The translations under genes were made by a program, and so were the position numbers. From Lama guanicoe (taxonomy: Eukaryota), in assembly GCA_013239625.1 (NCBI GenBank), contig PNXV01004830.1, forward strand, positions 1 to 64,000: 64,000 nucleotides of DNA. Direction: 5' to 3'. This document shows, one piece after another, positions 1 to 64,000 of this stretch. Under the pieces are notes generated by a model. It was not told the origin of the DNA. It did no database searches and was given only the letters and a program-made list of their open reading frames with translations. Numbering within the stretch: the stretch's first letter is position 1; each line of letters begins with the position of its first letter.

Positions 1-108
1 CTTTTGGCCATATGCATAGAATTTTCCAACAAGTTCCCTTATGGAAATGTAACGGGTAAGGATGAATTCTGCTTTGTATCATCATAGAAAAACACTTTCT
101 GTGACTTG

Positions 109-3100
109 GAAAGAAGCCTATATCACGGATCTGAAATAACTTCTCTTAAGTTTGCCCCGAGATTTCAAATTGAACCAAGGTTGGAAATGTAACTGGACAT
201 CATGCCAAGAGAGGTCATAGATGTGGGAGAAGATCTCTCCCTACCAAGCTTCTTGTGCTGCAACTCAGACAATCATTCCAATCTGGGAACCAAATGGTAA
301 AGGTGGAGAAACTTCACAGGTGTCAGGGGAGCACTGACTTTCCACAAGTAGCCTGTGTTCCTGTCCCGAACGGCCTCGGATACAACTCATGATAGAAACA
401 CAAAGAGACCATCAATAGACTCAGATGTTCTGAAGCATTCTAAGCAAGGAGGAAAGAGGATTGTTGGAACGGTACTTCTAATTTCCAGCAGATCAACCCC
501 AACATTCACAGGTGATGCATCTTGGGACTAAAATGAGTGCATAATAATTTCCTTCACCTGCGTTGTTGGTGTAAGAGGATTTTTGTGTTGGGGAAACAAG
601 CCAGAATCCAAGTTCTGGTAGTCCTTTTCACACACTTGCATTGAGTCTGCTCCCTTCATCTCCTCTTGTAATGTCTTAAGGAAAGTCACCTGCATAGTTG
701 GAAATTTGTCAACAGAATGTCTCTTGAAAATGAGGGGCTGTGTAATGCATCTTTTAGGTATCTGCCACTAGAGGAAAGACTTTGTGTGGGAAACCTACTT
801 CTGCCTAGTTGGGATCACATAAGTGGTGGGATTGAAGAACAATTCTATGTCAAAATTGTAATTGAGTCCATTCATTGATGCCCCTGTGAATTCCTGAAGC
901 TCCCCCAAATGAAAGTCTTGATCGAGCAAGTTTCCACATGCTGAAAGGACTACTTGGACTGAATGAAGCACTTTGTATTAGATGCACCCAGGCTTGTAAT
1001 CCCGTTCCCATCTTGGATTTGCATACATGTGAATGTTATCAGGCTTCTGCCCGTTTTCAAATGTGAGGGTTTTGTCTTTGGTTTATGAGCCTGTCTTCAT
1101 ATTCTGTAAAAGTTTACTGCAACCTGAATTTCCTTTCTCAACTTCAGTCATATTGAAATGAGTTATAGCTGGCATGAAGTGTTGGTGAGACAAAGATACT
1201 TTTGAGAGTGTCTCTCCTACACTGATGCCCTGTGTTCCACAGTTTTAGAATCTTTCAATCTTAGTAAACAACTTGAGTTCTGGTGAGTTGACGTGATCCA
1301 AGATTTTGATAGAACACAGCACGCTGGCAAGAACTGTCCATGAGTACTTGGAAACGCCTTTTCACAAGCTCGGCCTCAGTACGCCAGCTTCCCCAAATTT
1401 TGCAATGTCCACAAAAGTCATCCAAAGGAAGAAGCAAAGAATGCTGCTAGCAATCCTCTTTCAATTCATGCCTGCGTCAAACAAATGCTTGCCCTGCATT
1501 CATTTCAGGGACAGAAGGGCCGTGGGATATTCCCATCTTGGGAATTGATGGCAAAATCAGGGATTTTCATGTTTGGCCTGAGCTATCCCTCCATGTTGTG
1601 AAGGAACATCTGGTAAATTAACATTAAGACACCTCGTCTCATCTGAGTCAACAGCAGCTGTTTCAAAATCTAAGAATTATGCTGAATGTTTGGTGCAGAC
1701 AACACCACTTCAGCATTAGTTCTGGTGAACTTCAACTATGTAACTTCCCTATCTGGTGGAATACGATGTGGGACAACTTTTATTGCACTAACATTTTGGG
1801 GACACATTGATCTTCAAGAATGGAAGGGAGCCCATTTGCTCATTTGGATAGGCCTATCTTCATTACCCAATACAGATGTGTTACATCAGCCTTTATGGAA
1901 TTTTGCAGGAAGAAGAGCAAGAAAGAAAACTGCTTGGAGTTTAACCTCTCCTAAATGAGTGCTTGGGTTCAATATATCCTATAACAATTCTCAAATTTGT
2001 ATAAGGCTTTTTTGGAAGAAATTCCCCCCATCATCTTGGTTGCAAATCAGAATATTCTGGAAGTTGGGAAATGGCCGTGTGTCTGTGTTTCACAAGGTCT
2101 TGGCTCCTATTCCAAGTGGATCATAGTTATTCAGATATGTTGAACTAACTTTTTGAATGTGACAGAGATTGTGGAAAGTCATTAATAGGAGAGGCTCTAT
2201 GACCTTCGGCTACATGCACACAACCTTCCAACTTGTTTGCTGCTCAAAATAGAATTTGTAAGAATGATTTCCATCTTGTGCCTTTTTAGGAAAATGGGTT
2301 TCTGTGAATGGGAAAGAAGCCTATGTCTCGGTTCTGAAGCAGTTTCTCTAAACATGATCTTGAGATGCCGAATTGAACACAGCTTGAAACCGATAGTGGA
2401 GAGCATGACAACAATGGTGGTAGAAGTGGGAGAGTTCTTCCTACGCAGCTTATTGTTCTGAATCTCAGACACTTATCCCACACTTGGAATCAACTGGAAA
2501 ATAAGCAAAAACCTCATAGGCCTCATCATGAGCACTGAGATTCATGACTTCCCAAATTAATCTATGTTCCTGCACTGAAAAACCTGGGTGCCAGATCCAC
2601 TTTGGAACAGCCTCAGCCCCTCACTTGACACTGCTTACTGGAAGCATCTGAATGATGGTGCAAAGAAGATTGTTTGGATGGGTGTTGTAATTATGCTCAC
2701 ATCAACACAAACATTGGCAATTGACCTGTACTGTTAATACAATGAGTGTGGGCAATGTCCCTCATTGGCCCTGTCATGATAATGGAGTGTTTGTGTTGTA
2801 GGGAAGCAAGCATAACTACGGGATCTGATAAGCTTTCTCACACTCTTGCAATGAGGTAGGTCACTTCATCTCGGCATCAGTTGTCTTTGGGCAATTGCCC
2901 ACGAAGTTGCAAATATTGCCCACAAAGTGTCTCTTGAGGAAGACGTGCTGTGCAATGCATCTTGTTGGTTTTTATCACTATAGTAAAGATTATGTGTGGG
3001 AAACTTAATTCTGCCTCCTTGGGATCACCATGTTTGAGAGATAGAGATACAATCCAATGTCTTACTTGTGATTGAGGCCATGCATTCAAACCCCCAGTGA

Positions 3101-4564
3101 AATCTCCAAGTTCACCTCACTGAACATGTCGATAGAGAAAGCATCCACTTGCTGATAGGACTTCTTGGACAGGAGAAAGCACTTCATGTTTGATGCACCC
3201 TGTCTTACTTTTGCCACAAATTCACAAGAAGGGAATCTCCCACAGCCCTTCTTTTCCTAATTTAGGCTCAAACACATGATGAAGTTTTCAGTTTTCTGCC
3301 ATTTTTCGAATATGTGGCTTCTCTCTATGGCACATGAGCCTGTCACCATGTTCTGTAAGATTTCATGCAACCTGCCTTCTGTTCCTCAATTTCAGCCATC
3401 TTCGAATGCATACTCATTGGCATCAGTTGTTGGTGTGATCATGAAGTGTGTGAAAATGTCCCCTAGATAGGACGTGCTGTGCACCTCAACTTTTGAACTC
3501 TTGGAAATATGGATACATGTGTGGAGAGGATAAGCTGATTTTATCCCAGGCTTTGGATGCGCAGACTTCTATCTAAGGGAAAGAATGGTCCATTCGTACT
3601 CTTAGATGCTTCTACTGAATTCTGTCCTTCATATATCAGCTTCTACTTGATCTTCTCTGTCCAAAGATAGATCCGAGGAATGGTGCAGTAATGCTCTTTA
3701 AAATGTCACCTTCAGTTCATATCATCTGCCCACAAATGTTTCACATATTGTTTTTTGGAAACAGAAGGGACTTGGGAAATTCCATTCTTGGGATATGATG
3801 CTAAAATTATGAAATTCCATGATTAGTCTGAGGTTCCTTTCATGTCATGAAGGTACATCTGTGACTGTGACATTAAGGACTGCATTTCAGCTCAGCCGAC
3901 AGCAGCTCTTTTGAAAGCTATTAGGAATGCTGAGTTATTGTGCAAAGAAAGCCTCTTCAGTGTTCTTTTATGTTAAATTCACCTTCAGAAACGTCCAGAT
4001 TTGGAGGAATACAATGTAGGCCAATTTTCACTTCACTGCCTTATCGGGGACAGATTGACTTTCAGGGACAGAAGTGAGCCCATCTGCACATTCTCATAGG
4101 CCTGGGTTCTTCATTGAATTCAGATAACTTACTTCAGCTCTCATGAATGTTTCTGTATGATGACTGGCAGAAAAGAAGACAGCTTTGTGTGTACTCTGTC
4201 CAGAATGAGTGGTGTTTCAGTTCAATTTGTCCTGTAACATTTCTCAATTTTGGATAATGCACCTATGAACAATATTCACCCTATCTGTTTCGTTGGAAGA
4301 CAGAGTATTTAAGCATTTGGGAAACGGGTCTATTTCAGTAGTCCACGAAAGCTTGTCCTCTACTACACATGGAATCTGGATTTTATCAGATGTTGAATTG
4401 TCTTTACAAAAGTGAGAAAATCTGTGGCAAGCTGCTTGAAGGAAAGTCTCTGTGATCTTCGGCTATATGCACGGAAACTTCCAACATGTTTCCTTATGGA
4501 AATGAAATGGGTAAGGATGATTTCTGCCTTATTATGTCATGGTTAGGACACTTTCTGTGGCTTG
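109..4564 (+). repeat. HOR dimer (X 109-2311, Y 2312-4564)
   Basis: Anchor spacing. X carries GTTCCCATCTTGGA-type sequence; Y carries the ~40-bp longer CACAAGAAGGGAATCTCCCACAGCCCTTC segment at the same position. Confidence 0.9.
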
Positions 4565-7500
4565 GAAAGAAGCCTATATCCCTGTTCTGAGACATTTTCT
4601 CTCAAATGTCTTCCAAGATATCAAACTTAACCAAGCTTGAAAATTTTCCTGGATGGCATGCCACGGAGTGGTCATAGATGTGAGAGAAGATTTCTCCCTA
4701 CCAAGCTTATTGTGCCAAATCTTTGACAATCATCCCACTCCGGGAACCAAACTGTAAATTTGGAGCAGCTTTGCATGACTCAGGGGAGCACTGAGTTTCC
4801 ACGTTTACCCTAAGTAGCCTGTGTTCCTGTCCTGAATGGCCTTGGCTCCAACTCATCATAAAAACACAAAGAGACCCTCATCAGACCCAGCTGTTATGAA
4901 GAATTCTAAACAAGTATGAAAGAGTATTGTTTGTAATGATCTTCTAATTTCCAGCAGATCAACCCTCATGTACACAGGTGACGAATCTTGGGGATAAAAT
5001 AAGTGCAAAATAATTTTCTTCACATAAGTTGGGTAAGAAAATTTTGTGTTGTGTAAGCAAGCCAAAATCCAAGTTCTGATGATAGTCCTTCTCACACACT
5101 CGCATTGAGTCTGCTCCCTCCGTTTCCTCTAATACTGTTTTTCAGAAAGTCACCTGCGAAGTTGGAAATTTGTCAATTTAATGTCTCTTGAAAATGAAGG
5201 GCTGTGCAATGCAACATTTAGTTATCTGCCACTAGAGGAAATAGTGTATGTGGGAAACCTCCTTCTGCTTGTTGGCAGCACATAAGTCGTGGGGTTGAGT
5301 ACCCATCCTATGATGAAATTGTGAGTGAGGCCACACATTTAAACCCCCTGTGAATACCTGAATCTCCCCACATTGATCGTTTCAATCGAGCAAATTTCCA
5401 CATGCTGAAAGGACTACTTGGACAGAATGAAGCACATTGTGTTAGCTGCACCCAATCATGTAAAACTGTTCCCAAGGTTGGATTTGCATACATGTGTAAG
5501 TTATAGGTCTTCTACCCATTTTGAAACACGCAGCTTTTTTCTTTGGTGTATAAGCCTACTTTCACGTTCCATAAGATTCCACTGTAACCTGAATTTCCTT
5601 CCTCAACTTCAGCCATCTTAAAATGAATTCTTGCTGGCATGAAGTTATGGTGAGAAAAAGGATCTTGTGAGAGTCTTTCCTAATTTGATGCCCTGTGTTC
5701 CACAGTTTAGAATCTTTCACTCTTGGGAACAATTTGGGGTCATGCGGGTTGACATGATCCAAGATTTTGGTAGAGCACAGCTTGCAGGCAAGAACTGTCC
5801 ATGCATACTTGGAGAGGCCTTTTCACAAGTTTGGACTCAGTAGCAAGCTTCCCTAGATTTTATGCAGAAGGCATCCAAGGGAAGAAGCAAAGATTTCTGC
5901 TTGCAGTCCTCTTGCAATTCGGGTCTGCTTCAAATGAATGCTTGCCTTGCGTTTCATTTCAGGGACTGAAGGGCCATGAGATACTCCCTTCTTGGGACTT
6001 GATGGCAAAAGCAGGGATTTTCATGTTTGGCCTGAGTTATCCCTCCATGTTGTGAAGGTACATATGGCAAAGTGACATTAAGACACCTCAGCTCAGCTGA
6101 GTCAACAGAAGCTGCTTCAAAATATGAGGAATGGTGAATGTTCGGTGTAGACAACCCATATGCAGCATTATTTCAGGTAAATTCACCTTCTGTAACTTCT
6201 CTATCTGGAGGAATACAATGTGGTCCAGTTTCCATTACACTGCCTTGTTGGGGACACATTGATCTTCAAGGATGGAAGTGAGCCCATTTACACATTTGGA
6301 AAGACCTCTATTCATTATTCAGTGTAGATAATTTACTTAAACCGTTATGAAGATTTCTGTAGGAAGAAAAGCAAGAAAGAAGATAGCTTGGAGGGTAACC
6401 TCTCCTAAATGAGTTCTTGGGTTCAACATATCCTGTAATAATTTTCAATTTTAGATAAGACATATTTGAAAGAAATTCACTGGTTAACTTTGGTTGCAAG
6501 TCAGAGTATTATGGCAGTTGGGAAGTGGCTGTGTGTCACTGTTCCACAAGATTGTGGTTCCTATTCCAAATGGAATGACAGTATTCCTCTTATTTTGGAC
6601 TAACTTTATGAAAGAGAGGGCAATGTGAAAATCCATTTGTAGAAGAGTCTCTACGACATTCGACTACATGCAAGGGAGATTCCAACATGTTAGTTTCTCA
6701 AACTGGAAAGGGTAAGGATGACTTCTGTCTTGTGCACTTTTGGGAAAAATGAGTTTCTCTGAATGGGAGGAGGCCTATGTCTCAGATCAGAAGAAGATTC
6801 TCTAAACATGATTTTGCGTTGTATGATTGAATCCAGCAAGGAACCATTACTGGGAGCATGCCAACCACGGTGGCTGTCATAGAAGATCTCTGCCTACCCA
6901 GCTTATTATTCCGTATCTCAGTCATCCCACCATGGGAATCAAGTAGAAATCATGCAAGAACCTCGCGGGCCTCATAGTGATCACTGATTTATATGGTTTC
7001 CCAAATTATTCTATGTTCCTGCCCTGAATGTCCTGGGCTCCAGCTCCTCTTTGGAACAACCACAGACCCTCACTTGACACTACTTACAGGAAGAATCCGA
7101 ATGAAGCTGCAAAGAACATTGTTTGAATGGGTCTTTTAATTTCTCTTACATCAACCCAAATGTTGGCTGTTGACTCGTACTAGGAATAAAATAAATGAGG
7201 AAAATGATCCTCAACTGCGTTGTCATGATAATGGAGTGTTTGTGTCATTGGGAAGCAAGCATAAATATGAGCTATGATACGCTTTCCCACACTCTCACAG
7301 TGAGGTAGGTCACTTCATCTCTACTATCGTTGTCTTTATGCAATTGCCAGTGAATTTGGAAACATTGCCAAAAGAATGTCTCTTGAGGAAGACGTGCTGT
7401 GCAATGCATCTTGTTGGTTTTTATCACTATAGTAAAGATTATGTGTGGGAAACTTAATTCTGCCTCCTTGGGATCACCATGTTTGAGAGATAGAGATACA

Positions 7501-9016
7501 ATCCAATGTCTTACTTGTGATTGAGGCCGTGCATTCAAACCCCCAGTGAAATCTCCATGTTCACCTCACTGAACGTGTTGATCAAGGAAATTTCCAATTG
7601 CAGAAAGGACTACTTGGACAGGGGAAACCACGTCATGTTAGGTGAACCCAGTCTTACTTTGGCCACAAATTCACAAGAAGGGAATTTCCCACAGCCCTTC
7701 TTTTCCCACTTAAGTTTCATACACATGAGGAAATTTTCAGGCTTCTATAATTTTTTTAAAAATGCGGCTTCTTTCATTGGCACACAAGCCTATCACCACA
7801 TTCTATAAGAATTCTCTTCAACCTGCCATTCATTCCCCAACCTCAGCCATCGTCGAATGCATGCTCATTAGCATCAGCTGACAGCGAGATCAAGAATCTT
7901 GTGAAAATATCTCCTAGATAGGATGCTCTGTGCTACCAAATTTTAAAGTCTTTCAAATATGGGATACACTAGGGGAGAGGTTAAGTTGACCTTATCCCCA
8001 ACTTTGGAAGTGCAGAGTTCTGCCCAATGGGAAGAACATACCGTCCATACTCTGAGAGGCTTCTATTCAAGTTTGTACTTAGTATTTCAGCTTCTTCTTG
8101 ATCTTCACAGTCCACAGAGTGAATCCAAGTAAATGTGCAAGGGATGCTCTTTGGAAAGTCATCTAAACATCATATCAGCTGTGCAAAACAATTTCACATA
8201 CAGTTCTACTGGGAACAGAAGGGATTTTGGACATTCCCTTCTTGGCATTTGATCATAAACTAGGGATTTCCATGTTTTGCTGAAGTTCCCTGCATGTTAT
8301 GATGGCACATCTGGGAAGGTAATACTAAGGGCTGCATTTCAGTTTAGCCAAAAGAAGCTCTTTGGAAATCTATTATGAAGGCTGAGTTATTGGGGCAAAG
8401 AAACCCTCTTCAGTGTTTCTTTAGCAAATTTCACCTTCAGAAACATCCCTACTTGGAGGAATAAGATGTGGAACAATTTTCAACTCACTGACTCTTTGTG
8501 GACACATTGATTTTCAGGGTCAGAAGTGAGCCCATCTACACAATCTTATAGACCTCTGTTCTTCATCTAACTCAGACAATTTACTTCAGCTCTCATGAAC
8601 GTTTCTGTAAGAAGAATAGCACAAAGGAAGACAGCATTGTTTGTATTCTGTCCTGAATGAGTGGAGCTTCGGTTCATTATATCCTGTAACACTTCTCAAA
8701 TTTGGAGAAGGCACTTTTGAAGAAAATTCAGCTCATCTCATTTGTTGCAAGACAGAGAATTTAGGAATTTGGGAAAAGAGTCTCTTTCAGTGTTCCACAA
8801 AACATTGGACTCTACTGCACAAGTAATCACGGTTTTCTTAGTCATTGAACTGTCTTTTCAAAAGTGAGAAAATCTGTGGCAAGCTGTTTGCAGGAAAGTC
8901 TTTGTGACTTTCGGCTACATAGACAGAACCTTTCAAGATGTTCCCTTATAGCAAAGAAACAGGTAGGTTTGATTTCTGCCTTGTGCCATTATGGTAATAT
9001 CAATTTCTGAGACTTG
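4565..9016 (+). repeat. HOR dimer (X 4565-~6765, Y ~6766-9016)
   Basis: Anchor spacing and X/Y diagnostic segments. Confidence 0.9.
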
Positions 9017-12000
9017 GAAAGAAGCCTATATAACGGTTCTGAATCAATTTCTCTCTATATTGTCTCAAGATGTCAAATTGAACCCAACTTGAAAATTTTC
9101 CTGGACATGATTCAAACAGAAGTGATAGAACTGGAAGAAGATATCTCCCTACCCAGCTCCTTGTGCTGAATTTTGTCAATCACTCCACTCTGGAAACAGA
9201 ATGGTAAATTTGGAGCAAATTTGCAAGCCTCATGGGAGCCCAGAGTTTCCAAGGTTTCCCTAAGTAGCCTGCATTCCTGTCCTGAATGGCCTTGGCTCAA
9301 TCTCTTCATAGAAACACAATCAGCCCCTCAGCAGACCCAGCTGTTATGAAGCATTCAAAGCAAAATTGAAAGAGGATTTTTTGAACATGCCTTCTACTTT
9401 CAGTCAGATCAACCAAAATGTTCACTTATGATGCATTTTTGGAACACAATGATTGTGAAAAAAATTTCTTCACATGCATTTTTGGGATAAGATATTTTTG
9501 TTGTTGTTGGGGAAGTAAGCCAAAATCCTACTTCTGATAGGCCTTCTTACACACTCTTATTGAGTCTGTTCCCTTCATCTCTTGTTGTAGTGTCTTTAGG
9601 AAAGTCACATGCGAAGTTGGAAATGTTGACTATAACCTCTTGAAAATGAGGGGCTGTGCAATTCATCTTGTAAGTATTCGTCACTAGAGGAAAGAGTGTG
9701 TGTGGGAAACATCTTTCTGCAATCTTGGGATAATGTAAGGGGTGCGATTGAGGAACCATCCTCCATCTTCATTGTGACTGAGGCCTTGCATTAAAACCCC
9801 CTGTGAATTCTCGAACCTCCCCCCAATGAAAGTCTCGATCGAGGAAATTTCCACATGATGAAAGGACTTCTTGGACAGAATGAAGCAGTTTGTGTTAGCT
9901 GCACCCAGTCTTGGAAATCTGTTCCCATCTTGGAATTGAGCACATGTGGAAGATTTTGGTCTTCTACCAGTTTTCAAACATGAGAAATTTGTCTTTTACC
10001 TATGATCATGTCTTCATGTTCCATTAGATTACATGCAACCTAACTAAATTTCCTCTATGTTAGCCATCTTGAAATGCATTCCAGCAGGCATGAAGTAATG
10101 GCTAGACAAAGATTCTTGTGAGACATTTTCTCGTATAGGACACCTTGTGTTCCACAGGTTTTAGAATCTTTCACACTTGAGGAACAATTTGGGGTTGGGT
10201 GAGTTGACATGATCCATGATTTTGGTAAAGCAGAGCACACTGGCAAGAACTGTCCGTGTGTACTTGGAAAGGATTTTGTACAAGTTTAGCCTCAGTACCC
10301 CAGCTTCAACTGATATTGCAAGATTGACAGAAGGCATCCAAGGGAAGAAGCAAAGATTGGTGCTAGCAATCACCTTGCAATTTGGGTGTGTTTCAAATGA
10401 ATGCTTGCCCTGCATTTCATTTCAGGGGTAGTAGAGACGTGAGATACTCACTTCTTGGGAATTGATTGCAAAATCAGGGATTTTCAAATTTCACATGAGC
10501 TATCCCTCCATGTTGTGAAGGTACATCTGGCACAGTGACATTAAGACACCTCATCTCAACTGAGACAACAGCAGCTGTTTCAAAATCTATGAGAGATGCT
10601 GAATGTTTTGTGCAGACAACCCATATTCAACATTAGTTCAGGTGAAATTCACCTTCTGTATATTCCCTATTTGGAGGAATATGACATCAGCCAGTTTTAA
10701 TTACACTGCATTGTTGGGGACACAATGATCTTCAAGGACGGAAATGAGGCCACTTGCATATTCGGAAAGGCCTCTGTTCATGATAAAATGTAGATATGTT
10801 ACTTCAGCCATTTGAAGTTTTCTGTAAGAAGAATAGCAAGAAATAAGACAGCTTGGAGGGTAACATCACCTAAATGAGGGCTTGAGTTCAATATATCCTG
10901 TAACATTTCTCCATTTTGAATAAGGCATATTAGAAAGAAATTCAATCCATCACCTTGGTTGCAAATTAGAGTATTTCTGGCAGGTAGGGAACAGCTTTGT
11001 GTCAGTGTTCTACAAGGTCTTGGCTTCTATTCCAAATGGAATCACAGTTTTTCTCTTATGTTGAACTAACTTTATGAAGGAGACAGGGAATGTGGAAGGC
11101 AATTTGTAGGAGGGTGTCCACGACTTTTGGTTAAGTGCATGGGACCTTCCAACATATTCACTGTACAAAATGGAATGGGTAAGGGTGATTTCTGTCTAGT
11201 GCCTTTTTGTGAAACCTGGTTTCTGTGATTGGGAAAGAAGCCTGTGTCCCTGTTCTGAAGCAGTTTCTCTAAACATGATCTTGAGATGTCAAATTGAACC
11301 CAGCTTGAAACCTATTCTGGAGAGCATGCCAACAACGGTGGCAGAAGTGGGAGAAGATCTCTTCATACTCAGTTTATTGTTCCAAAACCCAGACAGTCGT
11401 CCCACTCTGGGAATCAAGTGGAAAATATGCAACAGCCTCTTGGGCCTCATCGTGAGCAATGAGTTCCATGGTTTTCCAAATTAATCTATGTACCTGCCCT
11501 GAATAACTTGGGTACCAGCTCTTCTTTGGAACAGTCACAGACCCTCACTTGACACTGCTTACTGGAAGCATCCAAATAAAGGAGCAAAGAAGATTGAATG
11601 GGTCTTGTAATTTTGCTCACATCAACACAAACGTTGGCACTTGATCCATAATGTTAATAAAATGAATGCGGACAATGTACCTTATCTGTGCTGTCGTGAT
11701 AATGGAGTGTTTGTGTTGTTGGAAAGCAAGCACAACTACGAGCTCACACTACCACAGTGAGGCAGGCCACTTCATCTCTGCCTCAGTTGTCTTTTGGCAA
11801 TTGTCTGCGATGTTGAAAACTTTCCCAACAGAGTGTCTCTTGTGGAAGAAGTGCTGTGCAATGCATCTTGTTAGCTTTTGTCACTAGAGGAAGGATTGTG
11901 TGTTGGAAATATCCGTCTGCATTTTTGTGATCACCAATTTTGAGGGACTGAGAAACAATCCAATGTGTTACTAGTGATTGAGGCCTTACATTCAATCCCC

Positions 12001-13469
12001 CAGTATAATCTCCATGTTCACCACACTGAACATGTTGATCGAGAAAATTTCCACTTGGTGAAAGGACTACTTGTTCAGGAGAAATCATTTTGTGCTGGAT
12101 GCACCTAGTGTTACTTTTACCGCTAATTAACAAGAAGGTAATCTCCAACAGCACTTCTTTTCCCACTTCAGGATCAAACACAAGAAGAAGATTCCAGACT
12201 TCTGCCATTTTTCGAATATGCAGCTTCTCTCTTTGGCACATGAGCCTATGAAATGTTCTGTAAGTATTAACCACAACCTGCCTTTCGTTCCTCAACTTCA
12301 GCCATCTTTGAATGCATTCTCTTTAGCATCAGTTGATGGTAAGATCAAGAACCGTATGAAAATGTCTTTTATTTAGGATGCTCTGTGAGCCTCAAATTTT
12401 AGTCTTGCAAATCTGGGATGCACTTGGGGAGAAGTTTAGCTTACATTATCCCAGACATCAGAAGCACACACTTTTGCCTAAGAAGAAGAACGGTCCATCC
12501 ATTCTCTGAGAGGATTCCACTGAAGTTCATCCTTAGTATATCAGCTTCTCATTGATCTTCACTCTCCACACAGAATGCAAGTAAATGTGTGAAGAATGCT
12601 CTGTAGAAAGTCACCTTTAGTTCATATCAGCTGTGCACAATTGCTTCACATATGGTCCTTTGGGGAACAGAAAGGACATGGGGAAATTCCCTTCTTGGGA
12701 TTTGATGATAAAAGCAGGGATTTCCATGATTGGTCTGAGGTTCCCTGCATGTAATGAAGGTACATCTGTGAATGTGACATTAAGAACCATATTTCAGCTC
12801 AGCTGACAGCAGCTCTTTTGAAAGCTATTAGGAATGCTGAGTTATTGTGCAAAAAACCCTCTTCAGTGTTCCTTTATTTTAAATTCACCTTCAGAAACGT
12901 CCATATTTGGAGGAATATGATGTAGGCCAATTTTCACTTCACTGCCTTATCGGGGACAGACTGATTTTCAGGGACAGAAGTGAGCCCATCTGCAGATTCT
13001 CATAGGCCAGAGTTCTTCATCGTATTCAGATAATTTACTTCAGCTCTCATGAATGTTTCTGTACGATGACTGGCAGAAAAGAAGACTACTTTGTGTGTAC
13101 TCTGTCCAGAATGAGTGGTGTTTCAGTTCAATTTGTCCTGTAACATTTCTCAATTTTGGATAATGCACCTATGAACAATATTCACCCTATCTGTTTCGTT
13201 GGAAGACAGAGTATTTAAGCATTTGGGAAACGGGTCTATTTCAGTAGTCCACAAAATCTTGGCCTGTACTGAACTTGGAATCACTGTTTTCTCAGATGTT
13301 GAGCTTTCTTTAAAAAGTGAGAAAGTCTGTGGCACGACGTTTGTAGGAAAGTCTCTGTGACCTTTGTATATAAACACAGAATCCTCCAACATATTCCCAT
13401 ATGGAAATGAGATGAGTAAGGATTATTTCTGCCTTGTTCCGTCATAGCAATTACAATTTCTGTGACTTT
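9017..13469 (+). repeat. HOR dimer (X 9017-11232, Y 11233-13469)
   Basis: Anchor spacing and X/Y diagnostic segments. Confidence 0.9.
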
Positions 13470-16400
13470 GAAAGAAGCTTTTATCTTGGTACTGAAACAA
13501 TTTCTCTCAAATTTGCATCGAGATGTCAAATTGAAACCAGCTTGAAAATGTTCCTGGATGGCAAGCCAAGAGAAGTTATACAACTGGGAGAAGATCTCTC
13601 CCTACCAAGCTTCTTGTGCGAAATCTTAGGCAATCATTCCACTCTGGGAACCAAGTGGTAAAGTTGGAGCAAATTTGCAGGCCTCAGGGAATCCCTGAGT
13701 TTCCATGGTTTCCCTAAGTAGCCTGTGTTCCTGTCCTGAATGGCCTTGATCCAACTCATCACAGAAACACAAAAATCCCCTCAGCAGACCCAGCTGTTAT
13801 AAAGAATTCTCTACAAGGAGGAAGGAGGATTGTTTGAACAGATCTTCTAATTTCACGCAGATCAAACCTAACTTTCACAGGTGTCGCATCTTGGGAATAA
13901 AATGAGTGCAAAATAATTTCCTTCACCTGCATTGTTGGGATAAGAGAAGCAAGCCACAATCCAAGTTCTGATAGGCCTTCTCACACACTCACATTGAGTC
14001 TGTTCCCTTATTCTCCTCTTCTATTGTTTTTAGGAAAGTCACATGCAAAGTTGGAAATTTGTCAACAGAATGTCTCTTGAAAATGAAGAGCAGAGTAATG
14101 CATCATTCAGGTATCTGTCACTAAAGGAAAGAGTGTGTGTGCGAAACCATCATCTGCCTTGTAGTGATCATGTAAGTGATGGGATTGAGTACCCATCCTA
14201 CATCATCAAAATTATTAGTGGGTCCATTCATTTAAACCCCTGTGAATTCCTGAAGCTCCCCCCACTGAACGTCTTCATCGAGCAAATTTCTACTTCCTGA
14301 CAGGACTACTTGGACAGAACAAAGCGCTTTGTGTTAGCTGCACCCAGTCTTGTAAAGCTGTTCCCATCTTGGATTTGTGTACATATGGAAGTTATCGGTC
14401 TTCTGCCAGTTTTGAAACATGAGGATTTTGTCTTTGGTGTATGAGCCGGTCTTCATGTTCCATAAGATTTCACTACAATCTGAATTTCCTTCCTCAACTT
14501 CAGCAATCATGAAATGGTTTCTAGCAGGCATGAAGTTATTGTGAGACAAAGATTGTTCTGAGACTCTCTCCTTCTTTGCCGCCTTGTGTTCCAGAGATTT
14601 TAGAAACTTCCACTCTTGGGAATCAATAGTTTTGGACGACTTGATGTGATCCAAGATTTTGGTAGACAACAGCACCCTGGGAAGAAATGTCCATGCGTGT
14701 TTCAAATGGCCTTTCCACAAGTTCGGCCTCAGTACTCCAGCTTCTCCAGATTCTGCAATGTCTACAGAAGGCATCGAAGGGGAGAAGCAAAGAATGCTGC
14801 TTGCATTCCTCTTGCAATTAGGGACCACTTTAAATGAATGCTTGCCCTTCATTTCATTTTGGGAACAGAAGGGACATGGGATACTCCCTTTTTTGGAACT
14901 GATTGCAAAAGAAGGGATTTTCATGTTTGGCCTGAGCTATCACTCTATGTTGTGAAGGTACATCTGGCAAAATGACATTAAGACACCTCATCTCAGCTGA
15001 GTCAACAGCAGCTGTTTCAAAATCTATGAGGAATGCTGAATGTTTTGTGTGAACAACCCCTATTCAGTATTAGTTCATGTGGAACACATCTGTAATTCCT
15101 TGTATGGAGGAATATGACATGGGCCAGTATTCATTGCACTGCCTTTTTGGGGACACTTTGATCTTCAAGGATGGATGTGAGCCTACATGCACATTTGGAA
15201 AGGTCATTTTTCATCATCCAATGTAGATATGCTACTTCAACCATAATAAAAATTTCAGTTGGAAGATAACAAAAAAGAAGACAACTAGTAGGGTAACCTC
15301 TCCTAAATGAGTGCTTGAGTTCAATATATCCTATAATAATTCTCAATTTTGGAGAAGGCATGTTGGAAGGAAATTCAACCCTTCATCTTGGTTGCAAGTC
15401 AGATTATTCTGGCAGTTGGGAAACAGCTGTGTGTCAGTGTTCCACAAGGTCTTGGCTGATGTTCCAACAGGAATCACAGTTTTTTTCCCTATGTTGAACC
15501 AACATTATTAAAGAGAGAGGGAATGCAGTAATCCATTTGTAGGATAGTCTCTATGACCTTCTGCTACATGCACAGTACCTCCTACATGTTCACAGCTCAA
15601 AATGGAACAGGAAATGATGATATCTGTCTTGTGCCTTTTTGTGAAAATGGGTTCCTGTGAATGGGAAAGAAGCCTATATCTCGATTCTGAAGCAGATTCT
15701 CTGAGCATGATCTTGAGATGCCAAACTGAACCAAGCTTGAAACCATTTGTGGAGAGCATGCCAACAACGTTGGCAGAAGTGGGAGAAGAAATCTTACTGC
15801 CCAGCTTATTGTTCCCAATCTGAAAGATTCATCCCACCCTGGGAAAGAAGTTAAATATATGCAACAACCTCATGGACCTTTTCATGAGCACTGAGTTCCA
15901 CGGATTCCCAAATTAATCTATGTTTCTGCCCTAAATGACCTGGGTGTCAGCTCCTCTTTAGAAAATCCACAGCCCGTCACATGACACTGCTTGCTGGAAG
16001 CATCCAAATGAAAGTGCAAAGAAGATTGTTTGTTGGGTGTTGTAGTTTCACTCACTTCAACCCAAGCATTGGATCTTGACTTTTAGTGGGAATACAATGA
16101 GTGATGACATTTCCCTCATCTGCACTGTCGTGATAATAGAATGTTTATGTTGTTGGGAAGCAAGCATAACTACGAGGTCTGATAGGCTTTCTCACATTCT
16201 TATAGTGAAGTAGGTCACTTCATCTCTGCCTCGGTTGTCTTTAGGCAATTGCCCATGAAATTGGAAACATTGCCGCTGGAGTGTCTCTTGAGGAAGATGT
16301 GCTGTGCCATGCATCTTTTGGTTTTTGTCACTACAGGAAGGATTGTGTGGGAAACGTCCTTCTGATTTGTTGGGATCACCAAGTATGAGACATTGAGAAA

Positions 16401-17423
16401 CAATCCTATCTCTTACTTGTGATTGAGGCCATAATTTCAATTCCCCAGTGTAACATCCATGTTCACTTCACTGAACGTGCAGATCAAGCTAAATTCCACT
16501 TGCTGAAAGGACTACTTGGAAAGGAGAAAGCACTTCATGTTACATGAACCATTTACTTTTGCCTCTTATTCACAAGTAGGGACCCTCCTACAGCCCTTCT
16601 TTTCCCACTTTAGGCTGAAACACATGAGGAAGTTTTCAGTCTTCTGCCAAATTTTGTATATGCCCCTTCTCTCTTTGGCACAGGAGCCTATCACCATGGT
16701 TTGTAAGACTGCACTGCAAGCTGCCTGTCATTCCTCTACTTCAGGCACCATTGAATGAATTTTTGTTAACATCAGTTGACAGCCAGATCAAGAATCACAT
16801 GAAAACGTCTCCTTGATAGGATTCTCTGTGAACCTCAAATTTTAAAGTCTTTCAACTCTGGGATCCAGTTGGGTAGAAGTTTAGCTTACTTTATCCCAGA
16901 CTTTGGAAGTACAGGATTTGCATAAGGGGAAGAATGGTCCATCCAATCTCTGAGAGACTTCTGCTTAAGTTCATCCTTATTACACAGCTTCCCCTTGTTC
17001 TTCAATGTCCATAATGAGAATCCAAGGAAAGGTGCAAAGAATTCTCTTTAGAAAGTCATCTTCACTTCATATAAACTGCAAATTTACATATCACTTATGC
17101 TTGCTTTGGGGAACAGAAAGGACTTGGAAAATTTCTTACATGTGATTTGATGATTAAATCAGTGACTTCCATGTTTGGCCTGAGGTTCCTTGCATGTTAT
17201 GGTGGCACATCAGGGAAGGTGACATTAAGGACTGCATTTTAGCTCAGCCAGCAGCAGCTCTTTGGAAAGCTATTAGGATTGCTGAGTTATTTGTGCAAAG
17301 TATCCCTCTTCAGTGTTACATTAGGCAAAATTTACTTTTAGAAACTTCCCTAATTGGAGGAATACGATGTGGGCCAATTTTCAATTCACTTACTCTTTGG
17401 ATGTACATTGATTTTCAGGGACA
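13470..17423 (+). repeat. HOR dimer truncated by the inversion junction (X 13470-15664, partial Y 15665-17423)
   Basis: The Y consensus ...ATTTTCAGGGACA|GAAGTGAGCCC stops after GGGACA at 17423. Confidence 0.9.
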
Positions 17424-17430
17424 TACTGAT
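17420..17430. other. Inversion breakpoint between oppositely oriented satellite blocks
   Basis: Forward-orientation ATTTTCAGGGACA is followed after about 1 nt by ACTGATTAAAAACTGAGAAATAGTCATAATTCCCATTAACAGAAACCC, which matches the reverse-orientation copy at ~21884-21930. Confidence 0.92.
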
Positions 17431-20400
17431 TAAAAACTGAGAAATAGTCATAATTCCCATTAACAGAAACCCTCTTTTCTCAAAAAGGTGCAGGATAAAA
17501 TCATCCTAACCTGTTCTAATTGGAGCAGCAAAGATATAGGAATGACCCATGTATGTATCCGAAGGTCGTACAGAATCTCCATCAAAAGGCTTTCTGCATT
17601 CCTTCTCTCTTTCATAATCTTAGATCTACATAAAAGAATAACTGTGATTCATTTTAGAATGGCAGCCAAGATTGTGGAACACTGACAAACAGATGTTTCC
17701 CAACTGCCAGGATAATCTGACTTGCACCCACGAAGATAGAGTGAATTACATTCACACAGATCTTATCCAAAATTGAGAATTCTTATAGGATATATTGAAC
17801 TCAAGCACACATATAAACTCCTAGCTGTCTCGTTTCTTGCTATTCTTCTAACAGAAATCTTCATAAAGTCTGAAGTACTGTATCTAAATAAGGATGATGA
17901 ACAAAGGCCTTTCTGAAGGCACCAATGGGCTCACTTCCCTCACTGAAGTTCGATGTGTTGTCAACAAGGCAAAGCAATGAAAACTGGCCGATGTCATATT
18001 CCTCCAAATAGGGAAGTTAAAGGAGGGTAAATTTACATGAACTAATGCTGAATATGGGTAATCGGCACTAAACATTCAGAATTCCTCATAAATTTCCAAA
18101 GAGCTGCTATTGAGTCAGCTGAGTTGAGGTGTCTAAATGTAACTTTGTCAGACATACCTTCAAACCATGGAGGGAAAGCTCAAGCCAAAAATGAAAATCC
18201 CTGCTTTTGCCAACAATTCCCAAGAAGGGATTCTCCCACGGTCCTTTGGATCTCAAAATAAATGCAAGGTAATCATTCATTTGATGCAGACGAGAATTGT
18301 AAGATGATTGGTAGCAGCGTTCTTTGCTTCTTCCTTTGGTTGCCTTCTGTGGATGTTGCAAAATCTGCAGAAGCAGGGGTACTGAGGCGAACCTGTACAA
18401 AGGCCTTTTCAAGTACACAAGGACAGTTCTTGCCAGCATGCTGTGCTCTACCAAAATCTTGGTTCACATCAACCTCCCCTTACCCAAAATGTTTCCTATG
18501 AATGAAAGATTCTAAAACCTGTGGAACTCAGGGTGTTCTATCTAAGATGTAGTCTCACAAGGATCTTTGTCTCGCCATATGTTCATGCCAGTTAGAATAC
18601 CTTTGAAGATGGCTGAAGTTGAGGAATGAAAGTCAGGTTGCAGTGAAATCTTATGGAACATTAATAGAGGCTCACAAGCCAAAGAAAATATCCTCAAGTT
18701 TCAAATATGGCAGAAGACCAAAATCTACCACTTATCCTCAATTCAAAAATGGGAACACATTTTGAAGGCTGGGTGCAGCTAACACGAAGTGTTTCATTCT
18801 GACCAAAAGTCCTTTCAGCATGTGGAAGATTCATTGACTGAGAATTTCAAGGGGGGGAGGTTCGAGAATTCACTGGGGGTTTTAATGCATGGACTCACTC
18901 ACAAGCTAGAAGCAGGATAGGTCCTCATTTCAGCCACTTTCATGACCCCATTAAGACAGAATGAGATTTCCCACACACAATGTTTAATAGAGTGGCAAAT
19001 ACCTAAATGATTCAATGCACAGCCCCTTGTTTTCAGAGACATTCTTTCAACAATGTATCCAAATTTGCAAGTGACTTTCCTAAACACACTAGAAGAGCAG
19101 ATGAAGGGAGCAGACTCAATGCGATTGTGTTTGAAGGCTTATTGGAAGTTGGATTTTGCCTTGCTTTCCCAACATAAAAATTCTGTTTTCCCGACAATGC
19201 AGTTGAAAGAAATTATTTTGCAAAAACTCTATTTCAAAGATGTGTCATCTTTGAATATTACAGTTGATCTGATGGAAATTACAAGACCCATTCAAACAAT
19301 CTACTTTCAGCCTTCATTAGAATGCTTTGGAACAGCTGGGTTGGCAGAGGGGATGTTTGTGATTGTATGACGAGTTGAACCCAAGGCCTTTCATGAAAGG
19401 AATACAGGATACTTAGGTAGACCGTGGAAACCAAGGAATACCCTCAGGCCTGTGAAGTTGCTCCAAATTTCCCATTTGGTTCCCAGGATCGAAAGGTTAT
19501 CTAAGATTTGGCAGCAGAAGCTCAGTAAGGAGAGACTTTTCCCAATTATATCAACTCACTTTCAATATTGTCCAGGAACATTTTCAAACCTGGTTCAATT
19601 TGACATCTCAATGCAAAGTTGAGAGAAGTTGTTTCAGAACCAGAATATAAGCTCCTTTGCAAGGCACAGATAGTGTATCTCCCATGATGGTACAATGGAG
19701 AAATCATCCTTAACCATTTCATTTCCAGAAGTGTTGATTTTTTTAGAGTCCATATATGTGGACGAAAGTCACAGAGACTATCCTGCAAATGGCTTGCCAC
19801 AGATAGTCCCACTTTTGTAATGACAGATGAACATCTTAGAAAACAGTGACTCCATGAGCAGAAGAGAACAATATTTTGTGGACCACTGAAATAGACCACT
19901 CCTCAAATTTCAAAATACTTTGAGTTTAAACGAGATAGATGGTGATGAGTTGACTTCCAAAGTGCCTTCCCCAAATGTGAAACATCTTAAAGGATATATT
20001 GTAAAGGACCATCAATCATTCATGAGAGAGTACATTCAAAGATGTATTCTTGTGTGCTATACTTTGAACAGAAAAGTTTTTGAGAGCTGAAGTAAATCAC
20101 CCAACTTCAATGAAGAATAGAGGCATATGAGAATGTGCAGATGGGATCACGATCTTACCTGAAAATCAAGGTGCCCCCGAAGAGGCAGTGCTTTAAAAAT
20201 TGGCCCAAATTGTAATTCTGCATGTAGGGACACTTCTGAAATTTAATTCCACCTAACGTAACACTGAAGAGGTATTCTTTGCACCAATACCTCAGCATTC
20301 CTAAGATCTTTCCAAACAGCTGCCGTTGGCTGAGCTGAAATGCAGTCTTAATATCTCCTTCACAAATGTACCTTCATAACTTGCAGGGAAACTCATGCAA

Positions 20401-21902
20401 ACATGGAAAGCCATACTTACAGCAACAAATAACAAGAAGGGAATTTCCCAAATCCCTTCTGTTCTCCAAAAGACCCATTCATGAAATATAAGTGTGAAGC
20501 TAATATGAAGTGAAGATGACTTATACTAAACAGAATTATTTGCACCATTCTTGGATACTCACTATGGAGAGAGAAGAAAAAGGCGAACCTGATGTACTGA
20601 AGGAGGTGAAGTTGAGCAGAAGTCTCGCAGAGTATGGAAGGAACGTTCTTCCACTTACGCAATAATGCACTTCTACAGTTTGGGATAAAGTCAGCTAAAC
20701 ATGTCCCCAAGTCCCAAGTTTGCAAGTCTATAAAATTTGTGGCTCACAGAGCCACTTATCTAGGAGACTTCTTCACCTGATTCAAGATTTTGCTCTCTAC
20801 TGATGATAACGAATATAATTTAGAAGGTTCCCAAAGTAGAGGACCAAAATGCTGTTTGCAGAGCAGTCATACAGAACATGGTTCTAGGATCTTGTGCCAA
20901 AGAGAGAAGCTGCATATTCAAAAATTTACAGAAGGGTGATAACTTCCTATGTTTTTCAGCCTGAAGTGGGAAGTTAAGACCTGTAGGAAGGTGTTTTCTT
21001 GTGAATAAGTGGCAAGGGTATACTGGGTTAATGGAACAAGAAGTGCTTTGTCATATACAAGTAGACATTTCAGCAAGTGGAAATTGGCTCAATCGACACA
21101 TTCAGTGAGGTGAACATGGAGAATAAAACAGAAGATTGAATATAAGTCCACAATCACAATTAAGATAGAGGGTTGTTTTTAAATCCATGGAGTTTGGAAG
21201 TCCCAACATGGCACAAGGATGTTTCCCACACACAATGTTTCCTCTTGTGATGAATAACAACAAGATGCATTTCACAGCACCTCTTCCTCAAGAGACACTG
21301 TGTCGGAAATATTTCCAACATCACGGCCAAATGCCTAAATACAACTGAGGCAGAGATGATGTGTTCTACCTCACTGCAATAGTGTCAGTAATGTTACCAG
21401 AGTTTTTAGTTATGCTTGCTTCCTAAGAGTAGAAACATTCTAAAACATGACAGCACAGATGGCGGACATTGTCCATATTCATTTTATTACAAGTAAGACT
21501 CAGGTGAAAACATTTAAGTTGATGTGAGCGAAATTACAAGACTCAATGGAAAAATCATCATGCACCTTCATTTGGATGCTTCCAGTAAGCAGTGTCAATT
21601 GAGGGGATGTGGCTGTTCCAAAGAGGAGCTGGCACCCAGGTCGTTCAGTGTAGGAACATCGAAAAATTTGGGAAAATATGGAACTCAGTGCTCACGACGC
21701 GGCCATCGATGTACTTGCATATATTCCGCTTGATTCCCAAGGTGGGACGATTGTTTGAGTTTTGGAACAATGAGATATGTAGGATGAGATATTCTCCAAC
21801 TTCTGCCACCATTGTTGGCATGTCCTCCAGAAATGGTCTTCAGCTGGGATTAATTATGGAACCTCAAGATTTTGTTTTGAGAAAATGATTCAAAAATGAG
21901 AC
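17425..21902 (-). repeat. HOR dimer (X to 19646, Y 19647-21902)
   Basis: Anchor spacing 2203 and 2256. Confidence 0.9.
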
Positions 21903-23409
21903 ATAGGCTTATTTCCCATTAACAGAAACCCATTGTTCTCAAAGATGTGCAGGATAAAATCATCCTAACCTGTTCCATTTGGAGAAGCAAAGATATAGGA
22001 ATGACTCATGCATGTATCCGAATATCATAGAGAATCTCCATCGAAAGGTTTTCTTCATTCCTTCTCTATTTCATTATCTTTGATCAACGAAAAAGATAAA
22101 ATTTGATTCCATTTGGAATAGCAGCCAAGATTATGGAACACTGAAACACAGCTGTTTCCCAACTGCCAGAATAATCTAAGTTGCACTCACGGAGATAGAG
22201 TGAATTACTTTCACAACAACTTTAACCAAAATTAAAAATTCTTATAGGATATATTGAACCCAAGCACACATTTAAACTCCCAGCTGTCTAGTTTCTTGCT
22301 ATTGTTCTAACAGAAATCTTCATAATGTCTGAAGTAATATATCTATACAAGGATGATGAATAGCAAGGCCTTTCTGAATGCATCAATGCGTTCACTTCCC
22401 TCATTGAAGTTCGAAACGTTCTCAACAAGACAATGAATTTAAAACTGGCCGATGTTATAGTCCTCCAAATAGGGAAGTTAAAGGAGGGGAAATTCACATG
22501 AACTAATGCTGAAGATGGGTAATCTGCACCATATATTCAGGATTCCTCATAGATTTCAAAAGAGCTGCTATTGCGTCAGCTGTGATGATGTGTTGTAATG
22601 TCACTTTGCCAGATATAACTTCAACCCATGTTGGGAAAGCTCAGGCCAAACATGATACTTCCTGATTTGCCAACAATTCCCAACAACAGATTATCCCACG
22701 GCCCTTTAGATCTCAAAATAAATGCAAGGAAATCATTCATTTGAAGTGGGCATGAATTTCAAGATGATTGCTAGTAGCATTCTTTGCTTTTTCCCAAGAG
22801 TAAACTGGGTTCATGTAACACGAAGTGCTCTCTCCTGTACAAGTAGTCATTTTAGCAAGTGGAAATTTGCTTGATCCACACATTCAGTGAGGTGAACATG
22901 GAGATTAAAACGGAGGATTGAATATAAGTCCACAATCACAATTAAGATAGAGGGTTGTTTCTAAATCCATGGAGTTTGGAAGTCCCAACATGGCACAAGG
23001 ATGTTTCCCACACACAATGTTTCCTCTTGTGATGAATAACAACAAGATGCATTTCACAGCACCTCTTCCTCAAGAGACACTGTGTCGGAAATATTTCCAA
23101 CATCACGGCCAAATGCCTAAATACAACTGAGGCAGAGATGATGTGTTCTACCTCACTGCAATAGTGTCAGTAATGTTACCAGAGTTTTTAGTTATGCTTG
23201 CTTCCTAAGAGTAGAAACATTCTAAAACATGACAGCACAGATGGCGGACATTGTCCATATTCATTTTATTACAAGTAAGACTCAGGTGAAAACATTTAAG
23301 TTGATGTGAGCGAAATTACAAGACTCAATGGAAAAATCATCATGCACCTTCATTTGGATGCTTCCAGTAAGCAGTGTCAATTGAGGGGATGTGGCTGTTC
23401 CAAAGAGGA
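21134..23409. repeat. Near-perfect 494-bp direct repeat pair (21134-21627 and 22916-23409)
   Basis: Offset 1782. One mismatch seen (21179 T / 22961 C); the flanks are clearly diverged. Confidence 0.9.
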
Positions 23410-23681
23410 CCTGGCACCCAGGTTGTTAAGTGTACAAACATAGAATAATTTGGGAAAATGTGGAACTCATTGTTCACGACGATGCCATTGAGGTTCTTGC
23501 ATATCTTCTGCTTGATTCCCATGGTGGACGTTTGTCTGAGGTTTGGAACAATAAGATGTGTATGATGAGATATTCTCCAACTTCTGTCACCGTTGTTGGA
23601 TTGTTCTCCAGAAACGGTCTCAATCTGGGTTCAATTATGGAAACTCAAGATCTTGTTTAGAGAAACTTATTCAGATGAGAC
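21903..23681 (-). repeat. Truncated chimeric unit (X part 21903-22795 fused to Y part 22796-23681; ~2.7 kb missing)
   Basis: Anchor spacing is only 1779. X-type TCTTTGCTTTTTCCC is joined directly to Y-type AAGAGTAAACTGGGTTCATGTAACACG. Confidence 0.88.
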
Positions 23682-26600
23682 ATTGGTTTATTTCTCATTA
23701 ACAGAAACCCATTTTTCTCAAAAAGACACAGGACAAAAATCATCCTAAAATGTTTCATTTGGAGCAGCAAATATATAGGAAAGACCCATGCATGTATCCG
23801 AATGTCGTGTATCCGAAAGTCGTAGGAATCTCCATCTTAAGGCTTTCTGCATTTCTTCTCTCTTTCATAATCTTAATTCAGTATAAGAGAAAAACTGTGG
23901 TTCCATGTGGAATAGCAGCCATGAGTTTGGAACACTGACACACAGCTGTTTCCCAACTGCCAGGATAAACTGACTTGCAATCACGGAGACAGAGTAAATT
24001 TCCTTCACACAAGCCTTATCCAAAATTGAGAACTCGTTAAGGATATATCAAACCCAGGCACACATTTAAACTCCCATCTTTCTCATTTCTTGATATTCTT
24101 TTAACAGAAATCTTCATAAAGTCTGAAGAACTATATCTAAATATAGATGATTAACAAAGGCTTTCTGAAGGCATCAATGGGCTCACAACCTTAGCTCAAG
24201 TTCGATGTGTTGTCAACAAGGCAAAGCAATGAAAACAGGCCAACGTCATATTCCTCCAAATAGGGAAGTTGAAGGAGGGGAAACTCACATGGACTAATGC
24301 TGAAGACATGTAATGTGCACCAAACATTCAGGATTCCTCATAGATTTCAAAAGAGCTACTATTGGGTCAGCTGAGATGAGGTGTCTTAATGTCACTTTGC
24401 CAGATGTACCTTCAACACATGGTGGGTAAGTTCAGGCCAAACATGAAAATCCCTGCTTTGCCCAACAATTCCCAAGAAGGGATTATTACACGGACCTTTA
24501 GATCTCAAAATAAATGGAGGGTAAACATTCATTTGAAGCAGACGTGAATTGCGAGATCATTGCTAGCAGCATTCTTTGCTTTTTGCCTAGGATGCCTCTG
24601 TGGAATTTGCAAAATCTGCAGAAACAGGGGTAGTGAGGCGAACTTGTACAAAGGCCTTTTTACATACACAAGGACAGTTCTTGCCAGGGTGCTATGTTCT
24701 ACCAAAATCTTGGATCCCGTCAACCTCCCGATACCCAATTGTTTCCTCTGAAAGAAAGATTCTAATACCTGTGGTACACAGGGCGTCCTATCTACAATGT
24801 AGTCTCACAAGGATCTTTGTCTCGCCACATGTTCATGCCAGCTAGAATGCATTTCAAGATGGCTGAAATTGAGGAAGGAATGTCAGGCTGCAGTGGAATC
24901 TTATGAATCATGAATAGAGGCTCGCATGCCAAAGACAATCTCATCACATTTCCAAACTGGCAGAAGAAAAAAATATTCCAATTATGCTCAATTCAAAAAT
25001 GGGAACACATTTTGAAGGCTGGGTGCAGCTAACACTAATTGCTTCTTTCTGTCCAAAAGTCCTTTCAGCATGTGGAAATTTCAATGATTTAGAATTTCAT
25101 TTGAGGGAGTTTCTAGAATTCACTGGGGGTTTTAATGTATGGCATCCCTCACTAGTTTGATGCAGAAAGGGTCCTCATTTCAACCACTTATCTGACCCCA
25201 TCAAGGCAGAAGGAGGTTTCCCACACATACTCTTTCATATAGTGACAAATACCTAAAATATTCATTGCACAGCCCCTCATTTTCACAGACATTCTGTCAA
25301 CAAAGTTTCCAAATTCGCAGGTGACTTTCCTAAAGACACTACAAGAGCAGATGAAGGGAGCAGACTCAATGCGAGTGTGTCAGAAGGCCTAAAGGAAGTT
25401 GGATTTTGCCTTGCTTCCTCAACACAAGAATTCTCTCTTCCCGACAACGCAGGTGAAGGAAATTATTTTGCATAAAATCTATTTCAAAGATGCGTCATCT
25501 TTGAACGTTAAGATTGATCTGACGGAAATTACAAGACCCGTTCATACAATCCACTTTCCACCATCATTAGAATGTTTTGGAACAGTTGGGTCTGCAGAGG
25601 GGCTGTTTGTGTTTGTATGATGAGTTGGAACCAAGGCCTTTCATGACAGGGACACAGGCTACTTAAGTAGACCATGGAAACTCAGGGATCACCTCAGGCC
25701 TGTGAAGTTGCTCCAAATTTTCCATTTGGTTCCCAGAATGGAGAGATTGTCTAAGATCTGGCACAAGAAGCTCAGTAGGGAGAGACCTTCTCTCAATTAT
25801 ATCAAGTCTCTTTAAATGTTGTCCAGGAACGTATTCAAACCTGGTTCAATTTGACGTCTCAATGCAAAGTTGAGAGAAATTGTTTCAGAACCGGGATATA
25901 GGCTTCTTTGCAAGTCTCAGAAAGTGTATTTCCCATGATCGTACCATGGATAAATCATCCTTACCCGTTTCATTTCCAGAAGATTTGATGTTGTTAGAGT
26001 CCGTGTATGTAGCCCAAAGTCACTGAGAATATCCTGTAAGCAGCTTGCCACGGATGTTCTCACTTTTGTAATGACGGTCCAGCATCTGAGAAAACCGTGA
26101 TTCCAGGTGCAGTATGGACCAAGGTTTATGTACCACTGAAATAGACCATTTTCCGAATTTCCAAATACACTGATTTGCAATGAAGAAGATGGGGTAAATT
26201 CACTTCAAACATGCCTGCTCCTAAAATGACATATCTTTCAGGATATATTGTAAGATGTACCACTCATTCAGGACAGAGTACACCCAAAGCTGTCTTCTTT
26301 TGTGCTATTGTTCCTACAGAAAACTTCTAGAGAGATGAAGTAAATTACCCGAGTTCAATGAAGAACAGAGACCTATGAGAATGTGCAGATGGGCTCACTT
26401 CATTACCTGAAAATCAATGTGCCCCAGAAGAGGCAGTACATTTAAAGTTCACTCATATCATATTCCTGCATGTATGGACATTTCTGAAATTGAATTTCGC
26501 ATAATGTAACACTGAAGAAGGTTTCTTTACTGCAATATCTCAGCATTCCTTAGTGCTTTCCAAACAGCTGCTGAAGGCTGAGCTGAAATGAAGACCTTAA

Positions 26601-29600
26601 TGACACCTTCCCAGATGTACCTTCATAACTTGCAGGGAACCTCAGGCCAAACATGTTGAACCCTGCTTTAACCATCAAATCAGAAGAAGGGAATATGTAA
26701 AGTCCATTCTTTTCTGCAAAAGAACATACATGAAATATAAGTGTGAAGCTGATTTGAATTGAGGATGATTTACAAAAGTGAATTCTTTGCACCTTACTTT
26801 GGATTCTCACTATGGACATTAAAGTAAAAGGGGAAGCTGACGTACTTAGGAGGAACTTGAGCATAAGCTTCTCAGGATAAGGATGGATCATTCTTCCCAT
26901 TAGGCATAATTCTGCATTTATAAATTCTGGGATAAAGTCAGCTTAATCTCTCCCCAAGTGTATCCCATGTTTGCAAGACATTAAAATATAAGTCTCACAG
27001 TGTCCCATCTAGGAGAACTTTTCACACATTTCTTGATCTCGTCATCAAATGATGCTAACGAATATGAATTTAAAGGTGGCCAAAGTTGAGGAAGAAAAGG
27101 CAGGTTGCAGTGTAGTCTTACAGAAAAAGGTGATAGGACCCTGTGCCAAAGAGAGTAGCTGCATGTTCGAAATTTGGCAGAAGAGTGAAAACTTCCTCAT
27201 CATTTTCAGCCTGAATTGGGAAAAGGATGGGTGTAGGAGGGTCACTTCTTGTGAATAAGTGGCAAAAGTAAACTGGGTTCATGTAACACGTAGTGTTTTC
27301 TCCTGTCCAAGTAGTTCTTTCAGCATGTGGAAATTTGCTCGATTGACACGTTCAGTGCAGTGAATGTAGAGATTACAATGGGAGATTGAATATATGGCCT
27401 CAATCACAAGAAAGACAGGAGTTATTCTCAATCCCTGAATTTTGGAAATCCCAAAAATGAAGGAGGAAGTTTCCCTCACACAATCTTTCCACTAGTGACT
27501 AAAACCAAAAAGTGCATTGCACAGCTCCTCTTCATCAAGAGACACTGTGTCAGCAATGTTTCCACCTTCATGGCCAATTGCCTAAAGACAATCGAGGCAC
27601 AAATGTTGTGATCTACTTCACCGTGAGAGTGTGAGAAAGCTTATCAGATCTTGCAGTTATGCTTGCTTCCCAAAAACACAAACAATGCATTAGCATGAAG
27701 GTGCAGATGAGGGACAATATCCACAATCATTGTATACCCAGTATGATTCAGGTGACAACATTTGGGTTGATGTGAGTGAAATTATTAGATCCATTAAAAC
27801 AATCTATTTGCACCTTCATTTAGATGCATCCAGTAAGCAGTGGCAAGTGAAGGGCTGTGGGTGTTCCAAAGAGGAGCTGTTGCCCAGGTCGTTCAGGGCA
27901 CGAACATAGAATAATTTGGAAAAATGTGGAACACAGTGCTCATGACGAGGCCCGTGAGGTTCTTGCATATATTCCACTTGATTCAAAGAGGGGCATGATC
28001 GAGTTTCAGAACAATAAGAAGGGTAGGAATAGATATTTTCCAACTTCTGCCACCATTGTTGGCATGTTCTCCAGAAAGTTTCAAGCTGGGTTCCATCTGA
28101 AAACTCTAGATTTATGTTTAGACAAAGTGCTTCAGAACCAAGACATAGGCTTCTTTTCCATTCACAGAAACCCATTTCTCCCAAAAAGACACAAGACAAA
28201 AATCATCCTTACCTGTTCCATTTTGAGGAGTGAACATATAGGAAGGACCCATGCATGTATCAAAAGGACATAAAGACTCTCCAACAAATGCCTTTGTGCA
28301 TTACCACTCTCTTCCATAATGTTAGTTCTTCATAAGAGAAAAACTGTGATTTTGGGGGAATAGCAGACAAGACTATGGAACACTGAAACACAGACTCTTC
28401 CCAACTCCCAGTGTAATCGGACTTGCAAGTGTGATGAAGTTCTTCACATATGCCTTACCAAAATTGAGAATTCTTATGGGTTATATTGAATCCAAGCATG
28501 CATTTAGGAGTGGTTACCCTTCTAGCTGACATCTTTCTTGGTATTCTTCCTACAGAAATCTTCATAAAGTCTGAAGTATTATATATATTTTGGATGATGA
28601 ACAGAGGCCTAACTGAATGTGCAAATGGGCAAACTTAAATTGTTGAAGATCAATCTGCCCCCCAAAATTCAGAACAATGAAAACTGTCTGACTTAGTATT
28701 CCTCAATACAGGGAAGTTTCAGGATAAGAATTTCACCTGAAATAATGCTGAAAATGGGTTCTCTGCATCAAACATTCAGCATTCCTCATAGATTTCAAAA
28801 GAGCTGCTTTTGACTCAGGTTACATGTGGGGTCTTAATGTCACTTTGACAGATGTACCTTCAACACATGGAGGGATAGCTCAGGCCAAACATGAAAATCC
28901 TTGTTTTACCATCAATTCCAAAAAAGGAGGTATCCCACGGCCCTTCTGTTCTCAAAATAAATGTAGGGTAAACATTCACTTGAAGAACCACTTGCAAGAT
29001 GATTCCTAGCAGCATTCTTTGCTTCTTCCCTCGGATGCATTCTGTGGACATGCAAAATCTGTAGAAGCAGGGGTTCTGAGGGGAACTTCTGCAAAGGCCT
29101 TTTCATATACGCAAGGAAAGTTATTGTCAGCGTGCTGTGCTCTACCAAAATCTTGCATTACATCAACTCCCCCAACCCCAAACTGTATCCCAAGAATGAA
29201 AGATTCTAAAACCTGTGGAACACAGGGCATCCTTAGTAACATACACTCTCACAAGGCTCTTTGTCTCGCCATATGTACATGCCAGCTAAAATGAATTTCA
29301 AGATGGCTGAAATTAAGGAAGGACATTCATGTTGCAGCAAAATCTTATGCCATATGAATAGAGGCTCATAAGTCAAAGACAAAATCCTCACGTTTGAAAA
29401 CTGCCAGAAGACCAAAGCTTCCACATGTGCTCAATTCCAAGATAGGAACAGGTGTTCAAGGCTGGGTGCAGCTAACACAAAGTGCTTCATTCTGTCCGAA
29501 AGTCCTTTCAGCATATGGAAATTTCATTGATCAAGACTTTCATTGTGGGGAAGTTCAAGAATTCGCGGGGGGATTTAATGCATGGCTTCACTCACAAGTA

Positions 29601-32600
29601 AGCCATAGGTTGGTCCCCGTTCTAACCACTAATGTGATTCCATTAAGGCTGAAGGAGTTTTCCCTCACTCACTCTTTCATAGAGTGGCAAAAACCTAAAA
29701 GATTCATTGCCCAGCTCCTCATTTTCACAGACATTCTGTCAACAAAGTTTCCAACTTCACAGGTGACTTTCCTAAAGACACTACAAGAGCAGATGAAGGG
29801 GGCAAACTCAATGCGAGTGTGTCAGAAGGCCTATCAGAAGATAGATTTTGGCTTGCTACCCCAACACACAAATTCTCCTATCCCGACAATGCAGGTGAAG
29901 GAAATTATTTTGCAGTATTTGCATTCCAAATATGTGTCATCTTTGAACATTAGGGTTAATGTGAAGGAAATTACAAGACCCATTCAAACAATCCACTTTC
30001 TGCCTTCATTAGAATGCTTTGGAACAGCTGGGTCTGTTGAGGGTTTTTTTGTGTTTTTTTTTCACGATGGAGCCAAGGAATTCAGGACAGGAACACAGGC
30101 TACTTATGGAAACTGTGGAAACTCAGGTAACCCTTGGACTGCAAATCTGCTCCAAATTTTCCATTTGATTCCTAGATTGCAATGATTGTCTAAGATTTGG
30201 CACAAGAAGATGAGTAGGGAGAGACCTTCTCCCACATGTAGCAAGTCTCTTTGAATGCTGCCTGGGAACATTTTCAAGCCTGGTTCAATCTGACATCTCG
30301 ATGCAAATTGGTGAGGAATTGTTTCAGAACCGGGATATAGGCTTCTTTGAAAGTCACAGAAAGTGTATTTCCCATGATGGAACAATGCAGGAATCATCCT
30401 TACCCGTTTCATTTCAAGAAGGGTCGATATTGGATAGTTTCATGCATGTAGCCCAAAAGTCACAGACACTTTCCTGCGAATGGCTTACCACAGACATTCT
30501 CACTTGTAATGAGTGTTCAACATCCGAGAAAACCGTGATTCCATGTGCCATGGAGAAACAGGTTTTGTGGACCATTGAAACAGACTATTTCCCTAATTTA
30601 GAAATACTCCAATTTGCAACCTAGGTGATGGGGTGAATTTACTTCAAACATGCCTTCTTGAAACGTGAGAAATCTTAGAGGATTTATTGGAAAGAAACAC
30701 CACTCACTGTCTCAGGACAGAGTACAATCAAAGTTGTATTCTTTAGTTTTATTCTTCCTACAGAAAAGTTCTTAAGAGCCGAAGTAAATTGTTCAAGTCC
30801 AGTGAAGAACAGAGGCGTATGAGAATGTGCAGATGGGCTCACTTCGGTACATGATAATCAATGTGCCTATGAAGAGACAGTGCATTCAAAATTGGCCCAC
30901 ATCATATTCCTGCATGTAGGGACGTTTCTGAAATGGAATTTCGCATAATGTAACATGGAAGAGGGATTGTTTGCACCAATAACTCAGCATTCCTAAGAGC
31001 ATTCCAAAGGGTTGCTGATGGCTGAGCTGAAATGCAGTACTTAATGACATCTTCCCAGATGTACCTTCATAACTTGCAGAGATCCTCAGGTCAAACTTGG
31101 AAATCCATGCTTTAACCATCAAATCACAAGAAGGGAATTTCCCAAGCCCCTTCTGTTCCCCTAAAGAACCATACGAGAAATATAAGTGTGCAGCTGATAT
31201 GAATTGAAGATGACTGACTAAAGAGAATTCTTTGCACCTTTACTTGGATTCTCACTACGGACAGTGAACAACAATGGGAAGCTGATGTACTGAGGATGAA
31301 CTTGAGCAGAAGCCTCACAGAGCACAGAAAGTCCATTCTTCCTCTTAGGCAAACACTGAACTTCTAACATGGGATAAGCTCAGCTAAACCTCTTCCTAGT
31401 GTATCCCAAGTTTGCAAGACTTTAAAATTTGAGGCACGCATCACATCCTTTCTAGGAGAAGTTTTCATACCACTTTTGATCTTGCTGTCAACTGATGTTA
31501 AAGTTTACACATTAGAAGTTGGCTGAAGCAGAGAATCGAAAGGTAGCATGCAGTGTAGTCTTGCAGAACATGGTGATATAATCCTCTGCCAAAGAGAGAA
31601 GCTGAATATTCAACATTTGGCAGGAGAGTGAAAGTTCCTCTTGTGTTTCAGCCTGAATTTCTAAAAGAAGGGCTGTAGGAGGGTCTCTTCCTGTGAATAA
31701 TGCCAAAAGTAAATTGGGTTCATGTAACACAAAGTGCTTTCTCCTGTACTAATAGTCCTTTCGGCAAGTGGAAGTTTGCTCTATTTACACGTTCAGTGAG
31801 GTGAACATGAAGATTACAATGGGGGATTGAAGATACAGCCTCAATCATAAGTAACAGATAGGATTGTTTCCCAATCACTAAGATTTGGAGATCCCATCAA
31901 GGCAGAAGGAATTTCCCTCCCTCCCATATTTCCTCTTGTGATGAAAACCAAGAAGATTCATTGCATGGCACCTATTCATCATGAGACACTTTGTTGCCAA
32001 TCTTTCCAACTTCACAGCCAATTGCCTAAAGGCAACCAAGGCAGAGATGATGTGACCTAACTTAGTGCAAGAGTGTGAGAAATCTTATCAGAGTTCACAG
32101 TTACGCTTGCTTCCCCAAAACACAAACACTCAATTAGCACAACAGCGCAGAAGAGGGACATTGTCCACACTCACTGTATTCCCAGCACGAGTCAGGTGAC
32201 TAAGTTTGGATTGAAGTGAGTGAAATTACAAGACCCATTCAGACAATCTTCTTTGCACCTCCAATAGGCTGCATCTAGTAAGCAGTGTCAAGTGAGGGGC
32301 TGTGGGTACCCAAAGAGGAGCTGGCGCCCAGGACAGGAACATTCAGGACAGGAACATAGAATAATTTGGGAACCTTGGAACTCAGTGCTCACGTCGAGGC
32401 CCCTGAGATTCTTGCAAATATTCCAGTTGATTCCCAGGGTGGGACGATTGAGTTTTGGAACAATAAGATGGGTAGGAAGAGTTCTTCTCCAACTTCTGCC
32501 ACTGTTGTTGGCATGTTCTCAAGAAACGGTTTCAAGCTGGGTTCAATTGTCTAATCTCAAGGTCATGTTTAGAGAAACTGCTTCAGAAACGAGACATAGG

Positions 32601-35600
32601 TTTATTTCCCATTCACAGAAACCCATTTTTCTCAAAAAGGCAGAAGACACAAATCAGCTTTACCTGTTCCATTTCGAACAGTGAACATGCATGAATGACT
32701 CGTGCATGTATCACAAAGTTGTAGAAACTTTTCAACGGATGGCTTTTTGCATTCCCTCTCTCTTCCATAATCTTAGTTCTTTAAAAAAGATAAACTGTGA
32801 TTCCATGTGGAATAGCAGCCAAGATTGTGGGACACTGACACACAGATATTTTCCAAATTCCAGGATAATCTGACTTGCATGCTCGATGATAGAGTGAATT
32901 TCCTTCACACATACTGTATTAGAATTTGAGAATTCTAATAGTATATATTGAACCCAAGCACACACTTAGGAGAGGTTACCATTCTAGTTGTATTTTTTCT
33001 TCCTATTCTTCCTACAGTAATCTTCATAAAGTCTGAAGAAATATATCTAAATTGGGCATTGGTTTTTGAATTTGAGCAAATGGGCTCACTTCCGTCATTG
33101 AATATCAATGTGTCCCCGCCAAGGCAGTGCAAAGAAATCTGGCCGATGTTCTATTCCTCTGAATAGGGAAGTTACTGGAGGGGAATTTCACCGGAAATAA
33201 TGCTGAAGAAGGGTACTCAGCACCAAACATTCAGCATTCCTGATAGATTTCAAAAGAGCTGCTATTGACTCAGCTGAGATGAGGTGTCTTAATGTCACTT
33301 TGCCAGATGTACCTTCAACACATGGTGGAAAAGCTCAGTCCAAACATTAAAATCTCTGCATTTGCCATCAATTCCCAAAAAGAGGGTATCCCAAGGCCCT
33401 TCATTTCACAAAATAAATGCAGGGCAAGCATCCATTTGAAGCAGTCCGTATGGCAAGATGTTTGCTAGCAGCATTCTTTGCTTCTTCCCTCAGATGCCTT
33501 CTGTGGATACTGAAAAATCTGCTGAAGCAGGGGTACTGAGGCGAATTTCTGCAAAGGCCTTTTTAAGTATGCAAGGACAGTACTTGACAGCGTGCTGTGC
33601 TCTACCAAAATCTTGGATAATGTCAACATCCCCGTACCCAAATTTTTTCTCAAGAATGAAAGATTCTCAAGCCTGTGGAACACAAGGCGTCCTATCTAGG
33701 ATGTAGTCTCACATTGTCTCGCCATATGTTCATGCTAGGTAGGATGCATTTCCAGATGGCTGAATTTGAGGAAGGAAATTCAGGGTGCAATGAAATCTTA
33801 AGGAATATGAATAGAGGCTCACATGCCAAAGACAAAATCCTCATGTTTCAAAACTGGCAGAAGGCCAAAAACTTGCACATGAGCTCAATTCCAAGATGGA
33901 AAGAGGTTTTCAAGGCTGGGTGCAGCTAACAGAATGTGTTTCATTCTGTCCAAAAGTCCTTTCACCATGTGGAAATTTCATCAATCGAGACTTTTATTGG
34001 GGGAGGTTCTAGAATTCACTGGGGGTTTTAATGCATGGCCTCACTCAAAGTTAAACACAGGATGGGCCCTCATTCCAAACACTTATGTGACCCCATCAAT
34101 GCCGAAGGAAGTTTCACACACACACTCTTTCATAGAGTGGCAAATACTGAAAAGATTCATTGCACAGCTCATCAATTTCAATAGACATTCTGTGAACAGA
34201 ATTTCCAGCTTCGCAGTTGACATTCCTAAAGATACTACAGGAGCAGATGAAGGGAGCAGACTCAATGCAACTGTGTCAGAAGGCCTATTGGAAGATGTAT
34301 TTTGGCTTGCTTCTCCATCACACAAATTGTCTTATCCCAACAACGCAGGTGAAGGAAATTATTTCTCACTATTTTAATTCCAAAAATGTGTCATCATTGA
34401 ACTTTAGGTTTGATCTGATGGAAATTACATGACCCGTTCAAACAATCCACTTTCTGCCTGCATTAGAATGCTTTGGAACAGCTGGGTCTACTGAGGAGCT
34501 GTTTGTGTTTTTATGACTAGTTGGAGCTAAGGCCTTTAAAGACAGGAACACAGGGTACTTATGGAGAACAAGGAAACTCAGGTAACCCCTGAGGCATGAG
34601 AATTTGCTCCAAATTTTCTGTTTGGTTCCCAGATTGGAAGGATTGTCTATGATTCGGCACAAGAAGCTGAGTAGAGAATGATCTTCCCCCACTTACATGA
34701 AGTCTCTATTAATGCTGTCCAGGAACATTTTCAAGCCTGTTTCAATTTGACATCTTGATGCAAATTTGTGAGAAATTGTTTCAGACCTGGGATATAGGGT
34801 TCTTTGCAAGTCACACAAAGTGTATTTCCCTGACAGCACAATTCAGAAATCTTCCTTACCTGTTTCATTTCCAGAAGTGTAGATGTAAAGTTCCATCTAT
34901 GTAGCCCAAAATCACAGTTTCCTGCGAACAGCTTCCCACAGATATTCTTACTTTTGTAATTAGAGTTCAACATCTGAGAAAACCATGATTCCATGTGCAG
35001 TAGAGAACAAGGTTTTGTGGACCACTGAAATAGACCATTTCCCAAATTTCCAAATAGTCTGATTTGCAATGAAGACAAGTGGGTGAATTTACTTCAAATG
35101 TGCCTTCTTTAAACGTGAGAAATCTTAAAGGATATATTGTAAAGTAGCACCACTCTCTCAGGACAGAGTACACTCATAGTTGTCTTCTTTTGTGCTATTC
35201 TTTCTACAGAAAAGTTCTGGAGAGCTGAATTAAATTACCCGAGTTCAATGCAGAAGAGAGGCCTATGAGAATGTGCAGATGGTCTCACTTCAGTACCTGA
35301 TAATCAAAGTGCCAACGAAGAGGCAGTGCATTAAGAATAGGCCCACATTATATTCCTGCATGTAGGGAAGATTATGAAATTGAATTTCTCCTTATGTAAC
35401 ACTGAAGAGGTTTTGTTTGCCCCCATAAATCAGCATTCCTAAGAGCTTTCCAAAGAGCTGTTGTTGGCTGGGTTGAAATGCAGTCCTTCATGTCACCTTC
35501 CCAGATGTTACCTTCATAACTTACAGGGAACCTCATGCCAAACATGGAAATCCATGCTTTTTAATCATCAAATCACAAGAAGGGAATTTCCCAATTACTT

Positions 35601-38600
35601 TCTTTTCCTCAAAAGTCCCATATGTGAAATTTAATTGTGCAGATAATATGAATTGAAGAAGGCTTACTAAAGAGAATTCTTTGCACCTTTCCTTGGATTC
35701 TCACTATGGACATTGTACAACAAGGGGAAGTTGATGTACTGAAGATGAAGTTGAGCAGAAGCCTCTTAGAGTACAGACGGTCTGTGCTTCCCCTTAGGCA
35801 AAATTTTGCACTTCTAAAGCCGGGGATAAAGTCGGCTAAACCTCTCTCAATCTGTATCGCTTGTTTGCAAGACTTTAAACTTTGAGGCTCACAGAACATC
35901 CTATCTAGGAGATGTTTTCACACGATTCTAGTTCTCACTGTCAACTGATACTAACAAATATGCTTTATAAGGTGGCTGAAGTAGAGGAACGAAAGGCTGG
36001 TTGAAATGTAGTCTTCCAGAACATGGTGACAGGTTCCTATGCCAAAGAGAGAAGCAGTATATTCGAAAATTGGCAGAGGAGTGAGAAGTTACTCATGTGT
36101 TTCTGCCTGAAGTGGGAAAAGAAGGGCTGTAGGAGGATCTCTTCTTGTGGGTAAGTGGCAGAAATAAGCTGGGTTCATGTAAAATGAAGTGCTTTCTCCT
36201 ATCCAAGTAGTCCTTCCAGCAAGTGCATGTTTGCTCAATCAACACGTTCAGTGAGGTGAACATGGAGACTAAAATGGGGAATTTAATATACAGCCTCAAT
36301 CACAAGTAAGACATTGAAATGCTTCTCAATCCTGGAAAAAATGAGATCCCAACAAGATATAAGTATGTTTCCCTCACACAATATTTCCTCCAGTGATGAC
36401 AACCAACAAGATGCATTGCACAGCACCTCTTCCTTAAGAGACAATGTGTCGGCAGTGTTTCCAACTTCATGGCCAATTCCCTAAAGACAACAAGGGCAGA
36501 GATGAAGTGATCTACCTCATTGCGAGAGTGTGAGAATTCTTACCAGATTTCGCCATTACTCTTGCTTCCCATAAACACAGACACTCCATTAGCATGAAAG
36601 CACAGATGAGGGAGATTGTCCGTAATCATTCTATTCCCAATAACAGTCAGGTGACAACATTTGGGTTGATGTGAGAGAAGTTACAAGACCCATTCAAACA
36701 ATCTACTTTGCACCTTCATTTGGATGCTTCCAGTAAGCAGTGTCAACTGAGGGGCTATTGCTGTTCCAAGGAGGAGATGGCACCCAGGTCGTCCATGGAA
36801 GGAACTTTGAATAATTTGGGAAACTATGGAACTTAGTGATCACGATGAGGCCCGTGAGGTTCTTGCATATATTCCAATTGATTCCCAGGGTGGGACGATT
36901 GTTTGAGTTTTGGAACTATAAGATGGGTAGGAAGAGATCTTCTCCAACTTCTGCCACCATTGTTGGCATGTTCTCAAGAAATGGTTTCAAGCTGGGTTCA
37001 ATTCTCAAATCTCAAGATCATATTTTGAGAAACTGCTTCTGAAACAAGACAAAGGCTTATTTCCCATTCACAGAAACCCATTTTTCCCAAAAATACTCAA
37101 GGCACAAATCAGCCTTACCTGTTCCATTCAAACAGTGAACATGTTGGAATGACTCATGCATATATTGCAAAGTCGCAGAAACTCTTCAATAAGTGGCTTT
37201 CTGCATTCCCTCTTTCTTGCATAATAGTTGAACATAAGAGAAAAACTGTTTCCATGTGGAATAGCAGCCAAGATTGTGGAACACTGACACAGCTGCTTCT
37301 CAACTGCCGGGATAATCTGACTTGCAAGCATGATGATAGAGTGAATTTCCTGTACATATTCCTTATCCAAAATTGGGAAATTTTATAGGATATATTGAAC
37401 CCAAGCAGTAATTTAGGACAGTATATCCTCCTAGGTGTCTTCTTTCTTGCTATTCTTCCTACAGAAATCTTCATAAAGTCTGAAGAAATATTTCTATATT
37501 GCATGATGAACAGAGGCCTTTCTGAATGTGTAAATGTGCTAACTTCCTTTGCTGAAGATAAATTTTTCCCCAAGAATTCAGTGGACAGAAAACTTGCCTA
37601 CGTCATATTCCTCCAAATGGGGAAGTTACAAAAGGATAATTTCAACTGAACTAATGCAGAAGATGGGTACTCTGCAAAAAACTTTCTGTATTCCACATAA
37701 ATTTCAAAAGAGTTACTATAGATTGAACTAAGATGAGGTGTCTTAATGTCACTTTGCCATATGTACCTTCAAAACATGAAAGGATAGCTCAGGCTAAACA
37801 TGAAAATCCCTTTTTTTGCATTCATTTCCCAAGAAGGGAGTATCCCATGGCCTTTCTGTTCTCCAAATAAACGCAGGGCAAACATTCACTTGAGTGGGCT
37901 TGAGTTCCATGATGATTGCTAGCAGCATTCTTTGCTTCTTCCCTTAGATGCCTTCTGTTGACATTGCAAATTATGCAGAAGCAAGGGTACAGAGGCAAGC
38001 TTGTGTAAAGACCTTTCCATATATGCAAGGACAGTTCTTGCCGGCATACTCTTCTCTACCAAAATCTTGGATCATGTCAACTCCCCCTATCCCAAATTGT
38101 TTCCCATATATGAAAGATTTTAAAACCTGTGGAACACAGCACATCCTATCTTGGATGTAGTCTCACAAGTATTTTTGCCTCACCATAATTTGATGCAATC
38201 TAGAATGCATTTCAAGATGGCTGAAGTTGAGGAAGGAAAATCACGTTACAGTGAAAGCTTACAGAACATGAATAGAGGCTCGCACATCAATGACAAAATC
38301 CGTACGTTTCAAAACTGGCAGAAGGCCAAAAACTTCCTCATATGCTGAATTCCAAGATGGGAAAAGATTTTGAAGACTGGGTGCAGCTAACACAAGGTGC
38401 TTCATTCTGTCCAAATGTCCTTTCAACTAGTGGATATTTCATTGACCGAGACTTTCAATGGTGGAAGTTTTGAGAATTCACAGGGGCTTTTAATAGCCTC
38501 CCTTAAATGTTAGACATAGGATGGATCCTCATTCCCACCACTTACATTATCTCCCCAAGGCAGAAGTATGTTTCCCACACACTTTTTAATATAGGCAAAT

Positions 38601-41600
38601 ACTTAAAAGATTCACTGCACAGCCCCTCATTTTCAACAGACTGTCAGACATCAAAGTATCCAACTTTTCAGGTGACTGTCCTATAGACACTACAAGAGCA
38701 GATGAAGGGAGCAGACTCATGCGAGTGTGTCAGAAGGCCTACCGGAAGTTGTATTTTGGCTTGCTTCCCCAACAAAAAAAATTATCTTATCCCGACAATG
38801 CAGGTGAAGGAAATTATTTTGCACTTTTAGTATTATAAATATACATCACCCTTGAACATTAGGCTTGATCTGAGGGATATTATGAGACCTGTTCAAACAA
38901 TCAAGTATCCACCTTCATTAGAATGCTTTGGAACAGCTGGGTGTGCAGAGGGGGTGTTTGTGTTTGTATGATGAGTTGGAGACAAGGCCTTTCAGTATAG
39001 AAACACAGGATACTTAGGGAGAGCTTGGAAACTCAGGGATCCCCTGAGGCCTGTGAAATTACTCCAAATTTTCTCTTTGGTTCCCAGATTGGAATGATTG
39101 TCTAAGATTCAGCCCGAGAAGCTCAGTAGAGAGAGATCTGCCACTTATATCAAATCTCTTTGAATGCTGTCCAGGAACATTTCCAAGCCTGGTTCAATTT
39201 GACATCTCGATGCACAGTTGAGGGAAATTGTTTCAGAACCGGGATATAGACTTCTTTGTAATTCACAGAGAGTGTATTTCCCATGGTGGCACAATGCAGA
39301 AATCATCCTTACCCGTTTCATTTCCAGAAATGTTTATACTGGAAGATTCCGTGCATGTAGCCAAAAGTCACAGAGAACATCCTGCAAACGGCTTGCCACA
39401 GATATTCTCACTTCTGTAATGACAATTCAACACCTTAGAATACCGTGATTCCATGTACAGTAGAGACCAAGTTTTTGTGGACCACTGAAAAAGAGCATTT
39501 CCCAAATTTTAATTACTCTGATTTACAATGAAGGAGATGGGGTGAATTTACTTCAAACGCCTCCTCCAACCTTGAGAAATCTTACAGGTTATATAGTAAA
39601 GAAGCACCACTGATTCAGGACAGAGTACACTCAAAGTTGTCTTCTTTTGTGCTATTCTTCCAACAGAAAACTTCTTGAGAGCTGACGTAGATTTTCTGAA
39701 TTCAATGAAGAGCTGAGGCTTATGAGAATGTGCAGATGGTCTCACTTCGGTATCTGAAAATCAATGTGCCCCTGAAGAAGCAAAGCATTAAAAATTGGCC
39801 CACATCATATTCCTCCATGTAGGGACATTTCTGAAATTGAATTTCACTTCACTTAACACTGTAGAGGGTTTCTTTGCACTAATTATTCAGCATTCCTATG
39901 AGCTTTCAAAGAGCTGCTGTTGGCTGAGCTTAAATGCTGTCCTTAATGTCACCTTCCCAGATGTACCTTCATTACTTGCAGGGAACCTCAGGCCAAACAT
40001 GGACATACCTGCTCACGTCATTAAATCACAAGAAGAGAATTTCACAAGTTCCTGCTTGCCCCAAAAGAACCATTCATGAAATGTAATTGTACAGCTGATA
40101 TAAAGTGAATTTGACTTACTAAACACAATTCTTTGCACCTTTCCTTGGATTCTCACTAGTCATAATAGAGAAGAAGTGGAAGCTGATATACTGGGGACAA
40201 ACTTGAGCAGAAGCCTCTCAGAGTACAGATGGACCGTTCTTCCCATTAGGCAAAACTCTGCACTTCTAATGTCTGGTATAATGTCAGCTAAACCTCTTCC
40301 CAGGTGTATCCCAAGTTTGCAAGTTTTTAAAGTTTGAGGCTCACAAAGCATCCTAACTATGAGAAGTTTTCACACAATTCTTGATCTCGCCATCAACTGA
40401 TGCTAACCAATATGCATTTGAAGGTGGCTGAAGTAGAGGAACGAAAGGCAGGCTGCAGTGTACTGTTACAGAAAATGGTGATATGACCCTTTGGCAAATA
40501 CAGAAGCTGCATATTCGAAAATTGACAGCAGATTGAAAATTTCATCACGTGTTTCAACATGAAGTGTGAAAAGAATGGCTGTAGTATGGTCCCTTATTGT
40601 GAAAAATGGCAAAAGTAAACTGGGTTTATGTAACATGAAGTGCTTTCTACTGACCAAGAAGTCCTTTCAGCAAGTAGAAGTTTGCTCAATTGACACATAA
40701 AGTCAGGTGAACATGGAGATTACAGTGGGGGACTCAATCACAAATAATACATACAGTTGTTTCTCAATCCATGAAATTTGGAGATCTTAACAAGGTAGAA
40801 GGAAGTTTCCCACACCCAATCTTTCCTCTAGTGACCAAAACCAAAAAGATGCATTGCACAGCACCTCTTTCTCAAGAGACATCCTATTGGCAAATATTCC
40901 AACTTCACGGCCAATTGCCTAAAGACAACTGAGGCAGAGATGATGTGACCTACATCACTGTGAGAGAGTGAGAAAGCTTATCAGAGTTCTCAGTGTATGC
41001 TTGCTTCCCTAAAACACAAACACTCCATTAGCATGACAGCAAGATGAGGGACATTTTCCACACTCATTATATTCCCAGTATGAAGAAGGAGACATTTTGG
41101 TTGATGTGAGTGATGTTATAATACCCATTCAAAGAAACTTTTTTGTACCTTCATTCAGATGCTTCCAGTAAACAGTGTCAAATGAGGGGCTGTGGCTGTT
41201 CCAAAGAGGAGCTGGCCCCAGGTCGTTCATGGCATGAACATAGAATATTTCGGGAAACTGTGGATCTCAGTGCTCATGATGAGGCCTGCATGGTTTTTGC
41301 ATATATTCCACTTGATTCCCAGGTGGAACAATAAGACGCTTAGGAAGAGATCTACTCTATCTTCTGCCACCATTGTCGGCATGCTCTACAACTCAAACAG
41401 TTTCAAGCTGGGTTCAAATTAGCACCTCAAGGTCATGTTTACAGAAACTACTTCAGAACCAAGACCTGGGCTTCTTTCCCAATCACAGAAACCCATTTCT
41501 CCCAAAAAGGCACAAGACCGAAATCATCATTTCTTGTTCCATTTTGAGCAGTAAAAATGTAGGAAGGTCACATGCATGTATTCTTAGTTAGTAGAGAATC

Positions 41601-44600
41601 TCCTACTAATGGTTTTCTGCATTCCCTCTCTCTTCGTAATGTTAGTTCAACATAAGAGAAAAACTGTTCTTCCATGTGGAATAGCAGCCAAATTGTGGGA
41701 CACTGACACACAGCAGTTTCCCAACTGCCAGGATAATCTGACTTGAAAGCATGATGATATAGTGAATTTCCTTCACACATGCCTTATCCGAAATGGAGAA
41801 TTGTTATAGGATATATTGAACCCAAGCATACATTTAGAAGAGGTTACCCTCCTAGCTGTCTTCTTTCTTGCTATTCTTCCAACAGAAATCTTCATAAAGT
41901 CTGAAGAAATATATCTATATTGGATGATGAACAGAGGCCTTTCTGAATGTACAAATAGGCTCACTTCCATCATTGGAGATCAACGTGTCCCCAACAAGGT
42001 AGTGCAATGAAAACTGGCCAATGTCTTATTCCTCCATAGAGGGAAGATACAGGAGTTGTATTTCACCTGAAACAATGCTGAAGACTGGTACTCTGCACCA
42101 AACTTTCAGCGTTTCTCACAGATTTCTAAAGACTGCTATTGACTCATCTGAAATGAGGTGTCTTAATGTTACTTTGCCAGATGTACCTTCAACACATGGA
42201 GGGATATCTCAGGCCAATGATCAAAATCTCTGTTTTGCCATCAATTCCCAAGAATGAAGTATCCCATGGTCCTTCTGTTCTCGAATTTAATGCAGGGCAA
42301 GCTTTCATTTGAAGTGGATCTGAATTGGAAGATGAATGCTTGCAGCGTTCTTTGCTTCTTCCTGCAGATACATTCTGTGGACATTGCAAAATCTGTAGAA
42401 GCAGGGGTACTGAGGTGAACTTGCACAAAGGACTTTTGAAGTATGAAAGGACAGTTCTTACCAGCATGCTGTGCTCTAACAAAACCTTAGATGAAATCAA
42501 CTGATGTGACCCAAAATTGTTTCCCAAGAGTGAAAGATTCTAAAACCTGTGGAACACATGGCGTCCTATCTAGGATACAGTCTCACAAGAATCTTTGTCT
42601 CACAATAACTTCATGCCAGCTAGAATGTATTTCAGGATGGCTGAATTGAGGTAGTAAAGTTAGGTTGCAGTGATATCTTATGGAACATGAATAGTTGTTC
42701 CTATGCCAAAGACAACATCCTCACCTTTGAAACCTTGCAGAAGACTGAAATCTTCCACATGTAATCAATTCCAAGATGGGAACAAGTTTTTAAGACTGGG
42801 TGGAGCTAACACAAAGTGCCTGATTCTGTCCAAAAGTCCTTTAAGCATGTGTAAATTTTATCGATCATGACTCTTATTGTGGGGAGGTTAGAGAATTCAC
42901 AGGTGATTTTAATGAATGGTCTAATTCACAAGTTAGATGTAGGAATGGTCCTTAATGCCACCGCTTTCATGATTCCAACAAGGCAGAAGGAGTTTTCCAA
43001 GATACAGTCTTTCATATACTGACAAACACCAACAAGATTCATTGCAAAGCCTCTAATTTTCAACAGACATTCTGTCAACAAATTTTCCAACTTCATATGT
43101 GACATTCATAAAGCTACTACAAGAGGAGATGAAGTGAGCAGACTCAATACGAGTGTGTGTAAAGGCCTATCATATGTTGTATTTTGTCTTGCTACCCCAG
43201 CACAGAAATTCTCTTATCCCGACAATGCAGGTGAAGGAATTTTTTTTGCACACATTGTGTTACCAAAATACATCATATTTGACCATTTTTGTTGATCTGA
43301 CTGAAATTAGAGGACACGTTCAAACGATCCTCTTCAATCTTGCTTTGAATGCTAGGAAACCGCTGGGTCTGCTGAGGGCCCATTTGTGTTTCTATGATGA
43401 GATGGGGCCAAGGACGTTCAGGGCAGGGACACAGGCTACTTAGGGAGGCTGTGGAAACTCAGGGCTTCCCTGAGGCCTGAGAAGCTGCTCCAAGTTTTTG
43501 GTTTGATTCACAGAGTGGAATGATTGTCTAAGATTCAGCACAAGGAGCTGGCTAGGGAGAGATCTTCTCCCACCTCTATCACCTCATTGAATGCTGTACA
43601 GTACATTTTCAGCTTGGTTCAATTTGACATCTTGAGACAAATTAGAGAGAAATTGATCCAGAATGATATATTGGCTTCTTTCAAGTTACAGAATGTGAAT
43701 TTCCCATGATGGCACAAGGCAGAAATCAAACTTACACATTTCTTTGCCACAAGGGAACATTTTCAAAGGTTCTATGCATTAGCCAGATGTCACAGAAATT
43801 TTCCTGCAAATGGCTTGCCACAGATTTTCTCACATTTCTTAATACAATTCAATGTTGGAGAAAACTATGTTTTCATGTGCAGTAGAGACCAATGTTTTTT
43901 GGACCTCTGAAACAGACCCTTTTCCCAAATGCCTAAATACCCTGTCTTGCAATGAATGAGATGTGGTGAATTTTCTTAAAAGGTGCCTTCTCCAAAATTG
44001 AGAAGTGTTACAGGATATATTGAACCGAACCACCATTTGTTGAGGACAGAGTACACACAAAGCTATTCTTCCTACAGAAAATTTCATGAGAGCTGAAGTA
44101 AATTGTCTGAGTTCAATGAACAACAGAGGACTATAAGAATGTGCAGATGGGCTTACTTCTGTCCCTGAAAGTCAATGTGTCACTGGAGAGGCACTGCAGT
44201 TATAATTGTCCCACATCATATTCCTCCAATTAGGGATGTTTCTAAAGGTGAATTTTCCTTATAGTAACACTGGAGAAGGTTACTTTGCACCAATAACTCA
44301 GCATTCCAAATTGCTTTCCAAAGAGCTGCAGTTGGCTGAGGTGAAATTCGATTTTTAATGTCATCATCCCAGATACACCTTCATAACAGGGAACCTCATG
44401 CCAAACATGGAAATCCCGGCTTTAATCATCAAATACCAAGAAGGGATTTTCCCAAGTTCCTTCTGTTCCCCAAAAGAACCATATATGAAACAAATGTGTA
44501 CACCTAACATGATGTTAAGGTGAGTTTCTAAAAAGCCTTCTTTGCACATTTCCATGGATTCTTTCTGTGGGCATTGAAGATCAAGGAGAAGCTGATGTAC

Positions 44601-47600
44601 TAAGGATGATCTTGAGCAGAATCCTCTCAGAGTACGGACAGCCCATTCTTCCCCTTGGTCAAAAATTTGCACTTCCAAAGTCTGAGATAAATCAGCTTAA
44701 CCTTCCCAAGTGTATCCCAAGTTTGCATGACTTTAAACTTTGATGTGCACAGAGCGTCCTATCTATGAGATGTTTTCACATGATTCTCTATCTCGCTTTC
44801 AAATGATGATAGTGATAATGCATTCGAAGATGGCTGAAGAAAATGAATGAAAGGCAGGTTGCAGTGAAGTCTTACAGAACATGGTGATAGGCTTGTTTGC
44901 AAAAGAGAGAGGCCACATATTTGAAAAATGGCAGAAGATTGAAAACTTCCTCATACGTATCAGCCTAATGTGGGAAAGAAGGGCTCTGGAAGATTTCCTA
45001 CTAGTCAATTAGTGGCAAAAGTAACAGTGGGTGCATCAAACATGAAGTGCTTTCTCCTTTCCAAGTAGTTCTTTTAGCAAGTGGAGGTATGCTCTATTGA
45101 CACATTCAATGAGGTGAACTTAATAATTTCACTGGTGGTTTGATGCATGGCCTCATTCATGAGTAAGACATCAGACAATTTCTCAATCCCACACACATGG
45201 TGATCCCAAGGAGGCAGAGGGAAGTTTCCCACACACAATCTTTCCTAGTGACAAAAAACAACAAGATACATAGCACAACACCTCTTCCTGAAGAGACAGT
45301 CTTTTGGGAACATTTCCAGATATGCGGGCAATTGCCTAAAGACAACAAAGCAGAGAAGTAGTGACCTGTCTCACTGCGAGAGTGTGAGAAAGCCTATCAA
45401 AGCTCTTAGTTACACTTGCTTCCCAACAACACAAACACTCCATTATCACGACAGCACAGATGAGAGATGTTGCCCGCCTCATTCTATTCACAGTACGAGT
45501 CAAGTTCCAATGTATGCATTGATGTGAGTGAAATTACAAGACCCATTCAAACAATCTTCTTTGTACCTTCATTTGGATGCTTCCAGTAAGCAGTGTCAAG
45601 TGAGGGGCTGTGGCTGTTCCATGAGCTGATGCCCATGTCTTTGAGGGCAGGTATCATAAAATAATTTGGGAAGCCGTGGATCTCAGTGTTCATGATGTGT
45701 CTCACAATGTTGTTGCATATATACCACTAGATTCCCAGGGTGGGACGTTTGTCTGAGATTTGGAACAATAAGCTGGATAGGAAGAGATCTTCTCCCACTT
45801 CTTCTACAGTTCTTGATATGCTCTCCAGGAATGGTTTCAAGCTGGGTTCAATTTGACATGTCAAGTTCTTGTTTAGAGAAAATACTTCAGAACCAAGACA
45901 TTGGCTTCTTTCCCATTCACAGAAATCCAGTTTTCCCAAAAAGGCACAAAACAGAAATCATCCATACCCATTCCATTTTGAGCAGTGAAGAATTTAGGCT
46001 GTCTGATGAATGTAGCTGAAGGTGTTACAGACTCTCCTACAAAAGGCTTTCTACATTCCCATGCTCTTTCATAAAATTCGTTCAACATAGGAGAAAAACT
46101 GGAACTCTATGTGGGATAGGAACCACGACTTTGTGGTACACTGACACATAGCCATTTCCCAACTGGCAGAGTATTATGACTTGCAACAAAGGTGATGGCA
46201 TGAATTACCTTCAAACATGCCTTATCCAAAATAGAGAATTGTTATAGGGTATTATGAACCCAAACAGTCATTTAAGAGAGGTTATCTTCCAATCTTTCTT
46301 CTTTCTTGCTATTCTTCTTACAGAAATCTTCATAAAGGCTGAAGTAACCTATCTACATTTTATGATTTAGAGTGGTATTTCTGAATATGCAAACAGGCTC
46401 ACTTCCATCCTTGAAGATCAATGTGTCTCCAACAAGGCGGAGCAATGATAACTGGCCCACACTATATTCCTTCAAATAGGAAAGTTACAAACGACAATTT
46501 CACCTGAACTAACGCTGAAGACAGGTTATCTGCCCCAAAGATTCAGCATTCTGCATAGATTTCAAAAAAGCTGCTATTGACTCAACTGAGATGATGTGCC
46601 ATATTGTCACTTTGCCAGATGTTCATTCAACACATGGAAGGATAGCTCAGGCCAAACATGAAACACCCTGCTTTTTGCCATCAATTCCCAAGAAGCTAGA
46701 ATGCCACAGCCCTTCTGTTCTCAAAGTAAATGCAGGGCAAGCATTCATTTTAAGTGGACCTGAATTGCAAGATAATTGCTAGCAGCATTCTTTGCTTCTT
46801 CCCTTGGATGCCTTCTGTGGATATTGCAAAATCCACAGAAGCAGGGGTACTGAGGCCAAACTAGTGCAGAAGCATTTCCCAGTATGCAAGGCAGTTCTTG
46901 CCCATATGCTGTGCTCCACCAAAATCATGGCTCACATCAACTCATCACCCAACCACAAACTCTTTTGCAAGAGTGAAAGATTCTAAAACCTGTGGAAGAC
47001 AGGGCATCCTATCAAGGACATAGTCTCACAAGAATCTTTAGCTTGCTATAACTTCATACAAGCTAGAATGCATTTCAAGATGGCTGAATTTGAGGAAGGA
47101 AAGGCAGGTTGCTGTGAAATCCTACGGAATATGAAGACAGTCTCGCATGACAAAGACAAAAGCTTCATGTTTGAAAGCTGGTAGAAGACCAAAATGTTCC
47201 AATGTACTCAATTCCTAGATGGGAACAGGTTTCCAAGACTAGTAGCAGCTAACACAAAGTGCTTCATTCTGTCCAAAATCCTTTCAGCATGTGGAAATGT
47301 CATAGATTTAGACTTTCAATGGGGGGAGGTTTGAGAATACACAGGGGGGTTTAATGCATTTTTCCCTCACAAGATAGAAGTAGGATGAATCCTCATACCC
47401 ACCACTTACTTATCCCAAAAAGGAAGAAATAGTTTTCCCACACACATTCTTTCCACATGTGACAAATACCTACAAGATGCATTGCACAGCCCGTCATATT
47501 CAGGAGACATTCTGTCAACAAATTTCCCAAAATCGCAGGTGAATTTCCTAAAGAGACTACAAGAGGAGATAAGTGTGTGAGAAGGCCTATCAGAACTTGG

Positions 47601-50600
47601 ATTTTGGCTTGCTTCCCCAACACAAAAATTCTCTTATCCCATCAACGCAGGTGAAGGAAATTATTTTGGACTCAATGAATTCCAAAGATGCATCATCTTT
47701 GAACGTTAGGGTTGATCTGATGGAAATTACAAGACCCGTTCAAATAATCCTCTTTCCACCTTGATTAGAATGCTTTGTAACAGCTGGGTCCGCTGAGGGG
47801 CTGTTTGTGTTTATATGACGAATTGAAGCCAAGACCTTTCAGTACAGAAACACAGGATATTTAGGGAGAATTTAAAAACTCAGGAATCCCCTGAAACCTG
47901 CAAATTTTCTCCAAATTTTCCATTTGCTACCCAGATTGGAATGATTGTCTAAGATTCGGCATACGAAGCTGAGTAGGGAGACATCTTCTCCCACTTATGT
48001 AACATCTCTTTGAATGCTGTCCAGGGACATTTTCAAGTTGGTTCAATTTGACATCTCGATGTAAAGTTGAGAGAATGAAGCCAGGATATAGTCTTCATTC
48101 CAAGTGAGAGAAATTGCATTTCCAATGATGACACAAGGAAGAAATCAAACTTACCTGTTTCATTTCCATAAGGGAACTTGTTGGAAAATTCTATGCATAT
48201 GGCCAAAAGTCACAGAGACTTGCTGCAGGAGGCTAGCCACAAATTTTCTCACTTTTTAAAAACTGTTCAACATCTGAGAAAATCATGATTCCACGTGCAG
48301 TAGAGGCCAGGCTTTTGTGAACCACTGAAATAGACCCATTTCCCAAATGCCTAAATACTCTGTGTCACAACGAAGGAGATAGGGGCCATTTCCTTCAAAG
48401 CTGGATTCTACAAAATTGAGAAATGTTATAGGGCATATTTAACCAAAGCACCACTCTTTCAGGACAGAGTACATTCAAAGCTGTCTTCCTTTGTGCTAGT
48501 ATACCTACAGAAGATTTTATGGGAGCTGAAGTAAATTATCTGAGTTCAATGAAGAACAGAGTCCTATGAGAATGTGCAGATGGGGTCACTTCCATCCCTG
48601 AAAATCACTGTGTCCCTGAAGAGGTAATACAGTGAAAATCAGCCAAGATCATATTCCTCCAATTCAGGACGTTTCTGAAGGTGAATTTAATATACAGGAA
48701 CACTGAAGAGGGTTACTTTTCTCCAATAACTCAGCATTGCTTATATCTTTGCAAAGAACTGCTTTGGTTGAGCTGAAATGGGGCCCTAAATGTCACCTTC
48801 CCATATGTACCTTCATAACATGCAGGGAACCTCAGGCCAAACATGGAAATTCCTGGTTTTAGCATCAAATCCCAAGAAGGGAATAGCCCAAACCCTTCTG
48901 TTACCCCAAAAAAACATATGTGAAGCATTTGTGTGCAACTGATATGAACTGAAGATGATTTTCTAAACAGCATTCTCTGCACCTTTCCTTGGATTCTCTC
49001 TGTGGACAGTGAAGATCAAGGAGAAGGTGATGTACTTAGGACGTACTTGAGCAGAGGCCTCTCAGAATATGGATAGACCGTTCTTCCCCTTAGGGAAATG
49101 TCTGTGCTTCCAAAGTCTGTGATAATATCAGCTTAAACCTCTCCCCAAGTGTATCCCAGATTTATAAGACTTTAAATTGTAGGCTCACAGAGCGTCCTAA
49201 CTAGGAGTTGTTTTCACAAGATTCTTGATCTCACCATCAACTGATGCTAATGAGACCTCAACTGAAGATGGTTGAAGTTGAGGAACAAAAGGCAAGCTGC
49301 AGTGAAGTCTTACATAACATGGTGATACACTCCTGTGCCAAATAGAGAAGCCGCTTATTCATAAAATGGCAGAACTCTGAAAACTTCCTCATGTGTTTGG
49401 ACCTAAAGTGGGAAAAGAAGGGCTATGGGGGATTCACCTGTTGTGATTTAGTGGCAAAATTAACAGTGGATGCATCTAACACAAAGTTATTTCTCCTGTC
49501 CAGCAGCCCCTCAGCATGTGGAATTTTGCTCGATCGACCAGTTCAGTGAGGTGAACATGGGGATTACACTGCAGGATTGAATGTACGGACTCAATCACTA
49601 GTAAGACAGAGGACATTTTCTCAACCCCTCAAACTGGGTGATCCCAACAAAGCAGAAGAAAGTTTCTGACACACAATCCTTCCTCTAGTGTCTGAAACCA
49701 ACAAGATGTATTACACAGCACATCTTCCTCAAGAAACTGTCTTACGGCAATGTTTCCAAATTTGCCAGCAATTGCCTAAAGACAACCAGGGCAGAGATGA
49801 AGTGACATAACTCACTGCCAGAGTGTGAGAAAGCCTATCAGAACTTGTAGTTATGCTTGCTTCCCAACAACATAAATACTGCATTATCATAACAGCACAG
49901 ATAAGGGACATTGTCTGCAATCATTGTATTCCCATTTTGAGTCAAGTGCCAATGACTGGTTTGAGGTAAGCAAAACACAAGACCCATTCAAGCAATCTTC
50001 TTTGGACCTTCATTCGGATGCATCCATTAAGCAGTGTCATGTGAGGGGCTGTGGCTGTTTCAAAGAGAAGCAGGTGCCCAGGTCATTCAGGGCAGTAACA
50101 TAGATTAATTTGGGAAACCATGTAACTCAGTGCTCACTATTAGGCCCACAATGTTGCTGCACATATTCCACTTGATTCCCTGGGTTGGGAGATTGTCTAA
50201 GATTTGGAACAATAAGTTTGGTAGGAAGAGATCTCCCATGTCTGCCACCGTTGTTTGCATTATCTCCATAAAAGTTTGAAGCTGGGTTCAATTTTACACC
50301 TCAAATTCACATTGAGAGAAACTTTCAGATCAGAGACATAAGCTTCTTTTACATTCACAGAAACCCACTTTTTCCCAAAAAGGCACTGGAGAGAAATCAG
50401 CATTACCTGGTTCTTTTTGAGCAGTGAACTTGTTGGATGGTCCGGTGCATGTAGATGTAGTTCGTAGAGACACTCCTACAAATAGCTTTCTGCATTCTCT
50501 CTCTCTTTCAAAAGTTAGTTCCACATAAGAGAAAAAATGTGATTCAGCATAGAATAGAAGCCAATTCCTTGTGGCACACTGACACAGAGCCATTTGCTAC

Positions 50601-53600
50601 CTGCCAAAATTCTGTGACTTGCAATGAAACTCTTGTTTTGCAATTCCATTAAATATGCCTTACCCAAATTTGAGATTAGTTATATGATATATTCAATCCA
50701 AGCACACATTTAGGAGAGATTGCACTCCAAGCTCTCTTCGTTCTTGCAGTTTTTCCTACAGAAATCTCCATAACAGCTGAAGAGAAATATCTATGTTGGA
50801 ACATGAACTTATGCCTCTGAATGTGCAAATGGGCTCACGTTTGTCCTTGAAAAATAATATTTTCCCAACAAGGCAGTCCAATGAAAACTGGCCGACATCA
50901 TATTCCTCCAAATAGGGAAATTACAGAAGGTGAATTTCACCTGTACTAACACTGAAGAATGTTTCTCTGCACCAAAAATTCAGCATTCCTCATAGATTTT
51001 GAGAGAACTGCTATTGACTCAGCTGAGATGAGGTGCTTTAATGTCACTTTGCCAAATGTACTTCAAAGCATGGAGGGATAGCTCAGGCCAAACATGAAAA
51101 CCCCAGGTTTTGGCATCAATTTTCAAAAGGTTGTATTCCACGGCCCCAGTGTTCCTGAAATGAAACACAGGGCATTCATTAGTTTGAAGCGACTGGAATT
51201 GCAAGTGTATTGCTAGAAGAATTCTGTGCTTCTACCCTTGGAACCCTTCTGTGGACATTGCAATATTTGGAGAAGCTGGGGTACTAAGGGCGATCTTCTA
51301 AAAGGGTTTTCCAAATACACATGGACATTTCTGTCCAGCATACGTCCAGCAAAAATCTTCCATCATGTCAATTCGTCTGACACCAAATTTTTTCCTAAGA
51401 ATGAAAGATTCTAAACACTGTGGAAGACAGGGAGTCCAATCTAGGACATATTCTCACAAGAATCTTTGTCTAGCATTAACTTCATGCCAGCTAGATTGCA
51501 TTCGATGTAAGCTGAAGTTGAAGAAGGAAAGTCAGTTTGCAGTGAAATCTTAGACACCATGAAGACAGGCTTGTACGCCAAAGACAAAATGCTCAAGTTT
51601 GAAAATTGCCAGAGGACAGAAAACGTCCAAATGTGCTCAATTCCAAGGTGGGAACAGGTTTCCAAGACTGGGTGCAGCTAACACAAAATGCCTCATTGTG
51701 TCCAATTAGTCCTTCCAGAGTGTGGAAATATTCTCGATTGAGATATTCAGTGCCGGGTACTACAAGAATGTGCAGTGGTTTTAATTCATGGCTTCAGTCA
51801 ATAGTAAGGCATAGGATCGGTCCACAATCCACCACTTACATGATCCCAACAAGGCAGAAGGACATTTTGCACTCACACTCTTTCCTCTAGCAACAAATTC
51901 CTACAAGATGCATTGCACAGCCCCTCTTTTTCAAGAGATATACTTTCCCAAATTTTCCAACCTCGCACGTGACATTCCTAAAGACAATAAAAAAGAGATA
52001 ACGGGAGAGGACTTAATGCGAGAGTGTGAGAAGGCCTTTCAAAACTTGGATATTGGCTTGCTTCCACAACACAAAAGTTCTGTCATCCCGACAACGCAGA
52101 TGAAAGAAATTTTTTCTCACTCATTCTATTCAAAAGATGCATCATTTGTGAAAGTTAGGGTTAATCTGACAGAAATTAGAAGACCCAATCAAACAATCCC
52201 CTATCCAACTTGCTTAGAATGTTTCATAAGAGCTGGGTTTGCTGAGGGGCTGTTTGTGTTTCTATGATGAGTCTGAGCCAAGGCCATTCAGGACAGGAAC
52301 ACAGGCTACTTAGGGAAACTGTGGAAACTCAGTCCTCCGCTGAGCCCTGTGAATTTGGTCCAACTATTCCATTTGCTTCCTAGAGTGGAATGACTGTCTA
52401 CGTTTTGGCTCAAGAAGCTGGGTAGGGAGAGATCTTCTACCACTTCTATCACCTCAGTTGACATGCTGTCTGGGAATATTTACAAGCTGGGTTCAATTTG
52501 ATATCTCGAGACAACATTGAGAGAAATTATTTCAGATCCAGTATATAGGCTTCTTCCCAAGTCACAGAGGCCATTTTTCCCCATGATGGCACAAGGCAGA
52601 AAACATCCTTATCAGTTTCATTTCCATAATGGAACACATTGGAAGATTCCGTGCATGTAGCCAATGGTCACAGAATCTTTCCTGCAAAAGGCTTGCTTCA
52701 GTATATCTCACTTTTGGAAAGACAGTTCAACATCTGAGAAAACCGTGATTCCATGTGCAGTAGGGGCCAAGATTTTGTGAAAAACTGAAATCGACCCATT
52801 TCCCACATGCCAAAATACTGTGTCTGGTAACAAATGAGATGGGGTGATTTCTCATCAAACGTGCTTTGTCCATTATTGAGAACAGTTGCAGGATATATTG
52901 AACCAAAGCTTGATACGTTCAGGAGATTGTACACTCAAAGCTGTCATCGTTTGTGCTATTATTTGTATAGGAAAGTTTTTCTGAGCTGAAGTCAATTTTC
53001 TGAACATGATGAAGAGCAGAGGCCTATGAGAATACGTACTTGGGCTTACTTCCATCCCTAAAAATCAATGTGTCCTATAAAAGGCACTGTAGTGAAATTT
53101 GGCCCAAATCATATTCCTCCAAATAGGAAATATCCTGAAGGTGAATATCACCAAAAGTAATGCTGAATAGGTTTTCATTTCACCATATTTCAGCATTCAT
53201 AATAGCTTCCCAAAGCACTGCTGTTGGCTGAGCTGAAATATGGTCCTTAGTGTCACCTTCCCAGATATGCCTAACATGAAGGGAACCTCAGGACAAACAT
53301 GGAAATCCCTGCATTATCAGCAATCCCCAGAAGGGAATTTCCCAAGTCAGTTCATTTCCACATGAGAACCATATGTTAAGCATTTGTGTGCAGCTGATAT
53401 GAACTGAAGATAACTTTATAAGAGCATTCTTTGCACCATTCCTTGGATTCCCCATGTGGACAGTGAACATCAAGGAGAAGCTGGTGAACTAAGGACAAAT
53501 ATGAGCAGAAGCCTCTTAGTGTATGGATGGTGGGTTCTTCCCTTTAGACAAAACTGTGTACTTCCAAAGTCTGGGATAAAGTCAACTTAACCTCTCCCCA

Positions 53601-54790
53601 AGAGTATCCCTAATTTACAAGATTTTAAAATCTGAGGTGCACAGAACGTCCTATCTAGGAGATGTATTCAGACGATTCCTAAACTCTCTGTCAACTGATG
53701 CTTAAGAGTATGCATTTGAAGACAGCTGAATTTGAGGAAGGAAAGGCAGTCTGCAGTGAAATCTTACAGAACATGGTGATAGGCTCATGTGCCAAAGAGA
53801 AGCTACATATTTGAAAAGTGGCAGAAGACTGAAAACCCTCATGTGTGTGAGCCTGAGGTGGGAAAAGAAGGGCTGTGGGATATTACCTCCTTTGAGTTAG
53901 TGGCAAAAGTAAGTGGGTGCATCTAACATGAAGTGCTTTCTCCTGTTTAAGTAGTCCTTTCAGCAAGTGGAAGTTTGCTCAATCAACACGTTCAGTGAAG
54001 CAATGTTTGAGATTTCACTAGGGGTTTCAATGCATGGACTCAATCACAAGTAAGAAATAGGATTGCTTCTCAGTCTCTCAAACATGGTGATCCCAACAAG
54101 GCAGAAGGAATTTTCCCACACACAATCTTTCCCCAAGTGACAAAACCCAAAAAGATGCATTGCACAGCACCTCATCATTAAGAGACCCTCTCCTGGCAAT
54201 TTTTTCAACTTGGAGTTCAACTCCCTACAGACACCCAAAGCAGAGATGAAGTGAGCTAACTAGCTGTGCGAGTGTGAGAAGTCCTATCAGAGCTCGTATA
54301 TACACTTGCTTCCCAACAACACAAACACTCCACTATCATGACAGTGCAGATGAGGGACATTATCTGCAATCATTGTATTCGCAGTATGAGTTAAGTGTCA
54401 ACATTTGGGTTCATCTGAGTGAAATTGGAAGACACATTCAAAAAACTTATTTGCACTTCATTGGATGCTTTCAGTAAGTAGTGTCAAGTGAGGGGCTGTG
54501 GCTGTAGAAAAGAGGAGATGGGGCCCTGGTCATTAAGAGCAGGAACATATATTAATTTCGGATCCTGTGGAACTTAGTGCTCATAATGAGGCACACAATG
54601 TTGCTGCATAATTTCCACTAGATTCAGAGGTTTTGATGATTGACTATGATTTGGAACAATAAGCTGGGTAGGAAGAGATCTTCTCCCACTTCTGCCACTG
54701 TTGTTGGCATGCTCTCCAGAAACAGTTTCAAGCTGGGATCAATTTGACGTCTCAAGATCTTGTTGTGAGTAACTGTTTCAGAACTGAGAC
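23682..54790 (-). repeat. Seven consecutive complete HOR dimers (starts 23682, 28145, 32596, 37051, ~41466, 45900, 50338)
   Basis: Regular alternating anchor spacings of ~2190-2216 and ~2220-2259. Confidence 0.92.
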
Positions 54791-57700
54791 ATAGGTTTCT
54801 TTCTCATTCACGGAAACCCATTTTCCAAAAAAGACCCAAGACAGAATTCATCCTTACCCATTTAATTTTGACCAGCGAATTTTTGGAAGGTCCTTTGCAT
54901 TTAGCTGAAGGTCTTAGAAACTCTTCTTCAAATGTCTCTGCATTCAATCTCTTTTTCATAAAGTTAGGTCAACATAAGTGAAAAACTGTGATTCCAAGTG
55001 GAATACGAACGAATACCTTGTTGTACACTGATAGACAGCCATTCCCAATTGCCAAATTTTTCTGACTTGTAATCAATTTGATGGTGGGCAGTTCTTCAAA
55101 AATGCCTTATCCAAAATTGAGAAGTATTATATGATATACTGAACCGAAGAACTCATTTAGGATAGATTACTTTCCAAGTTGTCTTCTTTCTTGCTATTCT
55201 TCCTACAGAAATCTTCATGAGAGCTGAAGTACATAGGTAAGTTGGATGATGAAGTTTTGCCTCCAAATATGCAAATGGGCTCACATCCATCCTTGAAAAT
55301 CAATGTGTCCCTAACAAGGCAGTGTAAGGAAAACTGGCCCACAATGTATTCTTCCAAATAGGGAAGTTACAGAAAGTGAATTTCACCTGAACTAACGCTT
55401 AGGAATATTTTTCTTTACAAAAATGTCAGAATTTCTCATACATTTTGAATGAGATGCTCTTGACTCAGCTGAGGAGAGGTGTCTTGACTCAGCTGAGGAA
55501 GGTGCCAGATGTACCTTCAAAATATGGAGGGATAGCTCAAGCCAAACATGAAAAACCCAGCTTTGGCCATCAATTCCCAAGACAGAGTATCCCAGAGCCC
55601 TTGTGTTCCTGAAATGAAACACATGGCATGCATTTGTTTGAAGCGGACCTGAATTGCAAGAAGCCTTCTGTGGACATTGCAAAATCCGGAGAGGCTGGGA
55701 TACAGAGGCTGAACTTGTGAAAATGCCTTTCCAAGTATGCATGGACAGTCCTTGCCAGTGTGCTGTGTGCTACCAAAATCTTGGATCAGTTCAAAAGCCT
55801 GACCCCAAATATTTTCTCAAGGGTGAAAGATTCTAAAACCTGTGGAACACAGGGCGTCATATCTAGGAGATAGCCTCACAAGAATCTTTGTCTAGCCATA
55901 ATTCATGCCAGCTAGAATGTATTCAAAGATGGTTGAAATTGAAGAAGAAATTCAGGTTGCAGTGAAACCTTACAGAACATGAAGTCAGGCTCGTATGACA
56001 AAGAAAAAAGCCTCACTTTTGAAAAATGTTGGAAGACCGAAAACTTGCACATGTCCTCAATTCTAAAATGGGAACATGTTTCCATGACTGTGTGCAACTA
56101 ACAGGAAGTGCTTCATTCTGTCCAAGTAGTCCTTCCAGTATGTGGAAATTTGCTCGATCGAGAAGTTCATTTGGGGAGCTTCCAAAATTCACAGGGGGTT
56201 TCAATGCATGGCCTCACTCACAAGTTACACATATGATTGGTTCTCAGTCCCACCACTTACATGATTCCAAAAGGCATAAGTATGTTTCCCACACACGCTC
56301 TTTCCTCTTCTGACAAATAATAACACAATGCATTGCACAGCCCCTCATTTTCAAGAGACATTCTGTCAAAAATGATTCCAACTTCGCAGGTGACTTTCCC
56401 AAGAGAGTAGATGAAGGGAGCGGATTTAATGCGAATGTGTGAGAAGGCCTAACAGAACTTAGATTTTCGCTTGCTACACCAGCAGAAATATTCTCTTATC
56501 CCGACAATGCAGATGAAGGAAACGTTTTCACCCTCATTGTATTCCCAAGATGCGTCTGTGTGAACGTTAAGGTTGATCTGCAGCAAATTAGGAGACCCGT
56601 TGAAACAGTCTTCTTTCCTCCATGCTTAGAATGGTTCATAACAGCTGCATCTGTTGAGGGGCTGTTTGTGTCTCTATGATGATTTGGGGTGAAGGCCGTT
56701 CAGGACAGGAATACAGGATAATTTGGGAAACCATGGAAAGTCACTCCTCCCCTGAGGCCTGCGTAATTTCTCCAATTTTTCCATTTGGTTCCCACAGTGG
56801 AATGATTCTCTAAGATTCATCAAGAGGAGCTGGGTAGGTTGAGATCTTCTCCCAATTCTATCACCTCTCATGGTATGCTCTCCAGGAACATTTTAAAGCT
56901 GGGTTCAATTTGACACCTCGAGTCATAGTTAAGAGAAATTGTTTCAGACCCTGGATATAGGCTTCTTTCCAAGTAACAGAAACTGTGTTTCCCCATGAAG
57001 GCACAAGTCATAAATCATCCTTAAAGGTTTCATTTCCATAAGGGAACATGTTGGAAGATTCTGTGCATGTAGCCGAAGGTCAGAGTGATTTTCCTGCAAA
57101 TGGCTTGCCGCAGTATTTATCACTTGTGTAAAGACAGTCCAACATCTGACAGAACCATGATTCCATGTGAAGTAGGGGCCAAGATTTTGTGAAACACTAA
57201 AATAGACCCATTTCCCACATGCCTTAATACTGTGTCTTGCAACAAACAGATGGGGTGATTTTTCATCAAACGTGCCTTCTCCAATATTGAGAATTGTTGT
57301 ATTTTGTATAGAACCGAAGCTCGATTCATTCATGAGAGTGTACACCCAAAGCTGTCATCTTTTGCTCTATTCTTCTTACAGAAAAGTTCTTGAGAGCTGA
57401 CATAAATTATCTGAACTTGATGAAGGAAAAAGGCCTATGAGAATGTGCAGATGGGCAGACTTCCATCTCTGAAAATCAATGTGTCCCCAAAAAGGCACTG
57501 CTGTGAAAATTGGCCCAAATCTTATTCCTCCTAATAGAAAAGTTTCTAAAGGTGAATTTCACCTAAAGTAACACTGAAGAGGGTTTCGGTGTACCAATAT
57601 TTCAGCATTCTTAATAGCTTCCCAAAGAGCTGCTTTTGGCTGAGTTGAAATGGAGTCCTTATTTTCACCTTACCAGATGTCCCTTCATAGCATTAAGGAA

Positions 57701-59116
57701 ACCTAAGGACAAACATGGAAATCCCTGGTTTGATCATAAATTCCCAGAGGGGAATTTCCCAAGTCAGTTCGTTTCCACAAGAAAACCATATGTGAAGCAT
57801 TTGTGTGCAGCTGATATGAACTGAAGATGACTTTCTAAAGAGCATTCTTAGCAACTTTCCTTGGATTCTCTCTGTGGACAGTGAACAGCTAGGATAAGCT
57901 TATGTACTTAGGACAAACAAGAGCAAAAGCCTCTCAGTGCATGGACGGACGGACTGTTCTCCCACTTAGACAAAACTCTGTGCTTCCGAAATGTGAGATA
58001 AATTCAACTTAACTTCTCACCAAGTGTATCCCAGATTGTAAGATTTTAAAACCTGAGGCACACAGAAAGTCCTAACTAGAAGACATTTTCACAAGATCCT
58101 TGAACTCGCAGTCAACTGATGCTTAAGAGAATGCATTTGTGGATGGCTGAAGATGAGGAAGGAAAGGCAGTTTACAGTGACATCTTATGGAACATGAATA
58201 CAGGCTCGTACACCAAAGACAACAGTCTCACTTTTGAAAAGTTGCAGAAGACCGAAAACTAGCAGATGTCCTCATTTCCAAGATGGGACTAGTTTTCCAA
58301 GAGTGGGTCCAGCGAAAACAATGCGCTTCATTGTGTCCAAAAGTCCTTTCAGCATGTGGAATTTTCATCAAACGAGAATTACAATGGGAGAAGTTTCAAG
58401 AATTTCAGGGGGTTTTAATTCATGGCCTCACTCAGAAGTTAGATGTAGAATGGCTGCTTGTTCCCACTACTTACATGATCCTAAGAAGGCAGAAGGAAGT
58501 ATCCCACATACACTCTTTCATATAGTGACAAACACCTACAAGATTCATTGCACTGCCTCTCAGTTTCAACAGACATTCTGTCAACAATGCTTCCTACTTA
58601 GCAGGAGTCTTTCCTAAAGACATTACAAGAGTAGATCAAGTGAGCTGACTCAATGCAAGTGTGTGAGAAGGCCTATCAGAAGTTGGATTTTGGCTTTCTT
58701 TCCCAAGAGACAATACAGGTGTAGAAAATTATTTCACACTCATAGTATGACATAGATGCAGCATTTTGAATGTTAGATTTGATCTGATGGAAAGTACAAA
58801 ACCCGCTCAAACAATACATTTTCCACCTTCAATATAAAGCTTTGTAACAGCTGGGTCTGCTGTGGGGCTGTTTTTATTTCTATGATGAGTTGGAGCCATG
58901 CCATTCAGGACAGGAACACAGGCTACTTAGGGAGACCGTGAAAACTCAGGGATACCCTGAGGCCTGCAAAGTTGCTCCAAATTTTCCCATTGGTTCCCAG
59001 ATTTGAATGATTGTCTAAGATTTGGTACAGGAAGCTGAGTAGGGAGAGGTCTTCTCCCACTTCTATCACATTTCTTTGAATGCTGAACAGGAACTTACTC
59101 AAGCCTGGCTCAATTT
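54791..59116 (-). repeat. X monomer (54791-56956) followed by a Y/X hybrid monomer (56957-59116, switch at ~58170-58187)
   Basis: Y diagnostics run up to GGAAAGGCAGTTT (~58173). X diagnostics start at CTTATGGAACATGAATACAGGCTC (58184), and the Y-specific 40-bp insert is absent. Confidence 0.82.
55458..55504. repeat. Local 24/23-bp tandem duplication TCTTGACTCAGCTGAGGA(G)AGGTG
   Basis: Seen directly; also appears as SSAESRHLSSAESR in ORF 55392..55742. Confidence 0.9.
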
Positions 59117-59126
59117 CGTATTCCTC

Positions 59127-59143
59127 CATGTAGGGACATTTCT
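59127..59143. repeat. Target-site duplication, left copy (CATGTAGGGACATTTCT, 17 bp)
   Basis: Identical to 59804-59820. It is present once in uninterrupted Y monomers (e.g. ~39816-39832). Confidence 0.95.
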
Positions 59144-59174
59144 TTTTTTCTTTTTTAAAAAAGAAATATGTGCT

Positions 59175-59180
59175 TTTATT
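59175..59180 (-). promoter_or_regulatory. Polyadenylation signal AATAAA of the retrocopied mRNA
   Basis: TTTATT on + at canonical distance from the poly(A) remnant. Confidence 0.8.
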
Positions 59181-59588
59181 CGAATGCTTTTAGACTTTAA
59201 TTATGCCAATTTTGGTAATCAAATTATTCATTTTTCAGTAAGTAATGACACTATAGAACCACAATACTGGTCCAGCATCTTGTCTTCACTTTTCCTTTAA
59301 AGCAATAAATGGAACGTGAGGAATCAGAAAGCACTTGCAGGCATCAGTTAATCCAAGATACTGGCTTCTTAGTTCCCAAAGCACTCGCAAAGAAAACCAT
59401 CGCGGGGCACAGAGGGATGGAAGCACTTCTAATAACTGGAATCTCACGAATGTGTGTCTACATCAAGTCTCATAGGCTGTTTTTTTTTATCCTTTACTTG
59501 GTCCCTTTTTATCCCTCAAATACTAGTTTTTCCTGTGATTTTTTTGCCCTCGAAGTACAAAAAGTATGAAATATAAACAAACTTTTGC

Positions 59589-59648
59589 ATTGTACACTTG
59601 GAAGTGTACAATTCAAGCTTTATAGATTTATCTGCTTGCAGATAAATC
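59589..59648. other. Two adjacent perfect 11-bp inverted repeats inside the retrocopy
   Basis: ATTGTACACTT-GG-AAGTGTACAAT (59589-59612) and GATTTATCTGC-TT-GCAGATAAATC (59625-59648). Confidence 0.9.
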
Positions 59649-59803
59649 CTATCCAATCGTGGGCAATTCAGTAAGATATATAATATATCAGGGCACAGAA
59701 AGAACTAACGCCTACTTCTTTTCATTACACATAAGATTCAAATATTTAGTCTAAAGAAAAACTTTAAATCATCTTGGCTCTCCTGTGCATTCTCATGTTG
59801 ATA

Positions 59804-59820
59804 CATGTAGGGACATTTCT
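59804..59820. repeat. Target-site duplication, right copy
   Basis: Identical to 59127-59143. Satellite sequence resumes directly after it (GAATTGAATT...). Confidence 0.95.
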
Positions 59821-62800
59821 GAATTGAATTGTGCCTAATGTAACACTGAAGAGTGTTTGTTTGCACCAATAACTCAACATTCCTTATAGCTTTCCAAAGA
59901 GCTGCATTTGGCTGAGCTGAAGTGCAGACCTTAATGTCACCTTCCCAGATGTACCTTCATAACTTGCAGGGAACCTCAGTCCAAACATGGAAATCCCTGC
60001 TTTAATCATCAAATCACAAGAAGGGAATTTCCTAAATCCCTTCTCTTCTCCAAAAGAACCATATGTGAAATATATGTGTGCAGCTGATATGAAGTTATTA
60101 TGACTAACTAAAGAGAATTCTTTGCACCTTTCCTTGGATTCTCTCTGTAGACCATGAAGAAGAAGGGGAAGCGGATGTACTGAGCACGAACTTGAGCAGA
60201 AGCCTCTCAGAGTATGGACGGACAGTTCTTCCCCTTAGGCAAATCTCTGTATTTCTAATGTCTGGGATAAAATCAGCTAAACATCTCCCCAGGTGTATCC
60301 CAAATTTGCAAGACTTTAAAATTTGAGGCTCACAGAGCATTCTGTAAAGGATGTTTTCACACGATTCTTGAACTCACCATCAAGTGATGCTAACGTATAT
60401 GCATTTGAAGGTGGCTGAGGTAGAGGAACGAAATGCAGGTTGCAGTTTAGTCTTACAGAACGTGGTGATATGCTCCTGTGCCAAAGAGAGAAGCTGCATA
60501 TTCTAAACTTGGCAGAAGAGTGAAAACTTCCTCATGTGTTTCAACCTAAAGTGGGAAAAGAAGTGCTGCATGAGGGTCTCTTCTTCTGAATAAGTGTCAA
60601 AAGTATTACTGGGTTCATGTAACACAAAGTGCTTTCTCCTGTCCAAGTAGTCCTTCCCAGCAAGTGGAGGTATGCTCGATCAACACGTTCAGTGAGGTGA
60701 ACTTGAAGATTTCACTGGGGGTTTGAATGCACAGCCTTAATCACGAGGAAGACAGGATTATTTCTCAATCCCACAAATATTGTGATGCCAAGGAGACAGA
60801 TGGACTTTTCCCACACACAATCTTTCCTAGTGACAAAATCCAACAAGATGCATTGCACAACACCTCTTTCTGAAGAGACACTCTTTTGGCAATGTTTCCA
60901 AGTTCGCAGGCAATTGCCTATAGACCACTGAGTCACAGATAATTGACCTACCTCACTGTGAGAGTGTGAGAAAGCTTATCATATCTCAGTTACGCTTGCT
61001 TTCCAACAACACAAACACTCCATTATCATGACAGAACAGATGAGGTACATTGTCCACACTCTGCATTCCCAGTACGAGTCAAGTTCCAATGTTTGGGTTG
61101 ATGTGAGCAAAATTAACAGACCCATTCAAGCAATCTTGTTTGCACCTTCATTCAGATGCTTGCAGTAAGCAGTGTCAAGGTGGGGCTGTGTCTGTTCCAA
61201 AGAGGAGCTGGATCCCATGTCTCTCAGGGCAGGAACATAGAATAATTTGGGAAGCCATGGATGTCAGTGCAGATGAGGAACGCTGTATTTCAGGTATGAG
61301 TCAGAAGACAACATTTGGGTTGATGTGAGTGAAATTACATGACCCATTCAAACAATCTACCCTGCACATTCATTCAGATTCTTCCAGTAAGCAATGGCTG
61401 TTTCAAAGAGGAGCTGGTGCCCAGATCATTAGGGCAGGAACATAGAATAATTTGGGAAACTGTGGAACTCAGTGCTCACGACGAGGCCTGAAATGTTTTT
61501 GCATATATTCCACTTGATTCCCAGGGTGGGACGTATGTTTGAGATTTGGAAAAATAAGATGAGTATGAAGAGATATTCAACTTCTGCTGCTATTGATGGC
61601 ATGCTCTCCAGAAAAGGTTTCAAGCTGGGTTCAGTTTGACACCTCAAGGTCATATTTAGAGAAATTGCTTCAGAACCGAGACATAGGCTTCTTTCCCATT
61701 CACAGAAAACCCATTTCTTCAAAAAAGGCACAAGACAGAAATCATTCTTACCTCTTCCATTTCAAGCAGTGAACATTTAGGAACATCCTGTGCATGTATC
61801 TGAAGGTCGTAGAGACTCTCTTACAAAAGGATTTCTGCATTCCTTCTCTCTTTCATAATGTTACTTCAATATAAGAGAAAAACTGTGATTCCATGTGGAA
61901 TAGCAGCCAAGATTGTGGAACACTAACACACAGCTGTTTCCCATCTTCCACATTAATCTGACTTGCAAGCAAGATGATAGAGTGAAATTCCTTCACACAT
62001 GCCTTACCCAAATTGAGAATTGTTATAGAATATATTGAACCCAAGCACTCATTTAGGAGAGGTTATCCTCCTAGCTCTCTTCTTTCTTGCTATTTTTTTC
62101 TACAGAAGACTTCCTAAAGTCTGACAAAGTATATCTATATTGGATGATGAACAGAGGCCTTTCTGAATGTGCAAATGGGCTCACTTCTGTAGTTGAAGAT
62201 CAATGTGTACCCAACAAGGCAGTGCAATGAAAACTGTCTGATGTCGTATTCCTCCAAACAGGGGAGTTACAGGAGGTGAATTTCACTTGAACTAAAGCTG
62301 AAGATGGGTACTCTGCACCAAACATTCAAGGTTCCTCAAAGATTACAAAAGAGTTTCTATTGACTCAGCTGACATGAGGTGTCTTAATGTCACTTTACCA
62401 GATGTACCTTCAACACGTGGAGGGATAGCTCAGGCCAAACATGAAAATCCCAGCTTTTCCCATCAATTCCCAAGAAGGGAGTACCCCATGGCCCTTCTGT
62501 TCCCGAATTAAACACAGGGCAAGAATCCATTTGAAGCAGACCCGAATTGACAGATGATTGCTAGCAGCATTCTTTGCTTATTTCCTCAGATGCCATCTAT
62601 GGATCTTGCAAAATCTGCTGAAGCAGGGTTACTGAGGCGAAATTCTGGAAAGGCCTTTTCAAGTAGGCAAGGACAGTTCTTGACAGCATGCTGTGCTCTT
62701 ACAAAATTTTGGATCAAATCAAATCATCCGACCCCAAATTGTTTCCAAGAGTGAAAGATTCTAAAACCTGTGGAACACAGGGCATCTTATCTAGGATATA

Positions 62801-64000
62801 GTCTCACAAGAATCTTTGTCTTGCCATAACTTCATGCCAGATAGAATGCACTTCAAGATGGTGAATTTGAGGAAGGAAAGTCAGGTTGCAGTGAAAGGTT
62901 ACAGAACATGAATACAGGCTCATACACCAAAGACAACAGCCTCACATTTGAAAACTTGCAGAAGATAGAAAACTTCCATATGTGCTCAATTCCAAGATTG
63001 GAAAAGTTTTCCAAGACTCAGTCCAGCTAACACAAAGTGCTTCATTCTGTCCAAAAGTCCTTTCAGCATGTGGAAATTTCATCAATCAAAACTTTCATTG
63101 GGGGGAGGTTTGATTAATTCACAGGGGGTTTTAATGCATGTCCTCACTCACTAGTTAGAAGTAGGATGGTTCCTGATTCCCACCAATTACGTGATCACAA
63201 CAAGGCAGGCGGATATTTCCCAAACACACCCTTCCATATAGTGACAAACACCTAAAAGATTCATTGCACAGCCCCCATTTACAACAGACATTCTGTCAGC
63301 AAATTTCCCAACTTTGCAGGTGACTTTCCTAAAGATAATTCAAGGGGAGATAAAGGGAGAGGACTGAAAGTGAGTGTGTGAGAAGGCCTATCAGAAGTTG
63401 GATTTTCACTTGCTTCCCCAACACAAAAGTTCTCTTATCACAACAACGCAGGTGAAGGAAATTATTTCACACTAATTGTATTGCAAAGATGCATCATATT
63501 TGAACGTTAGGGTTGATCTGACAGAAATTACAAGACCCATTCTTTCCATCAGCTTTCCATCTTTATTAGAATGGTTTGTAACAGCTGGGTCTGATGAGGG
63601 GCTGTTAGTTTTTCTATAATGAGTTGGAGCAAAGGGCTTTCAGAATAGGAACACAGGCTACTTAGGGAAACCGTGGAAACTCAGGGATCACCTGAGGCTG
63701 CGAGGTGTCTCCAAATTTTCCATTTAGATCCCAGATATGAATGATTGCCTAAGATTTGGCACAAGAAACAGTAGAGAAAGGTCTTCTCCCACTTATACCA
63801 CGTCTCTTTGAATGCTGTCCAGGAACATTTTCAAGCCTGTTTCTATTTGACATCTCCATGCAAAGCTGAGAGAAATTTTTTTCAGAACCAGGATACAGGC
63901 TTCTTTCCAAGTCACAGAAAGTGTATTTCCCATGATGTCACAAGGCAGAAATAATCCTTACCCATTTCATTTCCATAAGGGTACATGTTGGAAGAGTCCT
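59821..64000 (-). repeat. Remainder of the interrupted Y monomer (with a ~230-bp internal reiteration at ~61032-61486), a complete X monomer (61683-63894) and the start of the next Y
   Basis: Anchors at 61683 and 63895; diagnostic segments. Confidence 0.88.

What the first reader, a model, noticed from the sequence alone, without database searches (positions are those of the whole stretch)
1..64000. Unrecognised complex macrosatellite with a ~2.2-kb monomer filling the window
Seen: about 29 tandem copies of a high-complexity ~2.2-kb unit that run off both window ends, with copies visibly diverged (roughly 10-20% within a type, estimated by eye). Known: kb-scale macrosatellites such as D4Z4, DXZ4 and RS447 often carry a gene or a chromatin function. 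I do not recognise this unit as any of them, nor as an L1, SINE or ERV. Inference: a lineage-specific satellite amplified from unique or ancient sequence, possibly (peri)centromeric or sex-chromosomal.
Basis: partly seen in the sequence, partly recalled or inferred. Interest (0 to 1): 0.75.

Follow-up and report, generated by a model that had tools for sequence, protein, structure and literature searches.

The report
Decayed nested-repeat mammalian satellite array
This is non-coding satellite DNA, probably from a mammal, in which an ancient ~247-base repeat is nested nine-fold and then two-fold into a 4.5-kb unit that is now decaying, an ordinary kind of DNA whose family I could not name but whose unusual mutation pattern resembles that of human centromere repeats.

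Summary
The array is real (28.3 unit-equivalents), but it is not a unit amplified from unique DNA. Each 2.2-kb unit is nine diverged copies of a ~247-bp monomer, about 40% identical to each other. Two unit types, X and Y (63% identical), alternate, so the true period is a 4.45-kb 18-mer. Same-type copies are only 72-85% identical. The array carries an inversion (17423/17425), deletions, a duplication, an X/Y chimera and a 660-bp polyadenylated retrocopy with a 17-bp target-site duplication. That insert and 5-6-fold CpG decay point to a mammal. No protein, RNA gene or codon signal was found. Transitions/transversions are 0.71-0.79, against about 2 reported for human euchromatin and 0.55 for active human alpha satellite. 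Best reading: a relic, divergent higher-order-repeat satellite, probably pericentromeric heterochromatin that has largely stopped homogenising. Host and family stay unidentified. Primers for cervid satIII, dog CarSat1/Sat1CF and four alpaca satellites did not match. Llama (248 bp) and hyrax (246 bp) repeats match in length but were not aligned. Dfam, Repbase and nt were not available. Verdict: new member of a known kind, of modest interest.

The parts
1..17423 (+). Left arm: X/Y units head-to-tail (X 1-2204, Y 2205-4455, X 4456-6658, Y 6659-8907, X 8908-11123, Y 11124-13360, X 13361-15558, Y 15559-17423 cut at unit position 1876 of 2261)
17423..17425 (.). Inversion junction: Y position 1876 (+) meets Y position 140 (-) with one base between; the two arms are not mirror copies
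   Evidence: tree
17425..64000 (-). Right arm: same X/Y array on the minus strand, interrupted by the features below
4456..8907 (+). Example of one whole 18-mer higher-order unit (X 9-mer + Y 9-mer, 4452 bp); majority sub-units are 242-252 bp, one of them 281 bp
3209..3258 (+). Y-specific ~45-50-bp insert in sub-unit 4/5, an inverted copy of a stretch ~500 bp downstream (84% to X 1507-1556); present in Y units, absent from X
17425..26019 (-). Younger local sub-family: X10/X12d/X14 at 82-85%, Y09f/Y11/Y13d at 88-92%
22023..23802 (-). Shortened dimer (1780 bp): Y 1-1012 joined to X 1436-end at 22794/22795
21180..21627 (-). 448-bp tract identical to 22962-23409, inside ~85% flanks (gene conversion or assembly artefact)
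4183..4346 (+). 164-bp tract identical to 13089-13252, inside a 573-bp stretch at 93.7%
2928..3079 (+). 152-bp tract identical to 7377-7528
57080..59116 (-). Chimeric unit: X in its first half, Y in its second, best switch at 58127-58130; breaks the X/Y alternation; lacks X 1-167
59127..59143 (-). Target-site duplication, copy 1 (17 bp, identical to 59804-59820)
59144..59803 (-). 660-bp non-satellite insert (34% GC) with AATAAA ~18 nt before a short A tail: 5'-truncated retrocopy, probably of an mRNA 3' end; source gene not identified
59585..59648 (-). Two adjacent near-perfect hairpins in the insert (15-bp and 11-bp arms); folding z = -4.26; no Rfam family
59804..59820 (-). Target-site duplication, copy 2; the insertion site reads TTC|AGAAA on the insert strand, an L1-endonuclease-like site (motif recalled)
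59804..61804 (-). Y unit with ~220 bp repeated (Y 319-541 twice, junction 61279-61284, copies ~75% alike); ends at Y 1820, 11-12 bp past the left target-site copy, where ~610 bp are missing
61805..64000 (-). Last X unit, running off the window end; the copy closest to the X majority (10%)

Best explanation
A relic (divergent) higher-order-repeat satellite array of a mammal, non-coding and methylated, most likely pericentromeric heterochromatin left behind by younger arrays. History: (1) A ~247-bp monomer array diverged to ~40% identity between monomers [shown]. (2) A block of nine such monomers was amplified as a 2.2-kb unit [shown as structure; amplification by unequal exchange or replication-based copying is inferred]. 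(3) Two neighbouring 9-mers drifted to 76% identity, one gained a ~50-bp inverted templated insert, and the pair was amplified as a 4.45-kb 18-mer [shown]. (4) Homogenisation mostly stopped, and each copy gathered 10-18% substitutions with a transversion-rich spectrum [divergence and spectrum shown; loss of homogenisation inferred from the star-like tree]. (5) The array decayed by inversion, deletion, out-of-register exchange and an L1-type retrocopy insertion [shown; L1 agency inferred]. Short conversion-like tracts still occur [shown; cause open]. Its present role is probably structural heterochromatin only. That it once carried a centromere is inferred by analogy with alpha satellite (about 0.45).
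For: Periodicity at multiples of ~247 bp appears in the majority units and also in the raw window. A leave-one-position-out HMM scores 18 of 18 held-out sub-units above the best of 50 base shuffles and 17 of 18 above the best of 200 dinucleotide shuffles. A profile of the 18 sub-units gives 260 hits across the window at a median spacing of 245, with 0 inside the insert. The tree has terminal branches with median 0.12 and inner branches 0.004-0.045 within types. C>T is 0.31-0.34 at CpG against 0.04-0.07 elsewhere. Ti/Tv is 0.71, 0.73 and 0.78 at least 10 columns from indels, and 0.79 between the X and Y majorities; a simulated true ratio of 2.1 is read as 1.93 by the same pipeline. Divergence above 10% plus deletions, inversions and insertions match the description of divergent HORs in PMC9549924 (passages). 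Low Ti/Tv matches alpha satellite in PMC13684623 (section 14). No coding or RNA signal was found.
Against: No flank, chromosome position, CENP-A data or homogeneous sister array is visible, so 'pericentromeric' and 'former centromere' rest on analogy. There is no CENP-B box excess (3 one-mismatch hits; 19 of 100 shuffles reach 3). Sub-unit identity is low (40% against 30% for shuffled alignments), and one sub-unit fails the stricter null. The wrong-period control did not discriminate, because offset pieces still match locally, so the period rests on the lag analysis. PMC13684623 reports that Ti/Tv rises in older alpha arrays; I did not see those values, so 0.7-0.8 may not fit a long-dead layer. 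The host is unknown, so its background Ti/Tv is unmeasured. One small tract gave Ti/Tv 1.27 (34 changes).
Confidence: 0.7

Rival explanations
1. An old, decayed layer of an already catalogued satellite family (for example the llama 248-bp or hyrax 246-bp candidate centromere repeat, or canid Bsp/CarSat, 734-738 bp = 3 x ~246). This is compatible with the best explanation and removes family-level novelty.
For: 4 of 104 chordate rows in PMC4053949 Table S1 are 245-250 bp: llama 248 (45% GC), hyrax 246 (36%), coyote and dog 249. The majority units here are 44% GC. Bsp is described as ~734 bp 'composed of divergent segments' (PMC13103737 passage). Lag 740 is the highest peak.
Against: The published primers tested matched no better than shuffled primers: 4 dog, 4 cervid and 8 alpaca, with one marginal count (Vpa08R, 11 sites against a shuffle maximum of 10). 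The sub-unit identity matrix shows no 3-mer grouping. By eye the dog '249' entry looks like sequencing adapter and the coyote entry like a short-period repeat. Three conserved 8-mers on both strands gave 10 scattered hits, none in the llama or hyrax entry (low power).
Confidence: 0.4
2. A gene- or function-bearing macrosatellite like D4Z4, DXZ4 or RS447, amplified from unique sequence.
For: Unit size is 2-4.5 kb, and Tandem Repeats Finder sees no short period.
Against: The unit is internally periodic. ORF counts equal Markov expectation (26 ORFs of at least 110 aa against a mean of 27.2), apart from one 275-aa ORF that exceeds the simulated maximum of 240 but is not shared and has no homologue. 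Stops are shared in all six frames, there is no 3-periodicity, and 1-bp deletions dominate. Conservation is flat along the unit. CpG o/e is 0.22.
Confidence: 0.07
3. A non-centromeric heterochromatin block (sex-chromosomal, subtelomeric or interstitial) that never bound a kinetochore and grew by repeated unequal crossing over.
For: Nested periods arise in any tandem array under unequal exchange (established knowledge). There are no CENP-B boxes. Kilobase satellites in alpaca occur both near centromeres and interstitially (PMC13751797).
Against: The transversion-rich spectrum and the disorder pattern match centromeric alpha-satellite layers, although their specificity to centromeres is not established.
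Confidence: 0.35
4. The monomer derives from three C2H2 zinc-finger coding repeats (3 x 84 = 252 bp), i.e. a ruined zinc-finger array.
For: Length is close, and the best-conserved core resembles linker-coding DNA by eye (recalled motif).
Against: The profile score is 11.0 against a null mean of 12.1, with 39 of 60 shuffles equal or higher. Simulated decayed fingers score 20-86 (24 of 24 above the null maximum of 18.6). There is no 84-bp autocorrelation.
Confidence: 0.03
5. Divergence and spectrum are sequencing or assembly error.
For: Deletions outnumber insertions 228 to 65, and three exact tracts sit inside diverged copies.
Against: There are 26-27 substitutions per indel. Only 42 of 153 1-bp deletions lie in runs of 3 or more (27% against 20% background). 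The error-free X-versus-Y majority comparison gives the same Ti/Tv (0.79). CpG decay is biological. Error could still explain the exact tracts.
Confidence: 0.04

Closest known systems
Divergent higher-order-repeat (relic) alpha-satellite arrays of primates (PMC9549924, PMC2729386)
   Same: Diverged monomers grouped in a higher-order unit; intra-array divergence over 10%; deletions, inversion and insertion; low Ti/Tv as in alpha satellite (PMC13684623).
   Different: Monomer is ~247 bp, not 171; monomers only ~40% alike; two nested levels (9, then 2); no CENP-B boxes. It works like these arrays but is not a member.
Hierarchical mammalian satellites with old sub-repeats (cervid/bovid satI with 31-bp sub-repeats, PMC7288315; mouse major satellite, recalled)
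   Same: A long unit built by successive rounds of divergence and re-amplification of a short repeat.
   Different: Sub-repeat is 247 bp, nearly erased, and invisible to Tandem Repeats Finder.
Cervid satellite III (2.2 kb, PMC7288315)
   Same: Unit length 2.2 kb.
   Different: 51-52% GC against 41% here (44% majority); 0 of 4 primers match; satIII contains L1/RTE pieces, whereas this unit is fully tiled by 247-bp sub-units.
Canid CarSat1/Bsp (737-738 bp) and CarSat2 (1466 bp) (PMC3422206)
   Same: Lengths are near multiples of 246; Bsp is said to consist of divergent segments (PMC13103737).
   Different: About 51% GC; 0 of 2 CarSat1 primers match; no 3-mer grouping here; no 2.2- or 4.45-kb period in the dog family table. 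Full-length alignment not done.
Llama 248-bp and rock hyrax 246-bp candidate centromere repeats (PMC4053949 supplement)
   Same: Monomer length; llama GC 45% against 44% for the majority units.
   Different: No higher-order structure reported for them; sequence relationship untested beyond three 8-mers.
Macrosatellites D4Z4, DXZ4, RS447
   Same: Kilobase unit size only.
   Different: Those are homogeneous (DXZ4 abstract) and, as recalled, GC/CpG-rich and gene- or CTCF-bearing; this array is CpG-poor, 77% identical within type and non-coding.

Membership tests
Divergent (relic) higher-order-repeat satellite array, as a kind | Unit made of several diverged monomers repeated in fixed order | tested here: met
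   9 x ~247 bp, then X+Y; same-position X/Y 68-82% against ~40% between positions
Divergent (relic) higher-order-repeat satellite array, as a kind | Intra-array divergence over 10% | tested here: met
   15-28% pairwise
Divergent (relic) higher-order-repeat satellite array, as a kind | Structural disorder: deletions, inversions, insertions | tested here: met
Divergent (relic) higher-order-repeat satellite array, as a kind | Once homogeneous, then mutated faster than its age allows | tested here: inconclusive
   Star-like tree and low Ti/Tv fit; no independent dating
Divergent (relic) higher-order-repeat satellite array, as a kind | Lies at the edge of a homogeneous, centromeric array; lacks CENP-A | not testable with these tools
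   The window holds no flank; no eukaryotic genome collection
Primate alpha satellite | ~171-bp monomer | tested here: not met
   No peak at 171 or 342; period ~247
Primate alpha satellite | CENP-B boxes (younger families only) | tested here: not met
   3 one-mismatch hits, chance level
Gene-bearing macrosatellite (D4Z4/DXZ4/RS447 type) | Near-identical copies | tested here: not met
   Mean 77% within type
Gene-bearing macrosatellite (D4Z4/DXZ4/RS447 type) | ORF or RNA gene in the unit; CpG-rich (recalled) | tested here: not met
Gene-bearing macrosatellite (D4Z4/DXZ4/RS447 type) | Transcription or CTCF binding per unit | not testable with these tools
   No expression or ChIP data
Cervid satellite III | 2.2-kb unit | tested here: met
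   X 2216, Y 2261 majority columns
Cervid satellite III | 51-52% GC and published primer sites | tested here: not met
   41%/44% GC; 0 of 4 primers
Canid CarSat1/Bsp | 737-738-bp unit | tested here: inconclusive
   A lag peak at 740, but only as 3 of 9 equidistant sub-units
Canid CarSat1/Bsp | ~51% GC and published primer sites | tested here: not met
   0 of 2 CarSat1 and 0 of 2 Sat1CF primers above shuffles; primers have little power on a distant relative
Canid CarSat1/Bsp | Full-length sequence homology | not tested
Llama 248-bp / hyrax 246-bp candidate centromere repeats | Monomer length 246-248 bp | tested here: met
   2216/9 = 246; profile length 247
Llama 248-bp / hyrax 246-bp candidate centromere repeats | Sequence homology to the published consensus | not tested
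   Consensus seen but not aligned; three 8-mers found no hit in these entries
Alpaca VpaSat08/09/11/12 (5.3 kb, 54-56% AT) | Unit length and primer sites | tested here: not met
   Period 4.45 kb; 0 of 8 primers with best match above the shuffle maximum
Zinc-finger-derived satellite | C2H2 finger pattern at 84-bp spacing | tested here: not met
Transposon- or ERV-derived tandem repeat | RT, integrase, transposase, gag or env remnants | tested here: not met
   0 of 161 ORFs of 72 aa or more at a Pfam cut-off; DNA-level Dfam search not possible

The most novel reading that the evidence does not exclude
An uncatalogued mammalian centromeric satellite family, unrelated to alpha satellite, that independently evolved nested higher-order repeats (247 bp x 9 x 2) and left alpha-like relic layers. 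Its Ti/Tv of 0.7-0.8 at every level of the hierarchy would show that the transversion-rich mutation process reported in 2026 for human alpha satellite is a general and long-lasting property of mammalian centromeric satellites.
Probability: 0.25. Interest if true: 0.62.

Novelty: new member of a known kind. Interest (0 to 1): 0.36.

Why it matters
As a class it is ordinary: nested satellites and decaying higher-order arrays are well described. Two points have value. First, what looks like a complex macrosatellite born from unique DNA is an old short-monomer satellite whose sub-repeat standard tandem-repeat tools miss, which is a caution for satellite catalogues built on long consensus units. 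[quoted passage not shown] This array gives a non-alpha test case (0.71-0.79; T>A and C>A each 21% of changes), and it becomes decisive once the host and its background spectrum are known.

Tried and rejected
Coding repeat or pseudogene cluster: 26 ORFs of 110 aa or more and 135 of 72-109 aa gave no Pfam hit at a curated cut-off (best E 0.003, a Borrelia DUF). Two ORFs (275 and 179 aa) had no homologue among 192 and 19 candidates, near-length proteins only. 3-periodicity reached p < 0.05 in 2 of 40 windows, chance level. miRNA/snoRNA/tRNA cluster: no Rfam hit at gathering level in the window, no tRNA, and no conserved island. Prokaryotic origin: one 4.45-kb dimer had no match in plasmids or phages. 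The bacterial genome collection was not scanned; the viral and metagenome contig collections stayed unchecked. Zinc-finger origin: rejected with a power check. Shorter sub-period inside the 247-mer: none above the shuffle 95th percentile. Fold-back palindrome at the inversion: rejected, the arms are not mirror-related. Singleton-only Ti/Tv (0.60, 0.69): discarded because simulation showed a downward bias (true 2.1 read as 0.79). Wrong-period HMM control: uninformative. Named families: cervid satIII, dog CarSat1/Sat1CF and alpaca VpaSat08/09/11/12 primers were negative; 8 of the 26 alpaca primers were tested, chosen for AT content. Crocodilian satellitome passages showed no matching unit. Ten literature searches found no description of a 247-bp 9-mer/18-mer. 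The library lacks most subscription papers, so this is weak evidence. The insert's source gene was not identified.
Full report
Observation. The window is 41% GC with CpG o/e 0.22. Self-comparison shows a dominant period of 4.44 kb with multiples, and 7737 14-mers shared with the reverse strand. Six natural units used as queries cover 98.6% of the window; the only large gap is 59117-59803. Two unit types alternate. Identity is 73-85% for X-X (91 pairs), 72-84% for Y-Y (66 pairs) and 58-67% for X-Y (168 pairs). There are 28.3 unit-equivalents, 25 of them full length. Positions 1-17423 run on +, and 17425-64000 on -.

Hidden monomer. Tandem Repeats Finder (maximum period 500) reports only 3 trivial short repeats. 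The majority-state X and Y units nevertheless autocorrelate at lags near 249, 493, 739 and 983; in Y the last is 1028, which is 983 plus the Y insert. Smoothed 5-mer recurrence peaks at 248, 493, 740, 983 and 1231 (counts 123-152) exceed the highest value in 100 dinucleotide shuffles (121). The raw window, with no majority string, shows peaks at 243-248, 494, 739-740 and 978. Iterated profiles cut the dimer into 18 sub-units of 242-252 bp, one of 281. They are 40% identical between positions (30% for shuffled alignments) and 68-82% identical at the same position in X and Y. With a position withheld from both types, 18 of 18 held-out sub-units beat the best of 50 base shuffles and 17 of 18 beat the best of 200 dinucleotide shuffles. 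A control with wrong cut numbers did not discriminate, because offset pieces still align locally. The 18-sub-unit profile finds 260 hits in the window at a median spacing of 245, none in the insert. The hierarchy is therefore 247 bp x 9 x 2, and the unit did not come from unique DNA.

No gene. ORF numbers equal a third-order Markov expectation (26 against 27.2 at 110 aa or more). The longest ORF, 275 aa, exceeds the simulated maximum of 240 but is private to one copy and has no homologue; nor has a second ORF. None of 161 ORFs reaches a Pfam cut-off. Stops shared by at least half the copies occur in all six frames, deletions are mostly 1 bp, and there is no codon periodicity. Rfam and ARAGORN find nothing, and conservation is flat along the unit. 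A zinc-finger origin, suggested by 3 x 84 = 252 and a recalled motif, scored at null level, while simulated decayed fingers were all detected.

History and decay. The tree separates X from Y and is star-like within types, with a median terminal branch of 0.12. Supported local clades include X10-X20 plus X31, Y08 with Y11-Y21, and X10+X14. A younger sub-family occupies 17425-26019 (82-92%). Lesions: the inversion; a 1780-bp shortened dimer at 22023-23802; a ~220-bp repeat near 61280; a ~610-bp deletion at 59116; and an X-to-Y chimera switching at 58127-58130, which is what an exchange out of dimer register would leave. Y carries a ~50-bp insert that is an inverted copy of sequence ~500 bp downstream. 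Three exact tracts of 448, 164 and 152 bp far exceed the ~45 bp expected. They are gene conversion or polishing artefacts, and I cannot tell which.

Host clues. The 660-bp insert lies between identical 17-bp direct repeats and ends in AATAAA plus a short A tail, at a TTC|AGAAA site. By established knowledge this is L1-type target-primed retrotransposition of an mRNA end. With C>T at CpG of 0.31-0.34 against 0.04-0.07 elsewhere, a therian mammal is the likeliest host. This is inference, not identification.

Mutation spectrum. Polarised against the type majority: C>T 27%, C>A 21%, T>A 21%, T>C 15%, C>G 9.5%, T>G 7%; Ti/Tv 0.71; strand-symmetric. Away from indels the ratio is 0.73 (X) and 0.78 (Y). 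Three closer pairs give 0.77-0.83, the X-versus-Y majority gives 0.79, and one 562-site tract gives 1.27 on 34 changes. Simulation shows the pipeline recovers 1.93 from a true 2.1; the singleton estimate was biased and dropped. Sequencing error is unlikely (26-27 substitutions per indel; 42 of 153 1-bp deletions in runs). PMC13684623 (preprint; passages and section 14 read; figures and supplements not seen) gives about 2 for euchromatin and 0.55 for active alpha satellite, rising in divergent and monomeric arrays, and leaves other satellites open. PMC9549924 (passages) defines divergent HORs as partly ruined arrays with over 10% divergence, deletions, inversions and insertions. PMC2729386 (passages) proposes hypermutability after homogenisation stops. 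The window fits that description as a kind. It is not alpha satellite: the monomer length is wrong and there is no CENP-B box excess.

Family search. No eukaryotic DNA collection was available, so Dfam, Repbase and nt stayed unsearched; plasmids and phages gave no match. Cervid satIII shares the 2.2-kb length but is 51-52% GC (PMC7288315, passages), and its 4 primers do not match. Dog CarSat1 (738 bp) and CarSat2 (1466 bp) are near multiples of 246 (PMC3422206, passages and supplementary table 1; PMC13103737, passages), but they are ~51% GC and 4 dog primers do not match. In PMC4053949 Table S1, 4 of 104 chordate rows are 245-250 bp. The two Canis entries look unreliable by eye, leaving llama (248 bp, 45% GC) and hyrax (246 bp, 36%). 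Their consensus sequences were seen but not aligned, so membership is open; a search of that supplement with three 8-mers on both strands gave only chance-level hits. For alpaca (PMC13751797; parts 1-4 of 8 and the spreadsheet, whose sequence cells are cut at 400 characters; slide supplement unreadable), 8 of 26 primers were tested and none matched. That paper set centromeric arrays aside. PMC10900743 (passages) was not relevant. Ten searches found no paper describing this structure.

Verdict. A real, non-coding, nested higher-order satellite in decay, most likely a relic pericentromeric layer in a mammal (0.7 for the overall reading, about 0.45 that it once carried a centromere). It is a new or at least unidentified member of a known kind, with a fair chance (about 0.4) of belonging to a catalogued family. 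Interest 0.36, down from 0.75. What remains of interest is the buried 247-bp monomer and the transversion-rich spectrum outside alpha satellite.

Noticed in passing
window 59585-59648 (- strand, inside the insert): Two adjacent near-perfect hairpins in the retrocopied 3' end (folding z = -4.26, 0 of 200 shuffles as stable; no Rfam family). Possibly a conserved 3' UTR structure of the unidentified source gene.
   Followed up: partly
window 59116-59143: A ~610-bp deletion begins only 11-12 bp beyond the left target-site copy of the retrocopy; it may be linked to the insertion or its repair.
   Followed up: no
window 21180-21627/22962-23409, 4183-4346/13089-13252, 2928-3079/7377-7528: Exact identity tracts inside 75-85% diverged copies; two are close to short-read length, so polishing artefacts are possible.
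   Followed up: partly
window 1-17423 versus 41587-57079: Left-arm units are slightly more similar to the far right block than to the units next to the inversion, which hints at displaced or layered blocks.
   Followed up: partly
window 61805-64000: The last X unit is the least diverged (10% from the majority) and groups with the X10-X20 clade rather than with its neighbours; a younger layer may start beyond the right edge.
   Followed up: no
window 55458-55504, 23793-23823, 32329-32357: Three small private tandem duplications of 15-24 bp in single copies.
   Followed up: no
PMC4053949 supplementary file 1: By eye the domestic dog '249-bp centromere repeat' entry looks like sequencing-adapter sequence. 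The colugo entry shares one short stretch with the conserved core of the sub-unit, at chance level.
   Followed up: no
PMC3422206 supplementary table 1: Minor dog satellites of 501, 743 and 990 bp are near multiples of ~248 bp; a length coincidence only, sequences not seen.
   Followed up: no
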